UHGV virus genome: UHGV-1272094
Direction: 5' to 3' (one strand)
Source of the DNA: a virus
DNA length: 19,487 bases
In this document: one piece after another, positions 1 through 19,487 of the stretch
Position numbering within the stretch: position 1 is the first letter of the stretch
How the letters are laid out: each line of letters starts with the position of its first letter
Made by a program: the position numbers and the translations under genes
Notes under the pieces: generated by a model
What the model saw: the letters and a program-made list of their open reading frames with translations, nothing else
What the model was told of the DNA's origin: nothing
Databases searched by the model: none

Positions 1-1290
1 TGTTACTTCGCTCGTTTTTACTATCGCTGTCGTCACTTGCTCCAGCGAACTGCTCGCTACCTTTCCCGAACGCACAAGCTGATTTAATACTGCCGCCGCA
101 GCACCAGTTGTCGAATCAGCCGCATTCCCGGCACGTTGAGCTAAATCGCCCAATTGCCCGCTGGTTGTCCCCAACTGATTTCCGGTAAGAATAAGAGATT
201 TATTAAATTCGTCCTGCTCCTGAGAGCCTTTATAGTAAGCCAGTCCTAAGACCCCAACGGCTGCTGCGGCCAGGGTAAAAGGATTAATTAATCCCAGCAC
301 ATAAGAACCTACCCCTTTGATCGCCGGGCCAATCCCACCGAACATATCTTTTAGCTGGCCGCCCTGCTGCATTAACACCATAAATGGCGACTGACCAGTG
401 GACAACCCAACAACAATATCCGTCATTTGTGCAGGCAACATGCGCATAGCAAAAGCCGTTTGTTTTGCCGACATTCCGGTTTTGCTTAATTGTGATTGAG
501 TAACCTCAAGCTCACTCCGCATAGCACGAAGTTTTCCAGAAAGCTCCTCATACATTTCAGGAGAAAGCATCCCCTTAGCTTTTGCTTCATTGAGCTGTTT
601 CTGTTGTTCTACCAGACGATTAAAAGCAGTTCCGACAGGATCAAGTTGAGCAATCAGACGTTGCAAAGCAACAACCTGTTCATCATGCGCTTTTGCTGCT
701 TCTCGCTCTGCCTGAGCCTCTCCGGTAAGCTCTCGCCGTGTTTCCTGTATTTTTCGGCTATAATTCTCAAACTGAGAACCATTTATTTTCCCGGATGCAA
801 ACGCAGCATTAAGTTCATCATGCTGTTGTTCAAGATTTCTTAGCGCCGCAGCCAGAGGGTCGATCTTGTCCAGCATTCTTTGAAAGGCCTGAGCCTGCGC
901 TTCCTGCTGGGCGGCAGCAAGTTTTCCGGCCTTCTCGGCTTCTCTCTGCGCTTGCGCAACCCCGCTCAATTCCTCTGTGGTTTCATTAAGTTTACGGACA
1001 AGAAATTCATATTCTTCTTTATCAATAAGCCCTTTATCGAAAAATTTCTTTAATTCAGAATAGCGTCGACCGACAGTATCAATTGCGGCACCAACTGGAT
1101 CAATAGCTGCTTTTAATTTTGCGAGCGCGTTCTTCTCATCTTCTGTTGCCTTAGTCACTTTCCCTGCGCTATTTGCAGCAGTTTCCCCAGCCTGCGTCAT
1201 TTTGACTAATGAGGAGGTCAGATTGTCAGCATTATTTTTCGCTCCAGTGCTATCAATAATTATTGCGAGACGCGAGGTTTGCTCTGCCAT
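1..1290 (-). CDS. Tail tape measure protein, N-terminal 430 codons (3' end beyond window start)
   Basis: Minus-strand ATG at 1288-1290 with AGGAG 9 nt upstream. Reading frame stays open to position 1. Translation [24 protein letters not shown]..., Ala/Gln/Glu-rich coiled-coil, then [36 protein letters not shown], which I recognise as a tape-measure motif. Missing from the ORF track because it is truncated by the window edge. Confidence 0.9.
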
Positions 1291-1307
1291 TTATTAAAAC
1301 TCCTGAC

Positions 1308-1335
1308 AACAAAAAACCCACCGCGAAGTGGGTTT
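1308..1335 (-). terminator. Intrinsic-terminator-like hairpin between the chaperone genes and the tape measure gene
   Basis: Perfect 8-bp stem aaacccac/gtgggttt (1314-1321 and 1328-1335) with 6-nt loop. On the minus strand the stem is followed by TTTTTTGTTG. Confidence 0.4.
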
Positions 1336-1455
1336 CAGGCGACATAATAGTAGATATAGCGATTACGAGGCCACGCAATGCTTTTCTCCAGGAGCATCAT
1401 CGATTTAATTAAAGACACCATCACATCTCTGTAACAGAGTGTACGTAATTAACAA

Positions 1456-1776
1456 CTACACACACTGCTCCTGAAAATACTGGTCATCCAGTGCAAAGAT
1501 CACTGCTTCAAATTCATCGCGCTCAATCAATACCGGATGAGTGGCTAAATATTCATTTATCTCTGTCAGAGATAAAGGCAAAGGCACCCCAGCCATTCCA
1601 GCATAACGTCGGGCACGGGATATTACCGAATAGGCGTACAACAACTCCTTAAGCACCGGGTCTATTTCTGGTTCCGGTATCGGTGGCAACCTGAGTTTTT
1701 CTCGCTTCCATCTTGCCTTTTCCCCCCTTTCTCCCCCGAACTCCGATAACCACCGCTGGGCAGCTATGGCTTTTTT
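1456..1776 (-). CDS. Frameshift extension of the tail assembly chaperone (lambda GT-like C-terminal part)
   Basis: The -1 frame relative to 1764..2225 is open from 1800 down to the stop at 1456-1458 and overlaps the 3' end of the upstream ORF across the slippery heptamer. Predicted fusion is about 256 aa. The ORF-track entry 1456..1689 begins at a TTG and is the tail of this frame. Confidence 0.65.
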   Translation of the reverse strand, partial: KKAIAAQRWLSEFGGERGEKARWKREKLRLPPIPEPEIDPVLKELLYAYSVISRARRYAGMAGVPLPLSLTEINEYLATHPVLIERDEFEAVIFALDDQYFQEQCV

Positions 1777-2225
1777 ATCGTATCCTGCTTCTGCTGCTCT
1801 TTACCCTGGGCGATGCTGGCTGCTTCTGCAAGGATCTGCCAGTACAACTCTGGATTCTGCTTAAGCAGCGCGATCCCTCGTTCTGCCGTATATTCCAGTG
1901 CAACCTCAACACCATTAACCAGTTCACCAACCCCTTTCCAGTCTTTCAGCAGATAACGAGCGGCATTATCAATGAGTAAATCATCAACAGAATCCACCTC
2001 GGAAACCTTTGAAATATCAAACTCCTTCGTTCCGACGTGCAAACTGGCATCCATTTTCTCAATGTGGCGACGGATTAATGCATTACGGGAGCGATACTGA
2101 TCGTTATCGCTGCTTGCCACCAACAGTTTTAACCCGTCTACAGGTTTTAAGTCCTTCATTGGCGTAAACCAGCGTTCTCCACCAATGATAATTTTCTGAT
2201 TAAGAATAAACATCCATAACCTCAT
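1764..2225 (-). CDS. Tail assembly chaperone (lambda G-like), upstream frame of a frameshift pair
   Basis: 153-aa ORF directly upstream of the tape measure gene, ending ...EQQKQDTIKKP*. Stop TAG at 1764-1766. GGGGG 10 nt upstream of ATG 2225. Position and size match the G/GT arrangement of siphoviruses. Confidence 0.7.
   Translation of the reverse strand: MRLWMFILNQKIIIGGERWFTPMKDLKPVDGLKLLVASSDNDQYRSRNALIRRHIEKMDASLHVGTKEFDISKVSEVDSVDDLLIDNAARYLLKDWKGVGELVNGVEVALEYTAERGIALLKQNPELYWQILAEAASIAQGKEQQKQDTIKKP
1770..1776 (-). promoter_or_regulatory. Programmed -1 ribosomal frameshift slippery heptamer A_AAA_AAG
   Basis: mRNA reads ...GAU ACG AUA AAA AAG CCA UAG in the zero frame. A AAA AAG is the same heptamer as the E. 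coli dnaX shift site. After the -1 slip the frame continues KKAIAAQRWLSEF... into the 1456 ORF. Confidence 0.65.
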
Positions 2226-2273
2226 TCAATGCGTCCCCCTGTAGGGCAGTACCACAGGAGGAATAACGGAAAA

Positions 2274-3236
2274 TCAACTAATCGCCTCAGCACTGGCTTT
2301 TGCGATCACGGCAGCCGGGGAATTTTTTTTTCTGGTTATCGTAGGTGCTTCATCTGCTGCGGTAATGCTCAATTGAACCTGGATAATGTCGCTATTACCC
2401 CCATCAGGCCATTCACCTGACACCTGAACCTTCGGGAAACTGAAAGTGTATGCCCCCTCTCCATTCGAAAGCGTGAAGCTGAACGGAACTGTTTCTCCAG
2501 TCAGTGTTTTACTCCAGATTTCCCACGCGGCTTTAGACCATGAAAGCGTCACCGTACCGGACGGTGTAAAAGTAGTCGGAATATTTGCTCCTGCATAAGG
2601 CGAGCCAGTCCCGATACAACGCTGTGTCTGGAGTTTGTTATCGAACTGAATATCAAAACTGTCGATACAAAAACCGTTACCTCCGGCAACACCATTCAGG
2701 CTTACTGCTGAAACCTCCTTAAACGAATAACGTAGCTTTCCTGCACTATCCACAGGTTCGCCTTTGATAAAATTCGTATCATCGGCCTTTGATTCCCAGT
2801 CCAGTCCGGCAAAGGTTACGGTCGCTGTAATATCGCCGTCGTTAGGGATCTGCATTTTCCATGAGCCAACCTGCGCTCCTCTGACGACAGAGGCAATTCC
2901 GACATCGGACGCATAGGTCGCCAGAGAAAATGTTATTCGCTCATTCCCCATTGTCAGAGAATCGCCTGACCATTCCGCGCCGAAACAGGATGCAAGAAAA
3001 TCATCATGTTGACCCCAGCGAAATTTGGTACCAACATCACCGCCGACATCCACAGTGCCAGGCGTCGCCCCCTGAGCCATCCGGGAGCCACCAATCTCAT
3101 TATTTTCGCCTTTATTCTGGGTGGGTTTTACTCCCCAGCTTGTGCGTTTTAATAAACTCCAGTCACCACTTGCTGGCGTAGTGCCTGCAACCGTCTCCCG
3201 GATAAATGCCGAGATAACCTTTGCACCTGAACTCAC
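2274..3236 (-). CDS. Major tail (tube) protein, putative
   Basis: 320-aa ORF between the tail-terminator-like gene and the chaperone pair. GTG start at 3234-3236 with AGGAGG 5 nt upstream. Assignment is by synteny with the lambda U-V-G-T-H order. Confidence 0.65.
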   Translation of the reverse strand: MSSGAKVISAFIRETVAGTTPASGDWSLLKRTSWGVKPTQNKGENNEIGGSRMAQGATPGTVDVGGDVGTKFRWGQHDDFLASCFGAEWSGDSLTMGNERITFSLATYASDVGIASVVRGAQVGSWKMQIPNDGDITATVTFAGLDWESKADDTNFIKGEPVDSAGKLRYSFKEVSAVSLNGVAGGNGFCIDSFDIQFDNKLQTQRCIGTGSPYAGANIPTTFTPSGTVTLSWSKAAWEIWSKTLTGETVPFSFTLSNGEGAYTFSFPKVQVSGEWPDGGNSDIIQVQLSITAADEAPTITRKKNSPAAVIAKASAEAIS

Positions 3237-3262
3237 AGGAGCCTCCTATGTCATTAATTGCG

Positions 3263-3655
3263 CTAGAGCGCGCGATATGGAATTTGAAGATTAAGCTGGA
3301 ACCAGCCATTCTTTTCGCCAACGGCTATTGAGGAAACAGCCTGGTAACTGAGACGATCGTCATCCTGAAACTCAAACAGTTCCCGCAATTTATCGGCTGT
3401 CTCAGTAATGAGTTTTGAACCAGAACCTGCGGGGACAAATAACTGAATAATGATTATCCCCGTGCGATAAACAATCGGCCCCGCGCCAATTTCATTAACT
3501 CCAGCCTGCCCGGGAATATTACTTAACCGCGCCCAGATTAACTTACCGGAAGGATCGAACGTTGGCGCGTTCGGATACAATACGTCTTTTCCATCAATAA
3601 TCGTCTGTGCCGTCATTCTGGAAATAACCGTATTTCTGATTTCAGTAAACGTCAT
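3263..3655 (-). CDS. Tail terminator / tail component protein (lambda U position)
   Basis: 130-aa ORF. Its ATG overlaps the upstream gene stop as ATGA at 3652-3655. Position is immediately upstream of the major tail gene. Confidence 0.55.
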   Translation of the reverse strand: MTFTEIRNTVISRMTAQTIIDGKDVLYPNAPTFDPSGKLIWARLSNIPGQAGVNEIGAGPIVYRTGIIIIQLFVPAGSGSKLITETADKLRELFEFQDDDRLSYQAVSSIAVGEKNGWFQLNLQIPYRAL

Positions 3656-4032
3656 TTGTAAGCCTGTAAAACACCATGAAAAGCGTTGGCATACACGCCA
3701 GTTGGCGCTTGTTGTGAATGACCGTTTTCAAGAGCCTCTGCATAAGGAAGGTTATTCTGGATATAAATAACTCCGTAATTTGCAGCTTTCGAAATAACCC
3801 CGATCCCACGCTGAACAGCAATCGTACCGTTCGGATCCACGTTATCAGATATACCAAAATCGGGATGCTGTAACGACACCAGGTTGTTATTTCTGAAACG
3901 TCCGGTATCAACCGGAGCAGCAATATCAATAGCAGTAAGAATCTGAATAGCGATGTAGCGAATCTTCAGCCCTACATCTTCCTCAATCATCCCGGCAAAT
4001 ATTGACGGTTCTATATCCCATGCCTTTGCCAT
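3652..4032 (-). CDS. Tail completion protein, HK97 gp10-like
   Basis: 126-aa ORF containing ...AAPVDTGRFRNN..., which I recall as characteristic of the HK97 gp10 family. Located in the head-tail joining block. Confidence 0.55.
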   Translation of the reverse strand: MAKAWDIEPSIFAGMIEEDVGLKIRYIAIQILTAIDIAAPVDTGRFRNNNLVSLQHPDFGISDNVDPNGTIAVQRGIGVISKAANYGVIYIQNNLPYAEALENGHSQQAPTGVYANAFHGVLQAYK

Positions 4033-4416
4033 TTACGCTCTCCTTAACTGGATAGAGTAAACTGATGCGGAAGGATCTACACTTGCTGTAATTACCTCGT
4101 ATCGTTGTAACTGCCTTGATACAGGATCATAAATCTCAATAATATGGTCGACAGCTGGTTTATCCGTAACCTCGCATACCAGAGCGGTTAATTTAAGGTC
4201 ACCATGCAAAATATTAATCCCATCAATTCTGCCCAGCTTATAACGTGTCAACACGCCTCGCCCGGTATAGATTGCGGTGGATTCGCCGCCAGTTTCCGTC
4301 ACAGGATCCCAGTGCCGGTGCGTAACGTAAGAACCAGAAAAATCACTCACGGCGTCCGCTAAATCCTCATCAAAAGCAGCGGCAACCTCTGACTGAATCT
4401 CTTCACGAAGCCCCAT
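4033..4416 (-). CDS. Head closure / head-tail joining protein
   Basis: 127-aa ORF. TAATG overlap with the upstream gene at 4416. Position matches the SPP1/HK97-type connector set. Confidence 0.5.
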   Translation of the reverse strand: MGLREEIQSEVAAAFDEDLADAVSDFSGSYVTHRHWDPVTETGGESTAIYTGRGVLTRYKLGRIDGINILHGDLKLTALVCEVTDKPAVDHIIEIYDPVSRQLQRYEVITASVDPSASVYSIQLRRA

Positions 4417-4811
4417 TATCCCCCCCTCACAACCCTGACTTGTGAGCGACTAAGTCCGTACGGTTTCAGCAGTGCTATCGCAAGCTGTAAATCGGGTTCA
4501 AGCAATGCAGTGCTGTTTGCTGGCAACTCAGAAAATGATTTCGATACACTGACCCCGTCAGCCGACACGGCTTTACTGATAACAACGCCAGAATCATTTT
4601 TCTGCTGAAACAACTTACCGAATGAGGCAATTCTGGCTGCATATGCTCCCGCAAGTTTTACCTCTTCCGGAATACGGGATGGGTTAATTTTCAGGTTGAA
4701 GCCATTAAGCCAGGCATTAGCCATTAAAACAGCTTTATTTTTAGCGTTCTCACTCGTCCAGGCGTTCCCAAACGCATTATCAACGTCATCACAGGTCACG
4801 TAAGTGATCAT
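4416..4811 (-). CDS. Head-tail connector (gp6-like adaptor) protein
   Basis: 131-aa ORF, first gene of the connector block downstream of the capsid gene. ATG at 4809-4811. Confidence 0.5.
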   Translation of the reverse strand: MITYVTCDDVDNAFGNAWTSENAKNKAVLMANAWLNGFNLKINPSRIPEEVKLAGAYAARIASFGKLFQQKNDSGVVISKAVSADGVSVSKSFSELPANSTALLEPDLQLAIALLKPYGLSRSQVRVVRGG

Positions 4812-4814
4812 GTG

Positions 4815-4991
4815 TTACTCCTGAGTTTTCCAGCCCATAGCCTTCCAGTTGTCAACTTCATCAGGATGAACATTAGCGATAGTTGGTGCGCCGGGAAACA
4901 TCTGATAATCGGTCACCATAACCACTAACTCAATTTGCGTTTTTTGTGCGGCTTCACGCTGTGCTCTTTGCTCTTTAGTTAATCCGGCCAT
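4815..4991 (-). CDS. Small hypothetical protein (58 aa) between capsid and connector genes
   Basis: Not in the ORF track. ATG at 4989-4991, stop TAA at 4815-4817, no internal stops. Translation MAGLTKEQRAQREAAQKTQIELVVMVTDYQMFPGAPTIANVHPDEVDNWKAMGWKTQE. GGGGGG lies 3 nt upstream of the ATG. Confidence 0.4.
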   Translation of the reverse strand: MAGLTKEQRAQREAAQKTQIELVVMVTDYQMFPGAPTIANVHPDEVDNWKAMGWKTQE

Positions 4992-5000
4992 ATGCCCCCC

Positions 5001-5023
5001 ATTAAAAATGGGGCCGAAGCCCC
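5001..5023 (-). terminator. Terminator/attenuator hairpin just downstream of the major capsid gene
   Basis: Minus-strand GGGGC-UUCG-GCCCC stem-loop (plus 5010-5023) followed by AUUUUUAA. Lies 11 nt after the capsid stop at 5034. Confidence 0.5.
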
Positions 5024-5033
5024 GTTTGAATGT

Positions 5034-6173
5034 TTAACCAAGAATCAGACAACCATGTGCCGGCTTCACTGATGAAACACCCCATGCCAGTCCAACTTCA
5101 TAGCGCACCTGGCGATACTGACGATACAGTGCAATCTGGAACGTAATCCCTGAAATCGGGTCCGTAACATTCATTACATCATCAGCATTATCGCCACCTT
5201 CCGGCATTGCCGGAGTACGGGATGCCAGCAGAAACGCGTTGCGATCAAACGCCATATTTGCCGTAAAGGCCCCAACAACTGTGATGGCAGTATCATCGGC
5301 CAGATCCTGACGCAGTCCGGGCGCTGCAAGAGTAATCAGATTGCTGGTCGCTGCTGCCACAACATACTGATTCGGATTACCAGCGAACGTAACAATCTGA
5401 CCTGCAGAAATACTCCCCGAACCAGTATCAATGGAAATAAGAACATCGCCTTCTTTTTTCTCTCCATTCACGAGATAACCAGTTGCAGCAACCTTTGGCG
5501 CTCGTTTCACACCTGCCGAACTGTGAATATTGAATCCCTCCAGACGCCCCAACACGCCCTCACGCAGTAGCTGTTCAGTGCCGGATTCATTCACTTTAAA
5601 CAATACAGACTGTTTTCCGCGCAAATTAGCAATGGCAGTGGAGCCAAGCACCATCTGCAGATCGGTTGTCGGTGCGCCGTTATCCTCCAGAACCTGACGA
5701 GCCAGAGCAGCATCAGAAAGATCATCTTTAACACCAAACGGCGTTGTCCCTGCGGTTCCCACGGCGCGGGAAGCACCGAAATACAACGCACCAAGATCAG
5801 CCTCAACCTCGTTTGCAAGGGCGCGAAAAGCCTGCTTGAACTGATCAGCCAGAATGGTGTTGTAAGTCCCTGAAGGGCCAAGAGCCAGTTGTTCTTCACC
5901 ATTCCATTTAACCGGTGCCATTTTGGATTTAGTAATTTTTACATCAACAGTGCCAATATTTTGATCACCGGTATTCGGAGCTGACGGCCCCGGTACGATA
6001 TCTTCGGTTTTCGCCTCAGGCGCAACTGGCGCGGTTACCGTCTGATCTTTTGCTGCGGCGTCAGCTTTTACGTTTTTTGCTACCGCAGGGATAAAACCTA
6101 CCTGCTCACGGGATACAACATCCAGGGCGGTATAAATAGTCGGGATCAACCCGGTCAGGGTATTTCCAGCCAT
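5034..6173 (-). CDS. Major capsid protein (P22 coat-like by recollection)
   Basis: ATG at 6171-6173 with AAGGA upstream, 379 aa, MAGNTLTGLIPTIYTALDVVSREQ... The longer ORF-track start at 6266 is a TTG. Position after scaffold; C-terminal region resembles P22 gp5-type coat proteins from memory. Confidence 0.75.
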   Translation of the reverse strand: MAGNTLTGLIPTIYTALDVVSREQVGFIPAVAKNVKADAAAKDQTVTAPVAPEAKTEDIVPGPSAPNTGDQNIGTVDVKITKSKMAPVKWNGEEQLALGPSGTYNTILADQFKQAFRALANEVEADLGALYFGASRAVGTAGTTPFGVKDDLSDAALARQVLEDNGAPTTDLQMVLGSTAIANLRGKQSVLFKVNESGTEQLLREGVLGRLEGFNIHSSAGVKRAPKVAATGYLVNGEKKEGDVLISIDTGSGSISAGQIVTFAGNPNQYVVAAATSNLITLAAPGLRQDLADDTAITVVGAFTANMAFDRNAFLLASRTPAMPEGGDNADDVMNVTDPISGITFQIALYRQYRQVRYEVGLAWGVSSVKPAHGCLILG

Positions 6174-6271
6174 AATTAAATATTCCTTAAAAATTTGCGT
6201 AATTGTGAATAGATGGAGTAATGAGCTATCCAGCCCTGACACCAGCTCCCATCCGGAAGCTGACAAATGTG

Positions 6272-7036
6272 TTAATCAACGATTGTGATACCGTCTTTCA
6301 ATGCGTTTTGCTTACCTGCAACATCCAGTGCATCAAAAGCAGAGCGTTTCATCGTTTTCTGACCAATATCATGCTGTGTCGGACGGGAGCCGCCGCCATT
6401 GTTGCCACTGGCTTTCAGGATGTAGTCTTTCTGAGGGTAATTTTCGACAAGGAACTCCAGCGCCTCATCAAACTGCGCCAGTTCGCCAGGCTTCGCGCGG
6501 GAATAAATTTTGTTGCCGGAAGCGTCATAAGCAACGATCTTCCCTTCTTCCACTTTGAATGCCTGCCCGAAGCGGGCTTGTAATAAATCTGCCGGGATCG
6601 CAATTTTATCGGCAATATATTTTGAACCCGCAAAACTACCGCCAATCATAGAATCGTAAAGCTGCGTCTCCAGCATCTGAGAGCGTTGCTTTTCTTCATC
6701 TAATTGCTGCTGAAAATTTTTCGTAATTTCTGCCTTAACCTGGTCAACCTGTCCCGCATCGATCAGCTTTTTCTGGTCGATTTTTAACAGCATTTCCAGT
6801 GCCTCGATCGCCTTCTTCGGGTCTTCGATAGCGGCAAACTTAGCCAGTTTTTCCTCTGCAGCTTCTTTAGCCAGGCGATGATTTTTTGCCTCGCCATTAA
6901 GCTCTGTAATTTTTTTTATCGCCAGCGGTGCATCGAAGCCGATTTCTTTACCATCGTCGTGCACATAAACTGGCAGGCCAGCAGTATCAATTTCTGCGTA
7001 TTGTTTTCCGTTAATCTCGACCGTTTTCAGTTTCAT
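6272..7036 (-). CDS. Scaffolding protein, putative
   Basis: ATG at 7034-7036 (MKLKTVEINGKQYAEID...), 254 aa, charged helical region (...EAAEEKLAKFAAIEDPKKAIEALEMLLKIDQKKLIDAG...). Located between the MuF-like gene and the capsid gene. The ORF-track GTG extension to 7108 runs through the upstream hairpin. Confidence 0.6.
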   Translation of the reverse strand: MKLKTVEINGKQYAEIDTAGLPVYVHDDGKEIGFDAPLAIKKITELNGEAKNHRLAKEAAEEKLAKFAAIEDPKKAIEALEMLLKIDQKKLIDAGQVDQVKAEITKNFQQQLDEEKQRSQMLETQLYDSMIGGSFAGSKYIADKIAIPADLLQARFGQAFKVEEGKIVAYDASGNKIYSRAKPGELAQFDEALEFLVENYPQKDYILKASGNNGGGSRPTQHDIGQKTMKRSAFDALDVAGKQNALKDGITIVD

Positions 7037-7096
7037 ATTAGTACCTGGTTTAAGTCTTCCGACAGTTACGCTGCTCACCATCCGGATCGCAGCAAT

Positions 7097-7121
7097 AAAA
7101 AAGGCCACCCGAAGGTAGCCT
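7097..7121 (-). terminator. Terminator-like hairpin upstream of the scaffold gene
   Basis: Stem aggccacc/ggtagcct (7102-7109 and 7114-7121) with one mismatch and a cgaa loop. On the minus strand it is followed by TTTTTTATT. Confidence 0.3.
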
Positions 7122-7140
7122 GTTGTAATAAATGATTTAT

Positions 7141-8256
7141 TTAAATCCCTGCTTTTCTGAATACCTGTGCATCACGCTCACGGAGTTGCTTCAGCGTCAG
7201 CCATTCGCCTTTATCGGTGTAAAATTCATCTGGCGACATACCGCCATCCCGAATCAGCTTTGCCCGGGTTTCCCCCACAATCTGTTTTTGTCTGGTGTAA
7301 GGCTGACGCAAAAACCATTCCCTGTAGGTTGTATCTCCGGCCACCACGCCATCCATGCTGGCCCGCTCAGCCGGGGAAATATCACGAACATCAATACCCA
7401 GTTCCTTCGCTGATTTCAGAATGAACGTTTCCGTTGAGCGGCAGCAGAAATGAATTTTTCCCGGCCCATGCAAATAAGGCACACTGTGACCTACAGGTTT
7501 ATTATCCAGCGTATATTTGAGGCGATCCCTGATTCGACATTGTGGCGTAGTACGATTATCAAGCGTTGATAACCATTGCTTACCCTTAATCAAATCATTA
7601 TTCGCGCTGGCAAAACTCTCACGGGCAGTAGCAGCAAGATGTCCAACCGCTGTTTTTGCAATGCTGGCCGCATTAGCCCGGCTCATCTGCAATGCACCAT
7701 CCTGAAATCCCTTGCTGACATGTCCCCGAATTTTTCTTGCGATCTGCTCATTGGTATCCCCCAGCAAAAAACCCTGACGCACCGTATTTGTTATGCGTCT
7801 GAGCCGATCCGCCTCAAGATCCAAGGCCCACTCACTGAGCAGTCGTCCCTGGAATGGTCGCGCCATTGCAGCGGCGTAAAGTGCATCAGAAGATATACCA
7901 ACCAGAGGGTGAACATCAGCAACAAAATCAGGTAGCAGAGAATCAAACAGACTTAACTGATAACCAGCCTCATAAATTGCCAGCTCGTTCAGCTCTCCGG
8001 AGAGACTGGTAAACATGCTGTTAATAGCAGCGCGGTTAACCTCTCTGACACTCGCCAGAAGTGACTCCAGGCGCGTAACGGTAAAACTACCAGGATCGAG
8101 GCTGTCCAGTGCTACCAGCAGGCGAGCTGTAAGCTCCGCATCGCTGTCATTCAGTATTTTCACCATTCTGGCAGCCACACCAGTGCTATAGCGGGATATC
8201 CAGACTGCATGAGCAATTGATTCATCACGCAGCCGTTCATTCACGGTTTGCATCAT
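7141..8256 (-). CDS. Head morphogenesis protein (Mu F / SPP1 gp7-like minor head protein)
   Basis: 371-aa ORF immediately after the portal gene, overlapping its 3' end by 20 nt. The SPP1-like order terS-terL-portal-gp7-scaffold-MCP supports the call. Confidence 0.6.
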   Translation of the reverse strand: MMQTVNERLRDESIAHAVWISRYSTGVAARMVKILNDSDAELTARLLVALDSLDPGSFTVTRLESLLASVREVNRAAINSMFTSLSGELNELAIYEAGYQLSLFDSLLPDFVADVHPLVGISSDALYAAAMARPFQGRLLSEWALDLEADRLRRITNTVRQGFLLGDTNEQIARKIRGHVSKGFQDGALQMSRANAASIAKTAVGHLAATARESFASANNDLIKGKQWLSTLDNRTTPQCRIRDRLKYTLDNKPVGHSVPYLHGPGKIHFCCRSTETFILKSAKELGIDVRDISPAERASMDGVVAGDTTYREWFLRQPYTRQKQIVGETRAKLIRDGGMSPDEFYTDKGEWLTLKQLRERDAQVFRKAGI

Positions 8257-9643
8257 TGATTTCCATCAACATTACACTCTGATTTTTTAATTCATCGATC
8301 ACATCCTCTGGACGGGAATCCTGATCGATAAATTTCAACGCCTGCAACACCCGAACCGCATCAATCTGACGTATATCACCGCCCTGACGCAATGACTGAA
8401 CAGCCAGCGCGGAGGATGAGTCAAACACCTGGGCAGATACATCCAGTTCAGTGCGCACATCCACATTGCCACCGCAACTCTCTCCGCTCCATTCCGCCAT
8501 TATCTGGAGAATATTATCGAGGGCATCTTCGAGGGAGTTCGCCATTGTATAAAGCGGCGAGTGTTCCTGCATCCGCTCTTCATTAGTCTGATCAACAGAT
8601 TTGGTGGATGTATTTTCAGCCCGCAGAAGTTTAGCGCCGGCATGACGCATCTGATTTTCCAGCTTCTCAAGTGATGTTTCGCCAGATTCTATCGCTGCGC
8701 CACTATGTTCAACATATTCGAGGCCATTTTTTGTTCTGTCCTCAAAAATCGTAGCCGTGGATGCACCAACCGTCAGTTCTTCATTCCTGTCCAGCCCGTA
8801 GGCCACCAGCAATGGAACGCGGGCAACATGAAGAATATTGTCCTGCTCGCTCTGGCTTTGCCAGTGCTTGATATTCAGCAAGCCAAGATTAAGCAATGGC
8901 GGTGTACCACGCATAAACCCTGTTTTCTTCGTATACAGTGTTACCAGAGGAATATCATCACGGCTGGTATTCCATGACTCATGAAGCATCCAGACAGATT
9001 CGCCATTAGTACCTTCGCTGCGTCGATAAATTTCTACTCGACGGGGCATAATATGGCGGATCTGCTCCACCTTCTTCTGCCCGAAATCATCACCATCAAT
9101 AATGATGACCTCTTTTATACGCAAATCAGTGAGAACAACTTTCCCTTTTTCAACTTTCGATTTCCATCCAATAACCTGGCGTGGATTCAGCATCGTAACG
9201 TACGGGCGACCACCGGCCGCGTTTTCATCGGCTTTTGTCCGAATCTCGTTCATATCCGTTCGTGGATAGTCCACCAGCGCATGTGCCACACCATACTGAA
9301 ATGCGAGACTGAAAAATTGCTGCGCCCACACATCCAGTCGGCTCCCCTCCATGTCGATATTTTCTGCATATTCCCTGATTTTTTCCGGCGTTTCCTCACT
9401 CAATACTGTCGGCTCTGCAAATATGCGCCCAATATTTTGTTTGATGCTTTCTTCATACACAGGAAGTAACGTAGCCACAGACAGGCGTTTTTTATAAGCG
9501 TCTTCATCTTCATTAGGCCATTTGGGGAGATAATTTTCCCCCTGCCTGCGCATTTCAAGCGTACCGCCCATCAATGCGTCGTTAATATCCCACGCCTCCA
9601 GCATATCGTTATAGTCGAGGTTGGGTGTTGATATATCAGCCAT
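8237..9643 (-). CDS. Portal protein
   Basis: 468-aa ORF starting 2 nt after the terL stop (ATG 9641-9643, MADISTPNLDYNDMLEAWD...). Size and position are those of a portal gene. Confidence 0.75.
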   Translation of the reverse strand: MADISTPNLDYNDMLEAWDINDALMGGTLEMRRQGENYLPKWPNEDEDAYKKRLSVATLLPVYEESIKQNIGRIFAEPTVLSEETPEKIREYAENIDMEGSRLDVWAQQFFSLAFQYGVAHALVDYPRTDMNEIRTKADENAAGGRPYVTMLNPRQVIGWKSKVEKGKVVLTDLRIKEVIIIDGDDFGQKKVEQIRHIMPRRVEIYRRSEGTNGESVWMLHESWNTSRDDIPLVTLYTKKTGFMRGTPPLLNLGLLNIKHWQSQSEQDNILHVARVPLLVAYGLDRNEELTVGASTATIFEDRTKNGLEYVEHSGAAIESGETSLEKLENQMRHAGAKLLRAENTSTKSVDQTNEERMQEHSPLYTMANSLEDALDNILQIMAEWSGESCGGNVDVRTELDVSAQVFDSSSALAVQSLRQGGDIRQIDAVRVLQALKFIDQDSRPEDVIDELKNQSVMLMEINDANRE

Positions 9644-9645
9644 AA

Positions 9646-10947
9646 TTAAATCCGAAGTGATGTGACTCTTCCGGTCGGTTTGACAATAGGGAATTGCTTA
9701 ACGATGAAATAACCTCCGGCATCATTCGGGTGATCATTGCCAGATTTTTTATCAGGCTCCCCCTTATCATCCCAGACCTGTTGCTCCAGAGATTCGGCAT
9801 ATACCGGACAACGCTTCACATTAACTTTATAGCGACGCTCACCATTGGCATTGCAGAACATTGCATTCATTGAGTTAACGCGATCTTTTACTGGCGGGTT
9901 CGAGCTGTTCACCACAACGTTAAAACCTGCCTGCTTAAGCTGGGCTATATCCGTCGTACTTGCGTTACTTGATTTTCTGGAATCTCCGGAAGCATCTGGA
10001 TAAATATAAATCTCCCTCACTTTCCGGTAATCATGCCCGTCATACAGCCAGAAGCGTTCTTTAATGAGGCGGATCATATCCGGCGTATCGTAGGCATTGA
10101 TGATTTCAGTTACCGCACATGGAAGCCCCAAACGCAGCACATGGACGATTCCCGCCATCTTTCCAACGTTAAAATCCATCCCAATATAAATCGGCTCCCC
10201 TGGCTGCTCCACTTCTTCGCAATTATTCAGTTTCCGGTCAAACTGATGGTAAACAGTACCACTTGTCAGGTTAGTAAACCGTCCTAGAAGATAGGCTTTA
10301 ATCAGCTCTGGAGGGTATGATTCAAGAAGTGAAGGAATGTAATCTGCTGGCAGGTTCTTTTCATTATCGAAAGTAGATGCCTGCACCAGACCATACAGTG
10401 AGGCCAGCTCTGTTTTTTCACGCACGGCTTTAACAAACTGCTCGTAGACAAATTTGAATCCTTCCGGCGTGGTTGTAACGTCAATACCGTTGCGAAGTCC
10501 ATCAATCTTATAACGCATACGCGCAATTATCTTGCGCCACGCCGTTCTGGCTTTTTCCTTCGGCAAAATGTCCAGTTCATCCACCAGCGCATTACCAATT
10601 TTGAAACCGACGATCGTTTGTGGCTTCTCCATCGATCTGCAGATAGTGGTTCCCCGATACTGGCGTCCGTAATAAAAGTGAACCTCTTTATTTCCCTCAT
10701 TAATTTTTACGTTCAATCCCCAGTCAGCAGCAACTTCTTCCACTGTAGGGTAAAAAATATCGCGAATTTGGGGATACGTTGGCGCAAAATATCCCTGATT
10801 TATACCTGGATGCTCCCAAATCCCCTTGCATATGCCGCCACACCCAACCCATGTTTTGCCCGAGCCAAAACCAGCAATATAGGCTTTAAATTTATGGGGC
10901 ATTGAAAGAAATCGCGCCTGAGGCACATTAAGCGTCGGAGAGATCAT
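9646..10947 (-). CDS. Terminase large subunit
   Basis: Walker A motif in ...KAYIAGFGSGKTWVGCGG... Preferred ATG at 10945-10947 with AAGGAG 8 nt upstream, 433 aa. Overlaps the terS stop by 20 nt. Confidence 0.9.
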   Translation of the reverse strand: MISPTLNVPQARFLSMPHKFKAYIAGFGSGKTWVGCGGICKGIWEHPGINQGYFAPTYPQIRDIFYPTVEEVAADWGLNVKINEGNKEVHFYYGRQYRGTTICRSMEKPQTIVGFKIGNALVDELDILPKEKARTAWRKIIARMRYKIDGLRNGIDVTTTPEGFKFVYEQFVKAVREKTELASLYGLVQASTFDNEKNLPADYIPSLLESYPPELIKAYLLGRFTNLTSGTVYHQFDRKLNNCEEVEQPGEPIYIGMDFNVGKMAGIVHVLRLGLPCAVTEIINAYDTPDMIRLIKERFWLYDGHDYRKVREIYIYPDASGDSRKSSNASTTDIAQLKQAGFNVVVNSSNPPVKDRVNSMNAMFCNANGERRYKVNVKRCPVYAESLEQQVWDDKGEPDKKSGNDHPNDAGGYFIVKQFPIVKPTGRVTSLRI

Positions 10948-12022
10948 CTTCATCACTCCTTAATCTGGCATCAACCACATTAATATTGATCGCCACAGGC
11001 TGGGGATGTTCATTATCCTCCACCGTTTCGATCTCTTTGCGCAGCTTCTGGTTCTCTATTCTGCGCCGTTCAATTTCCAGTTCCTGTAGCCGCTTATCTG
11101 CACATAATGCCCCGCCAGCAGAAAGCAAACGCAACAATTCACGCCGGGCGGCAGCCTTATCCTCCAGCAGGATCTCAACACCGTATTTTCCGAGCTTTGA
11201 CCCTGCATATAATTGCCGCGCATCCCCATCAAGCAGTGTGGTATCAGCCATATAAAGCTGTCCTGTTCCCTCACCGCAGCACTTCGGGCAATCAGGATTG
11301 GGTATGGCGTTATCAACAAAGCCGAGGCCTCCATATTCCGGCTCGGGTTTACCATCTCTGGAGGCCTGTGCCGCAGCCTTATCGAATTCTGCAATATCAC
11401 GCCACTGGTAGAGATGATTCTCGCCCCAGCAATAACGGCAGTTAACACGGCGAAATTGTGCCAACTGATTGGGGTCGGCCTGGACAATGGCCATCAACTG
11501 GCTCACCAGTAAATCCAGGTCTGCGGTATAGCGTTTCTGGTACTGATTGCGGAAGTAGCTGATAGCACGATAAACCCTGGCATTTCTAAGCATACGGCTG
11601 GCGTTGCTGTTAGCTGTCGCACCTTGCCCCTCATAACCAGCCAGTCGGTATGCCTCTGTCGGCTTTTTCCCCTGAGCAACCAACATGGCGAATTTTGCCT
11701 GCTGGTCAGAAATACCGAATTCATCGGGGCAGAACGAAATTTCTTCCGTGTCCCCCTCAATCAGGAGTGCATCGGATACAGCCTTTTTTTTCTGAGATTT
11801 TCCGTTCTGCCTTTGCGCAGTCTGCGCAGTTTTTTTTCGCGCACTTTTTTGCGCAGTTTTGCGCATTTCTTTCTGCGCATTTTTCGGAGTTTTTTTGATG
11901 TAACGACGGGCTGTTGCGTAGTTCAGTCCCCTTGCTTCACACCATGCCACCGGAGATATACCGGAGCGGGTGTATTCAGCAATATACTCCTGCTGCAACG
12001 CCCCCCAGTCCGGTCTGCTCAT
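10928..12022 (-). CDS. Terminase small subunit, unusually long (364 aa) with extra domains
   Basis: Central segment ...QQAKFAMLVAQGKKPTEAYRLAGYEGQGATANSNASRMLRNARVYRAI... matches the conserved terS core as I recall it. N-terminal HTH-like region, Lys-rich linker, and C-terminal Cys-rich segments (CRYCW...CPKCCGEG) plus coiled coil. ATG 12020-12022 with AGGA upstream. Confidence 0.8.
   Translation of the reverse strand: MSRPDWGALQQEYIAEYTRSGISPVAWCEARGLNYATARRYIKKTPKNAQKEMRKTAQKSARKKTAQTAQRQNGKSQKKKAVSDALLIEGDTEEISFCPDEFGISDQQAKFAMLVAQGKKPTEAYRLAGYEGQGATANSNASRMLRNARVYRAISYFRNQYQKRYTADLDLLVSQLMAIVQADPNQLAQFRRVNCRYCWGENHLYQWRDIAEFDKAAAQASRDGKPEPEYGGLGFVDNAIPNPDCPKCCGEGTGQLYMADTTLLDGDARQLYAGSKLGKYGVEILLEDKAAARRELLRLLSAGGALCADKRLQELEIERRRIENQKLRKEIETVEDNEHPQPVAININVVDARLRSDEDDLSDA
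11814..11879. repeat. Array of six palindromic TGCGCA hexamers (one CGCGCA variant) separated by T-tracts, inside terS
   Basis: Copies start at 11814, 11823, 11838 (variant), 11850, 11860 and 11874, spaced 9-15 bp apart and each followed by T runs. The array encodes the Lys-rich linker of terS. Confidence 0.8.
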
Positions 12023-12025
12023 CAG

Positions 12026-12277
12026 TTAGTCCTGATTTTTATCCACCCTGAGTAGTTCGCGCAGAGCAAAGGCATCCCCTTTTCTGGCAAGCTTAAACAA
12101 TGCCGCTCGTAACTCGGCTTCACCTTTCGCTCTGCCCTTACGGATGGCCGCATAAAAATCTGTCATTGCTTCCCGATTTTCTTTCAGTCGGTTCAGATCA
12201 ACATCCAGAACGTCAGCGATTTGTTGTGCAGTCATCCGGCACGCTGCCAGAGACTCGACTTTCGAATACGGAATCAT
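12026..12277 (-). CDS. Small HTH-like protein of unknown function upstream of terS
   Basis: 83-aa ORF MIPYSKVESLAACRMTAQQIADVLDVDLNRLKENREAMTDFYAAIRKGRAKGEAEL... Stop is 3 nt before the terS ATG. Its 5' end overlaps the 3' end of the GT-like gene. Confidence 0.5.
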   Translation of the reverse strand: MIPYSKVESLAACRMTAQQIADVLDVDLNRLKENREAMTDFYAAIRKGRAKGEAELRAALFKLARKGDAFALRELLRVDKNQD

Positions 12278-13169
12278 TTGTCACCCCCATTGATATGCAG
12301 GGTGTCTTCTTCCTGTATTTTTCGTGAAGGATTTTTACTGCAGCGTTGTTCCAGGTGACCTGATGGTGAATGCGTTTATGGCTGGCACCCATCAGTGAGA
12401 TTTTTACGCACGACGGCGAATACATGACGGAGTAAAAACTTTTAACGTAGGTTCCGGAATCCAGATACAGCTCGGTCATTCCGCCGCTGTTTTTCTGCGT
12501 CTGTTTCTGCCCTAACTGGACAGCACCGATCGTCATAAACAATTCACCACAGCGACCGAGATTCGTGTACGTATTCACATCCTCGTTAATGCGCCCCATG
12601 AATGAGAACGGTCGATCAACCGAACAGATAAAGCTGTTCATTGCCTTGCGTTTCACCCACGAAGCATGGCCGCCATTGTCACCAAGAAAATCCCCGCCCT
12701 GCGACATAGCGATGGAAAGCGCGGGTATTGATTCGTAATACGCCAGCATTTCAGAAAGGATCGCATCCAGTTTCCTTATCGGGAAATAGGCCTGGTCATA
12801 GTTGCGATCCACCCGAAACTGGAACTCGTGATAATCATCATCGAGCTGAATGAAGTATTTACACCCGACCAGTTTTGCCAGGTCGAAACAGGCATTACGG
12901 GCGTAAAAAATTGAGCGGCGATCACCAAAATTATCGGCTTCGTCAAAACGACTGGCAATATCGGCTTTGGAAAATACCAGCACCTGTTCACCAAATTCAG
13001 CCATGTACTGATGCCGTGTCTTATCTTCATCATCAACAACGATAAAAATTTTCCCGGTATAGCCAGCACGACGCAACGTCCGGTAAGTCAGAACTTTGTC
13101 CGGTCGCCCGTGAGTCAGAATAAAGGCGCAAAAATCATCACGCATATTCCTCCTCCTCCTCCCCGCCAT
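12213..13169 (-). CDS. GT-A fold glycosyltransferase-like protein
   Basis: N-terminus AFILTHGRPDKVLTYRTLRRAGYTGKIFIVVDDED resembles the first strand/helix/strand of GT-A (GT2-like) enzymes. A DxD-type motif follows at ...YFIQLDDDYHE... Alternative ATG at 13145 gives 310 aa, with GGAGGAGGAGG just upstream. Confidence 0.55.
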   Translation of the reverse strand: MAGRRRRNMRDDFCAFILTHGRPDKVLTYRTLRRAGYTGKIFIVVDDEDKTRHQYMAEFGEQVLVFSKADIASRFDEADNFGDRRSIFYARNACFDLAKLVGCKYFIQLDDDYHEFQFRVDRNYDQAYFPIRKLDAILSEMLAYYESIPALSIAMSQGGDFLGDNGGHASWVKRKAMNSFICSVDRPFSFMGRINEDVNTYTNLGRCGELFMTIGAVQLGQKQTQKNSGGMTELYLDSGTYVKSFYSVMYSPSCVKISLMGASHKRIHHQVTWNNAAVKILHEKYRKKTPCISMGVTNDSVFESRVSGSVPDDCTTNR

Positions 13170-13932
13170 GCATGATCTCCACCATGCGCTGCGTCATTCG
13201 GACAAATCCATTTTCAATAGCCTGCTGATAATCAATGATCACCAGCGCCGACTCCTCGAAAAGGCACTGAATTTCAGCGGGGGCATGAGCGTAATAGTCC
13301 GCAATTCTGCTGAAATTAAACACTGTGTGACGTTCTGCCGCACACAGGAGGAATTTCTCAATATCAGGATCAAGGGACGCCGAACGTATCCGGCTGATCA
13401 GCTCCTGAGTTTTCGTATCGTCGTACAGTTCACTGATATCCGGTTTACCGCCCGACGGCTCATAAACAGGCGTATCAATTTTCGTCGTATACGGCTCCTC
13501 CTCATTTCCTGTACCGGGCAAAACATCCGTCAACAGTTCATCAATTTCTGTCGGGATGAAGCCTGTCAGGGAGACATCAAAATCAGCATTGATTAGGTCC
13601 GACAGCTCCATCCGCAACAGATCTTCATCCCAGCCAGCATTCATCGGCAGGCGATTATCTGCCAGGCGGTACGCCTTTTTCTGCTCATCCGTCAGGCCAG
13701 ACAGAACAATGACCGGAACAGAATCCATTTTGAGCATTTCAGCCGCCATAACACGACCGTGACCCGCAATAATTTCGCCCTTTTCGTCAATCAGCACCGG
13801 ATTAGTCCAGCCGAATTGCTTAATACTTTCTACCAGTTGTGCCACCTGCTCAGGGCTGTGCGTCCTGGCGTTGTGCGCATACGGTGACAATTCTTGTAAT
13901 GGGCGATAGACTATCTTTAATTTCTCGCTCAT
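13138..13932 (-). CDS. ParB-like nuclease domain (ParB/Srx fold) protein
   Basis: MSEKLKIVYRPLQELSPYAHNARTHSPEQVAQLVESIKQFGWTNPVLIDEKGEIIAGHGRVMAA... is a typical ParB N-terminal domain with the GxGR box. Acidic C-terminal tail GGEEEEEYA. ATG at 13930-13932. Confidence 0.8.
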   Translation of the reverse strand: MSEKLKIVYRPLQELSPYAHNARTHSPEQVAQLVESIKQFGWTNPVLIDEKGEIIAGHGRVMAAEMLKMDSVPVIVLSGLTDEQKKAYRLADNRLPMNAGWDEDLLRMELSDLINADFDVSLTGFIPTEIDELLTDVLPGTGNEEEPYTTKIDTPVYEPSGGKPDISELYDDTKTQELISRIRSASLDPDIEKFLLCAAERHTVFNFSRIADYYAHAPAEIQCLFEESALVIIDYQQAIENGFVRMTQRMVEIMHGGEEEEEYA

Positions 13933-13954
13933 ACAGCCTTGCTTTATGAATAAA

Positions 13955-13983
13955 ACGCACCCCAGCAGCCAGTGCTACTGGGG
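13955..13983 (-). terminator. Weak terminator-like hairpin downstream of trkG
   Basis: Stem ccccag/ctgggg (13960-13965 and 13978-13983) with an inner agc/gct helix. On the minus strand a UUUUAUU tract follows after a 4-nt spacer. Confidence 0.3.
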
Positions 13984-14069
13984 ACGGAGGGGTTGCTGGT
14001 AAAGTTAGGTATTGGATCAATGAGTGAGTCAACATAATATTAAACTCACAATTATAAATCAGCCATATA

Positions 14070-15545
14070 TTAGGAGCGCCAAAAAAAACCTGAAAACAAT
14101 ATAATAACAGGATAAATTTCAAGGCGACCAAGAATCATAGCTATGCACATTAAACATTTTGCAATGTCATTAAGCACTCCGAATGACGATGCAGTAGCCC
14201 CAAAACCTAATCCCATATTATTAATACATGCAGCCACTGTTGCAAATGATGTAAGAAAATCATATCCCATACCATTTAACACCAGTATAAAAAACACCGT
14301 GAAGAGAGTATAAAGAAAAAAGAAACTCCATACAGACCTCATTACACGATCTGTAACTATCTTCCCTCCTACATTTACACTCAACAACGCTCTGGGATGA
14401 GAAAGCTGATTTATCTCGTGTTTGCTTTGTTTGAAAAGTATAAGAAATCGAAGTGACTTAATTCCACCACAAGTTGAACCTATACATCCCCCAAAGAAAC
14501 TTGACAACAGCAAAAACACTATCGTGTGCGTGGGCCAACTTGCATAATCCTGCGTAGCTAAACCATTATCAGTGAGCATGGAGCTGGCAAGAAAAAACGA
14601 ATGAATAAAACTTCCATGCAAGTCATACATACCTATATGCCAGACCTGGAAAGAGGTAACAATGATCACCCCTAAGGCTATTAACAGAAAGAAACGAAGT
14701 TCAATATCTCTGATTAAAGGTTTTATCGTTTTCCTGCTAATAACAATATACCAAAGAGTGAAGTTGAAAGCCGATAGCAGGGAAAAAGAACGAGCCACCA
14801 GCTCAACCAAATAGTTATTAAAATATCCGATACTCTCGCTATGAGTTGAGAAACCACCAAGCGAAACTGTGGAAATCCCGTGACAAATAGCATCAAACAA
14901 AGGCATTCCTGCAAGTCTATAACAGACAATACAAGCAATACCTAATAAAGAATAAGTTATCCACAGTGTCCGTGACGTATCGGCCAGGCGGGGAGTGAGT
15001 TTGTCATCCTTAAATGGCCCCGGCATTTCTGACTGATAAAGCTTTGCACCACCAATACCCAATAATGGCAATACAGCAACCGCCAGAACAATAACTCCTA
15101 AACCACCTATAAAATTTAACTGTGACCGATAGTACAAATATGCCCGAGGTAATGAACTAACATCATCAATTACAGTTGCTCCTGTTGTTGTTATTCCAGA
15201 AACCCCTTCAAACAGAGCATCAATGAACGTTAAATTAAGTTCTGAGTCAATCCATAAAGGGAATGCACTAATAACAGAAAACAAAATCCAAAACATTACA
15301 ATTATAATAAACCCATCACGGGTACGTAATTGAATGCCAGATTTCTTAGTTGTATACCACGCTCCGCCACCAATGCAAAAAAATATAACGAAAGTTATAA
15401 AGAAAACGAACAGGCTTTTTTCTTTATAAAACAATGCTACAACCATTGGTGGCAACATTGAAAGACTATAGAGCCAAACCAGGAACCCACACATATGAGT
15501 AACAACTCTTACATGAGATGTATTCATATCTAAATATTCTTTCAA
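14070..15545 (-). CDS. trkG: TrkH/TrkG-family K+ uptake membrane protein (prophage cargo)
   Basis: Polytopic membrane protein with TrkH-family motifs (...FEGVSGITTTGATV..., GGxGG-type loops). Matches my recollection of E. coli TrkG, which is encoded in the Rac prophage. TTG start at 15545 has AAGGTGG 6 nt upstream; the ATG at 15527 gives 485 aa (MNTSHVRVV...). The gene is visibly AT-rich compared with its neighbours. Confidence 0.85.
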   Translation of the reverse strand: MKEYLDMNTSHVRVVTHMCGFLVWLYSLSMLPPMVVALFYKEKSLFVFFITFVIFFCIGGGAWYTTKKSGIQLRTRDGFIIIVMFWILFSVISAFPLWIDSELNLTFIDALFEGVSGITTTGATVIDDVSSLPRAYLYYRSQLNFIGGLGVIVLAVAVLPLLGIGGAKLYQSEMPGPFKDDKLTPRLADTSRTLWITYSLLGIACIVCYRLAGMPLFDAICHGISTVSLGGFSTHSESIGYFNNYLVELVARSFSLLSAFNFTLWYIVISRKTIKPLIRDIELRFFLLIALGVIIVTSFQVWHIGMYDLHGSFIHSFFLASSMLTDNGLATQDYASWPTHTIVFLLLSSFFGGCIGSTCGGIKSLRFLILFKQSKHEINQLSHPRALLSVNVGGKIVTDRVMRSVWSFFFLYTLFTVFFILVLNGMGYDFLTSFATVAACINNMGLGFGATASSFGVLNDIAKCLMCIAMILGRLEIYPVIILFSGFFWRS

Positions 15546-15664
15546 TTATAACCACCTTGCTGCAATATTATGATTATACTGTATAAAATTTAACTCCTCT
15601 TAGATCTTACTTCACTGTTCCTTATGAAACAATCATCAAAATGAATCATATTGTAGTTAAGATT

Positions 15665-16129
15665 TTACTTTAAACACTGCTCGGTTATGTATTGCTGAGC
15701 ACCTTCAAGTTGGGCCTGCATCATTACCAGTCGTTCCCGGAGGGTGAAATAATCCCGTTCAGCGGTGTCTGCCAGTCGGGGGGAGGCTGCATTATCCACG
15801 CCGGAGGCGGTGGTGGCTTCACGCACTGACTGACAGACTGCTTTGATGTGCAACCGACGACGACCAGCGGCAACATCATCACGCAGAACATCATTTTCAG
15901 CTTTCGCATCAGCTAACTCCTTCGTGTATTTTGCATCGAGCGCAGCAACATCACGCTGACGCATCTGCATGTCAGTAATTGCCGCGTTCGCCAGCTTCAG
16001 TTCTCTGGCATTTTTGTCGCGCTGTTCTTTGTAGGCGATGGCGTTATCACGGTAATGATTAACACCCCATGACAGGCAGACGACGATGCAGATAACCAGA
16101 GCGGAGATAATCGCGGTTACTCTGTTCAT
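15665..16129 (-). CDS. Rz: Rz i-spanin
   Basis: [80 protein letters not shown]... is near-identical to lambda Rz as I recall it. Its ATG overlaps the endolysin stop as ATGA at 16126-16129. Confidence 0.9.
15724..15909 (-). CDS. Rz1: Rz1 o-spanin lipoprotein, embedded in Rz in the +1 frame
   Basis: [56 protein letters not shown]..., with lipobox VVGC and a Pro-rich tail, lying entirely inside Rz. Matches lambda Rz1 from memory. Confidence 0.85.
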
Positions 16130-16623
16130 TGCTGACCCCACAAACAGATTTCACGCTCAATCTCACGACGAGTCATGAGACCTTTCCATTGCTTACCGCC
16201 AGCATATGTCCAGCGACGTAGCTGATCACATGCGCCTTTGATATCGCCCTGGTTTATTTTGCGAAGAAGCGTCGATGTTCTGAAATTGCCAGCACCCACG
16301 TTGTAAACGAATGAGTAAAGAGCGCCGCGCGTTGTTTCCGGTATATCGACTTTGATGTACGGGTTAATTTGTCTGGCGACCGTGGCAAGGTCTTTATTCA
16401 AGAGTGTTTTGCATTCTGCTTTGGTATACGTTTTACCGAGCATGATGTCTTTTCCTGTATGCCCGTGACATACAGTCCATACACCAACAATATCTTTGTA
16501 TGGTATGTAGCTGACACCTTCCAGACCATCGTTACCACTTGGGCCAGTGATTAACACTGATGCTATAGCAATTGCTCCGCCACCAATAGCAGCAGCAACG
16601 ACTTTTCGTAATGATGGAGGCAT
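16126..16623 (-). CDS. R: SAR endolysin (lysozyme, phage P21 R-like)
   Basis: N-terminal signal-anchor-release segment [30 protein letters not shown]..., then a T4-lysozyme-like core. Closely resembles P21 R as I remember it. TAATG overlap with the holin stop at 16623. Confidence 0.85.
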
Positions 16624-16838
16624 TATTCACCTCTCGCAGCCTTGCGCTTATCTTCTTTAATCTTGAAATAAAGGTTTGTCAGGTACGTCAGCAGGCCAAA
16701 TACCAGACTACCCAGCACACCGATTGCAGCCCACTGTGACGGAGTTACTCTATCGAGCAACTGTAAAAACCAGTAGCCAGCACTGCCTGCGGAGGTGCCG
16801 TAGGCAATGCCTGTTGAAATTTTGTCCATGGATTTCAT
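16623..16838 (-). CDS. S: Pinholin (P21 S-like) with dual-start motif
   Basis: [71 protein letters not shown]. ATGs at 16836-16838 (MKSMDK) and 16827-16829 (MDK), with GGAGGTGAGG upstream. The ORF-track 5' extension to 16895 is not supported. Confidence 0.85.
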
Positions 16839-16940
16839 AGCCTCACCTCCGCACGGAACGGATGGCATAGTTATTATGTGTAGGCTTTCAGACACATCAA
16901 TCAGAGCCTTAATTGATATATATGCTGGAGACGATGCAAT

Positions 16941-16964
16941 ATAAAAAGCTCGCCGTAGCGAGCT
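16941..16964 (-). terminator. Intrinsic-terminator-like hairpin between lipoprotein 1 and the holin gene
   Basis: Perfect 7-bp stem agctcgc/gcgagct (16947-16953 and 16958-16964) with cgta loop. On the minus strand it is followed by UUUUAU. Confidence 0.45.
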
Positions 16965-17089
16965 AATAAAATGTATTTCTCTGATATTATGTTTATTTGT
17001 ATTAGCTCAGACTTGACATCACAGGTTTCGTATATAGAACATCATCAAATCTGTCAGTTTGCTATGAATGAGATATAGTAATTGAAGAG

Positions 17090-17485
17090 CTAACCTCGCA
17101 TGTCAAAGCCAGATTTCTGAAAATCTCTGTAGACTTCCGGATTGTTGAAGGCCGGAAATTTGGCTTTATGAGCTGCGGACTTTATCGCTTCGCAATAGGC
17201 TTTATCACCGTTACTGGTAGATATTTTTAACGCCGTGCCATCCTGAGAGAATTCCATATGCAACCTGCATTTTTTCCCTTTCCAGTTATGCGGCTCATCA
17301 AGTTTGGCATTAATTGCAGCTCTGATTCCCCGCGCTTGCGCCCCCCATTCATCCTGATCATCCCAGCGTCCTGAACTGCAACTACCTGTAGCAGTAGTTT
17401 TGTGGCAATCTGAAGGGTGTAAAGGTGTGCATCCCGCAACAAAACCGACCCAAAAAGTCAACATAACGATTTTCTTTAATCCCAC
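17090..17485 (-). CDS. Lipoprotein with TolA C-terminal (domain III)-like module, copy 1
   Basis: GTG start at 17483-17485 with GAGGAG 6 nt upstream. Signal peptide MGLKKIVMLTFWVGFVAGC with lipobox VAGC. C-terminal ...GIRAAINAKLDEPHNWKGKKCRLHMEFSQDGTALKISTSNGDKAYCEAIKSAAHKAKFPAFNNPEVYRDFQKSGFDM aligns with copy 2 and with the TolA C-terminal domain as I recall it. Confidence 0.7.
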   Translation of the reverse strand: MGLKKIVMLTFWVGFVAGCTPLHPSDCHKTTATGSCSSGRWDDQDEWGAQARGIRAAINAKLDEPHNWKGKKCRLHMEFSQDGTALKISTSNGDKAYCEAIKSAAHKAKFPAFNNPEVYRDFQKSGFDMRG

Positions 17486-17563
17486 TTCTTGCTCCTCAAT
17501 CCATTAAAATCTCAGCAATAGTAGTTGTTACGTCCGCCACTGGCTCAGAGCTGACTATCCGCT

Positions 17564-17592
17564 AAATTTAGCTCAGTGCCGTAGCTGTGTCA
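17564..17592 (-). promoter_or_regulatory. Candidate sigma70 promoter for lipoprotein 1
   Basis: Minus-strand -35 CTGACA (17587-17592), 17-bp spacer, -10 TAAATT (17564-17569). Confidence 0.3.
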
Positions 17593-17635
17593 GAACAAAC
17601 CTAAGCCGAAACCGTTTATTACAAAACAATAAATA

Positions 17636-18064
17636 TCAGGGTTTAAAATCCAGCACCCCATTTTGAAATACTTTATATACTTCCGGCGAAGGGGGGGCAG
17701 GTATATCAGCATTCTTTATCGCATTCATCGCTTCACGACATAAATCGAGGTCTCCACTTTCTCTTTTAACCTCCAGTAGAAGGCCATTCGGGGCCATATG
17801 CATTCTCAGTGTACACTCTTTTCCTGAATACTTACTCGCATCCCCGAACTGTTTTTCGATGGCGCTCTTGATTTGATGGGCATACAGACGGATATCCTCA
17901 CTAACATCAGAAGTACGTTCAGATGAACTCACATACTGTGTCTCTATTGCTTTATCGGAGTAATATGATGTACGGTCATGATAATTTGTCGATACAGCAT
18001 CAGTGCACCCGATAATAATCCCACTAATAATCAACGTAAGAATTGATGCGCTACGAAAACCCAT
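17636..18064 (-). CDS. Lipoprotein with TolA C-terminal (domain III)-like module, copy 2
   Basis: ATG at 18062-18064 with GAGGA 5 nt upstream. Signal peptide MGFRSASILTLIISGIIIGC with lipobox IIGC. C-terminal ...YAHQIKSAIEKQFGDASKYSGKECTLRMHMAPNGLLLEVKRESGDLDLCREAMNAIKNADIPAPPSPEVYKVFQNGVLDFKP resembles TolA domain III (recalled ...QIKSAIESKFYDASSYAGKTCTLRIKLAPDGMLLDIKPEGGDPALCQAALAAAKLAKIPKPPSQAVYEVFKNAPLDFKP). Confidence 0.75.
   Translation of the reverse strand: MGFRSASILTLIISGIIIGCTDAVSTNYHDRTSYYSDKAIETQYVSSSERTSDVSEDIRLYAHQIKSAIEKQFGDASKYSGKECTLRMHMAPNGLLLEVKRESGDLDLCREAMNAIKNADIPAPPSPEVYKVFQNGVLDFKP
17942..18036. repeat. Left copy of a perfect inverted repeat of at least 95 bp, inside the 5' coding region of lipoprotein 2
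   Basis: Plus 17942-18036 equals the reverse complement of 19393-19487 at every position checked by hand. Identity stops abruptly at 18037/19392. Confidence 0.9.
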
Positions 18065-18093
18065 TTTTCCTCACATATGTCATATAGTAAAGG

Positions 18094-18123
18094 ATTATAT
18101 ATACCGTTGTTTTGGACGCTCAA
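18094..18123 (-). promoter_or_regulatory. Candidate sigma70 promoter for lipoprotein 2
   Basis: Minus-strand -35 TTGAGC (18118-18123), 18-bp spacer, -10 TATAAT (18094-18099), about 30 nt upstream of the ATG. Confidence 0.35.
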
Positions 18124-18651
18124 ACAGCGAATCAGATCAAATAAAACGCACATTTGTTAACATTTACACAAAGTCTGCGTGGGATATTCTGAAAGAATAT
18201 CCATAATGTGGAGAGAATCTATTGAAGTGCATGGTGCCGGGTGCCTCCCGGTGAACAAAATGTTCGTGATACCTGTCGGCGACAGAAAAGGTTAATGGTA
18301 TCACCCCACCGCACAGGGGGATTCACCATGCAGGAGTTTTCTTAGCAAACTCACTGCGCGCCCGGCAACTCCCAACCACATAAAATGCGGAGTTTGTGGT
18401 ATTTATGCATATAACTCGCAGGAATTATCTTAAAAAACTGATGTCGATCCGGATTAAAAAGAAGCAGGTCATCATCAGATGACTGGAAAAAAGGAAAAAA
18501 AAAATACTCATCATACAGTTTTGATTGCAGGGATGAGCCTGCTATGCACAATATGCAGAATATAAGCAAGATAAAAATATGCAGGCATATTATTTCGGAT
18601 TTTGTTATTAACACAACCTTTTTAATAATCATTTGGCATACAATAAACCAG

Positions 18652-18680
18652 TCCAAAAAGAACCGCCTAAACAGGCGGTT
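18652..18680 (-). terminator. Intrinsic terminator (minus strand) in the Q-to-lipoprotein intergenic region
   Basis: Perfect 8-bp stem aaccgcct/aggcggtt (18661-18668 and 18673-18680) with aaac loop. On the minus strand it is followed by CUUUUUGG. Confidence 0.5.
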
Positions 18681-19000
18681 GGTCAATACAAAGGATGCTT
18701 CGTCTTTATTATAGTAATCTGAGGCGTCGGGTGTCTTGTATCAGACAACATATTGTCCCGCTAAACAGCGAATTACAAACCACCCTGCAATGATCTCTCA
18801 TCTCATTTTATATGAGTTGACGACATCAGGATAACGCATCATCAGCCCCTGCCAAGAAATATCAAAACTCCCGCCAGCAATGTGTTATCACAATATTGTA
18901 AAAAAAACACAGCACCGAAACTATAACTGGTCTCCGTTATAATTTGGAGCAGAAAGACCAGTTGCCCAACTAGCAGCATTCTCCCCTGCTTTCCTGACGT

Positions 19001-19028
19001 AAAAAAAACCGCATTAAGCGGTTTTTTT
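19001..19028. terminator. Bidirectional intrinsic terminator downstream of the Q-like gene (tR'-like)
   Basis: aaaaaaaa-ccgc-attaa-gcgg-ttttttt: a GC stem flanked by an A8 run and a T7 run, so it can terminate either strand. Lies about 80 nt past the Q-like stop at 19109. Confidence 0.6.
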
Positions 19029-19108
19029 ACGATGTCCATGTCTGCAATCCGCCTCGCGATACAGCTGTGCGAAGCATAGCAAAATTGAAGCAGTTTATAC
19101 GTAAGAAA

Positions 19109-19426
19109 TCAAGCCATTTTCTCAGCAAATGATTCACGCATGGGAATATATAGGGCATACTCAGCAACAGCTAACCAATTAGCAATCCGTTTTTCGCATG
19201 TGCTAAAACACCACTCTGGGTGTCCATCATTTAGCAATTCAGCCATTTTGCGCTTAGTCATCCCCCGCCCTTCATAGCGTTGCCGGAGAATGCAAATCAA
19301 TCCTGGATGCTCTGCCAGCACCTCACTTATGACTCGATCAATACATAACGCCTCTGCATCAGTACAATGCGCCAGCCAGCTCTTTTGCTTGCCGTTGATT
19401 ATTAGTGGGATTATTATCGGGTGCAC
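19109..19426 (-). CDS. Late antiterminator Q-like protein, 5' end possibly truncated or chimeric
   Basis: ...INGKQKSWLAHCTDAEALCIDRVISEVLAEHPGLICILRQRYEGRGMTKRKMAELLNDGHPEWCFSTCEKRIANWLAVAEYAL... has the layout I recall for the short Q family (as in quuD). Its first 11 codons (MHPIIIPLIIN) lie inside the inverted repeat and mirror the lipoprotein signal peptide. Location upstream of the lysis genes fits. Confidence 0.5.
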   Translation of the reverse strand: MHPIIIPLIINGKQKSWLAHCTDAEALCIDRVISEVLAEHPGLICILRQRYEGRGMTKRKMAELLNDGHPEWCFSTCEKRIANWLAVAEYALYIPMRESFAEKMA

Positions 19427-19487
19427 TGATGCTGTATCGACAAATTATCATGACCGTACATCATATTACTCCGATAAAGCAATAGAG
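19393..19487. repeat. Right copy of the inverted repeat, truncated by the window end and overlapping the Q-like ORF start
   Basis: Reverse complement of 17942-18036. On the plus strand it encodes ...PLIISGIIIGCTDAVSTNYHDRTSYYSDKAIE, the same lipoprotein signal-peptide and linker residues. Extent beyond 19487 is unknown. Confidence 0.9.

Follow-up and report, generated by a model that had tools for sequence, protein, structure and literature searches.

Full-sized relatives of Rac, a prophage carried by Escherichia coli K-12, have been described, among them the Rac-SA53/LT-II prophages (Jobling 2016) and Sp10 and CP-933R of O157:H7, of which the O157 elements are reported to be transmissible (PMC5917428; PMC4632033). 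The existence of full-size Rac-like prophages and the defectiveness of K-12 Rac are already known, and the results here leave the understanding of Rac unchanged in principle. Rac-SA53, Sp10 and CP-933R resemble the element analyzed here in being ttcA-integrated lambdoid prophages with Rac-type early genes, the likeness of Sp10 and CP-933R being drawn from published descriptions only. Rac-SA53 departs from it in sharing only a 0.7-kb terS patch (88%) with the 14-kb late region, and it therefore carries a different head and tail module.

The DNA analyzed (the window, 19,487 nucleotides) is read from the minus strand throughout, with phage gene order running from position 19487 down to 1. Its gene content, taken from the list of open reading frames, Pfam and PHROGs matches and the RefSeq annotation of strain CI5, identifies it as the apparent late region of an undeleted, full-length form of the common E. 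coli Rac prophage, with lysis, trkG, head and tail genes. Only part of the prophage falls within the window, and genes beyond its edges were read from CI5 and other relatives. CI5 has five differences from the window over positions 1–19399 (~19.4 kb), and it is in CI5 rather than in the window that the positional and early-region hallmarks of Rac are seen: insertion between ttcA and uspF (the same site as K-12 Rac), intR and xisR, and a recE-recT-kilR-sieB early region. Membership by DNA is seen in the window itself, where 2,431 bp match K-12 at 99.67% and another 1,760 bp do so at 99.94%. The late region as we read it would comprise the Q side, a lysis cassette, trkG as cargo, a ParB-glycosyltransferase pair, headful-type packaging, a P22-coat-type head and lambda-like siphovirus tail genes; we give a probability of about 0.88 to the explanation as a whole, in which this is the late region of full-length Rac and K-12 Rac is a copy that decayed through three deletions.

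The features that follow are all on the minus strand. The potassium transporter gene trkG (14070–15527) is a low-GC (about 38–39%) cargo gene with 99.7% identity to K-12 trkG, and just 3′ of it is a terminator-like hairpin (13960–13983; a 10-bp stem with seven G-C pairs and a T-run) recognized by pattern match only. Beyond the ParB-glycosyltransferase pair (see below) there is a 69-aa open reading frame similar to part of a small-terminase profile (12026–12235; phrog_309, 1e-17), followed by the terminase small subunit terS (10928–12022; Pfam Terminase_2, 1.2e-8) and large subunit terL (9646–10947; Terminase_6N, 3.5e-32, and Terminase_6C, 8e-11), a T4-type large terminase from which headful-type packaging is predicted. 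The portal (8237–9643; DUF4055, 7e-45) and a MuF-like minor head protein (7141–8253; Phage_Mu_F) precede a DUF6651 protein (6272–7036; 2e-61) that is a putative scaffold by gene position only, and the major capsid protein of the P22 coat family (5034–6173; P22_CoatProtein, 1.2e-12, and RefSeq annotation). All six of these packaging and head genes, from terS to the capsid gene, are open and full-length, their Pfam matches exceed the curated cut-offs, and relative to ON470595 there are no stops or indels. A conserved phage open reading frame of 58 aa with no assigned function (4815–4991; phrog_1514, 3.5e-43) is followed by a block of four connector genes (3263–4811; PHROGs 179, 169, 161 and 493, with E-values of 1e-28 to 1e-55), coding for head-tail adaptor Ad1 (4416–4811), head closure Hc1 (4033–4416), tail completion/Neck1 (3652–4032) and the tail terminator (3263–3655).

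The tail genes follow the lambda-like siphovirus order of tail terminator, tube, chaperone with a predicted −1 frameshift, and tape measure. The tail tube protein (2274–3236; Phage_tube_2, 9e-32) is followed by ydaY (1764–2225), which matches a tail assembly chaperone profile (phrog_313, 1e-37) and aligns with K-12 YdaY; its possible starts are at 2225, 2213 or 2159, and RefSeq gives a K-12-like 119-aa version from a TTG at 2123. A slippery heptamer, A AAA AAG, lies in the correct phase at 1776–1770, after which the −1 frame is open for 104 codons as a predicted extension (1456–1776; phrog_1189, 1.5e-36) corresponding to T in a G/GT pair. K-12 has kept the slippery site (1425968–1425974). The lambda G/GT tail assembly chaperone is reportedly made with a programmed −1 frameshift, and the gene here is like it in lying between tail tube and tape measure and in its in-phase heptamer near the 3′ end with a −1 extension; unlike it, the window gene is not detectably related in sequence to lambda G or T, and its frameshift is predicted from sequence. 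The tape measure gene runs off the window at position 1, with codons 1–430 of 1077 present (1–1290), as judged from the 3,234-nt tape measure gene of CI5 whose start is at window 1290.

All of the expected head, connector and tail functions are thus present with full-length profile matches, there are no frameshifts or stops, and pN/pS is 0.21 over 20 genes in comparison with a 98.4% identical relative. Because the structural gene set is complete, open and under purifying selection, the prophage is a reasonable candidate for one that still makes virions, which is plausible at roughly even odds. Purifying selection is, however, said to be found in defective prophages too. An opposing reading, that the prophage is complete-looking but cryptic, either non-inducible or giving no infectious particles and vertically maintained, has chances only a little short of even. 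The head module is present as a single copy in all 901 genomes carrying it, with identities mostly of 95–100%; single copies everywhere and divergence in the 1–2% range are as compatible with prolonged vertical inheritance as with active spread. Many strains have independent partial deletions or IS insertions, the replication and Q regions of CI5 are separated by ~8 kb of cargo coding for transporters and regulators, and the phage collection searched has no virion-derived genome of this element, the matching 'phage' records being only prophages called in silico or entries that include host flanks. Against crypticity stand the open reading frames and low pN/pS of all 20 genes tested, the complete morphogenetic set with its predicted programmed frameshift site, and the CI5 integrase, excisionase, Q-like gene, holin, lysozyme and Rz, all annotated as intact.

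Only two segments of K-12 Rac (MG1655, NC_000913 1411899–1434958) match the window. One is a 2,431-bp island (window 13679–16109; K-12 1423200–1425630, 99.67%) on which lie an Rz gene that lacks 20 nt at its start (with Rz1), trkG and a 5′ portion of the ParB-like gene. The other is a 1,760-bp island (window 356–2115; K-12 1425629–1427388, 99.94%) on which lie truncated ydaY, the frameshift extension and the tape measure gene as far as nt 935. The two islands adjoin at 1425629/30 in K-12 and are 11,563 bp apart in the window. The two elements are thus alike in site (ttcA, in near-identical carriers of the window element) and, at 99.7–99.9%, in trkG, truncated Rz, ynaK, ydaY and 5′ tmpR/ynaA; they differ in that K-12 lacks window 2116–13678, everything to the left of 356 as far as lom, and everything to the right of 16109 as far as ydaW, and has an IS5 in lom. 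These near-identical flanks, together with the full series of genes from the ParB-like gene to the 5′ tape measure gene, bear out the proposal of the initial annotation that the window is an intact counterpart of what K-12 lost, and the K-12 order it gave (trkG, ynaK, ydaY, ynaA/tmpR) is correct.

Very probably, K-12 Rac descends from the full-length element and decayed through three independent illegitimate-recombination deletions, each with 0–2 nt of junction microhomology. Full-length relatives CI5, ON470595 and ON032529 supply both parents of each junction, and base-level alignments of junctions A, B and C have clean parental switches with overlaps of 2, 0 and 2 nt. Deletion A corresponds to 11,563 bp of the window (2116–13678; K-12 junction 1425629/1425630, with a 2-nt AA microhomology); it fused codon 85 of the ParB-like gene to ydaY at its 5′ end, a point 0.8 kb upstream of the tape measure gene. 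Deletion B joined tape measure nt 935 to lom without microhomology (near breakpoint at window 355/356; K-12 junction 1427388/1427389), a step of about 8.4 kb; its far end in lom is beyond the window, and the stretch missing from K-12 measures 8,427 bp in CI5 against 8,351 bp in ON032529. Deletion C, an event upstream of trkG that the initial annotation did not foresee, joined ydaW to Rz codon 7 (window 16109/16110; K-12 junction 1423200/1423201) with the loss of 8.2 kb, 8,198 bp in ON470595, a relative that has the K-12 racR-ydaS-ydaT-ydaU-ydaV region and an intact ydaW. With the further insertion of IS5 into lom, a phage of roughly 50 kb would have become a 23-kb remnant, with trkG on a 2.4-kb island and truncated ydaY and tmpR on one of 1.76 kb; we assign no order to A, B and C. 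The open reading frames at the breakpoints are truncated in K-12, which shows the polarity of the change. In K-12, YnaK is ParB residues 1–85 plus two frameshifted residues, YdaY opens with 'MSR', translated from a different frame of ParB-derived DNA, and then has the chaperone sequence from 'SSDND' on, and YnaA is identical to tape measure residues 1–311 and ends in 31 residues that lom DNA contributes. Of 5,426 complete genomes, 348 have junction A, 335 junction B and 338 junction C, and the carriers listed are all K-12 or laboratory strains. At least 80% of the window is present in 681 genomes and at least 80% of the head module in 715, always at one copy per genome.

The remnant in E. coli B is like that of K-12 in its site, its trkG and its ParB-like 5′ fragment, and like the window in keeping internal fragments of the same head module, 141 bp of the MuF gene at 100% identity in BL21 (7203–7343) and 1,372 bp at 99.6% in REL606. 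In both strains the junction differs from that of K-12, with the ParB-like gene at window 13702, 23 nt from the K-12 endpoint, joined to the MuF gene at 7343. The B lineage therefore lost the module independently, decaying from the same ancestor, and neither remnant is derivable from the other. Because there is no head-gene remnant in K-12 itself, the identity of its lost 11.56 kb is drawn from the flanks and the B-strain remnant, and we infer that it was essentially the sequence seen in the window. It is highly improbable that the K-12 ancestor instead had some other structural module and that its flanks came to match through lambdoid mosaic recombination and not through deletion. In favor of this, Rac-type prophages have a mosaic make-up, CI5 and K-12 differ in their immunity and replication region, terS has diverged more than any other gene (94%) and has a patch common to Rac-SA53 and an Actinobacillus phage, and the structural module of Rac-SA53 is unrelated; however, the K-12 breakpoints are within open reading frames rather than at gene boundaries and leave truncated, frame-broken genes, the junctions have 0–2 nt of microhomology without homologous flanks, and the B strains keep pieces of this same head module at the same locus.

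The original proposal of one deletion with its ends inside the ParB-glycosyltransferase pair and midway along the tape measure gene, and by implication with ydaY as a glycosyltransferase remnant, correctly placed one endpoint in the ParB-like gene (window 13678/13679) and had the mid-gene truncation of the K-12 tape measure gene in its favor, but can be dismissed as next to impossible on the alignment and base-level junctions, since the ParB-side deletion ends at 2115/2116, the 1,760 bp between the two junctions are contiguous in K-12, and the tape measure gene, intact over its 5′ 935 nt, is cut by the separate deletion that joins 355/356 to lom. The homology to the trkG flanks and tmpR on which it depended is real, and only the distal endpoint differs, a result it had itself named as counting against it. 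Its implied derivation of ynaK and ydaY from the ParB-glycosyltransferase pair stands for ynaK, which represents the 5′ third of the ParB-like gene; for ydaY, a glycosyltransferase origin is rejected by the phrog_313 match and the position between tail tube and tape measure; no glycosyltransferase sequence is left in K-12.

Three deletions instead of one are a useful correction and no new kind of biology. Together with IS5, they explain, exactly and to the base, how K-12 came by the shrunken form of its best-known cryptic prophage, with trkG left on a small island. They also correct gene identities that have spread from the K-12 annotation into thousands of genomes. One example is ydaY, which in K-12 is a 5′-truncated tail assembly chaperone gene with a start codon borrowed from ParB-derived DNA, and a second is the 'intergenic' DNA before ynaA, which is predicted to code for the frameshift extension. 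In a third, intact ParB-like genes are called 'ynaK pseudogenes' in RefSeq because the truncated K-12 protein is the reference.

Among the side observations, the one of most interest is that the ParB-glycosyltransferase pair is conserved yet has no dioxygenase with it. The intact ParB/Srx-fold protein (13138–13932, minus strand; 264 aa, open) matches ParB_N (PF02195; 28.9 bits against a cut-off of 26.3) and phrog_620 (1.5e-90 over its full length), aligns with YnaK, has a GxxR-type motif, 'AGHGR', at residues 56–60 (a sequence motif only), and is ~41% identical over its full length to the ParB partners encoded by phages c5, phi jlb1 and HHTV-2. Its neighbor (12213–13145, minus strand) is a GT-A glycosyltransferase of the TET/JBP-associated family with a DDD motif (TAGT, PF20691, 6e-35, 121.5 bits against a cut-off of 27.5; phrog_842, 1.4e-103). 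The cassette stands first in the packaging operon of E. coli Rac, of Lactobacillus phages and of a haloarchaeal virus, and is co-conserved among them with ~40% identity for both partners. In its translational coupling of a ParB/Srx-fold protein to a PF20691 GT-A glycosyltransferase beside the terminase genes it resembles ParB-partnered phage DNA-modification enzymes, for which there are descriptions of ParB-dependent T-dioxygenases (PMC13229309) and TET-associated GT-A glycosyltransferases (Pyle et al. 2024 preprint, 10.1101/2023.12.21.572611). It differs in that neither the window nor the CI5 prophage as annotated encodes a linked TET/JBP dioxygenase, hydroxymethylase or other source of hydroxymethyl-pyrimidine, and nor does Lactobacillus phage c5 (complete genome, 31.8 kb), which has the same pair; the acceptor normally used, 5hmC or 5hmU, is therefore not supplied. 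A speculative and rather unlikely explanation is that the cassette directs ParB-dependent glycosylation of DNA (or glycosylation linked to packaging) without a hydroxymethyl-pyrimidine precursor, and that it was destroyed both by deletion A in K-12 and by the independent deletion in E. coli B. If so, the standard laboratory strains of E. coli would amount to natural knockouts of the cassette.

All of the long open reading frames are on the minus strand, so that phage order runs from 19487 to 1, and the gene content given for 1–15545 in the initial annotation is correct as judged by ORFs and Pfam and PHROG profiles. The end of a Q-like gene comes first, followed by two TolA-C-domain ORFs, holin, lysozyme and Rz genes, and then trkG (14070–15527), which has a GC content of ~38–39% against roughly 47–50% in its surroundings. 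Next are the genes for a ParB/Srx-fold protein of 264 aa (13138–13932) and a GT-A glycosyltransferase (Pfam PF20691; 12213–13145), and then in order (Pfam/PHROGs) a 69-aa ORF, TerS, TerL, portal (DUF4055), MuF-like, DUF6651 and P22-type coat, a 58-aa ORF, Ad1, Hc1, Neck1/tail completion and tail terminator; the last are the tail tube, the tail assembly chaperone and codons 1–430 of the tape measure gene, which leaves the window. Between trkG and the ParB-like gene there is a strong terminator-like hairpin (13960–13983, minus strand) with a 10-bp stem, seven G-C pairs and a T-run; this hairpin and the low GC of trkG fit the idea of a self-contained piece of cargo that was inserted in the late operon.

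BLAST comparison with the Rac remnant of E. coli K-12 (MG1655) gave exactly two matches. Window 13679–16109 corresponds to K-12 1423200–1425630 (99.67% identity) and window 356–2115 to 1425629–1427388 (99.94%); these abut in K-12, and window 2116–13678 (11,563 bp, deletion A) is therefore missing there. At the base level the junction is GAGCAGAA joined to GCAGCG, and the parents overlap by 2 nt (AA). Proximally, the deletion breaks the ParB-like gene in codon 85, and K-12 YnaK consists of ParB residues 1–85 (with one substitution), two frameshifted residues and a stop. Distally, it reaches into the 5′ end of ydaY, stopping 825 nt short of the tape measure start. The initial annotation had proposed a single deletion from within the ParB/GT pair to the middle of the tape measure gene, and the alignment that it suggested as a check does not bear this out: the endpoint in the ParB-like gene stands, the distal end lies in ydaY instead, and the tape measure gene was truncated by a second event that joined it to lom.

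After that second event (deletion B), K-12 retains nt 1–935 of the tape measure gene, and the sequence switches to lom at K-12 1427388/89 (window 355/356) with zero microhomology. The missing segment is 8,427 bp by comparison with the near-identical element of strain CI5, or 8,351 bp with ON032529, a full-length relative, and covers the remaining tape measure sequence, the tail tip genes and a 5′ portion of lom; in K-12, lom is also interrupted by IS5. A third loss (deletion C) is upstream of trkG, where K-12 homology ends at window 16109, 20 nt into Rz. With the prophage ON470595 as parent, which has the racR-ydaS-ydaT-ydaU-ydaV region in common with K-12, 8,198 bp are missing from inside ydaW to Rz with a junction overlap of 2 nt, and the losses include cargo, a Q-like gene, two tRNAs, holin and lysozyme. 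With these three events mapped, the 23-kb K-12 Rac is what three clean deletions and an IS5 insertion have left of a phage of roughly 50 kb, with trkG stranded on a 2,431-bp island and ydaY′/tmpR on one of 1,760 bp.

The truncated and frame-broken ORFs are on the K-12 side, and the window ParB-like protein is full length by comparison with homologues as distant as those of Lactobacillus and haloarchaeal viruses; K-12 thus shows the derived condition. Junction sequences A, B and C are present in 348, 335 and 338 complete genomes, and among the matches listed all carriers are K-12 or laboratory strains. The E. coli B strains have different remnants. In BL21, window 13702 in the ParB-like gene is fused to position 7343 in MuF, the former being 23 nt away from where the K-12 deletion ends; the head module is reduced to a 141-bp fragment (100% identical) in BL21 and to 1,372 bp (99.6%) in REL606. 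As judged from these junctions, decay in E. coli B is independent of that in K-12, with neither remnant derivable from the other. We note a palindrome, AGGCGGTACGCCT (13664–13676, 5-bp stem), 2 nt away from the endpoint in K-12 (13678/13679), with the E. coli B endpoint at 13701/13702; this region could be a deletion hotspot, or the proximity a coincidence.

K-12 Rac has been described as a mosaic, defective lambdoid prophage that has lost its structural genes, with trkG and recE as conserved Rac genes (PMC5700373), and full-sized Rac-like prophages have already been reported (PMC5917428; PMC4632033). The late module of Rac-SA53 differs from that of the window. Literature searches for a nucleotide-resolution map of the deletions in K-12 Rac returned general statements only (PMC5700373), and no account of the base-level map, of what ydaY encodes or of independent decay in B strains was found in the searchable literature; these are refinements of known biology and not a new kind of feature.

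The ydaY gene is a tail assembly chaperone gene, matching the phrog_313 profile (1e-37) and located between the tail tube and tape measure genes. It contains the heptamer A AAA AAG at window 1776–1770 in the correct phase, after which the -1 frame is open for 104 codons and matches phrog_1189 (1.5e-36); the predicted product of frameshifting would be a G/GT-type fusion of roughly 222 aa. Profile, position and in-phase slippery site together rule out a glycosyltransferase remnant. K-12 YdaY starts with 'MSR' encoded by ParB-derived DNA in another frame and then follows the window protein from 'SSDND...', and the slippery site and extension are kept in K-12 within the stretch from ydaY to ynaA, which carries an intergenic annotation there. 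This DNA is the -1 frame 'T' extension (window 1456–1776, minus strand; K-12 1425968–1426288). RefSeq annotation is biased toward the K-12 reference. The intact 264-aa ParB-like gene is called 'ynaK, incomplete, missing C-terminus', with the label covering exactly the part retained in K-12 (window 13675–13932; 28675–28932 in CI5 locus L002), and ydaY is called as a 119-aa ORF starting at TTG that mirrors the K-12 chimeric truncated protein (window 1764–2123; CI5 L002 16764–17123).

The window is common E. coli DNA, with at least 80% of it present in 681 of 5,426 complete genomes and many of these ~100% identical over 1–19400. CI5 has five differences across 19.4 kb. Its element is between ttcA and uspF and has intR, xisR, recE, recT, kilR and sieB, placing it at the Rac site with a Rac early region; downstream of its intact tape measure gene (1,077 aa) are M-, L-, K-, I- and J-type tail tip genes, lom, stf and tfa. 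Taken by itself, the head module occurs in 901 genomes, one copy in each (≥99% identity in 338 and 95–99% in 560), and other strains have further independent partial deletions and IS insertions.

Such a prophage may be able to make particles, as was suggested initially. Every expected morphogenetic function is present with a full-length profile match, and 20 genes compared with a 98.4% identical relative lack stops or indels, except for one in-frame 3-nt indel in ParB. The overall pN/pS for these genes is 0.21, a value that reflects past constraint only and is not proof of present function. Against activity, or neutral, are the single copy everywhere with core-genome-like divergence, and the frequent decay in the species. 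Matches in phage collections, the ON470xxx 'vB_EcoS' records and Salmonella phage SPF_0923 (98.4–98.7% identical to the window over 14 kb), were rejected as virion evidence because they are predicted prophages that carry neighbouring host genes (dbpA and ttcA; uspF, ompN and nifJ); the ON470xxx set is from a study of prophages in clinical isolates. ON032529 (SPF_0923; 98.7% identical), deposited as a complete phage genome, spans Rz, the late genes and then sitABCD, uspF, ompN and nifJ host DNA, and resembles a piece of chromosome or prophage, or possibly DNA packaged in situ, more than a phage genome.

The ParB-like and PF20691 genes (12213–13932, minus strand) share an 8-nt overlap and lie immediately before terS, and Lactobacillus phages c5 and phi jlb1 and haloarchaeal virus HHTV-2 have a co-linear counterpart of the pair ahead of their terminase genes (ParB ~41% identical over its full length; GT 39–44%). 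ParB-like proteins activate phage thymidine dioxygenases (PMC13229309). No dioxygenase or hydroxymethylase is encoded in the window, the CI5 prophage or the complete 31.8-kb c5 genome, and the Pfam name 'TET-associated' is thus unfit for this subgroup; a ParB-partnered glycosyltransferase working without a hydroxymethyl precursor is a possibility. A search for literature linking this GT annotation with ParB-like proteins found nothing, and a report of anti-restriction by injected phage proteins that names ParB and glycosyltransferases (PMC12373910) has no bearing on the pair. K-12 and B are natural knockouts for such a ParB-partnered enzyme.

The window's last 95 nt (19393–19487) are a perfect inverted copy of 17942–18036, in the 5′ part of a TolA-C-domain ORF, which may reflect an artefact at the contig end or an inversion in this region; beyond ~19403 the window is unmatched in complete genomes among the matches listed. 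The two TolA C-terminal-domain ORFs (RefSeq; 17090–17485 and 17636–18064, minus strand) are small, paralogous, upstream of the holin gene and have lipoprotein-like N-termini, and may be cargo interfering with colicins or phages that depend on Tol. An Rfam match to the STnc100 sRNA (18175–18361, minus strand; 86.6 bits, gathering score 47) is located between the Q-like gene and the lysis cassette.

Follow-up and report, generated by a model that had tools for sequence, protein, structure and literature searches.

To our knowledge, only a handful of pac sites have been defined so far, and these sites decide which DNA a transducing phage moves. In P22 (gene 3), SPP1 (gene 1 region) and the staphylococcal phages, the small-terminase gene contains pac or adjoins it, and the reader is a TerS oligomer with an HTH; the P22 site is a single asymmetric sequence of ~22 bp and not a hexamer array, and we know of no additional PacA-like N-terminal module in the TerS proteins of these phages. 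Phage lambda, by contrast, packages from cos, where the nick site is fixed and IHF assists bending; short repeated gpNu1-binding elements (the R sites of cosB) stand beside the cut site but not within the Nu1 coding sequence, and the winged HTH at the N-terminus of gpNu1 reads them. The pac site of phage P1 spans 161 bp within pacA; it contains seven TGATCA/G repeats, is under Dam control and involves IHF/HU (PMC10028697; PMC11260489, where P22 is also discussed). In the annotated P1 record, pacA begins ...FNLNPNTARRYLRAF... and its N-terminal helix reads ...LNPNTARRYL...; the hexamers are found at pacA nt 194, 201, 213 and 228 and again at 324, 336 and 347, on either side of the IHF site and of the mapped cut sites (~nt 277-284 of pacA).

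A hexamer array inside terS of a Rac-type prophage

The window, that is the whole stretch of 19,487 nt that we analysed (UHGV-1272094), is an intact Rac-type lambdoid prophage of E. coli in which every gene lies on the minus strand. The genes run from a Q-like antiterminator, holin, lysozyme and Rz through trkG, a ParB_N-domain gene, a TET-associated-glycosyltransferase-like (TAGT-like) gene and a small ORF to terS, terL and the portal and head genes (Table 1). The terS gene is labelled terminase small subunit in phage records that are 95% identical, and its product passes the Pfam threshold for Terminase_2 over aa 122-316 (36.1 bits against a gathering cut-off of 26.1) and matches PHROG 51 at E 6e-75. 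The ends of terL and terS overlap by 29 nt, and the terL product is the presumed nuclease and motor that would cut near the array described below. Of 5,426 complete E. coli genomes, 882 contain the 5' region of terS at an identity of at least 91%; a 100%-identical prophage is carried by strains such as CFSAN061771.

Two further features of the region were observed. The 83-aa ORF upstream of terS matches the middle of a PHROG 309 profile named 'terminase small subunit' (E 8e-23, profile positions 145-218 of 319) and may be a remnant or an accessory packaging protein. Within the Terminase_2 domain, a Cys-rich insert (CRYC ... CPKCC; 11270-11440, minus strand, TerS aa ~195-250) may form a zinc ribbon; the Klebsiella homologue gives a faint DnaJ_CXXCXGXG match.

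Table 1. Positions of the features discussed, in window coordinates
Feature	Position	Strand	Remarks
terL, large terminase	9646..10956	-	Pfam Terminase_6N E 3.5e-32, Terminase_6C E 7.8e-11
terS, small terminase, 364 aa	10928..12022	-	Pfam Terminase_2 (PF03592), PHROG 51
Terminase_2 core domain codons of TerS (aa 122-316)	11075..11659	-	Pfam
Lys/Gln/Ala-rich linker codons (~aa 45-95), array inside	11738..11890	-	variable among relatives except for the hexamers
Hexamer array, five TGCGCA and one CGCGCA	11814..11879		inside terS, gene nt 144-209; proposed TerS recognition part of a pac site
N-terminal PacA-like HTH module codons (aa 1-44)	11891..12022	-	AF2 model, hhalign, PHROG cross-hits
Predicted recognition helix YATARRYI codons (aa 35-42)	11897..11920	-	R39 codon at 11906-11908
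83-aa ORF between glycosyltransferase gene and terS	12026-12277	-	PHROG 309
TAGT-like protein	12213-13169	-	PF20691 E 6e-35; PHROG 842
ParB_N-domain protein	13138-13932	-	with the TAGT-like gene, directly upstream of terS
trkG (TrkH family)	14070-15545	-	prophage cargo; E 1e-144
Two small ORFs with TolA C-terminal domains	17090-17485, 17636-18064	-	prophage cargo

The original prediction had placed six hexamers, one of them CGCGCA, within about 65 bp inside terS. The array is confirmed, over 66 bp: TGCGCA starts at 11814, 11823, 11850, 11860 and 11874, and CGCGCA occupies 11838-11843. Five of the 11 exact TGCGCA copies of the window thus sit in the array; the nearest further copy is 776 bp away, and no second hexamer cluster was found in the window. 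The T-tracts between the hexamers and the Lys-rich coding that had been described are likewise borne out, since the T-runs of the + strand are Lys AAA codons on the coding strand and the array encodes aa 48-70 of TerS (NAQKEMRKTAQKSARKKTAQTAQ), between the HTH (aa 1-44) and the Terminase_2 domain. The proposed helical-turn spacing holds only loosely: start-to-start distances are 9, 15, 12, 10 and 14 bp (mean 12), a range of 9-15 bp that departs from a strict helical repeat. In the family as a whole, distances of 7, 9, 12 and 14 bp are the most frequent.

When 11 copies were placed at random, none of 200,000 placements put five of them within 61 bp. Synonymous resampling with the peptide fixed (aa 44-75), drawing on the window's own codon usage, gave at most four copies (57 of 100,000 draws) and never five (0 of 100,000). 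The clustering of the hexamers is far beyond chance and is not driven by codon choice. Within the window, too, the frame is not uniform: one copy is read as ATG-CGC-AAA, the others as xxT-GCG-CAx.

Conservation of the array in relatives

IMG/VR and a degenerate-pattern DNA scan of species-representative genomes together supplied 114 distinct loci, of which 75 are non-redundant; they span Enterobacterales, Vibrio, Aeromonas, Shewanella, Photobacterium and Pasteurellaceae. In Klebsiella, Yersinia and E. coli phages whose TerS is 34-44% identical to that of the window, 4-10 hexamers are present at gene nt ~130-210. The TerS gene of Klebsiella phage ST974-OXA48phi18.2 (39% identical) has six TGCGCA, which lie between gene nt 138 and 196 and use all three frames, that of E. 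coli phage PHB10 (34%) has three TGCGCA and one AGCGCA, and that of Yersinia phage vB_YenM_29.18 (44%) has TGCGAAT repeats at the equivalent place. The density of the cognate hexamer reaches 1.5-2.2 per 30 nt at gene nt 120-180, against a background of ~0.02.

The reading frame of the hexamers varies. Among 314 TGCGCA copies in 57 non-redundant loci, 235 are read as xxT-GCG-CAx, 59 as xTG-CGC-Axx and 20 as TGC-GCA, which gives the peptides xAQ, [LVM]Rx or CA, and in Pasteurella phage Pmp11 TGCGAA is read as CE or AN. The hexamers persist in all three frames in distant TerS genes, where they encode different peptides; the array is an element that is conserved as DNA rather than as protein. In the Rac-like group, four to six of six possible hexamer positions are filled and single copies turn over; the minor-allele fraction is 0.037 in the hexamers, 0.075 in the spacers and 0.152 in the downstream sequence.

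These comparisons bear on one alternative, namely that the array has no DNA-level function and is the by-product of a repeated peptide (a TAQK-like basic linker) or of a recent tandem duplication. Tandem Repeats Finder does pick up the array region, with periods of 36 and 12 nt, and most copies encode xAQ. However, resampling of the same peptide never yields five copies, a quarter of the copies lie in other frames and encode other peptides, and the array is kept across genera while spacers and peptide diverge; moreover, a frameshifted terS allele (L052) keeps all five of its hexamers while encoding a different peptide. A peptide-repeat origin was therefore rejected on the codon resampling and the frame analysis, and we regard this explanation as the least probable of all those weighed here.

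Several loci depart from the common layout. In Rac-SA53 (L004:2450-3478), terS is fused to O and no longer encodes the HTH, and only two hexamers are left in it. A group of 329-aa TerS from Klebsiella and Enterobacter (L006, L007, L069, L101, L154 and others) has a second cluster of two to three TGCGCA at gene nt 347-397, ~170-210 nt downstream of the first; this cluster is confined to that group, is absent from the window and recalls the arrangement of the P1 hexamers in two blocks.

Of 122 triple-TGCGCA arrays sampled from IMG/VR, 71 are in the TerS context described here. The motif alone is not diagnostic, since the other 51 lie in unrelated contexts, mostly tandem coding repeats. One unrelated viral contig carries two near-identical triple-TGCGCA elements just upstream of two neighbouring small genes (L220:4592-4637 and 5462-5507), which look like operators.

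The N-terminal HTH module and its pairing with the hexamer

The array always lies directly 3' of the codons of a module of ~45 N-terminal residues, M-A-K-P-D-W-G...W-C-E...G-L-N-Y-x-T-A-[RK]-R-Y-I-K. In an AF2 model run on the single sequence (pLDDT 72), aa 1-60 form helices at 6-20, 24-31 and 35-42, with a pLDDT of ~80 over aa 11-40; since the model places the third helix at 35-42, YATARRYI would be the third and presumptive recognition helix. PDB sequence and Foldseek searches with the HTH gave no significant neighbour, and the top-ranked matches were all HTH domains. By profile comparison, the module and the PacA N-terminus are distantly homologous: hhalign aligns the two over 40 columns with a probability of 92.9% (E 3.7e-7), the TerS of the window matches PHROG 1711 (the PacA family) at E 2.4e-4, and PacA matches PHROG 370, the Stx-phage-type TerS family with the module, at E 1.9e-4. 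The homology is distant in that pairwise BLASTP of TerS and PacA is weak (E 0.11).

The same module heads TerS proteins whose remainder is unrelated, in the Stx-type phages GER2 and PhiR12_3, Klebsiella RothD, Providencia PSTCR3 and Pasteurella Pmp11, and in each of them five to nine copies of TGCGCA or TGCGAA lie in the codons right after it. No array is present in four TerS used as negative controls (Bcep22, F116, Parlo and SJM3), in which the Terminase_2 core is the only shared part. The array is thus linked to the HTH module.

The hexamer also co-varies with the predicted recognition helix. Of the 57 loci with ARRYIK, 53 have TGCGCA, and all 18 loci with AKRYIK have TGCGAA/TTCGCA, TGCGAA being a sister motif that is not palindromic; residue 39 (R or K) matches the motif class in all 71 array-bearing loci, without mixed cases (Fisher 3e-17). 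The two classes are interleaved, and some pairs, for example L084/L069 and L166/L185, have identical 31-residue scaffolds and differ only in helix and array. The perfect association is partly a matter of physical linkage, because the helix codon and the first hexamer are only ~20 nt apart; the fact that all 4-10 copies of any one array agree in concert nevertheless favours a matching of helix and motif. On these sequences, helix and motif seem to obey a simple rule throughout a large family.

Four loci with the ARRYIK helix have neither an array nor another obvious repeat (L113, L116, L206 and L132); in two of them, which come from marine Gammaproteobacteria, the gene is intact, whereas the other two are truncated. 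Two small terminases with a different N-terminal HTH (L221:1982-2584, plus strand, ...ESTLRKRIASGGW...; L316:241-873, minus strand, ...ESSIRYKANQNDW...) have three to six TGCGCA copies right after the HTH codons, and the design of an HTH followed by an array may therefore exceed the family analysed.

Three alternatives that grant the array a function can be weighed against these data. In the first, the palindromes and T-runs would be intrinsic terminators that halt antisense transcription, on the + strand, into the late operon. Three weak terminator-like hairpins, in which the palindromic hexamers are followed by T-runs, are indeed found at 11813-11879 on the + (antisense) strand only, against 1.5 expected over the whole 1.1-kb region scanned. 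Their stems, however, are just 6-7 bp long and spacing is variable; the TGCGAA class consists mostly of direct repeats that are unable to pair (73 direct and 29 inverted), so that such hairpins are not family-wide, and the co-variation with the helix would be left unexplained. We consider terminators very improbable.

In the second, the hexamers would bind another protein of the phage or the host, with the ParB-like product of the upstream gene and host regulators as examples. ParB_N and glycosyltransferase-like proteins are encoded just upstream of terS in the window, but array-bearing loci in other phages lack the pair, and it is the TerS helix, not these neighbours, with which the motif co-varies. 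The same absence was one of the grounds on which a P1-like methylation control was rejected. A different binder is, in our judgement, quite unlikely.

In the third, TerS or its HTH would bind the array for autoregulation of terS/terL or in another role outside packaging, with pac lying elsewhere. The location of the site inside the gene of its predicted binder would suit such a role, as would the four family members that have the helix and lack the array, which means that the array may not be indispensable. Against it, no promoter-like site was found near the array, the homologous arrangement in P1 is an experimentally mapped pac site, and the sole role of TerS known to us is genome recognition for packaging. 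We hold autoregulation to be unlikely, and every one of these alternatives, the peptide by-product included, accounts for less of the evidence than a pac site does.

A candidate pac site of the P1 type and its place among known packaging systems

We propose that the array is probably a recognition site of the P1 pac type, read by the N-terminal domain of TerS. The candidate pac site of the original prediction is thus supported, by the conservation of the array at the DNA level, by its co-variation with the helix, and by the homology and shared layout with P1 PacA. TerS carries its extra N-terminal HTH on a flexible Lys-rich linker, the DNA of which holds four to six TGCGCA; in the proposed mechanism, several HTHs of one TerS oligomer would bind neighbouring hexamers cooperatively. 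The hexamers bound by TerS would mark the phage concatemer and recruit TerL, which would cut nearby and begin a headful series toward terL and the head genes, leftward in the window.

The headful mode, a weaker detail of the original prediction, would here follow from the family resemblance of TerL. The nearest TerL relatives belong to K1G-, Jersey- and HK578-like siphophages (40-55% identity), which we take to be headful packagers. Together with the relatives of TerS, of which PEp14 and Pavtok, related in the core, are termed 'headful (933W type)' (PMC7317114), they suggest that this prophage may package by the headful. In the E. coli LF82 phage Gally, pac maps inside its own terS (PMC9928086); we rejected Gally as direct experimental support because its TerS is an unrelated 140-aa protein, which makes its pac uninformative on the present TerS family. 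The literature that was searched gave no description of the array or of the module, nor of packaging ends or TerS binding, for this phage group, and the published accounts of Morganella phage Mecenats66 and of Yersinia temperate phages held no relevant packaging results.

A broader reading, which we put forward tentatively and rate a little below an even chance, is that the window shows one instance of a widespread and portable pac cassette, which would consist of a PacA-like HTH and its own hexamers, located immediately 3' in the same gene. It would follow a code of one residue and one base (Arg39 with TGCGCA, Lys39 with TGCGAA) and would have been grafted onto TerS with unrelated oligomerisation cores. 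From the loci collected, such a cassette appears to be hosted by Rac-like, Stx-type, Klebsiella, Yersinia, Vibrio, Aeromonas and Pasteurellaceae prophages. If this reading is true, pac, packaging specificity and the origin and direction of lateral transduction would become readable for hundreds of prophages, and specificity might be reprogrammed by point mutation and synonymous recoding.

A pac signal that can be read from sequence would make lateral and specialised transduction from such prophages predictable, and the array would provide a 110-bp tag for packaging plasmids into their capsids. The Arg-TGCGCA and Lys-TGCGAA classes would also form a natural orthogonal pair for testing how an HTH ring reads repeated sites.

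Among the systems described so far, the window resembles P1 in its layout. In both, multiple copies of one hexanucleotide lie within the small-terminase coding sequence; these are TG-NN-CA hexamers placed shortly 3' of the HTH codons, in mixed frames, and the third helix of the HTH reads TARRY in PacA and in the TerS of the window alike. There are also differences. The P1 hexamer, TGATCA/G, contains the Dam site GATC and cleavage is controlled by methylation (PMC10028697), whereas the hexamer of the window is TGCGCA and GATC is absent from 11790-11900. No TET, hydroxymethylase or methyltransferase gene is visible in the window, and a P1-like methylation control was rejected on the lack of GATC, the lack of a methyltransferase in the window and the non-palindromic nature of TGCGAA. 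The P1 hexamers form a bipartite 4+3 arrangement around the IHF and cut sites (PMC10028697), whereas those of the window form a single cluster, with no IHF consensus within 4 kb. The core of the window TerS is Terminase_2 and not of the PacA type, and its TerL (Terminase_6N/6C) is unrelated to PacB (BLASTP E 0.83).

Like the pac sites of P22, SPP1 and the staphylococcal phages, which are embedded in the small-terminase gene or adjoin it, the candidate site would be read by an HTH-bearing TerS oligomer. With lambda cosB it would share repeated short elements for TerS binding, but the R sites lie outside the Nu1 coding sequence and the array inside terS, and no sequence relation between gpNu1/cosB and the element of the window was found. 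A P1-type pac site made of hexamers inside the small-terminase gene is a known kind of element; the array of the window would be an undescribed member of it, in which the hexamer is another one, a methylation site is lacking and the layout is simpler.

What the first reader, a model, noticed from the sequence alone, without database searches (positions are those of the whole stretch)
12213..13932. ParB-like nuclease-domain protein paired with a GT-A glycosyltransferase-like protein immediately upstream of terS
The 264-aa protein has a clear ParB N-terminal domain (…IIAGHGRVMAA…) and an acidic tail. The overlapping downstream gene has a GT-A-like first strand, a VVDDED segment and a DDD motif. 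Both sit between the trkG cargo gene and the packaging genes and are translationally coupled to the small HTH gene and terS. ParB-like and glycosyltransferase domains recur in phage DNA modification and anti-restriction systems, so this pair may modify DNA or a protein before packaging. I believe the short uncharacterised K-12 genes ynaK and ydaY are remnants of this pair.
Basis: partly seen in the sequence, partly recalled or inferred. Interest (0 to 1): 0.7.

Follow-up and report, generated by a model that had tools for sequence, protein, structure and literature searches.

The report
Phage ParB-like adaptor plus glycosyltransferase pair
Just upstream of the DNA-packaging genes, this E. coli prophage carries two tightly coupled genes, a ParB-like protein with a previously undescribed tail domain and a sugar-transferring enzyme of a DNA-glycosylating family; the pair recurs in phages of many bacterial phyla and one archaeal virus and probably sugar-coats phage DNA, though its target is unknown.

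Summary
On the minus strand, 13138-13932 encodes a 264-aa ParB/Srx-fold protein. 12213-13145 encodes a 310-aa GT-A glycosyltransferase of Pfam family TAGT (PF20691, E 6e-35). The genes overlap by 8 nt and sit between trkG and terS/terL in a Rac-like prophage.

New here: the true constant partner of the glycosyltransferase (GT) is not the ParB domain. It is the protein's C-terminal domain (aa ~145-255, motif Y-[TS]-x-K-I-x-x-P-x-Y-E-P plus a helical bundle), which has no Pfam or PDB match.
- 38 of 40 non-redundant viral loci have this domain directly upstream of the GT.
- 40 of 41 genomic loci found through the domain have the GT directly downstream.
- 77 of 81 junctions overlap.
- The pair occurs in more than 10 bacterial phyla and a haloarchaeal virus, next to at least four terminase families.
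- Some partners lack the ParB domain altogether.

The N-module is the one fused to phage DNA adenine methyltransferases. No TET/JBP or thymidylate-synthase-like gene accompanies the pair.

Best reading (about 0.45): an adaptor-tethered, post-replicative DNA glycosylation module that acts before packaging, with an unknown acceptor. A protein acceptor remains possible.

ynaK is a remnant of the ParB gene. ydaY is not a remnant of the GT.

The parts
13138..13932 (-). Partner gene (264 aa): ParB/Srx-fold N-module, a linker motif, a C-terminal GT-partner domain and an acidic tail. The K-12 pseudogene-like ynaK is its first 84 codons.
   Evidence: ORF. Pfam ParB_N and phrog_620. Structure model and Foldseek hits to Noc/ParB/PadC/KorB. 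ynaK mapping. dN/dS 0.10-0.11.
13528..13932 (-). N-module (aa 1-135): ParB-CTPase fold with box I (SIKQFGWTNP), box II as IIAGHGR instead of GERR, and box III as ADN, followed by a short helical extension. It has no HTH DNA-binding domain and no ParA-binding motif.
   Evidence: Profile alignment to PDB ParB/Noc chains. PADLOC MTase_II N-terminus, E 2.5e-38. phrog_498 DNA methyltransferase, E 1.2e-50. tblastn finds 407 phage records, many annotated as adenine methyltransferases.
13456..13491 (-). Linker motif YTTKIDTPVYEP (aa 148-159), consensus Y-[TS]-x-K-I-x-x-P-x-Y-E-P. Y148, P155 and Y157 are invariant, although the segment is modelled as disordered.
   Evidence: Translation. Alignments A1 and A4. 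pLDDT below 50 for residues 136-169.
13171..13437 (-). Helical C-terminal domain (aa 166-254). Together with the linker motif it is the constant, GT-specific partner domain. It has no Pfam or PDB sequence match.
   Evidence: Translation. Presence upstream of the GT in 38/40 viral loci, and the GT downstream in 40/41 genomic loci. No family hits.
13138..13161 (-). Acidic tail codons (GAGGAGGAGGAGGAA TAT GCG TGA). They contain a GGAGG Shine-Dalgarno-like run and the GT start codon; the two genes overlap by 8 nt (13138-13145).
   Evidence: Sequence. RefSeq start. An overlapping junction is conserved in 77/81 loci.
12213..13145 (-). GT-A glycosyltransferase of the TAGT family (310 aa from the RefSeq start; the ORF extends to 13169). 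RefSeq names it 'GREB1-related protein'.
12834..12842 (-). DDD (D102-D104), the DxD metal / nucleotide-sugar motif. D102 is invariant. The other invariant residues are D41, Q149, G151, D152, R166, K167, N187, D189, R258, H260, H261 and W265.
   Evidence: Translation. Alignment A2 of 29 sequences down to 39% identity.
12026..12277 (-). Small gene (83-aa ORF; 69 aa from the RefSeq start at 12235). It belongs to the terminase module, not to the pair.
   Evidence: phrog_309 terminase small subunit, residues 145-218 of 319, E 8e-23. A gene of about 85 aa recurs between the GT and terS in enterobacterial loci.
9646..12022 (-). terS (10928-12022) and terL (9646-10956), the packaging genes immediately downstream (context).
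   Evidence: Pfam Terminase_2, Terminase_6N and Terminase_6C.
13960..13983 (-). Terminator-like hairpin after the trkG cargo gene and before the partner gene.
   Evidence: Scan. Sequence.

Best explanation
The two genes form an obligate, translationally coupled two-component glycosyltransferase module. It is transcribed with the late (lysis and packaging) genes.

The components:
- The enzyme is a GT-A glycosyltransferase of the TAGT/JGT/GREB1 clade, whose characterised phage and kinetoplastid members put sugars on DNA bases.
- Its partner is modular. The conserved C-terminal domain (YTxKIxxPxYEP motif plus a helical bundle) docks to or activates the enzyme.
- The exchangeable N-terminal ParB-CTPase-fold module is the same module that phages fuse to DNA adenine methyltransferases. 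It brings the complex onto double-stranded phage DNA, probably as an NTP-gated clamp or DNA-opening factor.

Proposed outcome: replicated phage DNA is glycosylated shortly before the terminase packages it, so that injected DNA is shielded from nucleases in the next host.

Shown here: fold and family of both proteins; near-obligate adjacency and overlapping junctions across phyla; purifying selection; the modular partner; the absence of a hydroxymethyl-pyrimidine source.

Inferred: physical interaction, DNA as the acceptor, timing, and protective function.

Unknown: the acceptor atom. With no TET/JBP or thymidylate-synthase-like enzyme present, it would have to be a canonical base or another group.
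For: 1. Family and fold.
- PF20691 at 121.5 bits; GT-A fold.
- The structural neighbours are phage TAGT proteins, including a T-even-type beta-glucosyl-HMC-alpha-glucosyltransferase.
- Family members add glucose to glucosyl-hmC DNA (PMC13216743, PMC13390438). Phage GT-A enzymes with R...DDD...ED motifs glycosylate 5hmC DNA (bioRxiv 10.1101/2023.12.21.572611). Here R14, D102-104 and E188-D189 are conserved.

2. Pairing.
- 38/40 non-redundant IMG/VR loci have the C-domain protein directly upstream of the GT.
- 40/41 genomic loci retrieved with the C-domain profile have the GT directly downstream.
- 77/81 junctions overlap.
- The pair also occurs in Lactobacillus, Porphyromonas and Nocardia phages and in the archaeal virus HHTV-2.

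3. DNA link of the N-module.
- PADLOC MTase_II, E 2.5e-38; phrog_498, E 1e-50.
- The nearest non-self phage homologues are annotated as adenine DNA methyltransferases.
- It has the ParB-CTPase fold.

4. Precedent. Phage ParB-like proteins without a DNA-binding domain are required activators of thymine dioxygenases on dsDNA (PMC13229309).

5. Context.
- The pair is placed before terS/terL of at least four terminase families.
- In 191-kb Vibrio phages a C-domain-only partner and the GT sit between the primase/exonuclease and helicase genes.

6. Accessory genes resemble DNA-glycan clusters: tandem GTs, a GalE-like epimerase, methyltransferase and sulfotransferase fusions.

7. dN/dS is 0.08-0.11 for both genes.
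Against: - No hydroxymethyl-pyrimidine source was found. No TET/JBP, thymidylate-synthase-like or DNA C5-methyltransferase gene is annotated in the 40-kb Rac-like region read (from the integrase to the tail-tip genes), in the early region of Lactobacillus phage phi jlb1 or the stretch around its pair, or within up to 8-10 kb on whichever sides the contig extends, in the six other contexts that were Pfam-annotated. The acceptor chemistry known for this family is therefore missing.
- Glycosylation of an unmodified DNA base has no precedent known to me.
- GREB1, from the same GT clade, glycosylates a protein on Thr/Ser (PMC7968844). The partner carries an invariant Y-[TS] motif in a disordered linker that could itself be an acceptor.
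- Some partners lack the ParB module entirely (L088, L091, L103, L106, L111), so DNA clamping cannot be essential to catalysis.
- Box II is GHGR rather than GERR, so NTP binding and hydrolysis are uncertain. In the dioxygenase system, NTP-site mutations did not abolish activation (PMC13229309).
- No interaction, modified nucleoside or phenotype has been measured.
Confidence: 0.45

Rival explanations
1. This is a protein-glycosylation module. The GT transfers sugar to the partner itself, glycogenin-like, on the invariant Tyr or Ser/Thr of the YTxKIxxPxYEP linker, or to another phage protein (terminase, portal, head) that the partner presents. The ParB module then only localises or regulates that glycoprotein.
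For: - GREB1, in the same GT clade, O-GlcNAcylates Thr/Ser of a protein (PMC7968844).
- The motif has an invariant Y148 and Y157, and position 149 is always T or S, in a segment predicted to be disordered.
- The C-domain, not the DNA-linked N-module, is the constant partner.
- No hydroxymethyl-base source is present.
Against: - The closest structural and sequence relatives are phage TAGT proteins annotated or shown as DNA glycosyltransferases.
- The N-module is shared with DNA methyltransferase fusions.
- In the Vibrio phages the pair sits in the replication module.
- An invariant short motif is equally expected for a docking peptide.
Confidence: 0.22
2. This is a conventional hydroxymethyl-pyrimidine glycosyltransferase. 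The GT needs 5hmC or 5hmU (or glucosyl-hmC) in DNA, supplied by genes elsewhere, by a co-infecting phage or by oxidative damage. In Rac-like prophages it is idle, or it acts on foreign hydroxymethylated DNA.
For: - It meets the Pfam TAGT threshold.
- It shows distant homology (24.7% identity, E 9e-6) and structural similarity to T-even-type beta-glucosyl-HMC-alpha-glucosyltransferases.
- Every characterised DNA member of the family uses hydroxymethyl-derived acceptors (PMC13216743; 10.1101/2023.12.21.572611).
Against: - The 40-kb Rac-like region read and the parts of 38-kb phi jlb1 read show no such pathway, and neither do the six Pfam-annotated contexts.
- Both genes are under strong purifying selection, and the pair is conserved as a self-contained unit across phyla. 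An idle enzyme would not be expected to show either.
- The T4-like TAGT of Aeromonas phage Ah1 lacks the C-domain partner, so this clade is distinct.
Confidence: 0.1
3. The two genes have independent, ordinary functions and are merely neighbours. The ParB-like protein would be a partition, nuclease or packaging-accessory factor. The GT would be a lysogenic-conversion enzyme that modifies a cell-surface glycan such as LPS or teichoic acid.
For: - Annotators call the first gene 'chromosome (plasmid) partitioning protein'.
- A cargo gene (trkG) sits next door.
Against: - Adjacency holds in 38/40 and 40/41 loci across phyla, with overlapping start and stop codons in 77/81.
- The pair is in the late operon, not near the attachment site or the immunity region.
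- No parA gene, HTH domain or ParA-binding motif is present.
- The partner's conserved part is not the ParB domain.
Confidence: 0.05

Closest known systems
ParB-dependent phage thymine dioxygenases (5mYOX + ParB; O'Toole et al., PNAS 2026, PMC13229309)
   Same: - A phage ParB-CTPase-fold protein without an HTH DNA-binding domain, with an N-terminal nucleotide-binding domain and a C-terminal domain, is encoded next to a post-replicative DNA-modifying enzyme and is needed for its action on dsDNA.
- Such genes are often near terminase genes.
- The N-x-R, S and R positions of ParB176 have counterparts here: N21-x-R23, S36 and R60.
   Different: - The enzyme here is a glycosyltransferase, not a dioxygenase, and no dioxygenase is present.
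- Homology of the C-terminal domains could not be tested because no sequences were available.
- Here the C-domain can occur without any ParB module.
TAGT family PF20691, including the T2/T6 beta-glucosyl-HMC-alpha-glucosyltransferase and TET/JBP-associated GTs (Iyer et al. 2013, from my own knowledge; PMC13216743; PMC13390438)
   Same: - The Pfam model is matched well above threshold.
- GT-A fold and DDD motif.
- Phage-encoded.
   Different: - Identity to a T4-like member is only about 25%.
- There is no hmC or hmU pathway, no alpha- or beta-GT and no TET/JBP nearby.
- It has an obligate partner protein that the T4-like member examined lacks.
- It corresponds to the 'solitary TAGT' phages that PMC13216743 counted (288 of 753) but did not explain.
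Phage ParB-N6/N4 DNA methyltransferase fusions (phrog_498; PADLOC MTase_II; Kaljevic et al. 2025, PMC12704722)
   Same: - The N-module (aa ~3-144) is homologous: E 1e-50 and 2.5e-38, and up to 55% identity.
- They occupy the same kind of genomic slot in temperate phages.
   Different: The catalytic partner is a separate glycosyltransferase recruited through a dedicated C-terminal domain, rather than a fused methyltransferase domain.
GREB1 / kinetoplastid base-J glucosyltransferase (JGT)
   Same: - Same GT-A clade; RefSeq names the E. coli protein 'GREB1-related'.
- JGT glucosylates hmU in DNA. GREB1 O-GlcNAcylates a protein (PMC7968844).
   Different: - The eukaryotic proteins are large and multidomain.
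- Neither uses a ParB-like partner.
- The relationship shows that the acceptor class in this clade is not fixed.

Membership tests
TAGT (PF20691) DNA glycosyltransferases | Matches the family profile above the curated threshold | tested here: met
   121.5 bits against a cut-off of 27.5, E 6.1e-35, residues 16-230. phrog_842, E 1.5e-103.
TAGT (PF20691) DNA glycosyltransferases | GT-A fold with a DxD motif and the R...DDD...ED active-site pattern | tested here: met
TAGT (PF20691) DNA glycosyltransferases | Genomic association with TET/JBP dioxygenase, or with an hmC/hmU pathway and alpha/beta-GT | tested here: not met
   None is annotated in the 40-kb Rac-like region L003, in the parts of phi jlb1 read, or within up to 8-10 kb in the six Pfam-annotated contexts. 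None appears among the top 25 Pfam families of 136 neighbouring proteins; 34 rarer families were not displayed.
TAGT (PF20691) DNA glycosyltransferases | Transfers sugar to hydroxymethyl-pyrimidine or to glucosyl-hmC in DNA | not testable with these tools
   Needs biochemistry or nucleoside mass spectrometry.
ParB-CTPase fold (PF02195), canonical partition ParB | ParB N-terminal domain by profile and by fold | tested here: met
   Pfam 28.9 bits against a cut-off of 26.3. Foldseek hits to Noc, ParB-CDP, PadC and KorB, E ~1e-6.
ParB-CTPase fold (PF02195), canonical partition ParB | Box II GERRxRA arginine patch and box I / box III nucleotide-binding residues | tested here: inconclusive
   IIAGHGR aligns to IIAGERR (E to H58, R to G59, R60 kept). 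Box I SI..G...P and box III D92-N93 are kept. NTP binding was not measured.
ParB-CTPase fold (PF02195), canonical partition ParB | Central HTH parS-binding domain, ParA-binding N-terminal motif and a neighbouring parA gene | tested here: not met
   There is no HTH Pfam hit, and only short helices 103-134 follow the nucleotide-binding domain. TIGR00180 scores 38.5 bits against a cut-off of 58.45. No parA gene is in the prophage. No [LFI]G[KR]G[LFI] motif is present in the sequence. No inverted repeats were found in 10900-14100.
5mYOX-associated ParB activators (PMC13229309) | ParB nucleotide-binding domain plus a C-terminal domain, no DNA-binding domain, encoded next to the enzyme it activates | tested here: met
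   Architecture. Adjacency and coupling to the enzyme gene.
5mYOX-associated ParB activators (PMC13229309) | The cognate enzyme is a TET/JBP-type dioxygenase | tested here: not met
   The neighbour is a GT-A glycosyltransferase and no dioxygenase was found.
5mYOX-associated ParB activators (PMC13229309) | Sequence homology of the C-terminal domain to ParB176-type C-terminal domains | not tested
   No sequences are in the held text or supplements.
ParB-DNA methyltransferase fusions (phrog_498 / PADLOC MTase_II) | Homologous ParB N-module | tested here: met
   E 1.2e-50. E 2.5e-38 over residues 10-144. 55% identity to an annotated adenine methyltransferase.
ParB-DNA methyltransferase fusions (phrog_498 / PADLOC MTase_II) | Fused N6_N4 methyltransferase catalytic domain | tested here: not met
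   Residues 145-264 have no methyltransferase hit and in fact no Pfam hit at all.

The most novel reading that the evidence does not exclude
The module installs a sugar directly on a canonical, non-hydroxymethylated position of DNA, for example an exocyclic amine or ring nitrogen. That would be chemically analogous to DNA ADP-ribosylation, but would use a nucleotide-sugar donor. A ParB-type clamp or adaptor would guide the enzyme. This would be a previously unseen DNA modification made by a self-contained two-gene cassette, present in temperate phages of more than 10 bacterial phyla, a haloarchaeal virus, and about 16% of complete E. coli genomes.
Probability: 0.25. Interest if true: 0.9.

Novelty: new variant of a known kind. 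Interest (0 to 1): 0.66.

Why it matters
Phage DNA glycosylation is currently understood as a decoration of hydroxymethyl-pyrimidines. Recent surveys noted that most phage GT-A genes (about 65% of contigs) and 288 of 753 TAGT-carrying phages lack such a pathway, and left them unexplained.

This locus gives that orphan class a defined anatomy:
- a GT that is almost never found without a specific partner domain, which so far has no family assignment;
- a partner domain usually fused to the ParB module that phages also attach to DNA methyltransferases.

If the acceptor is DNA, this extends ParB-assisted DNA modification from oxidation to glycosylation and may reveal a new base modification. That would bear on restriction evasion, on type IV restriction targets, on sequencing artefacts and on enzymatic DNA-labelling tools. 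If the acceptor is a protein, it is a new phage glycoprotein system.

Either way the question can be tested directly in E. coli. The pair is intact in 867 of 5426 complete genomes and in inducible phages already isolated, and K-12 supplies a natural deletion (ynaK).

Tried and rejected
1. ydaY as a GT remnant: rejected. tblastn puts ydaY at window 1764-2114 with 100% identity, and blastn shows a K-12 deletion joining 2115 to 13679.
2. TET/JBP or hydroxymethylase nearby: not found. displays only the top 25 of 59 families, so a rare singleton cannot be excluded there.
3. Known defence or anti-defence system: PADLOC gives no hit for the GT or the small gene. Its only hit is MTase_II for the ParB module.
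4. Family assignment for the C-terminal domain: the Pfam scan at E up to 10 and a profile search of PDB sequences gave only noise, such as designed armadillo repeats and Phage_Gene47 at E 0.04. NCBIfam names neither the GT nor the small gene.
5. Natural partner-GT fusions as a Rosetta stone: the long GT homologues are GT-methyltransferase, GT-sulfotransferase or tandem-GT proteins, or carry unassigned N-terminal extensions. None carries the ParB or C-domain.
6. parS-like inverted repeats around the pair: none. Promoter-like sites are not enriched.
7. Sequences of the published 5mYOX-associated ParBs: not in the held supplements, so C-terminal-domain homology is untested.
8. Iyer et al. 2013 (PMC3763556) is not held. 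No held paper contains both 'TAGT' and 'ParB' in a relevant sense. A search for ynaK returned nothing useful.
9. The AFDB fold library was unavailable.
10. A heterodimer structure prediction was not possible with the tools.
11. I did not read the full 191-kb Vibrio phage genomes for hydroxymethylase genes.
Full report
**1. What is in the window.**
All genes discussed lie on the minus strand of a Rac-like lambdoid prophage of E. coli. In order they are:
- lysozyme rrrD (16126-16623);
- an Rz-like lysis gene (15665-16141);
- the low-GC cargo gene trkG (14070-15545, GC 0.35-0.41), followed by a terminator-like hairpin (13983-13960);
- a 264-aa gene (13138-13932);
- a 318-aa ORF (12213-13169, which RefSeq starts at M9 = 13145, giving 310 aa);
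- a small gene (12026-12277; 69 aa from the RefSeq start);
- terS (10928-12022) and terL (9646-10956).

The finding's coordinates and quoted motifs are exact. IIAGHGR is at 13753-13773, DDD at 12834-12842, and FIVVDDEDK is in the first strands of the second protein.

The stop of the first gene and the start of the second overlap by 8 nt (GAA TAT GCG TGA read as ATG CGT GAT). The run GAGGAGGAGGAGGA that encodes the acidic tail is also a Shine-Dalgarno-like sequence for the second gene.

**2. Identity of the two proteins.**

*Partner protein.*
- It passes Pfam ParB_N (28.9 bits against 26.3) and matches phrog_620 at E 1.5e-90.
- Its AlphaFold model is confident for residues ~10-135. Foldseek places it with Noc, ParB-CDP, PadC and KorB.
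- A profile alignment to solved ParB/Noc chains shows box I retained. Box II is IIAGHGR where ParB has IIAGERR: the hydrolysis Glu is replaced by His58, one Arg is lost and Arg60 is kept. Box III is D92-N93.
- It has no HTH domain and no ParA-binding motif. The prophage has no parA gene.

*Glycosyltransferase (GT).*
- It matches Pfam PF20691, 'TET-associated glycosyltransferase' (TAGT), at 121.5 bits, and phrog_842 at E 1.5e-103. RefSeq calls it 'GREB1-related protein'.
- Among viral models its best matches are TAGT-domain proteins (E 9e-30, TM 0.76-0.84). A T-even-type beta-glucosyl-HMC-alpha-glucosyltransferase is a more distant match (E 3.9e-8).
- In 29 sequences down to 39% identity, these residues are invariant: D41, D102 (of DDD), Q149, G151, D152, R166, K167, N187, D189, R258, H260, H261 and W265.

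**3. ynaK and ydaY.**
In K-12-type genomes the similarity to this region stops at window 13679. BLAST of the K-12 locus shows one deletion joining window 2115 to 13679.
- ynaK (87 aa) is the first 84 codons of the ParB-like gene, at 97.7% identity.
- ydaY is 100% identical to window 1764-2114. That is the 3' part of a 153-aa gene between the tail-tube and tape-measure genes.

Across complete E. coli genomes, 1610 of 5426 have some match and 867 have at least 80% of the 2.1-kb pair region.

**4. The pair is a conserved module, and its constant element is not the ParB domain.**
Both proteins have thousands of database relatives.

I split the partner into an N-module profile (aa 1-135) and a C-terminal profile (aa 145-255), and scanned 80 IMG/VR loci recovered with a GT alignment.
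- In 38 of 40 loci that are non-redundant at 90% GT identity, the ORF immediately upstream of the GT carries the C-terminal domain. The two remaining loci (L082 and L084) were not evaluable rather than negative. In L082 the GT sits at the contig edge. In L084 my crude gene call failed, although the profile hits are adjacent.
- The C-terminal hit is stronger and more constant than the N-terminal one.
- Some partners have a very divergent ParB/Srx-like N-domain, for example ...LAGNMRLRA... or ...DGHHR....
- Some partners consist of the C-domain alone (135-153 aa). Examples are L088, L103, L106, L111 and the 139-aa protein of the 191-kb Vibrio phage pv27. In pv27 the pair sits between the primase/exonuclease and helicase genes.

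The reverse test used a profile of the C-domain alone against one genome per species. It returned 42 loci, from Enterobacteria, Bacteroidota, Desulfovibrionaceae, Saccharibacteria, Falkowbacteria, Chlorobi, Christensenellaceae, Acidimicrobiaceae, Spirochaetes and others. In 40 of the 41 loci with room downstream, the GT follows immediately. The exception is at a degraded prophage edge and has a non-ParB N-domain.

The partner stop and the profile-projected GT start overlap or lie within 4 nt of each other in 77 of 81 loci, most often overlapping by 8 nt.

Cultured viruses with the pair include:
- Lactobacillus phage phi jlb1 (jlb1_024/025);
- Porphyromonas phages (GT only 27% identical, same order ParB-GT-terS-terL);
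- Haloarcula virus HHTV-2 (genes 21/22);
- Nocardia phage NTR1 and the L. delbrueckii phages, which carry GT homologues (with a ParB-like gene annotated beside it in some), though I did not inspect their partners.

The C-domain has no Pfam, NCBIfam or PDB sequence match. Its signature is Y-[TS]-x-K-I-x-x-P-x-Y-E-P in a linker modelled as disordered, followed by ...AAxRHxVFxYxKIADYYAH...SALVIIDFxKAIExGF....

Both E. coli genes are under purifying selection, with dN/dS 0.08-0.11.

**5. Context.**
Downstream of the pair lie large terminases of at least four families: Terminase_6N, Terminase_3, TerL_ATPase and GpA. Several portal families also occur. The module therefore moves between unrelated packaging systems yet keeps its place just before them.

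No TET/JBP dioxygenase, thymidylate-synthase-like hydroxymethylase or C5-methyltransferase was seen:
- in the 40-kb Rac-like region read (from the integrase to the tail-tip genes);
- in the parts of 38-kb phi jlb1 read;
- within up to 8-10 kb, on whichever sides the contig extends, in the six Pfam-annotated contexts.

Some loci add sugar-tailoring functions:
- a second tandem TAGT (L139);
- a GalE-like epimerase (L081, L140);
- class I methyltransferases (L037, L088);
- GT-methyltransferase and GT-sulfotransferase fusions (P0248, P0251, P0285, P0287, L074);
- a weak GT9-like plus MptE-like pair (L037).

**6. The N-module links the system to DNA.**
- Residues 10-144 match the N-terminus of PADLOC's type II methyltransferase model (E 2.5e-38).
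- Residues 3-141 match phrog_498, 'DNA methyltransferase' (E 1.2e-50).
- tblastn finds 407 phage records. The nearest non-self hits (about 55% identity) and many others are annotated as adenine-specific DNA methyltransferases.

Phages therefore attach this module covalently to a DNA methyltransferase. In the present case they attach it to a domain that is always accompanied by a glycosyltransferase.

**7. What the literature says.**
- PF20691 includes the T2/T6 enzyme that adds a second glucose to glucosyl-hmC DNA. It has a GT-A fold and is sister to GT2. 288 of 753 phage genomes carry 'solitary' TAGT homologues of undefined function (PMC13216743; PMC13390438).
- Phage GT-A enzymes next to methyltransferase/TET genes build diverse glycans on 5hmC. 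About 65% of GT-containing contigs lack a 5mYOX or ThyS neighbour and were set aside. ParB-like genes were noted among the neighbours (bioRxiv 10.1101/2023.12.21.572611).
- A subclass of phage thymine dioxygenases requires a cognate ParB-like protein with a nucleotide-binding domain and a C-terminal domain but no DNA-binding domain. The requirement applies specifically on dsDNA. NTP-site mutations did not abolish activation (PMC13229309).
- ParB-CTPase folds in phages are often fused to methyltransferases and bind CTP, ATP or GTP (PMC12704722).
- GREB1, in the same GT clade, is a protein O-GlcNAc transferase (PMC7968844).
- I found no paper describing the ParB-TAGT pair or its C-terminal domain. 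Iyer et al. 2013, which defined TAGT, is not in the held library, so I cannot exclude that it mentions the neighbourhood.

**8. Interpretation.**
The firm conclusion (about 0.8) is that these are two subunits of one system. The partner's C-domain is dedicated to the GT, and its N-module is an exchangeable, DNA-associated ParB-type domain.

The most likely function (about 0.45) is post-replicative glycosylation of phage DNA just before packaging. The partner would tether or activate the GT on dsDNA, much as ParB activates the thymine dioxygenases and as the same N-module serves fused methyltransferases.

The weak point is chemistry: the hydroxymethyl acceptor used by every characterised DNA member of the family is not provided. 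That leaves three possibilities:
- a new acceptor on canonical DNA (the novel case, about 0.25, contained within the 0.45);
- a protein acceptor, possibly the partner's own Y-[TS] linker (about 0.22);
- dependence on hydroxymethylated DNA from elsewhere (about 0.1).

Independent, unrelated functions for the two genes are very unlikely (about 0.05).

**9. Verdict.**
The finding is a new variant of a known kind: ParB-assisted phage nucleic-acid modification, here with a glycosyltransferase and a dedicated, unannotated adaptor domain. It is widespread, unexplained in recent surveys, and directly testable in E. coli.

Noticed in passing
window 17090-17485 and 17636-18064 (- strand): Two prophage genes encode TolA C-terminal domains (Pfam TolA E 1.3e-14 and 2.4e-23). 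They lie upstream of the lysis cassette. RefSeq marks one as a partial tolA. They may be decoys for colicins or filamentous phages that use TolA.
   Followed up: partly
window 14070-15545 (- strand) with hairpin 13960-13983: trkG is a low-GC (0.35-0.41) cargo gene inserted between the lysis genes and the ParB-GT pair. It has its own terminator-like hairpin. Related phages without trkG place the pair directly after the lysis genes or other cargo, for example an LT-II-like enterotoxin A/B pair in Yersinia locus L008:2174-3332.
   Followed up: partly
window 1764-2225 (- strand): This is the full-length form (153 aa) of K-12 YdaY. It sits between the tail-tube and tape-measure genes, the usual place of a tail assembly chaperone. 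It has no Pfam hit.
   Followed up: partly
window 13138-13161; loci L004-L134 junctions: The acidic C-terminal tail of the partner is encoded by purine-rich codons that double as the ribosome-binding and start region of the GT gene. In enterobacterial loci the junction is typically NAT-GCG-TGA, which fixes the partner's terminal Ala and the GT's N-terminal Met-Arg-Asp/Glu. This is a dual-coding constraint.
   Followed up: yes
L037:3912-6014 (+): An enterobacterial prophage carries, directly upstream of its ParB-GT pair, a weak MptE/Maf-like protein, a weak GT9-like protein and a Methyltransf_23 protein. This suggests an extended glycan-building cluster.
   Followed up: partly
L003:26283-29676 (- strand; phage vB_EcoS-683R6 early region, outside the window): An S8-family peptidase sits next to an FtsH-like AAA protein in the early region of the intact Rac-like phage. 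It may be a defence or abortive-infection cargo.
   Followed up: no
L107:5557-6360 (+): In a Syntrophorhabdus MAG, a C-domain partner has a non-ParB N-terminal domain with no Pfam hit and has no GT downstream. It sits at a prophage edge next to host glgC. This is the only exception to the pairing.
   Followed up: partly

Follow-up and report, generated by a model that had tools for sequence, protein, structure and literature searches.

The closest described counterpart of the locus analysed here is trkG (b1363) of the Rac prophage of E. coli K-12, and much about it is already published: that Rac carries it, that it is low in G+C, that it has a promoter of its own and is repressed by H-NS, as well as the transport properties of its product. 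The K-12 TrkG protein supports TrkA-dependent K+ uptake, it needs Na+ for K+ uptake and also conducts Na+, and its gene is H-NS-repressed and AT-rich, as opposed to trkH of the core genome (PMC9898762). All the functional evidence concerns this K-12 allele, with Gly at position 246, and the copy described here carries Arg at this position. The comparison is made with the late region encoded in a stretch of 19,487 nucleotides of virus genome UHGV-1272094, referred to in its entirety as the window. The two loci have in common the gene itself, its neighbours (an Rz remnant upstream and ynaK downstream in K-12), the spacer and the Shine-Dalgarno (SD) sequence. They differ in that K-12 Rac is deleted for the part corresponding to positions 2116-13678 of the window and is missing Q, the holin and lysozyme genes and the late promoter region, whereas the late region of the window is undeleted and carries the G246R substitution.

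Three more systems invite comparison. One is bor of lambda and phage 21, the classic moron downstream of Rz, which occupies the same slot, directly behind the Rz stop codon and ahead of the packaging genes, and which is likewise an accessory gene of the lysogenic-conversion type. However, bor, which encodes a small lipoprotein, runs on the opposite strand, while the 1.5-kb trkG encodes a transporter and shares the strand of the late operon. Another is the TrkH protein, represented by the structures of V. parahaemolyticus TrkH (VpTrkH; 3PJZ and 4J9U) and by E. coli TrkH, which belong to the same fold family, align with TrkG end to end and possess the same four pore loops with filter glycines, but are only about 41% identical to it (for the two structures, E = 1e-120 over residues 13-491). 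The third is presented by the chromosomal genes of the TrkG clade, which share with the window gene the clade, a TTG start preceded by an SD sequence and the length (491 aa in those annotated from the TTG), but are found outside phage late operons, in varied neighbourhoods, and range in G+C content from about 43% to 59%. A literature search for trkG described as a moron found no match in the sense of phage cargo.

The late region and its trkG gene

All genes of the window are on the minus strand, and together they form an undeleted, Rac-type version of a lambdoid prophage's late region, which reads Q, TolA_C genes, holin, lysozyme, Rz/Rz1, trkG, ParB, glycosyltransferase, terminase, head and tail. 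The features are as follows.

19109-19426, minus strand: Q-type antiterminator gene, 3' part (DUF1133)
17636-18064 and 17090-17485, minus strand: two ORFs with a TolA C-terminal domain
16623-16895, minus strand: P21-type holin gene
16126-16623, minus strand: lysozyme gene
15665-16141, minus strand: Rz i-spanin gene (Pfam Phage_lysis PF03245, E = 4e-53)
15724-15909, minus strand: Rz1 o-spanin gene, embedded within Rz
14070-15545, minus strand: trkG coding sequence, 491 aa if read from the TTG, its most likely start (Pfam TrkH and K-12 match)
13138-13932, minus strand: ParB/Srx-like gene (Pfam ParB_N; full-length ynaK)
12213-13169, minus strand: TET-associated-type glycosyltransferase gene
beyond the glycosyltransferase in gene order, minus strand: genes for the small and large terminase, portal, MuF-like protein, P22-type coat and tail tube

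Rz is the final gene of the lysis cassette and adjoins the cargo on its upstream side, and the ParB-like gene, the downstream neighbour of trkG, opens a ParB-TAGT-terS block. Searches for Rfam families and tRNAs found none in or beside the trkG interval. A perfect inverted copy of 17942-18036 occupies the final 95 nt of the window, which makes an assembly problem at that end likely.

The initial annotation had placed a full-length TrkH-family gene between Rz and the ParB-like gene and had matched this place to that of trkG in Rac, and both observations hold. The Pfam TrkH profile (PF02386) covers the whole ORF at E = 9.7e-145, aligning from position 3 to position 500 of its 502, and the neighbours of the ORF are the Rz (PF03245) and ParB_N genes listed above. 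The order is that of rzpR-trkG-ynaK in K-12 Rac, and positions 13679-16109 are 99.67% identical to that prophage over 2,431 nt, with 8 mismatches and 0 gaps. In terms of trkG itself, the window differs from K-12 by three nucleotides and one residue, G246R, 484 of the 485 residues encoded from the annotated ATG at 15527 being identical. All four pore-loop motifs (TTTGAT at 113-118, SLGGFST at 222-228, TDNGLAT at 319-325 and NNMGLGF at 436-442) are intact, each with its conserved filter glycine when aligned to VpTrkH. Asp327, also present in the window's TrkG, has been linked to the Na+ dependence of this protein (PMC9898762). Judging by these matches, the gene is the trkG of Rac, with the membrane subunit of a Trk system as its predicted product.

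Positions 13955-15601 are carried by 1,551 of 5,426 complete E. coli genomes, with identity of at least 99% in 1,517 records, and the ParB gene is present in 1,558 of these genomes, a nearly perfect co-occurrence of the two. Such near-fixation of trkG within its phage lineage is unusual for dispensable cargo.

The single residue that sets this copy apart is encoded by the following codon.

14790-14792, minus strand: codon 246 (in the 485-aa numbering), CGT (Arg) for GGT (Gly), changed at base 14792

Both K-12 and strain SE11 possess Gly here, and base 14792 is the sole difference from SE11 over 13955-15601. When a 61-mer around the codon was compared with E. coli records, all of the 1,534 matching records were one mismatch away and none was identical, and Gly occupies the position in 118 of 118 homologues of the TrkG clade. 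By alignment to VpTrkH, residue 246 falls into the D2M2 transmembrane helix, 22 residues past the first Gly of the second filter motif, a spacing that we take to be that of the gating-hinge glycine in K+ channels. On these alignments G246R is a private and non-conservative substitution, and it could represent a natural gating mutant. It may also be read as a sign that trkG is an inactive passenger here, drifting towards a pseudogene with a charge placed in a transmembrane helix, or else as a sequencing or assembly error. The absence of the window's 61-mer from the E. coli records, the invariance of the glycine, its place within D2M2 at the stated distance from the filter, and the likely assembly artefact at the window's end all speak for such a reading; on the other hand, the ORF is otherwise intact and a single base off SE11, and the aligned residue of V. 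parahaemolyticus TrkH is Val, so the glycine is not required family-wide, and overall we regard this reading, in its two versions together, as somewhat unlikely. The allele would be relevant only for studies of Trk gating.

Start codon, promoter region and transcription

The region between Rz and trkG contains the following elements.

15546-15664, minus strand: AT-rich upstream spacer with the trkG promoter region (from composition; inside a published promoter-active fragment)
15674-15645, minus strand: promoter-like TTTAAA-18-TATGAT, 9/12 matches, a candidate only (consensus scan)
15578-15573, minus strand: exact TATAAT, candidate -10 box (read from sequence)
15552-15558, minus strand: SD sequence AAGGTGG (read from sequence)
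15550-15545, minus strand: exact TATAAT that overlaps the TTG start and occupies the SD-to-start spacer

A strong SD sequence had been assigned to trkG, and AAGGTGG is real, but it is positioned for a TTG at 15545, which it precedes by 6 nt, and not for the annotated ATG at 15527, from which it is 24 nt away. The TTG and the purine-rich SD are invariant across five genera (the E. coli copy along with the E. fergusonii, Citrobacter, Pectobacterium and Pantoea homologues), and the position of the annotated ATG reads CTG, ATT or CTC in three of the four non-E. coli homologues. In K-12, ribosome profiling with tetracycline called the trkG start at the TTG at -18, to produce MKEYLDMNTSH, and a lacZ follow-up of this start left the question undecided (PMC4909307). 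Because the spacing of the SD, the conservation across the five genera and the K-12 ribosome profiling all point to the same codon, translation most likely begins at the TTG at 15545 (491 aa) and not at the ATG at 15527, even if RefSeq does not use this TTG.

As to the promoter, two TATAAT-like boxes had been noted upstream of the gene, and both hexamers do exist, but only one of them can be considered. The copy at 15550-15545 overlaps the start codon, and, with the start most likely at 15545, it is mere spacer between the SD and the TTG; it is also poorly conserved, as E. fergusonii alone keeps it out of the four other genera in the alignment, and thus it is not credible as a -10 box. The copy at 15578-15573 seems the most plausible -10 candidate, though its best -35 match is only 2/6; the AGTATAAT that includes it (15579-15573) is kept, together with the SD and the TTG, in the chromosomal E. 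fergusonii homologue, in which the surrounding spacer has diverged. Two exact TATAAT copies in a 137-nt spacer occur in 4.5% of shuffles, weakly above chance. A generic consensus promoter scan singled out no strong promoter, and, since it returned fewer sites than in shuffles and called neither TATAAT hexamer, such a scan cannot decide the promoter. A literature search for a mapped trkG transcription start found none that could be used, and a scan of the window sequence for terminator-like sites between Rz and trkG found none.

More direct evidence comes from K-12. A fragment equal to positions 16037-15528 of the window, from which the published DNA differs by two bases, drives luciferase expression, the trkG mRNA as measured by qRT-PCR is at about the level of the trkH mRNA even though it originates from a cryptic prophage, in which expression of the gene is documented by physiology as well, and it is increased in hns and hns stpA mutants, indicative of partial repression by H-NS (PMC9898762). 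Genomic SELEX has identified a constitutive site for the RpoD (sigma-70) holoenzyme at trkG, among very few such sites within prophages, with the conclusion by its authors that trkG came into Rac with its own promoter (PMC5811629). Over-expression of SlyA raises trkG 3.8-fold, trkG is part of two H-NS regulon sets, and SlyA relieves the repression of trkG by H-NS/StpA in K-12 (PMC5797941). For K-12 DNA two bases off the window fragment, published work (the luciferase fusion, the expression in a prophage that lacks Q and the RpoD SELEX site) establishes that trkG is transcribed independently of the late operon, and by analogy this may be expected of the window.

Limits of the cargo, the terminator-like hairpin downstream and the TrkG homologues

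The upstream limit of the cargo is suggested by the lysis cassette of phage 21 and those of numerous other lambdoid phages, in which homology runs up to the Rz stop codon and then ends. The downstream limit comes from relatives that are missing the gene. Searching IMG/VR with the ParB protein as query yielded 80 loci, 76 of which have trkG directly upstream of ParB. The remaining four (L093, L100, L105 and L110) possess the ParB-TAGT-terS block, at 97-98% protein identity, but not trkG, and in these the block follows a different lysis cassette (an M15 peptidase along with holins of families PF16931 and PF05449). At the DNA level, homology with the window resumes at 14002 in L093, L105 and L110, and at 13955 in L100. 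As homology with phage 21 ends at the Rz stop codon and homology with the trkG-less relatives resumes at 14002, the cargo would extend over about 14003-15664 (approximately 1.66 kb), coinciding with the compositional island described below. In the test of trkG as extra DNA, expected of a moron, no strict empty site, with this Rz joined to this ParB, was found in the 5,426 E. coli genomes using a chimeric Rz+ParB query, and the relatives without trkG have another lysis cassette. No meaningful flanking direct or inverted repeats, as signs of transposition, were found around trkG; the sole match is TTATAATTG, 9 nt long and found at either end of its CDS, probably due to chance in AT-rich DNA.

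Downstream of trkG, two elements need to be distinguished.

14003-14069, minus strand: AT-rich 3' tail of the cargo (the trkG-less relatives match only from 14002 on)
13950-13983, minus strand: intrinsic-terminator-like hairpin (stem 13983-13960, then TGCGTTTTAT; predicted by folding)

A weak hairpin had been reported downstream of the gene, and this description needs correction: the hairpin at 13983-13960, with a 10-bp stem that includes 7 G-C pairs and a 4-nt loop, is strong (-22.5 kcal/mol), and it is not the cargo's own. In L093, L100 and L110 the matching place carries a homologue of it that includes a T run, and, as it lies in DNA common to the trkG-less relatives, the hairpin belongs to the phage backbone, as an element preceding the ParB and packaging genes. 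The tail of the cargo contains only a small hairpin (14049-14023), which is weak (-8.1 kcal/mol) and has no T run. The cargo is, therefore, without its own terminator, even if a terminator-like site still follows trkG, and the trkG cassette is not fully self-contained, its terminator being shared with the backbone.

The closest TrkG homologues from outside E. coli are all chromosomal, and no phage setting was found among these five.

E. fergusonii, 79% identity, chromosomal: beside porin genes
Citrobacter, 77% identity, chromosomal: within a dynamin-like/KAP NTPase island
Pectobacterium, 75% identity, chromosomal: after ychF
Pantoea, 73% identity, chromosomal: near a TacA-type antitoxin and acetyltransferase gene pair
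Enterobacter, 70% identity, chromosomal: between ygiQ-like and multicopper-oxidase genes, near parC

Within the phage collection, high-identity trkG is limited to Rac-type records. This distribution looks like that of a mobile single-gene accessory locus of Enterobacterales that may have been captured once by a phage lineage. The remaining phage matches, which share 30-42% identity with TrkG, come from faecal contigs without annotation or from records that carry a host trkH. Records of trkG under the name 'Escherichia phage vB_EcoS-...' were rejected as proof of trkG in particles, as the paper in which they are named is concerned with phages located in clinical-isolate genomes.

A different role may also be considered for the gene, as a functional part of the lytic programme made from the Q-dependent late transcript, and not dispensable cargo, with the prophage expression being secondary; it could, for example, restore K+ or membrane potential late in infection, or tune holin timing. 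Indeed, trkG is found inside the late operon, between the lysis and the packaging genes and with no terminator after Rz, it accompanies the ParB module almost everywhere, in the E. coli genomes as well as in the IMG/VR loci, and it is highly conserved. However, a single prophage lineage that has spread recently could account for the conservation, the packaging module has close relatives without trkG, the homologues of the gene are chromosomal and its composition is foreign, and it has its own promoter and is both expressed and functional in K-12 Rac, which is incapable of lytic growth. With these observations considered, an essentially lytic role appears very improbable.

Base composition and the origin of trkG

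The case for trkG as horizontally acquired cargo is carried by the limits and the K-12 promoter and prophage expression data described above, along with its composition. The initial annotation had called the gene visibly more AT-rich than its neighbours, and computation of windowed G+C and codon usage bears this out. The G+C content of positions 13955-15601 is 37.8%. In 291 intervals of this size from the remainder of the window it averages 47.1%, with an sd of 2.2% and no value below 40.8%, which puts the trkG interval at z = -4.3, a clear departure from the composition of the flanks. The gene itself is at 38.1%, with GC3 of 32.3%, versus 46-52%, with GC3 of 40-55%, for ten flanking phage genes, and the 137-nt spacer upstream of it (15528-15664) is at 25.5%. 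The AT-rich island extends from about 14010 to about 15690, reaching slightly beyond position 15601, at which the feature had originally been ended. Synonymous codons are shifted as well. In trkG, 68% of codons end in A or T, versus 52% in the other phage genes, and TTA and ATA are each used 34.6 times per thousand codons, versus 5.9 and 9.5 times, respectively. TTA and TTG account for 32 of 65 Leu codons, versus 60 of 261 in the comparison genes, and ATA for 17 of 46 Ile codons, versus 29 of 181. H-NS and StpA bind AT-rich DNA, and trkG is AT-rich relative to its surroundings, as are H-NS-silenced xenogeneic genes, the repression itself having been shown in K-12. An explanation of the low G+C through the amino-acid make-up of a hydrophobic membrane protein, and not foreign origin, which can draw on the abundance of Phe, Ile and Leu in the TrkG protein and on its GC2 (39.9%), similar to that of the neighbours, deserves practically no credence, being refuted by the deficit that is greatest at third positions and extends to the non-coding spacer, with the synonymous choice for Leu and Ile codons also shifted and with an Enterobacter orthologue, the protein of which is 70% identical, having 57-59% G+C like its own flanks, so that amino-acid composition does not account for the dip.

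A sequence of events may be proposed for the window from the K-12 data and from the arrangement of the locus. In a lysogen, a sigma-70 promoter within the AT-rich spacer would give trkG its own transcription, with partial damping by H-NS/StpA, both as shown for K-12, and translation would begin at the TTG at 15545 via the AAGGTGG sequence, as suggested by ribosome profiling and conservation; the transcripts would presumably end at the backbone hairpin at 13983-13960. In lytic growth, since trkG is on the strand of the late operon, Q-modified polymerase on the late transcript would be expected to read through both trkG and this hairpin. The product would pair with the host TrkA for Na+-activated K+ uptake and some Na+ uptake, serving as a backup for TrkH, as has been shown for K-12 TrkG.

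In conclusion, it is highly probable that trkG is a cargo gene, or moron, of about 1.66 kb that originated from an enterobacterial chromosome and arrived with its translation signals and with at least the proximal promoter DNA. To what has been known from K-12, the present analysis adds the limits of the cargo, at about 14003-15664, the ownership of the terminator by the backbone, and comparative support for the TTG start. That trkG is kept for the phage's own benefit and not for that of the host alone, or that the G246R variant is a natural gating mutant, we consider quite improbable. Were the former true, bulk late synthesis of TrkG, from a gene that is nearly fixed, runs in the direction of the late operon and is not separated from Rz by a terminator, could reset the K+/Na+ balance or the membrane potential, and may in this way affect holin triggering or superinfection.

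Start codon and private allele of trkG

15543-15545, minus strand: probable TTG start of trkG (Shine-Dalgarno sequence, conservation, ribosome profiling)
15525-15527, minus strand: ATG start of trkG (RefSeq annotation, 485 aa)
14790-14792, minus strand: private TrkG substitution G246R (61-nt comparison to E. coli records, plus homologues)

As to the start of the potassium-transporter gene trkG, the Shine-Dalgarno sequence belongs to the TTG, located 18 nt upstream of the ATG annotated in RefSeq, this TTG is unchanged throughout the five genera of the sequence comparison, and ribosome profiling in E. coli K-12 called the start at the same codon. The RefSeq start is probably wrong. The coding sequence also carries a private allele: each of the 1,534 matching E. 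coli records differs from the window within the 61 nt around codon 246, and glycine occupies this position, inside the transmembrane helix D2M2, in all homologues compared (118/118). G246R could inactivate the protein, could alter its gating, or could reflect an error in sequencing.

Ends and distribution of the trkG cargo

15543-15551 and 14049-14057, minus strand: two copies of the 9-mer TTATAATTG

Apart from this 9-mer, no repeats flank the trkG cargo. One copy lies at the trkG start codon and the other 13 nt past the stop codon, a repetition that is probably due to chance in AT-rich DNA. In the E. coli genome collection, plasmid records account for 15 of the 1,559 places of trkG, and the alleles of 19 records are just 90-95% identical. 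Four related IMG/VR loci (L093, L100, L105, and L110; region at about 3100-4000) are without trkG and possess the same block as the window, of ParB-like, TET-associated glycosyltransferase and small terminase genes, with about 400 nt of small ORFs ahead of ParB. Their lysis cassette is unlike that of the window, with holins of the families PF16931 and PF05449, an M15 peptidase and a small ORF with a lipobox.

Neighboring genes and the window end

18175-18361, minus strand: STnc100 sRNA match (Rfam, 86.6 bits; gathering score 47)
17636-18064 and 17090-17485, minus strand: two tandem TolA C-terminal domain (TolA_C) ORFs (domain matches)
12213-13932, minus strand: overlapping ParB/Srx-like and TET-associated-type glycosyltransferase genes (PF20691 for the latter)

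The TolA_C ORFs, one also with a weak TonB_C match, may be additional cargo genes; they are placed between the antiterminator gene Q and the holin gene, and the late region of phage 21 encodes a TonB_C protein. The STnc100 match has Q upstream and these ORFs downstream. Homology to the SE11 prophage ends at 19402, inside Q (DUF1133), which is thus without its 5' half. The last 95 nt (19393-19487) are an inverted copy, at 100% identity, of 17942-18036, part of a TolA_C ORF; the cause is either misassembly at the contig end or an inversion breakpoint.

The ParB/Srx-like and glycosyltransferase ("GREB1-related" in RefSeq) genes immediately precede the small terminase gene and may form a DNA-modification or packaging-associated pair; no TET/JBP gene is found within the window. 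In the cryptic Rac prophage of K-12, precisely 2116-13678 of the window (11.56 kb) is deleted, from most of ynaK, the ParB-like gene, through the head genes. The K-12 alignment blocks on either side abut, with a 2-nt overlap, and K-12 ydaY is therefore a deletion-junction remnant.

Follow-up and report, generated by a model that had tools for sequence, protein, structure and literature searches.

We found that two tandem genes of the viral genome UHGV-1272094 (19,487 nucleotides, the whole of which is the window analyzed here) encode small predicted lipoproteins whose C-terminal domains, as judged solidly from sequence and structure models, adopt the fold of TolA domain III (TolAIII). The reading that we favor, at a probability of roughly 45%, is that both proteins act as unenergised decoys for filamentous phages and for colicins that depend on Tol. 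The two reading frames, each with the signal peptide and lipobox cysteine described for it in the initial annotation, are present in the translations, and the region is laid out as follows (window coordinates, in the order of transcription).

18175-18361, minus strand: STnc100 RNA element (full-length Rfam match), directly upstream of the lipoprotein module and on the same strand
18094-18123, minus strand: promoter-like site 5' of copy 2, TTGAGC-18-TATAAT (consensus match, 10/12)
17636-18064, minus strand: copy 2 gene, predicted 142-aa lipoprotein with TolA domain III (ORF, Pfam, PDB phmmer, AF2, Foldseek)
18005-18064, minus strand: copy 2 predicted signal peptide and lipobox IIG-C, residues 1-20, with the Cys20 codon at 18007..18005 and Thr at +2 (translation and lipobox rule)
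17906-18004, minus strand: copy 2 tether, residues 21-53, predicted disordered (AF2 pLDDT <50 for residues 19-50)
17639-17905, minus strand: copy 2 TolAIII domain, residues 54-142, with the beta3 edge GVLDFKP (sequence match, AF2, Foldseek)
17565-17593, minus strand: weaker promoter-like site 5' of copy 1, CTGACA-17-TAAATT (consensus match, 9/12)
17090-17485, minus strand: copy 1 gene, predicted 131-aa lipoprotein with a diverged TolA domain III (ORF, Pfam, PDB phmmer, AF2, Foldseek)
17429-17485, minus strand: copy 1 predicted signal peptide and lipobox VAG-C, residues 1-19, with Thr at +2 (translation, GTG start with GAGGAG Shine-Dalgarno)
17351-17428, minus strand: copy 1 Cys-rich tether TPLHPSDCHKTTATGSCSSGRWDDQDE, with Cys27 and Cys36 (alignment)
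17093-17350, minus strand: copy 1 TolAIII domain, residues 46-131, with Cys73-Cys98 and the beta3 edge SGFDMRG (sequence match, AF2, Foldseek)
16947-16964, minus strand: intrinsic-terminator-like hairpin with U-run, past the copy 1 stop and ahead of the holin start (scan and folding)
16623-16838, minus strand: holin of the essD type, 71 aa (RefSeq annotation)

The Pfam family for the TolA C-terminal domain (PF06519, cut-off of 25 bits) matched copy 2 at 82.6 bits (E 2e-23) and copy 1 at 54.6 bits (E 1e-14), and phmmer searches of PDB sequences aligned the two proteins to residues 334-421 of E. coli TolA with 59% (E 5e-28) and 31% (E 5e-9) identity, respectively. Both domains are modeled by AF2 with pLDDT >90 and superpose on solved TolAIII structures at 0.6-1.0 Å. 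The best superposition found by Foldseek for copy 2 was 2x9a_B (rmsd 0.6 Å, TM 0.96), from an entry in which TolAIII is in complex with the g3p of the I-pilus phage IF1, and that for copy 1 was 3qdp (rmsd 1.0 Å, TM 0.93). The copies also align with each other (29% identity over 141 aa, E 2e-18), and the cysteine pair that forms the C363-C388 disulfide of TolA has its counterpart in Cys84-Cys109 of copy 2 and is aligned and invariant across both families, where it is predicted to form the same bond. The initial annotation had proposed that the two C-terminal domains resemble each other and that copy 2 tracks the TolA C-terminal domain; both proposals were borne out by these comparisons, and the C-terminal strings that it gave proved exact (SPEVYKVFQNGVLDFKP in copy 2 versus SQAVYEVFKNAPLDFKP in TolA, phmmer alignment). 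Copy 2 additionally shows a weak match to Pfam TonB_2.

The transmembrane anchor and domain II of TolA are absent from both copies, and their NCBIfam matches are limited to profile positions 265-387. By the full-length TolA models NF007065 and TIGR02794, which call for domain I plus the helical domain II, neither protein is a complete TolA; the NF007065 scores are 107.8 and 53.7, below the cut-off of 213 for both copies. Domain III alone brings copy 2 over the TIGR02794 cut-off (75.6 vs 59.45), which accounts for its RefSeq/PGAP label as a tolA pseudogene (‘tolA, incomplete, missing N-terminus’).

Translation of copy 2 starts at an ATG preceded by the Shine-Dalgarno sequence GAGG, with the signal peptide MGFRSASILTLIISGIIIG leading up to the lipobox cysteine, and that of copy 1 at a GTG with GAGGAG 6 nt upstream, with the signal peptide MGLKKIVMLTFWVGFVAG in the same position. 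Both IIGC (copy 2) and VAGC (copy 1) match the lipobox rule [LVI][ASTVI][GAS]C after a charged n-region and a hydrophobic core, the charged n-region of copy 1 being that of the GTG start; it is lost in the RefSeq version, which begins at an internal ATG (Met8). Among 95 short relatives, 56 to 60 have a lipobox, depending on the strictness of the call, and Asp at +2, which would signal Lol avoidance, occurs in none of 56 related short lipoproteins. We infer that both proteins would be lipidated and located at the outer membrane, with a tether of 25-35 residues in each. The copy 1 tether carries the motif PLHPSxCHKTTAxGSCSSGRWDDQDEWG, nearly invariant between genera, for which AF2 gives a small hairpin at residues 29-37 with low confidence and a comparison with PDB sequences found no informative match. 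As an idea only, this tether superficially resembles the TolB boxes of colicins (SG-W...WG).

[quoted passage not shown] In E. coli TolA, proline mutants at D418 and K420 on beta3 abolish the binding of ColN-T, g3p-N1 and TolB (PMC4339652). Copy 2 has D139 and K141 at the corresponding positions, copy 1 has D128 and R130, and beta3 is proline-free in both. The first helix, used by g3p and ColN, is identical at 12 of 19 positions in copy 2, with Y340 kept, and at 5 of 19 in copy 1, where Y340 is replaced by Q. For colicin A, the beta2 box (375-380) reads LLEVKR in copy 2, with most of it kept, and ALKIST in copy 1, where it is lost; the three cation-pi lysines K368/K379/K396 are H/K/K (two of three kept) and E/S/H (none kept), respectively. 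Judged by these alignments, copy 2 appears to retain the helix and the beta3 edge that serve g3p, colicin N and TolB, and in copy 1 only the TolAIII fold, the disulfide and the pattern of beta3 are predicted to remain. The two copies are thus not equivalent as TolAIII mimics: copy 2 appears to replicate the binding surfaces, whereas copy 1, part of an older and diverged lineage, has lost the colicin A residues and most of the helix contacts and probably differs in ligand range.

According to the RefSeq annotation, the lipoprotein genes lie in a lambdoid prophage setting, between antiterminator-side genes and the holin gene and outside the tol-pal operon, and are directly followed by holin, endolysin and Rz, with spanins in the same lysis cassette. 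The upstream STnc100 element scored 86.6 bits against an Rfam gathering score of 47. Downstream of copy 1, the hairpin at 16947-16964 has a fold energy of -13 kcal/mol (z -2.93) and is a convincing terminator candidate; its position before the holin gene fits a moron expressed in the lysogen. A plausible sigma70 promoter had been assigned to each gene from the sequence, and promoter-like hexamers do occur 5' of both, but such matches are frequent in this AT-rich stretch (16 in the consensus scan vs 9.7 +/- 2.9 in shuffles), and they weakly suggest separate promoters. Terminator and candidate promoters would together amount to a moron layout.

One paper describes a gene, EDL933_2012, that is 32-fold induced by ciprofloxacin and tied to TolA, and its supplement labels that gene only as ‘tail fiber protein’; the same label is used for the holin ORF in the record of phage mEp460. 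As the homology of EDL933_2012 to the lipoprotein genes is only putative, its induction was set aside as evidence for their expression.

Of 5426 complete E. coli genomes, 772 carry the module of copy 2, copy 1 and holin, which is about 100% conserved among them and has flanks that vary. Across 80 viral loci, the holin is 97-100% identical in all 80, endolysin and Rz are variable, and both lipoprotein genes are intact in 78. Relatives are found well beyond this module: relatives of copy 1 on pO157 and, just downstream of the nikB relaxase gene, on a conjugative IncK2/Z plasmid, and others on conjugative IncF plasmids of Klebsiella. In Enterobacter, Citrobacter, Klebsiella, Serratia and other genera, copy 1 also has relatives in the chromosome, at isolated sites that are not of phage origin. 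Altogether, short TolAIII lipoproteins form about 60 distinct clusters at 50% identity. Copy 1 gives dN/dS estimates of 0.05-0.19; in copy 2 the domain stands at 0.25 and the tether, its fastest-evolving part, at 0.49. The suggestion of a specifically phage function does not stand, given how widespread the copy 1 family is in enterobacteria, plasmids and prophages and how strong the purifying selection on it is. We instead take the conserved module with its variable flanks, together with plasmid and chromosomal relatives under selection, to point to a self-contained function other than lysis, and the isolated chromosomal copies to indicate that a single gene suffices and the lysis cassette is not needed.

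Two interpretations of these relatives were rejected. The relative on an IncI-complex plasmid is not yggA, which lies across oriT, on its other side; the I-complex TraDIS paper makes no mention of this plasmid gene. Simple vertical inheritance of the copy 1 orthologue was likewise dropped because its neighbors in Enterobacter are not shared by 28 other genomes. Among 50,697 deposited phage genomes, tblastn found a homologue in only one, which may mean that most carriers are defective prophages, and a scan of IMG/VR returned near-identical copies only. The sole PHROG match is PHROG 5772, annotated as ‘unknown function’, PADLOC gave no defence-model match for either protein, and a full-text literature search found no study of the two genes.

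Under the decoy reading, each lipoprotein would hang its TolA domain III into the outer periplasm on the tether and, with domains I and II missing, would have no coupling to the TolQR motor. Tol-dependent invaders must engage TolA domain III at its first helix and its beta3 edge; among them are the g3p N1 domain of filamentous phage, TolB loaded with a colicin, and the domains by which group A colicins and related bacteriocins are translocated. An unenergised decoy, of which copy 2 would be the closer mimic of the E. coli domain, could capture these at the outer membrane so that import stalls. The tolerance would be gained by the lysogen, by the plasmid host or, for chromosomal copies, by the bacterium itself. 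This reading gains plausibility from the relatives that sit on conjugative plasmids with pilus genes or at chromosomal sites outside phages, and for the same reason a role in helping lysis is disfavored. The pili of such plasmids are the primary receptors for TolA-dependent filamentous phages. Further points on its side are the kept beta3 positions, the low dN/dS, the conservation of the module and a terminator that fits expression in the lysogen. Levengood-Freyermuth and colleagues are said to have obtained colicin tolerance with exported TolAIII in 1993. Affinities of TolAIII are ~1-12 uM for ColN-T and g3p-N1 versus ~40 uM for TolB (PMC4339652), and since the parasites thus bind more tightly than TolB, a decoy could act without a collapse of Tol-Pal. 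Against it count the absence from copy 1 of all three colicin A lysines and most helix contacts, the weak promoter support, the lack of a PADLOC match and the single homologue among deposited phage genomes. The genes also follow STnc100 near the head of an apparent late operon, so their main expression could fall in lytic growth, when exclusion or colicin tolerance would be of little use.

A tethered TolAIII would adjoin TolB-Pal and could equally titrate TolB, and the two proteins might be modulators of Tol-Pal that occupy the N-terminus of TolB at the outer membrane and compete with TolA as dominant negatives, with leakiness or hypervesiculation as the outcome, serving progeny release in lytic growth and vesicle or envelope tuning in other hosts. 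The TolB site on beta3 is kept, mutations that disrupt the TolA-TolB contact cause a tol phenotype (PMC4339652), and, in a passage of PMC6195910 that cites Wan & Baneyx 1998, free TolAIII exported to the periplasm and overexpressed disturbs Tol-dependent functions and makes E. coli leak periplasmic proteins. The location between STnc100 and holin, endolysin and Rz makes Q-dependent late transcription likely, and the holin travels with both genes in every case. However, a terminator separates them from the holin gene, the outer membrane is already handled by the spanins of the cassette, the TolA-TolB affinity is low, and selected homologues occur on plasmids and chromosomal sites without lysis genes, where a constitutive tol phenotype would be costly. 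On balance we regard such modulation as rather unlikely.

A somewhat smaller chance still is given to the copy 1 lineage being an adaptor of TolAIII fold that docks a different periplasmic or outer-membrane protein in a housekeeping envelope role, with mobile elements having merely acquired the gene. The fold is common to TonB C-termini and binds partners by strand addition, copy 2 has the weak TonB_2 match, most ligand side chains are altered in copy 1 at its low identity to TolAIII, the nearly invariant tether motif suggests a second functional element, and the gene is chromosomal in many genera in contexts that do not look mobile. Yet these chromosomal sites are non-syntenic between genera and look accessory rather than core, copy 2 closely replicates E. 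coli TolAIII including known ligand-contact residues, and the fact that prophages and no fewer than three types of plasmid have recruited such genes again and again points to a benefit tied to mobile-element conflict. The pseudogene flag on copy 2 and the passing of TIGR02794 by domain III alone would suit non-functional remnants, that is, tolA fragments captured by illegitimate recombination. This is very improbable and largely refuted, as both ORFs are complete with Shine-Dalgarno, signal peptide and lipobox, remain intact in nearly all of the viral loci and in the 772 genomes, have dN/dS well below 1, and belong to a large set of clusters of short TolAIII lipoproteins.

Set against E. coli TolA itself (PDB 1TOL, 2X9A, 3QDP/3QDR, 1S62), both copies share fold and disulfide; the edge strand for g3p, ColN and TolB (LDFKP) and the first helix are largely kept in copy 2, and the strand pattern in copy 1. 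Unlike TolA, they have neither the transmembrane domain I (with the SHLS motif and TolQR coupling) nor the long helical domain II, and they are predicted to be lipid-anchored in the opposite membrane and are encoded on a prophage. T5 Llp, phi80/N15 Cor and F-plasmid TraT are small mobile-element lipoproteins that sit in the outer membrane's inner leaflet and keep competitors from entering, as the copies would under the decoy reading; they have no sequence relationship to the two copies, and they act by binding and inactivating a receptor in the outer membrane (FhuA, OmpA), whereas the copies would imitate a periplasmic co-receptor. In cells carrying filamentous phages, periplasmic g3p occupies TolA, and the cells become colicin-tolerant and phage-resistant. 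That exclusion targets the same g3p-TolAIII interface and blocks Tol-dependent entry, but it saturates the real receptor with surplus ligand, with tol-like side effects, and the copies would be its mirror image, a surplus false receptor. Lambdoid Q-to-S morons such as stx (bor and lom lie elsewhere in lambda) are accessory genes inserted in the same interval, after the antiterminator region and before the holin gene, and the copies resemble them in position and in having a candidate promoter and terminator; the cargo there is a toxin or serum-resistance factor, and here it would be a mimic of a host protein. The nearest functional precedent is exported soluble TolAIII, free in the periplasm and uncoupled from TolQR (Levengood-Freyermuth et al. 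1993; Wan & Baneyx 1998), which was artificial and overexpressed; the prophage copies are natural, predicted to be lipid-tethered, present in two diverged versions and selected on mobile elements.

Natural, selected and predicted lipid-tethered TolAIII proteins occur as a tandem module in roughly every seventh complete E. coli genome; many Enterobacteriaceae carry such proteins as well, as do pO157 and plasmids of the IncK2/Z and IncF types, and in part they are annotated as pseudogenes. Possibly, though we hold this more doubtful than the decoy reading as such, they are the first natural co-receptor mimics in bacterial conflict, giving prophages, conjugative plasmids and some enterobacterial chromosomes a broad tolerance to filamentous phages specific for pili and to colicins and bacteriocins that depend on Tol, with each of the tandem copies covering its own set of ligands. 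Since SOS drives prophage induction as well as colicin release, the debris of lysed cells might also neutralise colicins for kin. If the proteins are decoys, they would represent a new exclusion principle, in which a periplasmic co-receptor is imitated instead of a surface receptor being blocked, and would account for some of the variation seen in nature in how sensitive strains are to colicins and filamentous phages, with relevance to colicin- and bacteriocin-based antimicrobials and to phage display hosts; they would also offer a simple genetic handle on how well Tol-Pal tolerates free TolAIII. If they are modulators instead, they would be a tool by which mobile elements control outer-membrane stability and vesiculation.

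The window covers part of a lambdoid prophage whose genes read on the minus strand, and two of them encode short lipoproteins that carry TolA domain III (TolAIII). In an identical E. coli locus in RefSeq, the DUF1367, DUF1364 and DUF1133 genes, on the antiterminator side, are followed by about 1 kb without convincing ORFs, then by the closer (copy 2) and the diverged (copy 1) TolAIII genes, the holin, endolysin and Rz genes, and finally trkG and the terminase, portal and head genes.

Features of the copy 2-copy 1 region
18361..18175, minus strand: STnc100 RNA element (Rfam), full-length match, 86.6 bits against a gathering score of 47
18064..17636, minus strand: copy 2, 142 aa, ATG start, GAGG Shine-Dalgarno
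17485..17090, minus strand: copy 1, 131 aa, GTG start, GAGGAG 6 nt upstream
16964..16947, minus strand: terminator-like hairpin with U-run between copy 1 and the holin gene, -13 kcal/mol, z -2.93
16838..16623, minus strand: holin, essD type (RefSeq annotation, identical E. coli locus)
16623..16126, minus strand: endolysin, rrrD type (same source)
16141..15665, minus strand: Rz (same source)

The lysis cassette is separated from the terminase genes by trkG, a potassium transporter gene present in full length, and by a remnant of ynaK (14070-15545, minus strand), an arrangement as in the Rac prophage; the prophage is therefore a Rac/Qin/DLP12-like mosaic. In reverse complement, the window's last 95 bases match the 5' part of copy 2 and so give a perfect inverted repeat (17942-18036 and 19393-19487) that breaks the DUF1133 gene at 19392/19393 with CGTT microhomology. 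In the reference chromosome the DUF1133 gene is intact and the repeat is absent, and among 5426 complete E. coli genomes none spans the junction. Most likely the repeat is a fold-back at the contig end or an assembly chimera and not biology.

The initial annotation had proposed two tandem TolAIII-like lipoproteins, and both copies matched the Pfam TolA C-terminal family PF06519 (82.6 bits for copy 2 and 54.6 for copy 1, against a cut-off of 25). When searched with phmmer against PDB sequences, residues 55-142 of copy 2 aligned with E. coli TolA 334-421 (E 5e-28), confirming the C-terminal strings given in the initial annotation, and residues 51-129 of copy 1 also aligned with E. coli TolA (E 5e-9). 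In ungapped register the domains are 59.1% (copy 2) and 30.7% (copy 1) identical to that of E. coli TolA, and 28% identical to each other. AlphaFold modeled both with pLDDT above 90, and the top Foldseek matches in the PDB were TolAIII structures only (2x9a_B for copy 2, rmsd 0.6 A, TM 0.96; 3qdp for copy 1, rmsd 1.0 A, TM 0.93), with TonB C-termini far lower. The TolA disulfide cysteines are kept in both, and together with the profile, sequence and fold matches this establishes that the proposed observation is correct. Both signal peptides end in a lipobox (IIG|C in copy 2, VAG|C in copy 1) followed by Thr at +2; under the +2 rule for E. coli, both proteins are thus predicted to be sorted to the outer membrane by the Lol pathway. 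The N-terminal tethers have pLDDT below 50. That of copy 1 (17351-17428, minus strand) carries two extra cysteines in a motif, PLHPSxCHKTTAxGSCSSGRWDDQDEWG, that is almost invariant in alignments from E. coli to Serratia and had no match among PDB sequences; this 'tether' is not a floppy linker.

Neither protein is TolA: both lack the membrane anchor and helical domain II, their NCBIfam matches cover only the last ~100 profile positions, and their NF007065 scores fall far below its cut-off. Copy 2 passes the TIGR02794 cut-off through domain III alone, which is evidently why RefSeq/PGAP labels it a tolA pseudogene ('tolA, incomplete, missing N-terminus'; 9737-9997 of the compared locus L001). 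This label is an annotation artefact on a complete lipoprotein ORF. For copy 1, RefSeq/PGAP starts at an internal ATG without the charged signal-peptide n-region, and the GTG is the better start model. Both look like systematic errors, which would then recur in hundreds of genomes. The family otherwise matches only PHROG 5772 ('unknown function'), is catalogued by domain name and has no PADLOC model, and our full-text literature search found no study of these genes. The 71-aa holin of phage mEp460_ev081 (L002 3892-4107) is deposited as 'Phage tail fiber protein', a name shared with EDL933_2012 in a transcriptome paper that discusses the latter as TolA, so that paper's TolA statement is unreliable.

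In TolA, g3p N1, colicin N and the TolB N-terminus bind by strand addition to beta3 (415-420) with contacts to the first helix (334-349); D418P or K420P abolishes all three interactions and gives a tol phenotype, and beta-propensity counts more than sequence (PMC4339652; PMC7391070). Colicin A adds to beta2 (375-380), with cation-pi contacts to K368, K379 and K396 (PMC3365938).

Ligand surfaces of TolA, copy 2 and copy 1
Beta3 strand (415-421): TolA APLDFKP; copy 2 GVLDFKP; copy 1 SGFDMRG (no proline, D kept, K to R)
First helix (334-352), against TolA: copy 2 12/19 identical, Y340 kept; copy 1 5/19 identical, Y340 to Q
Beta2 box (375-380): TolA LLDIKP; copy 2 LLEVKR; copy 1 ALKIST
K368/K379/K396: TolA K/K/K; copy 2 H/K/K; copy 1 E/S/H

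By the residues kept in beta3, the helix and beta2, copy 2 is a rather close replica of the E. coli TolA hub; copy 1 retains the fold and an apparently usable edge strand, and not much more.

The 1.4-kb segment has a coverage of 80% or more in 772 of the 5426 complete E. coli genomes, and many genomes hold it at 100% identity. All 80 IMG/VR loci carry copy 2, copy 1 and the holin gene in the same order at 97-100% identity (one, L012, with insertions between the genes), both ORFs being intact in 78, while the antiterminator side, endolysin and Rz vary; the trio is a mosaic module. EHEC-type prophages have a copy 2 type alone (66% identical) between Q and the holin gene, and only mEp460_ev081 among 50,697 deposited phage genomes has a homologue. 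Copy 1 relatives (87-88% identity) occur on ~600 plasmids, adjoining toxB and the hok/psiA/psiB region on pO157 and, on a conjugative IncK2/Z plasmid, following immediately downstream of the relaxase genes nikA-nikB (L004 7001-7432). A third type (35% identity) is carried by ~300 Klebsiella plasmids, the single one examined being conjugative IncF; there the short TolAIII gene forms a pair with a gene for a thioredoxin-fold protein (L005 5217-6246). Chromosomal relatives (67-89% identity) in Enterobacter, Citrobacter, Klebsiella, Raoultella, Leclercia, Lelliottia, Pantoea, Kluyvera, Yokenella and Serratia are surrounded by ordinary genes of metabolism and regulation, and their positions are non-syntenic between genera. 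Searching 1.8 billion cluster representatives with a profile gave 560 relatives; the best 150 include 95 short proteins, ~60 with a lipobox and a few with ordinary signal peptides, and Asp is absent from +2 in all 56 whose lipobox was called strictly. The nearest domain relative of copy 2 is E. coli TolA itself, and those of copy 1 are other short lipoproteins. Copy 1 has a dN/dS of 0.05-0.19; that of copy 2 is 0.36, with 0.49 in the tether and 0.25 in the domain. With such values and complete ORFs, a pseudogene reading is essentially excluded. Both are functional genes, with a function independent of a lysis cassette.

The best-supported reading, and a plausible one, is that the two proteins are unenergised decoys. 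On the inner side of the outer membrane, theirs would be the TolAIII that a colicin translocation domain, colicin-loaded TolB or g3p N1 encounters first, and since a tethered domain could not pass on TolQR force, import would stall. Homologues are found on pilus-encoding plasmids in hosts targeted by TolA-dependent filamentous phages, and in genera with known Tol-dependent bacteriocins (colicin A, cloacin DF13, klebicins, bacteriocin 28b); both points argue for a decoy. TolAIII binds ColN-T and g3p-N1 more tightly (~1-12 uM) than TolB (~40 uM; PMC4339652), which makes a decoy feasible without abolishing Tol-Pal. The main rival, dominant-negative modulation of Tol-Pal by the tethered domain, draws on the probable late-operon position of the genes and on leakiness of cells exporting TolAIII, as reported in PMC6195910; the non-phage contexts and the strong purifying selection there weaken it. 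Another ligand than those known for TolA is a possibility, especially for copy 1. Overall, the observation is confirmed and its structural reading supported, and the functional proposal, now sharpened, is plausible.

As for the sigma70 promoters proposed for each gene, promoter-like hexamers lie upstream of both, but such matches are common in this stretch. The terminator-like hairpin before the holin gene would matter only for transcription not modified by Q, which would fit expression in the lysogen with the lysis genes shielded. Two more strong hairpin-plus-T-run elements (18999-19030 and 18661-18680) and weak sub-threshold Rfam matches (AgrB, isrK) occur in the ~1-kb gene-poor stretch from the DUF1133 gene to STnc100. 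The STnc100 element, a member of an Rfam sRNA family, sits on the same strand between the antiterminator-side genes and copy 2, so that no other ORFs intervene between it and the pair. Perhaps it serves this type of prophage as leader RNA of the late promoter, in which case the two TolAIII genes would head the late operon.

Follow-up and report, generated by a model that had tools for sequence, protein, structure and literature searches.

The window analyzed here is a stretch of 19,487 nucleotides, and its positions 1 to 19399 are approximately 100% identical to the late region of a lambdoid prophage that carries trkG and is found in 681 complete Escherichia coli genomes. The whole locus is colinear in 447 genomes. 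Gene identities were taken from the RefSeq annotation of identical DNA over 31 kb around the locus. On the minus strand, a Q-like gene (DUF1133) is followed by a spacer of approximately 1 kb, two genes for lipoproteins with a TolA C-terminal domain, the lysis genes essD, rrrD, and Rz, then trkG, the terminase and head genes, and the tail genes up to the tape-measure gene. The genes annotated over the 31 kb are structural, lysis, trkG, TolA-like, DUF1133, DUF1364, and DUF1367 genes, together with distant IS21 transposase genes. The left end of the window lies in single-copy tape-measure sequence, where we found no repeat or mosaic boundary, and matches in approximately 700 genomes run full-length across that end. 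Five phage records end at about window position 16144. The features of the right-hand part of the window are as follows.

17636 to 18064, minus strand: lipoprotein 2 gene, 142 amino acids, TolA C-terminal domain, intact; source of the copied sequence.
17942 to 18036, minus strand: left arm of the inverted repeat, the parental copy in the TolA-like lipoprotein gene; colinear with its flanks in all relatives.
18094 to 18123, minus strand: promoter-like site TTGAGC-18-TATAAT, a consensus match only, located approximately 30 nt 5′ of the start codon of lipoprotein 2.
18175 to 18361, minus strand: STnc100-family sRNA homologue, intergenic between Q and lipoprotein 2 (86.6 bits against a gathering score of 47; E value, 1.7e-18).
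18661 to 18680, minus strand: terminator-like hairpin, then a T-run.
About 18998 to 19031, minus strand: strong hairpin with A- and U-run flanks, just 3′ of the Q stop codon (-17.6 kcal/mol; z = -3.8).
19109 to 19399, minus strand: remnant of the Q-like gene, DUF1133 family with a weak Phage_antitermQ match; about codons 85 to 180 of 180 kept.
19393 to 19399: junction microhomology CGTTGAT, 7 nt exact, common to intact Q and the reverse complement of the lipoprotein gene.
19393 to 19487, plus strand: right arm, an inverted copy of 17942 to 18036.

The two arms are 95 nt each and 100% complementary, are separated by 1,356 nt, and form the sole inverted repeat of at least 20 nt anywhere in the window. 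A sequence-only reading of this DNA had described 17942 to 18036 as the exact reverse complement of 19393 to 19487, with identity ending abruptly at both inner edges; both statements hold, over 95/95 nt for the former and with TAAGAATTGA versus GCAAGCAAAA for the latter. A perfect 95-nt match in 19.5 kb is beyond chance, and one arm must thus have been copied from the other. The final base of the right arm is also the final base of the window (19487); 95 nt is hence only its visible extent. The first 7 of its 95 nt (19393 to 19399) also belong to the parental Q sequence, so that the foreign part amounts to just 88 nt, and these nucleotides (19400 to 19487) are foreign to this position in every other prophage copy. 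Translation confirmed that the left arm corresponds to codons 10/11 to 41 of the 142-residue lipoprotein, including the lipobox residue Cys20. The segment between the arms has the contents ascribed to it, namely, the lipoprotein start codon, a promoter-like site, two terminator-like hairpins, and the Q remnant. The hairpin at about 18998 to 19031 looks like a bidirectional terminator. Rfam matches to AgrB and isrK at the terminator hairpin were below threshold and were taken as chance.

The same reading had proposed that Q is shortened at the repeat. In intact relatives, the Q-like protein has 180 residues and matches positions 1 to 175 of the 176 positions of the DUF1133 profile (PF06576), whereas the ORF in the window matches positions 84 to 175 of 176 only. 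By its profile match, the Q-like gene of the window is a member of the DUF1133 family, but a truncated one, its match falling short of the full-length profile. The N-terminal 84 to 85 codons are absent from it, and the proposed shortening is therefore real, with residues 1 to about 85 of 180 missing. It had also been asked whether the short N terminus might be natural in this family; alignment of the truncated ORF with the intact 180-residue protein showed that it is not native. As the sequence-only reading had stated, the first 11 codons of the 105-residue ORF at 19109 to 19426 (minus strand) come from the right arm. An exact look-up of this chimeric Q ORF returned no record.

We then located the point of departure from the parental sequence. 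Alignments to complete genomes all stop at 19399 to 19403, and a three-way alignment together with direct comparison showed that the window departs from the intact 180-codon Q-like gene at codon 84 to 86. Beyond 19399, the window continues on the opposite strand, 1.36 kb back, within the 5′ region of the gene for the TolA-like lipoprotein. At the junction, intact Q reads ...TTGCTTGC CGTTGAT CATCTCTCGC..., the window reads ...TTGCTTGC CGTTGAT TATTAGTGGG..., and the reverse complement of the lipoprotein gene reads ...ATTCTTA CGTTGAT TATTAGTGGG...; the intact Q sequence spanning the breakpoint position is ...GTTGATCATCTCTCG.... Positions 4488079 to 4490093 of NZ_CM135960.1 are one example of the intact reference sequence. 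Thus, the window switches from Q to the lipoprotein strand at CGTTGAT, and this breakpoint is what forms the sharp inner edge of the repeat. When the microhomology is extended to 19402, 9/10 positions are identical. The 3.2-kb parental stretch contains 455 inverted 7-mer pairs, and 96 of 535 Q positions have an inverted 7-mer partner. Inverted 7-mers are therefore abundant by chance, and the junction site is not special in this respect.

The junction was sought in independent data. BLAST searches found it in 0 of 5,426 complete E. coli genomes, 1,220 of which contain both junction halves separately, and in 0 phage records and 0 plasmids. Junction probes of 48 nt and 28 nt had 0 exact matches in viral, metagenome, and species-representative genome contigs, while the control, the intact 28-mer at the junction position, was found in 72 viral contigs. 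At the protein level, the junction-spanning N-terminal peptide had no match among 5.8 billion clusters; the nine matches returned by this search all begin with the native MGFRSASILT. We also examined 75 related loci, of which 47 hold both the arm and Q. The arm is single copy and in the parental orientation in 47/47 of these and inverted in 0, and a search for a long inverted repeat in the intact loci found none. Judged from these comparisons, the right arm is a private, one-off join and not part of the prophage architecture.

Insertion sequences have struck the same locus in several relatives. In strain Br_190_kylling, an IS3 lies in Q, 3 bp from the junction position, bordered by its own termini and a CAT target duplication. 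In 13C1079T, the two lipoprotein genes are separated by an IS3-family element, and in GCA_044364495.1, an IS1 interrupts lipoprotein 2. The draft contig of the latter ends exactly 127 nt into the IS1, showing that graph assemblers can end contigs one k-mer inside a repeat. We considered a link between the IS3 of Br_190_kylling and the junction and rejected it, as no IS sequence is present in the window; their proximity is a coincidence or reflects a locally fragile spot. Truncated lipoprotein variants that diverge near codon 43 were similarly considered as a counterpart of the outer edge of the arm and rejected, one of them being an IS1 insertion 6 nt away, and the IS3-family element of 13C1079T being intergenic. 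As the junction in the window has no IS end, the insertions in relatives are separate events. All that they indicate is the frequent disruption of this decaying prophage region.

The explanation that we favor, and regard as probable, is that the right arm is a fold-back template-switch chimera generated during amplification or library preparation, or one kept by the assembler at the tip of a contig. In such an event, a displaced 3′ end would re-anneal at a short complementary stretch on the opposite strand of the same molecule, and its extension would yield an inverted copy of the 5′ region of the lipoprotein gene. In multiple displacement amplification (MDA), 85% of chimeras are inverted joins, most of them between segments less than 10 kb apart, and more than 70% of chimeric junctions show 2 to 21 nt of complementarity (Lasken & Stockwell 2007, PMC1855051). 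Enzymatic fragmentation likewise produces dual-strand artefacts that join nearby DNA of opposite strands (PMC7531576). The junction in the window has these properties: the two segments are inverted and on the same molecule, the 1,356 nt between them are well below 10 kb, and the 7 nt of complementarity fall within the 2- to 21-nt range. In addition, the junction was not reproduced in independent data in which the intact-sequence control was present in 72 contigs.

The length of the arm would then be set by the read or by the assembler k-mer and not by biology. The contig of a relative that ends 127 nt into IS1 suggests by analogy that the 95-nt arm length was probably determined in this way. 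Some points count against a chimera. If k was 95, it was a permitted but nondefault assembler value, and the single-copy left end of the window does not mark it as a repeat-bounded contig. Assemblers also normally drop a weakly supported chimeric edge if the true continuation is present. That the sequence continues through the junction suggests either that the junction was fairly well supported or that the rest of Q was missing or poorly covered in the sample. All in all, we infer an in vitro or in silico rather than an in-cell origin of the template switch, and we consider a chimera of this kind more likely than a real inverted duplication.

The main competing explanation, which we hold possible but rather unlikely, is that a real inverted duplication private to the source clone arose by a snap-back, tandem-inversion-duplication, or ODIRA-type event. 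In the course of cellular replication or repair, a 3′ end located in Q would have folded onto the other strand at the 7-nt inverted microhomology and recopied the lipoprotein side in the inverted orientation. Q would be destroyed, and the lipoprotein region would be present twice, in opposite orientations, on either side of 1.36 kb of single-copy spacer, with the assembler stopping one k-mer into the second copy. Replication-based inverted amplification at short inverted repeats has been documented (PMC4689423). The junction geometry and the microhomology, an inverted junction at a short shared sequence, are the same as for an artefact. Several observations fit a real event: the sequence passes through the junction with no break at 19399, as expected for a sample without an intact Q continuation; it stops precisely where the shared stretch runs out, as a graph assembler does at a real repeat; and the locus is in a dispensable prophage frequently struck by IS elements. 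In contrast, the element is very common and none of its other copies showed the junction, and the window displays one junction and 95 nt of copy, whereas a circular chromosome requires a second junction. Snap-back inverted duplications are also rare and unstable. The earlier suggestion of a recent inverted duplication or recombination scar thus stands as far as the geometry is concerned, but a chimera yields the same geometry and is the likelier source.

In a stronger form of this explanation, which appears very improbable to us, the junction would be real and the inverted copy would run on into a second complete lipoprotein region, so that the spacer could be flipped by RecA and a snap-back error would have created a new homology-driven switch. 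In that case, a long inverted duplication would flank 1.36 kb of DNA comprising the lipoprotein promoter, an STnc100-like sRNA gene, and the late terminators, and a single replication error would have sufficed to produce a homology-driven inversion switch.

The sequence-only reading had raised the possibility of an invertible promoter/5′-end switch, in which a site-specific recombinase or RecA would flip 18037 to 19392 and thereby connect the promoter and 5′ end to one or the other of two lipoprotein genes. We give this interpretation hardly any credence. A perfect inverted repeat does bracket a segment with a promoter-like site and a start codon, the plus strand does stay in frame through the right arm, and a 95-nt repeat suffices for RecA-dependent inversion. 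However, the right arm is missing from all relatives, including those that are approximately 100% identical, and a single orientation is found across the population (447 colinear genomes; 47/47 loci). The search for a nearby serine or tyrosine invertase found no invertase or integrase annotated in the 31 kb around the locus. The arm edges have no Hin/Gin-type crossover core; the core AAACCNNGGTTT has one match with 1 mismatch in the window, at 8915, which is the chance level, and other recombinase families use other sites. Furthermore, the inner edge of the right arm is a 7-nt microhomology rather than a recombination site, and it interrupts the Q reading frame midway, so that the gene is destroyed. 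The plus strand does read in frame from an ATG at 19329 (MTRSIHNASASVQCASQLFCLPLIISGIIIGC...), as had been reported, but the alternative lipoprotein 5′ end that was deduced from it does not hold up: this N terminus is antisense Q, in frame by chance, and it is absent from protein collections. Moreover, should the far copy be identical, flipping would exchange identical genes and change nothing. The absence of the right arm from relatives, the single orientation, and the lack of an annotated recombinase argue together that an evolved invertible switch is not supported by the genomic comparisons.

Finally, an inverted lipoprotein gene could have come to lie beside a truncated Q through IS activity or through homologous recombination involving a second prophage, at a locus hit repeatedly by IS elements (the IS3, IS3-family, and IS1 cases), but this is equally improbable, as Q runs directly into lipoprotein sequence with no IS end at the junction, the 7 nt shared at the join are far too short for homologous recombination, and none of the 5,426 complete E. 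coli genomes contains this arrangement.

There is no functional system at this repeat under any of the likely explanations. If the join is real, it is one more sporadic rearrangement of a decaying prophage, which inactivated the Q-like gene and is of local interest only. The case nevertheless carries a warning: a promoter bracketed by a perfect inverted repeat can mimic a phase-variation switch, and here hundreds of identical prophages expose one arm as a private join. Scans for invertible promoters should discount repeats that have an arm at a contig end, an inner edge inside a conserved gene, and no counterpart in near-identical relatives.

Compared with known systems, the locus shares with the Hin, Gin, Cin, and Pin systems and with fimS-type invertons an inverted repeat around a promoter-like site and the 5′ end of a gene. 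Unlike them, it lacks both a recombinase and a crossover core, relatives do not share the repeat, a single orientation is found in the population, and one of the arms breaks a gene. Tandem inversion duplication is a known replication-based event in Salmonella. The window resembles the tandem inversion duplications of Salmonella and E. coli and the ODIRA events (PMC4689423) in having an inverted junction at a short inverted microhomology and a single-copy spacer; those events have two junctions and a raised copy number and are usually selected, whereas the visible part of this locus comprises one junction and 95 nt of copy, with no apparent selective reason. As at the contig termini produced from de Bruijn graphs, the sequence stops at the limit of a stretch that recurs elsewhere in the graph, but here this stretch recurs in the contig's own reverse complement, and the overlap is 95 nt, a nondefault k. 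With respect to the chimeras of MDA and of library preparation, the window is atypical in that the junction reached the assembled consensus, which needs low local coverage or an amplified chimeric molecule. Like the chimeras of MDA and of fragmentation, its junction is private to one data set and is positioned at the end of the sequence.

The two lipoprotein genes of the window lie in tandem, flanked by the Q-like gene (DUF1133 family) and the prophage lysis cassette. Each encodes a TolA C-terminal domain, and both look like moron genes. A candidate role for their products is the exclusion of TolA-dependent phages or colicins. The features of this region are as follows:

17090-17485, minus strand: lipoprotein gene with a TolA C-terminal domain
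17636-18064, minus strand: lipoprotein gene with a TolA C-terminal domain (lipoprotein 2)
18175-18361, minus strand: match to STnc100, an Rfam sRNA family (86.6 bits; gathering score 47)
about 18998-19031: strong hairpin with an A-run and a T-run on its flanks (-17.6 kcal/mol, z = -3.8)

The STnc100 match is clear and occupies part of the spacer that separates lipoprotein 2 from the Q-like gene; the RefSeq annotation of identical DNA gives no gene at its position. Analysis of the related loci (L001-L075) showed that the distance from the 95-nt repeat arm inside lipoprotein 2 to the Q-like gene falls into two sharp classes, of approximately 1,073 and 1,457 nt, the window belonging to the former. 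These classes indicate an insertion/deletion polymorphism of approximately 384 nt in the spacer. Immediately downstream of the Q stop codon, the hairpin looks like a bidirectional terminator; it was not picked up by a simple terminator scan of the window. Two sub-threshold Rfam matches, AgrB and isrK, overlap it, probably by chance.

We identified insertion sequences in three relatives:

L002 6403-7660 (window 19402/19403): IS3 in the Q-like gene, strain Br_190_kylling
L077 4130-4256 (window about 17936): IS1 in lipoprotein 2, after codon 43, draft GCA_044364495.1
L076 970-2198: IS3-family element between both TolA-like lipoprotein genes, strain 13C1079T

The Br_190_kylling IS3, with a CAT target duplication, lies just 3 bp from the position of the fold-back junction in the window. 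Either this proximity is coincidental or the Q-like gene is locally fragile, or targeted, at this point. The GCA_044364495.1 contig stops exactly 127 nt inside IS1, which is the textbook k-mer overlap at a repeat. In 13C1079T, the element lengthens the first lipoprotein ORF as annotated. Together with the other IS matches and nine truncated protein variants (P0001-P0009), this element indicates that the moron region is frequently disrupted.

Further genes were found in the window and in one relative:

about 14070-15545, minus strand: trkG, a potassium transporter gene
L077 847-1059: hok/gef-family toxin gene

The toxin gene, present in that one relative (L077), is upstream of the DUF1367-YbcO-DUF1133 genes. 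The window belongs to a Rac-related prophage, and the complete genomes examined lack the left part of this element (integrase, repressor and replication genes). Its trkG is placed within the late region, with the lysis genes on one side and the ynaK/terminase genes on the other, and trkG has the same late-region placement in the Rac prophage.

Follow-up and report, generated by a model that had tools for sequence, protein, structure and literature searches.

Which functions lie between the antiterminator gene Q and the holin gene S in the virus genome UHGV-1272094, and is this interval controlled in the way of the slot in which Shiga toxin (Stx) phages carry their toxin genes? It is well established that prophages couple Shiga toxin, LT-II-associated toxins, ArtAB, and porins to their induction by carrying the respective genes as cargo between Q and the lysis genes. 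The order of Q, cargo, and lysis genes is thus known and nothing unusual (PMC9732031; bioRxiv 10.1101/651190), and as a layout it adds little to the textbook picture. We read the interval, with a probability of about 0.7, as a Q-dependent late regulatory cassette, in the sense defined in bioRxiv 10.1101/651190, combined with the cargo slot of a Rac-type lambdoid prophage of E. coli. In the window, i.e., the whole stretch of 19,487 nucleotides that was analysed, 2,270 nt separate the stop of Q (19109) from the start of S (16838), in agreement with the estimate of 2.3 kb in the first-pass annotation. The hairpins, the two lipoprotein genes, and the S21-type pinholin gene listed there were all recovered on the minus strand (Table 1). 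Terminase, head, and tail genes follow S, R, Rz, and Rz1 on the same strand; in relatives, the lysis genes are annotated as essD, rrrD, and rzoD.

Table 1 Features of the Q-to-S interval and its flanks (positions in the window)
Feature	Coordinates	Strand	Remarks
Inverted copy of 17942-18036 (5' part of lipoprotein gene 1), 95 nt	19393..19487	.	100% complementary
DUF1133 (AntQ-type, Q21-related) antiterminator gene, C-terminal 97 codons	19109..19399	-	Stop TGA 19111-19109
Late-promoter-like unit	19073..19112	-	-35 TTGATT 19112-19107, -10 TTCAAT 19089-19084, second hexamer TATGCT 19078-19073
Predicted leader RNA, ~74-77 nt	19001..19077	-	Ends at T1; positional equivalent of lambda 6S RNA, StxS, and IsrK
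T1 predicted terminator	19028-19001	-	A7-CCGC-TTAAT-GCGG-T8
AT-rich spacer, unannotated	18362..19000	-	Mosaic of non-coding backbone common to Q-to-S intervals of other lambdoid prophages
Spacer promoter-like site AAGACA-18-TATAAT	18737-18708	-	10/12 consensus matches
T2 terminator-like hairpin	18680-18652	-	Terminator scan; fold z -1.5
STnc100/PasD-family structured prophage RNA	18175..18361	-	Rfam RF02076
Sigma-70 promoter-like site TTGAGC-18-TATAAT	18094..18123	-	10/12 matches; precedes lipoprotein gene 1
Lipoprotein 1, 142 aa, TolA domain III	17636..18064	-	Lipobox IIGC, +2 Thr; PF06519 E 2.4e-23
Lipoprotein 2, 131 aa, diverged TolA domain III	17090..17485	-	Lipobox VAGC, +2 Thr; PF06519 E 1.3e-14
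T3 terminator-like hairpin + U-run	16941..16964	-	Terminator scan; closes lipoprotein cassette just upstream of holin gene
Lysis cassette	15665..16838	-	PF04971, PF00959, PF03245 matches
S21-type pinholin	16838-16623	-	PF04971 119.9 bits; MKSM dual start at 16838
SAR endolysin (R)	16623-16126	-	Hydrophobic N-terminus of the signal-anchor-release type
Rz	16141-15665	-	
Rz1	15909-15724	-	

The late-promoter-like unit has a -35 hexamer that overlaps the stop codon of Q, followed after a 17-nt spacer by a -10 hexamer in which position 2 is not the usual A. Located 5 nt past this -10 is the conserved sequence TA(N)GCT, here TATGCT. The window has a single occurrence of the motif, with 0.01 expected, and in a comparison set of about 28 enterobacterial loci the spacing of the unit was kept in 22 of 28, with Q proteins that are 52-100% identical. 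TATGCT is a candidate sigma-dependent pause element but could equally be a TG-extended -10; if it is the true -10, the start would shift to about 19066.

Of 27 related loci, 26 have a terminator 41-92 nt past the Q stop, and their stems comprise at least five different sequences. This conservation of position with varied stems gives strong support to T1 as the predicted terminator. Folding of T1 gave -15.9 kcal/mol with a z of -3.35 for the minus strand, as compared with -17.0 kcal/mol and a z of -4.35 for the plus strand. The earlier description of T1 as bidirectional was not upheld: it is suggested by folding of the single sequence, the A-tract is absent in most relatives, and no plus-strand gene converges on the site. 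The conserved promoter-terminator unit predicts both that transcription starts within 19030-19108 and that T1 ends a short RNA. Predicted likewise, the start in Salmonella loci coincides with the first base of the Rfam isrK match, and in two of these loci (L010 and L014) isrK is located 33 nt past the DUF1133 gene. This order agrees with the published AntQ-IsrK arrangement, an experimental precedent in which the short RNA ends at a terminator with partial read-through (PMC4825925), and counts in favor of the Q-dependent cassette. In a permissive Rfam scan of 16800-19487, STnc100 alone was significant, while matches of isrK (16.6 bits, E 1.7) and AgrB over the leader were sub-threshold.

The Q-like ORF (19109-19426) matches PF06576 (DUF1133) with 164.5 bits (cut-off 23.1), but only over profile positions 84-175 of 176. 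It is the C-terminal half of a DUF1133 protein, of which the first 8 codons stem from the inverted copy that takes the place of the N-terminal half and extends to the end of the window. The N-terminal 83 residues, among them the most conserved motif of the family, are absent; an intact gene of 180 aa is present in strain CI5. With the Q21 family profile PF06530 (Phage_antitermQ; cut-off 26), the fragment in the window scored 20.9 bits and a full-length relative 26.4 bits. A 21-member DUF1133 profile matched the Q21 structures 6jnx and 6p18 with E 8.6e-6, the next match being at 0.27, and the DUF1133 Q also matches PHROG 753, annotated as 'anti-termination protein Q-like'. As judged from these profile matches, the gene is distantly related to Q of phage 21; synteny places it in the family of Gifsy-1 AntQ. 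We know of no Q binding element for a DUF1133-type Q. DUF1133 proteins have been assigned as Q in Stx phages by HHpred (PMC8136144), and AntQ was reported to act globally, beyond its own promoter (PMC4825925). The genetics of Q proteins of the DUF1133/AntQ type have been studied, their structure has not, and the sequence-level description of the promoter-terminator unit given here is directly testable.

The lipoproteins had been proposed to be strongly induced during lytic growth. With the N-terminal 83 residues of Q absent, this is not supported as written, and Q-driven induction in this copy is doubtful because it needs a working Q, yet Q is cut in half. The truncation itself may be unreal: chances are about even that the inverted copy arose at a contig end as an artefact of assembly or of a chimeric read and that the source carries an intact or IS3-interrupted Q. 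The junction at 19393, at the extreme end of the window, carries a 7-nt microhomology (ATCAACG) typical of chimeras, was spanned by none of 5,426 complete E. coli genomes and none of 80 IMG/VR loci, and creates a chimeric Q ORF for which public assemblies held no exact match. In many genomes, the same Q gene is disrupted by IS3, the end of which is 3 nt from the junction position, and such a repeat would break a short-read assembly there. The window sequence adjoining the junction, however, is not IS3, and real microhomology-mediated inverted duplications leave an identical signature; the available sequence stops at 19487.

The disrupted Q also allows for a reading in which the late cassette is a decayed, dead remnant, the lipoproteins are made only from their own promoter (18123-18094) with transcripts ending at T3, and T1 and T2 act as insulators. 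Besides the truncation in the window and the IS3 insertions elsewhere, the position of the lipoprotein cassette between a 10/12 promoter-like site and a terminator would fit this. Moreover, in the closest complete genomes the prophage starts just upstream of the DUF1367 gene, adjoining host genes, and has no early region, which makes normal induction of Q doubtful. On the other hand, the late promoter, T1, and the lysis genes have stayed intact, with 99.9% conservation across 447 genomes, the same module is present within the late operon of phage mEp460, and a same-type Q could come in trans from another resident prophage. We consider such decay possible, albeit on the improbable side, and it would bear on the activity of this copy rather than on the identity of the architecture.

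The cargo of the slot consists of two lipoproteins, each with a lipobox signal peptide and the C-terminal domain of TolA (PF06519, cut-off 25), with scores of 82.6 bits for lipoprotein 1 and 54.6 bits for lipoprotein 2; they are 29% identical to each other. TolA domain III structures were the top PDB matches for both. Lipoprotein 1 aligns end to end with residues 334-421 of E. coli TolA (1s62, E 5e-28), and lipoprotein 2 matches TolA structures with E 5e-9. They are the only slot ORFs with Pfam or PHROG family matches and make up the only uncharacterised part of the interval. The pair is carried by about 8% of complete E. coli genomes; among sequenced phages, lipoprotein 2 was detected by tblastn in mEp460 only, and a full-text literature search on prophage TolA-like lipoproteins retrieved nothing relevant. 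The suggestion that these proteins may be expressed in the lysogen fits the promoter-like site 18123-18094 and T3. Since the scan yielded 16 promoter-like sites, with 9.7 ± 2.9 expected, that site is a consensus match only.

T3 folds with -13 kcal/mol (z -2.9) and is present with the lipoprotein cassette behind two unrelated Q types: the STnc100-lipoprotein-T3 module also occurs behind a lambda-type Q, in phage mEp460 and 27 IMG/VR loci. Unless the lysis genes have a separate promoter, transcription has to pass T3 in these lambda-type-Q loci.

The structured RNA element in front of the cargo matches RF02076 over the full model (positions 1-206) with 86.6 bits (gathering score 47, E 1e-17) and can be aligned with copies in H-19B, mEp460, and Klebsiella. 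Its terminal 3' hairpin has no U-tract here. Both this STnc100 element and the promoter-like sites had been overlooked in the first-pass annotation. In H-19B, an element scoring 178.6 bits is located 79 nt past stx1B; a distance of 75 nt past stx2 has been reported (PMC12370729). STnc100 appears as a backbone element of the slot across different Q types.

The proposed analogy with the position of stx was right, and it is backed by homology because the STnc100 family of the interval also follows stx1B in H-19B; the collinear spacer and the eplBA slot in Rac-SA53 add to this. Both backbone elements shared with Stx phages, STnc100 and the S21-type holin, are present. No stx or other toxin gene was found here between tR' and the holin gene, and the scan for tRNA genes found none in the window, though the slots of relatives carry them. 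Behind the same (DUF1133) Q family, the cargo differs from locus to locus and includes the eplBA toxin, tRNAs, a 189-aa protein, a cspA-type gene, and STnc100.

The spacer between T1 and STnc100 is collinear with a toxin-less slot of strain PG20180057, and in the slots of ETEC1747 and PG20180057, pieces of it have matches past the tRNA clusters. PGAP annotated no gene in it across 448 genomes. The spacer ORFs 18351-18686 and 18842-19039 were rejected as genes and treated as non-coding, having neither a Pfam match nor a PGAP annotation; 18351-18686 also has no PHROG match. T2, which lies within this segment, is a putative terminator suggested by single-sequence folding. It could instead belong to an independent small RNA of ~50 nt that starts at the promoter-like site 18737-18708, ~30 nt upstream of the hairpin, in which case T2 would be the terminator of that RNA and not a barrier in the late operon. 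Q-to-S intervals commonly harbor small RNAs (bioRxiv 10.64898/2026.05.13.724894), but the segment gave no Rfam match even at permissive thresholds and shows no similarity to the PasA or PasC loci. As the segment is known only as near-identical copies, covariation is uninformative for it. We regard such an RNA as decidedly unlikely. The possibility that a known Pas small RNA terminates at T2 or T3 was also considered and rejected: the PasA and PasC loci of E2348/69 (L039 and L040) share nothing with the interval, and PasB, located between tail genes in the tail region, was discarded as a source of either hairpin.

All three terminator hairpins claimed for the interval were thus found, with unequal backing: conservation speaks strongly for T1, weakly for T3, because all its copies are near-identical, and not independently for T2. 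It is very improbable that the hairpins as a group are chance features of AT-rich intergenic DNA without regulatory meaning. In favor of this, 15500-19487 contains no more terminator-like sites than chance would give (4, vs 3.4 ± 1.7 in shuffles) and T2 has a z of only -1.5; against it, the position of T1 is kept with varied stems in 26 of 27 loci and T3 travels with the cassette in two contexts. Chance is a plausible explanation for T2 only.

From the elements of the Q-dependent cassette, we infer the following course of late transcription. Transcription would start near 19077, at the second -10-like hexamer, and TATGCT could hold sigma-70 and thereby cause a promoter-proximal pause. When Q is absent, transcripts would stop at T1 and give a ~75-nt RNA, as with lambda 6S, IsrK, and StxS, the latter being the short pR' transcript of Stx phages. 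Once loaded, Q would make RNA polymerase resistant to terminators, enabling it to pass T1, the spacer with T2, STnc100, the two lipoprotein genes, and T3, and to transcribe the genes for the pinholin, the SAR endolysin, and the spanins as well as the remainder of the late operon. STnc100, lipoproteins 1 and 2, and T3 form a portable module; it has its own promoter-like site, and low-level expression in the lysogen is therefore possible. In the copy studied here, because Q lacks its N-terminal 83 codons, read-through would require a matching Q from another prophage; this does not apply if the junction arose in assembly.

The lipoprotein pair could affect sensitivity to colicins or filamentous phages. 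A more specific and, in our view, unlikely proposal is that the two proteins are outer-membrane-anchored TolA-domain-III decoys under dual control, with STnc100 in their leader. If so, a low level in the lysogen would protect the host by titrating group A colicins and g3p of filamentous phages, ligands that depend on TolA domain III. A late Q-driven burst would put host TolA in competition for its partners and weaken the outer-membrane tethering by Tol-Pal, as an accessory lysis or vesicle-release function.

Among known systems, the AntQ-IsrK locus of Gifsy-1 (PMC4825925) has a Q of the same family, with DUF1133 homologues that are 83-88% identical and stand 33 nt upstream of Rfam isrK matches. 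In both, the stop codon of Q and the -35 overlap, and a ~77-nt RNA with an intrinsic terminator and partial read-through downstream, known there, is predicted here from the sequence. The leader sequences are unrelated, however, and the second -10-like hexamer of the E. coli promoter is not seen in the Salmonella-type promoter. The Gifsy-1 cargo is orf45-anrP-isrJ with a C4-type RNA, in contrast to STnc100 and the TolA-like lipoproteins.

The cassette of phage 21 (bioRxiv 10.1101/651190) has the same order of elements, i.e., Q, pR', a sigma-dependent pause element (a candidate one here), terminator, and late genes. The Q proteins are distantly homologous and the lysis module likewise consists of an S21 pinholin and a SAR endolysin. 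Between single sequences, however, the Q similarity is marginal, and judging by the aligned positions DUF1133 carries an insertion, estimated at ~25-30 residues, when compared with Q21. In the interval described here, a cargo slot of 2.2 kb lies between the terminator and S.

In Stx phages (H-19B, 933W, and relatives), too, cargo sits between Q/tR' and a holin of the S21 type, and an STnc100-family element is located near the cargo, albeit downstream of it (PMC12370729); relatives of the present prophage carry tRNA genes in this slot. Here, STnc100 is upstream of the cargo genes and has no U-tract terminator, the toxin is absent, and the Q of H-19B (144 aa by annotated coordinates) is of another family. 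Rac-SA53 is reportedly among the LT-II / pertussis-like-toxin Rac prophages of Jobling 2016. This prophage (GenBank KU052037) is of the same type, with the gene order DUF1367-YbcO-DUF1133 and cargo between Q and the holin gene. Unlike in the present interval, that cargo consists of the pertussis-like toxin genes eplBA, with LT-II past the lysis genes; holin and endolysin are of other types and the promoter region has diverged. Lambdoid morons are represented by lc in PA-2, nmpC in DLP12, and bor and lom in lambda. The STnc100-lipoprotein-T3 module resembles them in being an accessory cassette in the late operon with its own promoter-like site and a putative terminator, and differs from them in its cargo, a pair of TolA-domain-III lipoproteins.

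Read along the minus strand, the window represents the late region of an E. coli lambdoid prophage of the Rac type, with 100 % identity to strain CI5 and others over positions 1-14100 and 99.9 % identity to 447 complete genomes over 16600-19402. The closest complete genomes carry this prophage without its early region, the stretch from integrase to replication being missing. In these genomes, for example CI5 (L002:2711-3863), the prophage starts approximately 800 nt upstream of the DUF1367 gene, beside what are apparently host genes (DUF1971, MFS transporter). From the stop codon of the antiterminator-like gene Q to the start of the pinholin gene S, the interval measures 2,270 nt, in line with the 2.3 kb proposed earlier. 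This late operon has a second cargo gene, the potassium transporter gene trkG (14070-15545), placed directly after the spanin genes and before those for terminase and head, as it is in the Rac prophage of K-12.

Features of the late region and of the Q-to-S interval
Feature	Position	Strand	Basis or remark
DUF1133 gene (Q)	stop codon 19109	minus	first in gene order
Putative -35 TTGATT	19112-19107	minus	alignment of Q-downstream regions
Putative -10 TTCAAT	19089-19084	minus	alignment of Q-downstream regions
Second -10-like TATGCT	19078-19073	minus	alignment of Q-downstream regions
Gap without annotated genes	~1 kb	minus	after DUF1133 gene
STnc100	18361-18175	minus	Rfam, full-length, 86.6 bits (gathering score 47); not in first-pass annotation
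Promoter-like site	18123-18094	minus	upstream of lipoproteins, sequence scan
Lipoprotein 1, TolA C-terminal domain	18064-17636	minus	
Lipoprotein 2, TolA C-terminal domain	17485-17090	minus	
essD, S21-type holin	16838-16623	minus	
rrrD, lysozyme		minus	hydrophobic N-terminus as in signal-anchor-release (SAR) endolysins
Rz, Rz1, then trkG, then terminase/head/tail genes		minus	end of gene order

The gene preceding the slot had been called Q-like, which is right at the family level. Its ORF (19426-19109) matches PF06576 (DUF1133) with 164.5 bits, over profile positions 84-175 of 176 only, and falls below threshold on PF06530, the phage 21 Q family. The intact 180-residue DUF1133 protein of CI5 scores 26.4 bits on PF06530 (cut-off 26), and its PHROG match is 753, "anti-termination protein Q-like". 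When a profile of 21 family members from Escherichia, Salmonella, Citrobacter, Klebsiella, Enterobacter, Buttiauxella, and others was compared with structures, Q21 (6jnx and 6p18) was found at E 8.6e-6, the next match being at E 0.27, and the alignment was collinear across most of the chain. DUF1133 proteins have been assigned as Q in 13 Stx phages on the basis of HHpred (PMC8136144). In a Salmonella locus (L014) and in one titled E. coli ECMA0423 (L010), homologues with 83-88 % identity precede Rfam isrK matches by 33 nt. AntQ of Gifsy-1, the expression of which interferes with termination, was published at the same position relative to isrK (PMC4825925); judged by this synteny, AntQ is a member of the DUF1133 family. 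In both loci, a C4-type antisense RNA accompanies isrK after the DUF1133 gene (L010:4088-4276, L014:4088-4268).

When the sequences after the Q stop codon were aligned for 25 genome loci, four phages, and the window, a fixed architecture emerged: TTGNNN overlaps the stop codon or lies close to it, TT(C/G/A)AAT comes 17 nt later, and TA(N)GCT another 5 nt on, with an intrinsic terminator 40-90 nt beyond. Of 28 loci, 22 have the full promoter motif, which occurs once in the window (0.01 expected). A late promoter with a sigma-dependent pause element behind it, as defined previously (bioRxiv 10.1101/651190), would show such tandem -10-like hexamers; TATGCT with its TG could instead be an extended -10. 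Depending on the reading of TATGCT, transcription is predicted to start at 19077 or at about 19066, within the interval 19030-19108 where a start had been anticipated. In Salmonella-type loci, with TTGACT over the Q stop, 18 nt, and TATATT, the start predicted likewise falls precisely on the base where the Rfam isrK match begins, which supports the method. The leader-promoter -35 of these Gifsy-1-type AntQ/isrK loci overlaps the Q stop, as it does in the E. coli type. The short terminated RNA postulated earlier holds as a prediction from the conserved promoter and the first hairpin: a leader of 65-77 nt, with its 3' end at 19001-19008.

All three terminator-like hairpins of the first-pass annotation are present, at 19028-19001 (T1), 18680-18652 (T2), and 16964-16941 (T3). 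T1 reads A7-CCGC-TTAAT-GCGG-T8 and folds with -15.9 kcal/mol on the minus strand (z -3.35) and -17.0 kcal/mol on the plus strand (z -4.35). The A-tract that gives it a bidirectional look is not conserved in relatives, and nothing converges on it. T2 and T3 both came from a consensus scan (fold z -1.5 and -2.9). Since the 4 terminator-like sites given by the scan equal the shuffle level (3.4 +/- 1.7), their number is no evidence by itself and conservation must carry the argument. A T-run hairpin follows the promoter unit in 26 of 27 loci, with at least five stem sequences (CCGC/GCGG, CCCGC/GCGGG, GACGC/GCGTC, GCCCGAGG/CCTTGGGC, and GGCCGC/GCGGCC), and the position of T1 is conserved, whereas the segment with T2 is known solely as near-identical copies, which provide no independent support.

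In 448 genomes, the segment 19000-18362 carries no annotation, and its ORFs gave no family matches. Pieces of it resemble the non-coding DNA that follows the tRNA clusters in the Q-to-S intervals of other prophages, and it is collinear with the toxin-less slot of E. coli O2:H6 PG20180057. That slot (L036:2815-3925) is filled by four STnc100 copies in tandem, preceded by a methyltransferase gene and tRNAs. A near-consensus promoter-like sequence, AAGACA-18-TATAAT (10/12 matches), is located some 30 nt upstream of T2; together (18652-18737) they could specify a tiny independent transcript of roughly 50 nt, albeit one that matches no known RNA family.

The STnc100 element in the window belongs to a family reported 75 nt after stx2 (PMC12370729), related to PasD and typical of the Q-to-holin interval (bioRxiv 10.64898/2026.05.13.724894). 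In phage H-19B, such an element (178.6 bits) lies 79 nt after stx1B and ends in a canonical terminator. In contrast, the 3' hairpins of the window copy (18175-18200) and of that in phage mEp460 are AU-rich and lack a U-tract. STnc100 thus adds no fourth terminator, and the window copy is unlikely to be a small RNA that terminates itself.

The two lipoproteins have the lipoboxes IIGC (lipoprotein 1) and VAGC (lipoprotein 2), each with Thr at +2. As Thr at this position directs lipoproteins to the outer membrane under the usual sorting rule, both are predicted to be anchored there. Lipoprotein 1 aligns end-to-end with residues 334-421 of E. coli TolA (E 5e-28) and resembles a host domain that was captured; lipoprotein 2, a paralogue with 29 % identity, is more diverged (E 5e-9). 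The promoter-like site upstream and T3 downstream would frame the pair as a moron. STnc100, both lipoproteins, T3, and the holin make up a portable module: of 80 IMG/VR loci, 45 show the context of the window, and 27 have tRNAs after a lambda-type Q (PF03589), which is the arrangement of mEp460. Provided that the lysis genes of mEp460 lack their own promoter, T3 must there be passed by polymerase that an unrelated Q has modified. The pair is found in approximately 8 % of complete E. coli genomes and, among 50,697 phage records, in mEp460 only. A full-text literature search found no paper on prophage TolA-domain-III lipoproteins, and this cargo is the sole lead left in the interval.

The DUF1133 gene is represented in the window by its C-terminal part only. 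From 19393 to 19487, the 95 nt exactly repeat, in inverted orientation, the 5' part of the lipoprotein 1 gene (17942-18036) and are joined to the middle of the Q gene via the 7-nt microhomology ATCAACG. Lost at the junction are the N-terminal 83 residues and, with them, the invariant LESVWIQGKLRMWGRWS motif of the family, which aligns with residues 13-31 of Q21. As it runs to the end of the window, the inverted copy could be either a real inverted duplication or rearrangement, or a contig-end chimera or assembly artefact. The junction is spanned in none of the complete E. coli genomes examined and is absent from all 80 IMG/VR loci, and no record of the chimeric ORF was found. In many genomes, an IS3 end is located 3 nt from the Q breakpoint of the window, and many of the best-matching genomes carry this insertion, their matches beginning at query position 85 or 86. 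The DUF1133 Q gene is therefore often inactivated. In Br_190_kylling (L001:4743-6002), the IS3 element splits the gene 3 nt from the window breakpoint (~19400).

Strong induction of the lipoproteins during lytic growth, as suggested in the first-pass annotation, requires a working Q and is doubtful for this copy, in which Q is truncated or cut by an artefact. Since the closest complete genomes also have no early region, the lipoproteins may owe their expression chiefly to their own promoter, or to a Q supplied in trans. The likeness to the stx slot is borne out in position and backbone by STnc100 after stx1B in H-19B and by the varied cargo behind the same Q family: the pertussis-like toxin genes eplBA in Rac-SA53 and, in other relatives, tRNA-Thr and tRNA-Gly, a 189-aa protein of unknown function, or a cspA-type gene. 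Such placement has already been termed a common synteny for phage toxins (PMC9732031), and the interval is thus an ordinary instance of a known arrangement.
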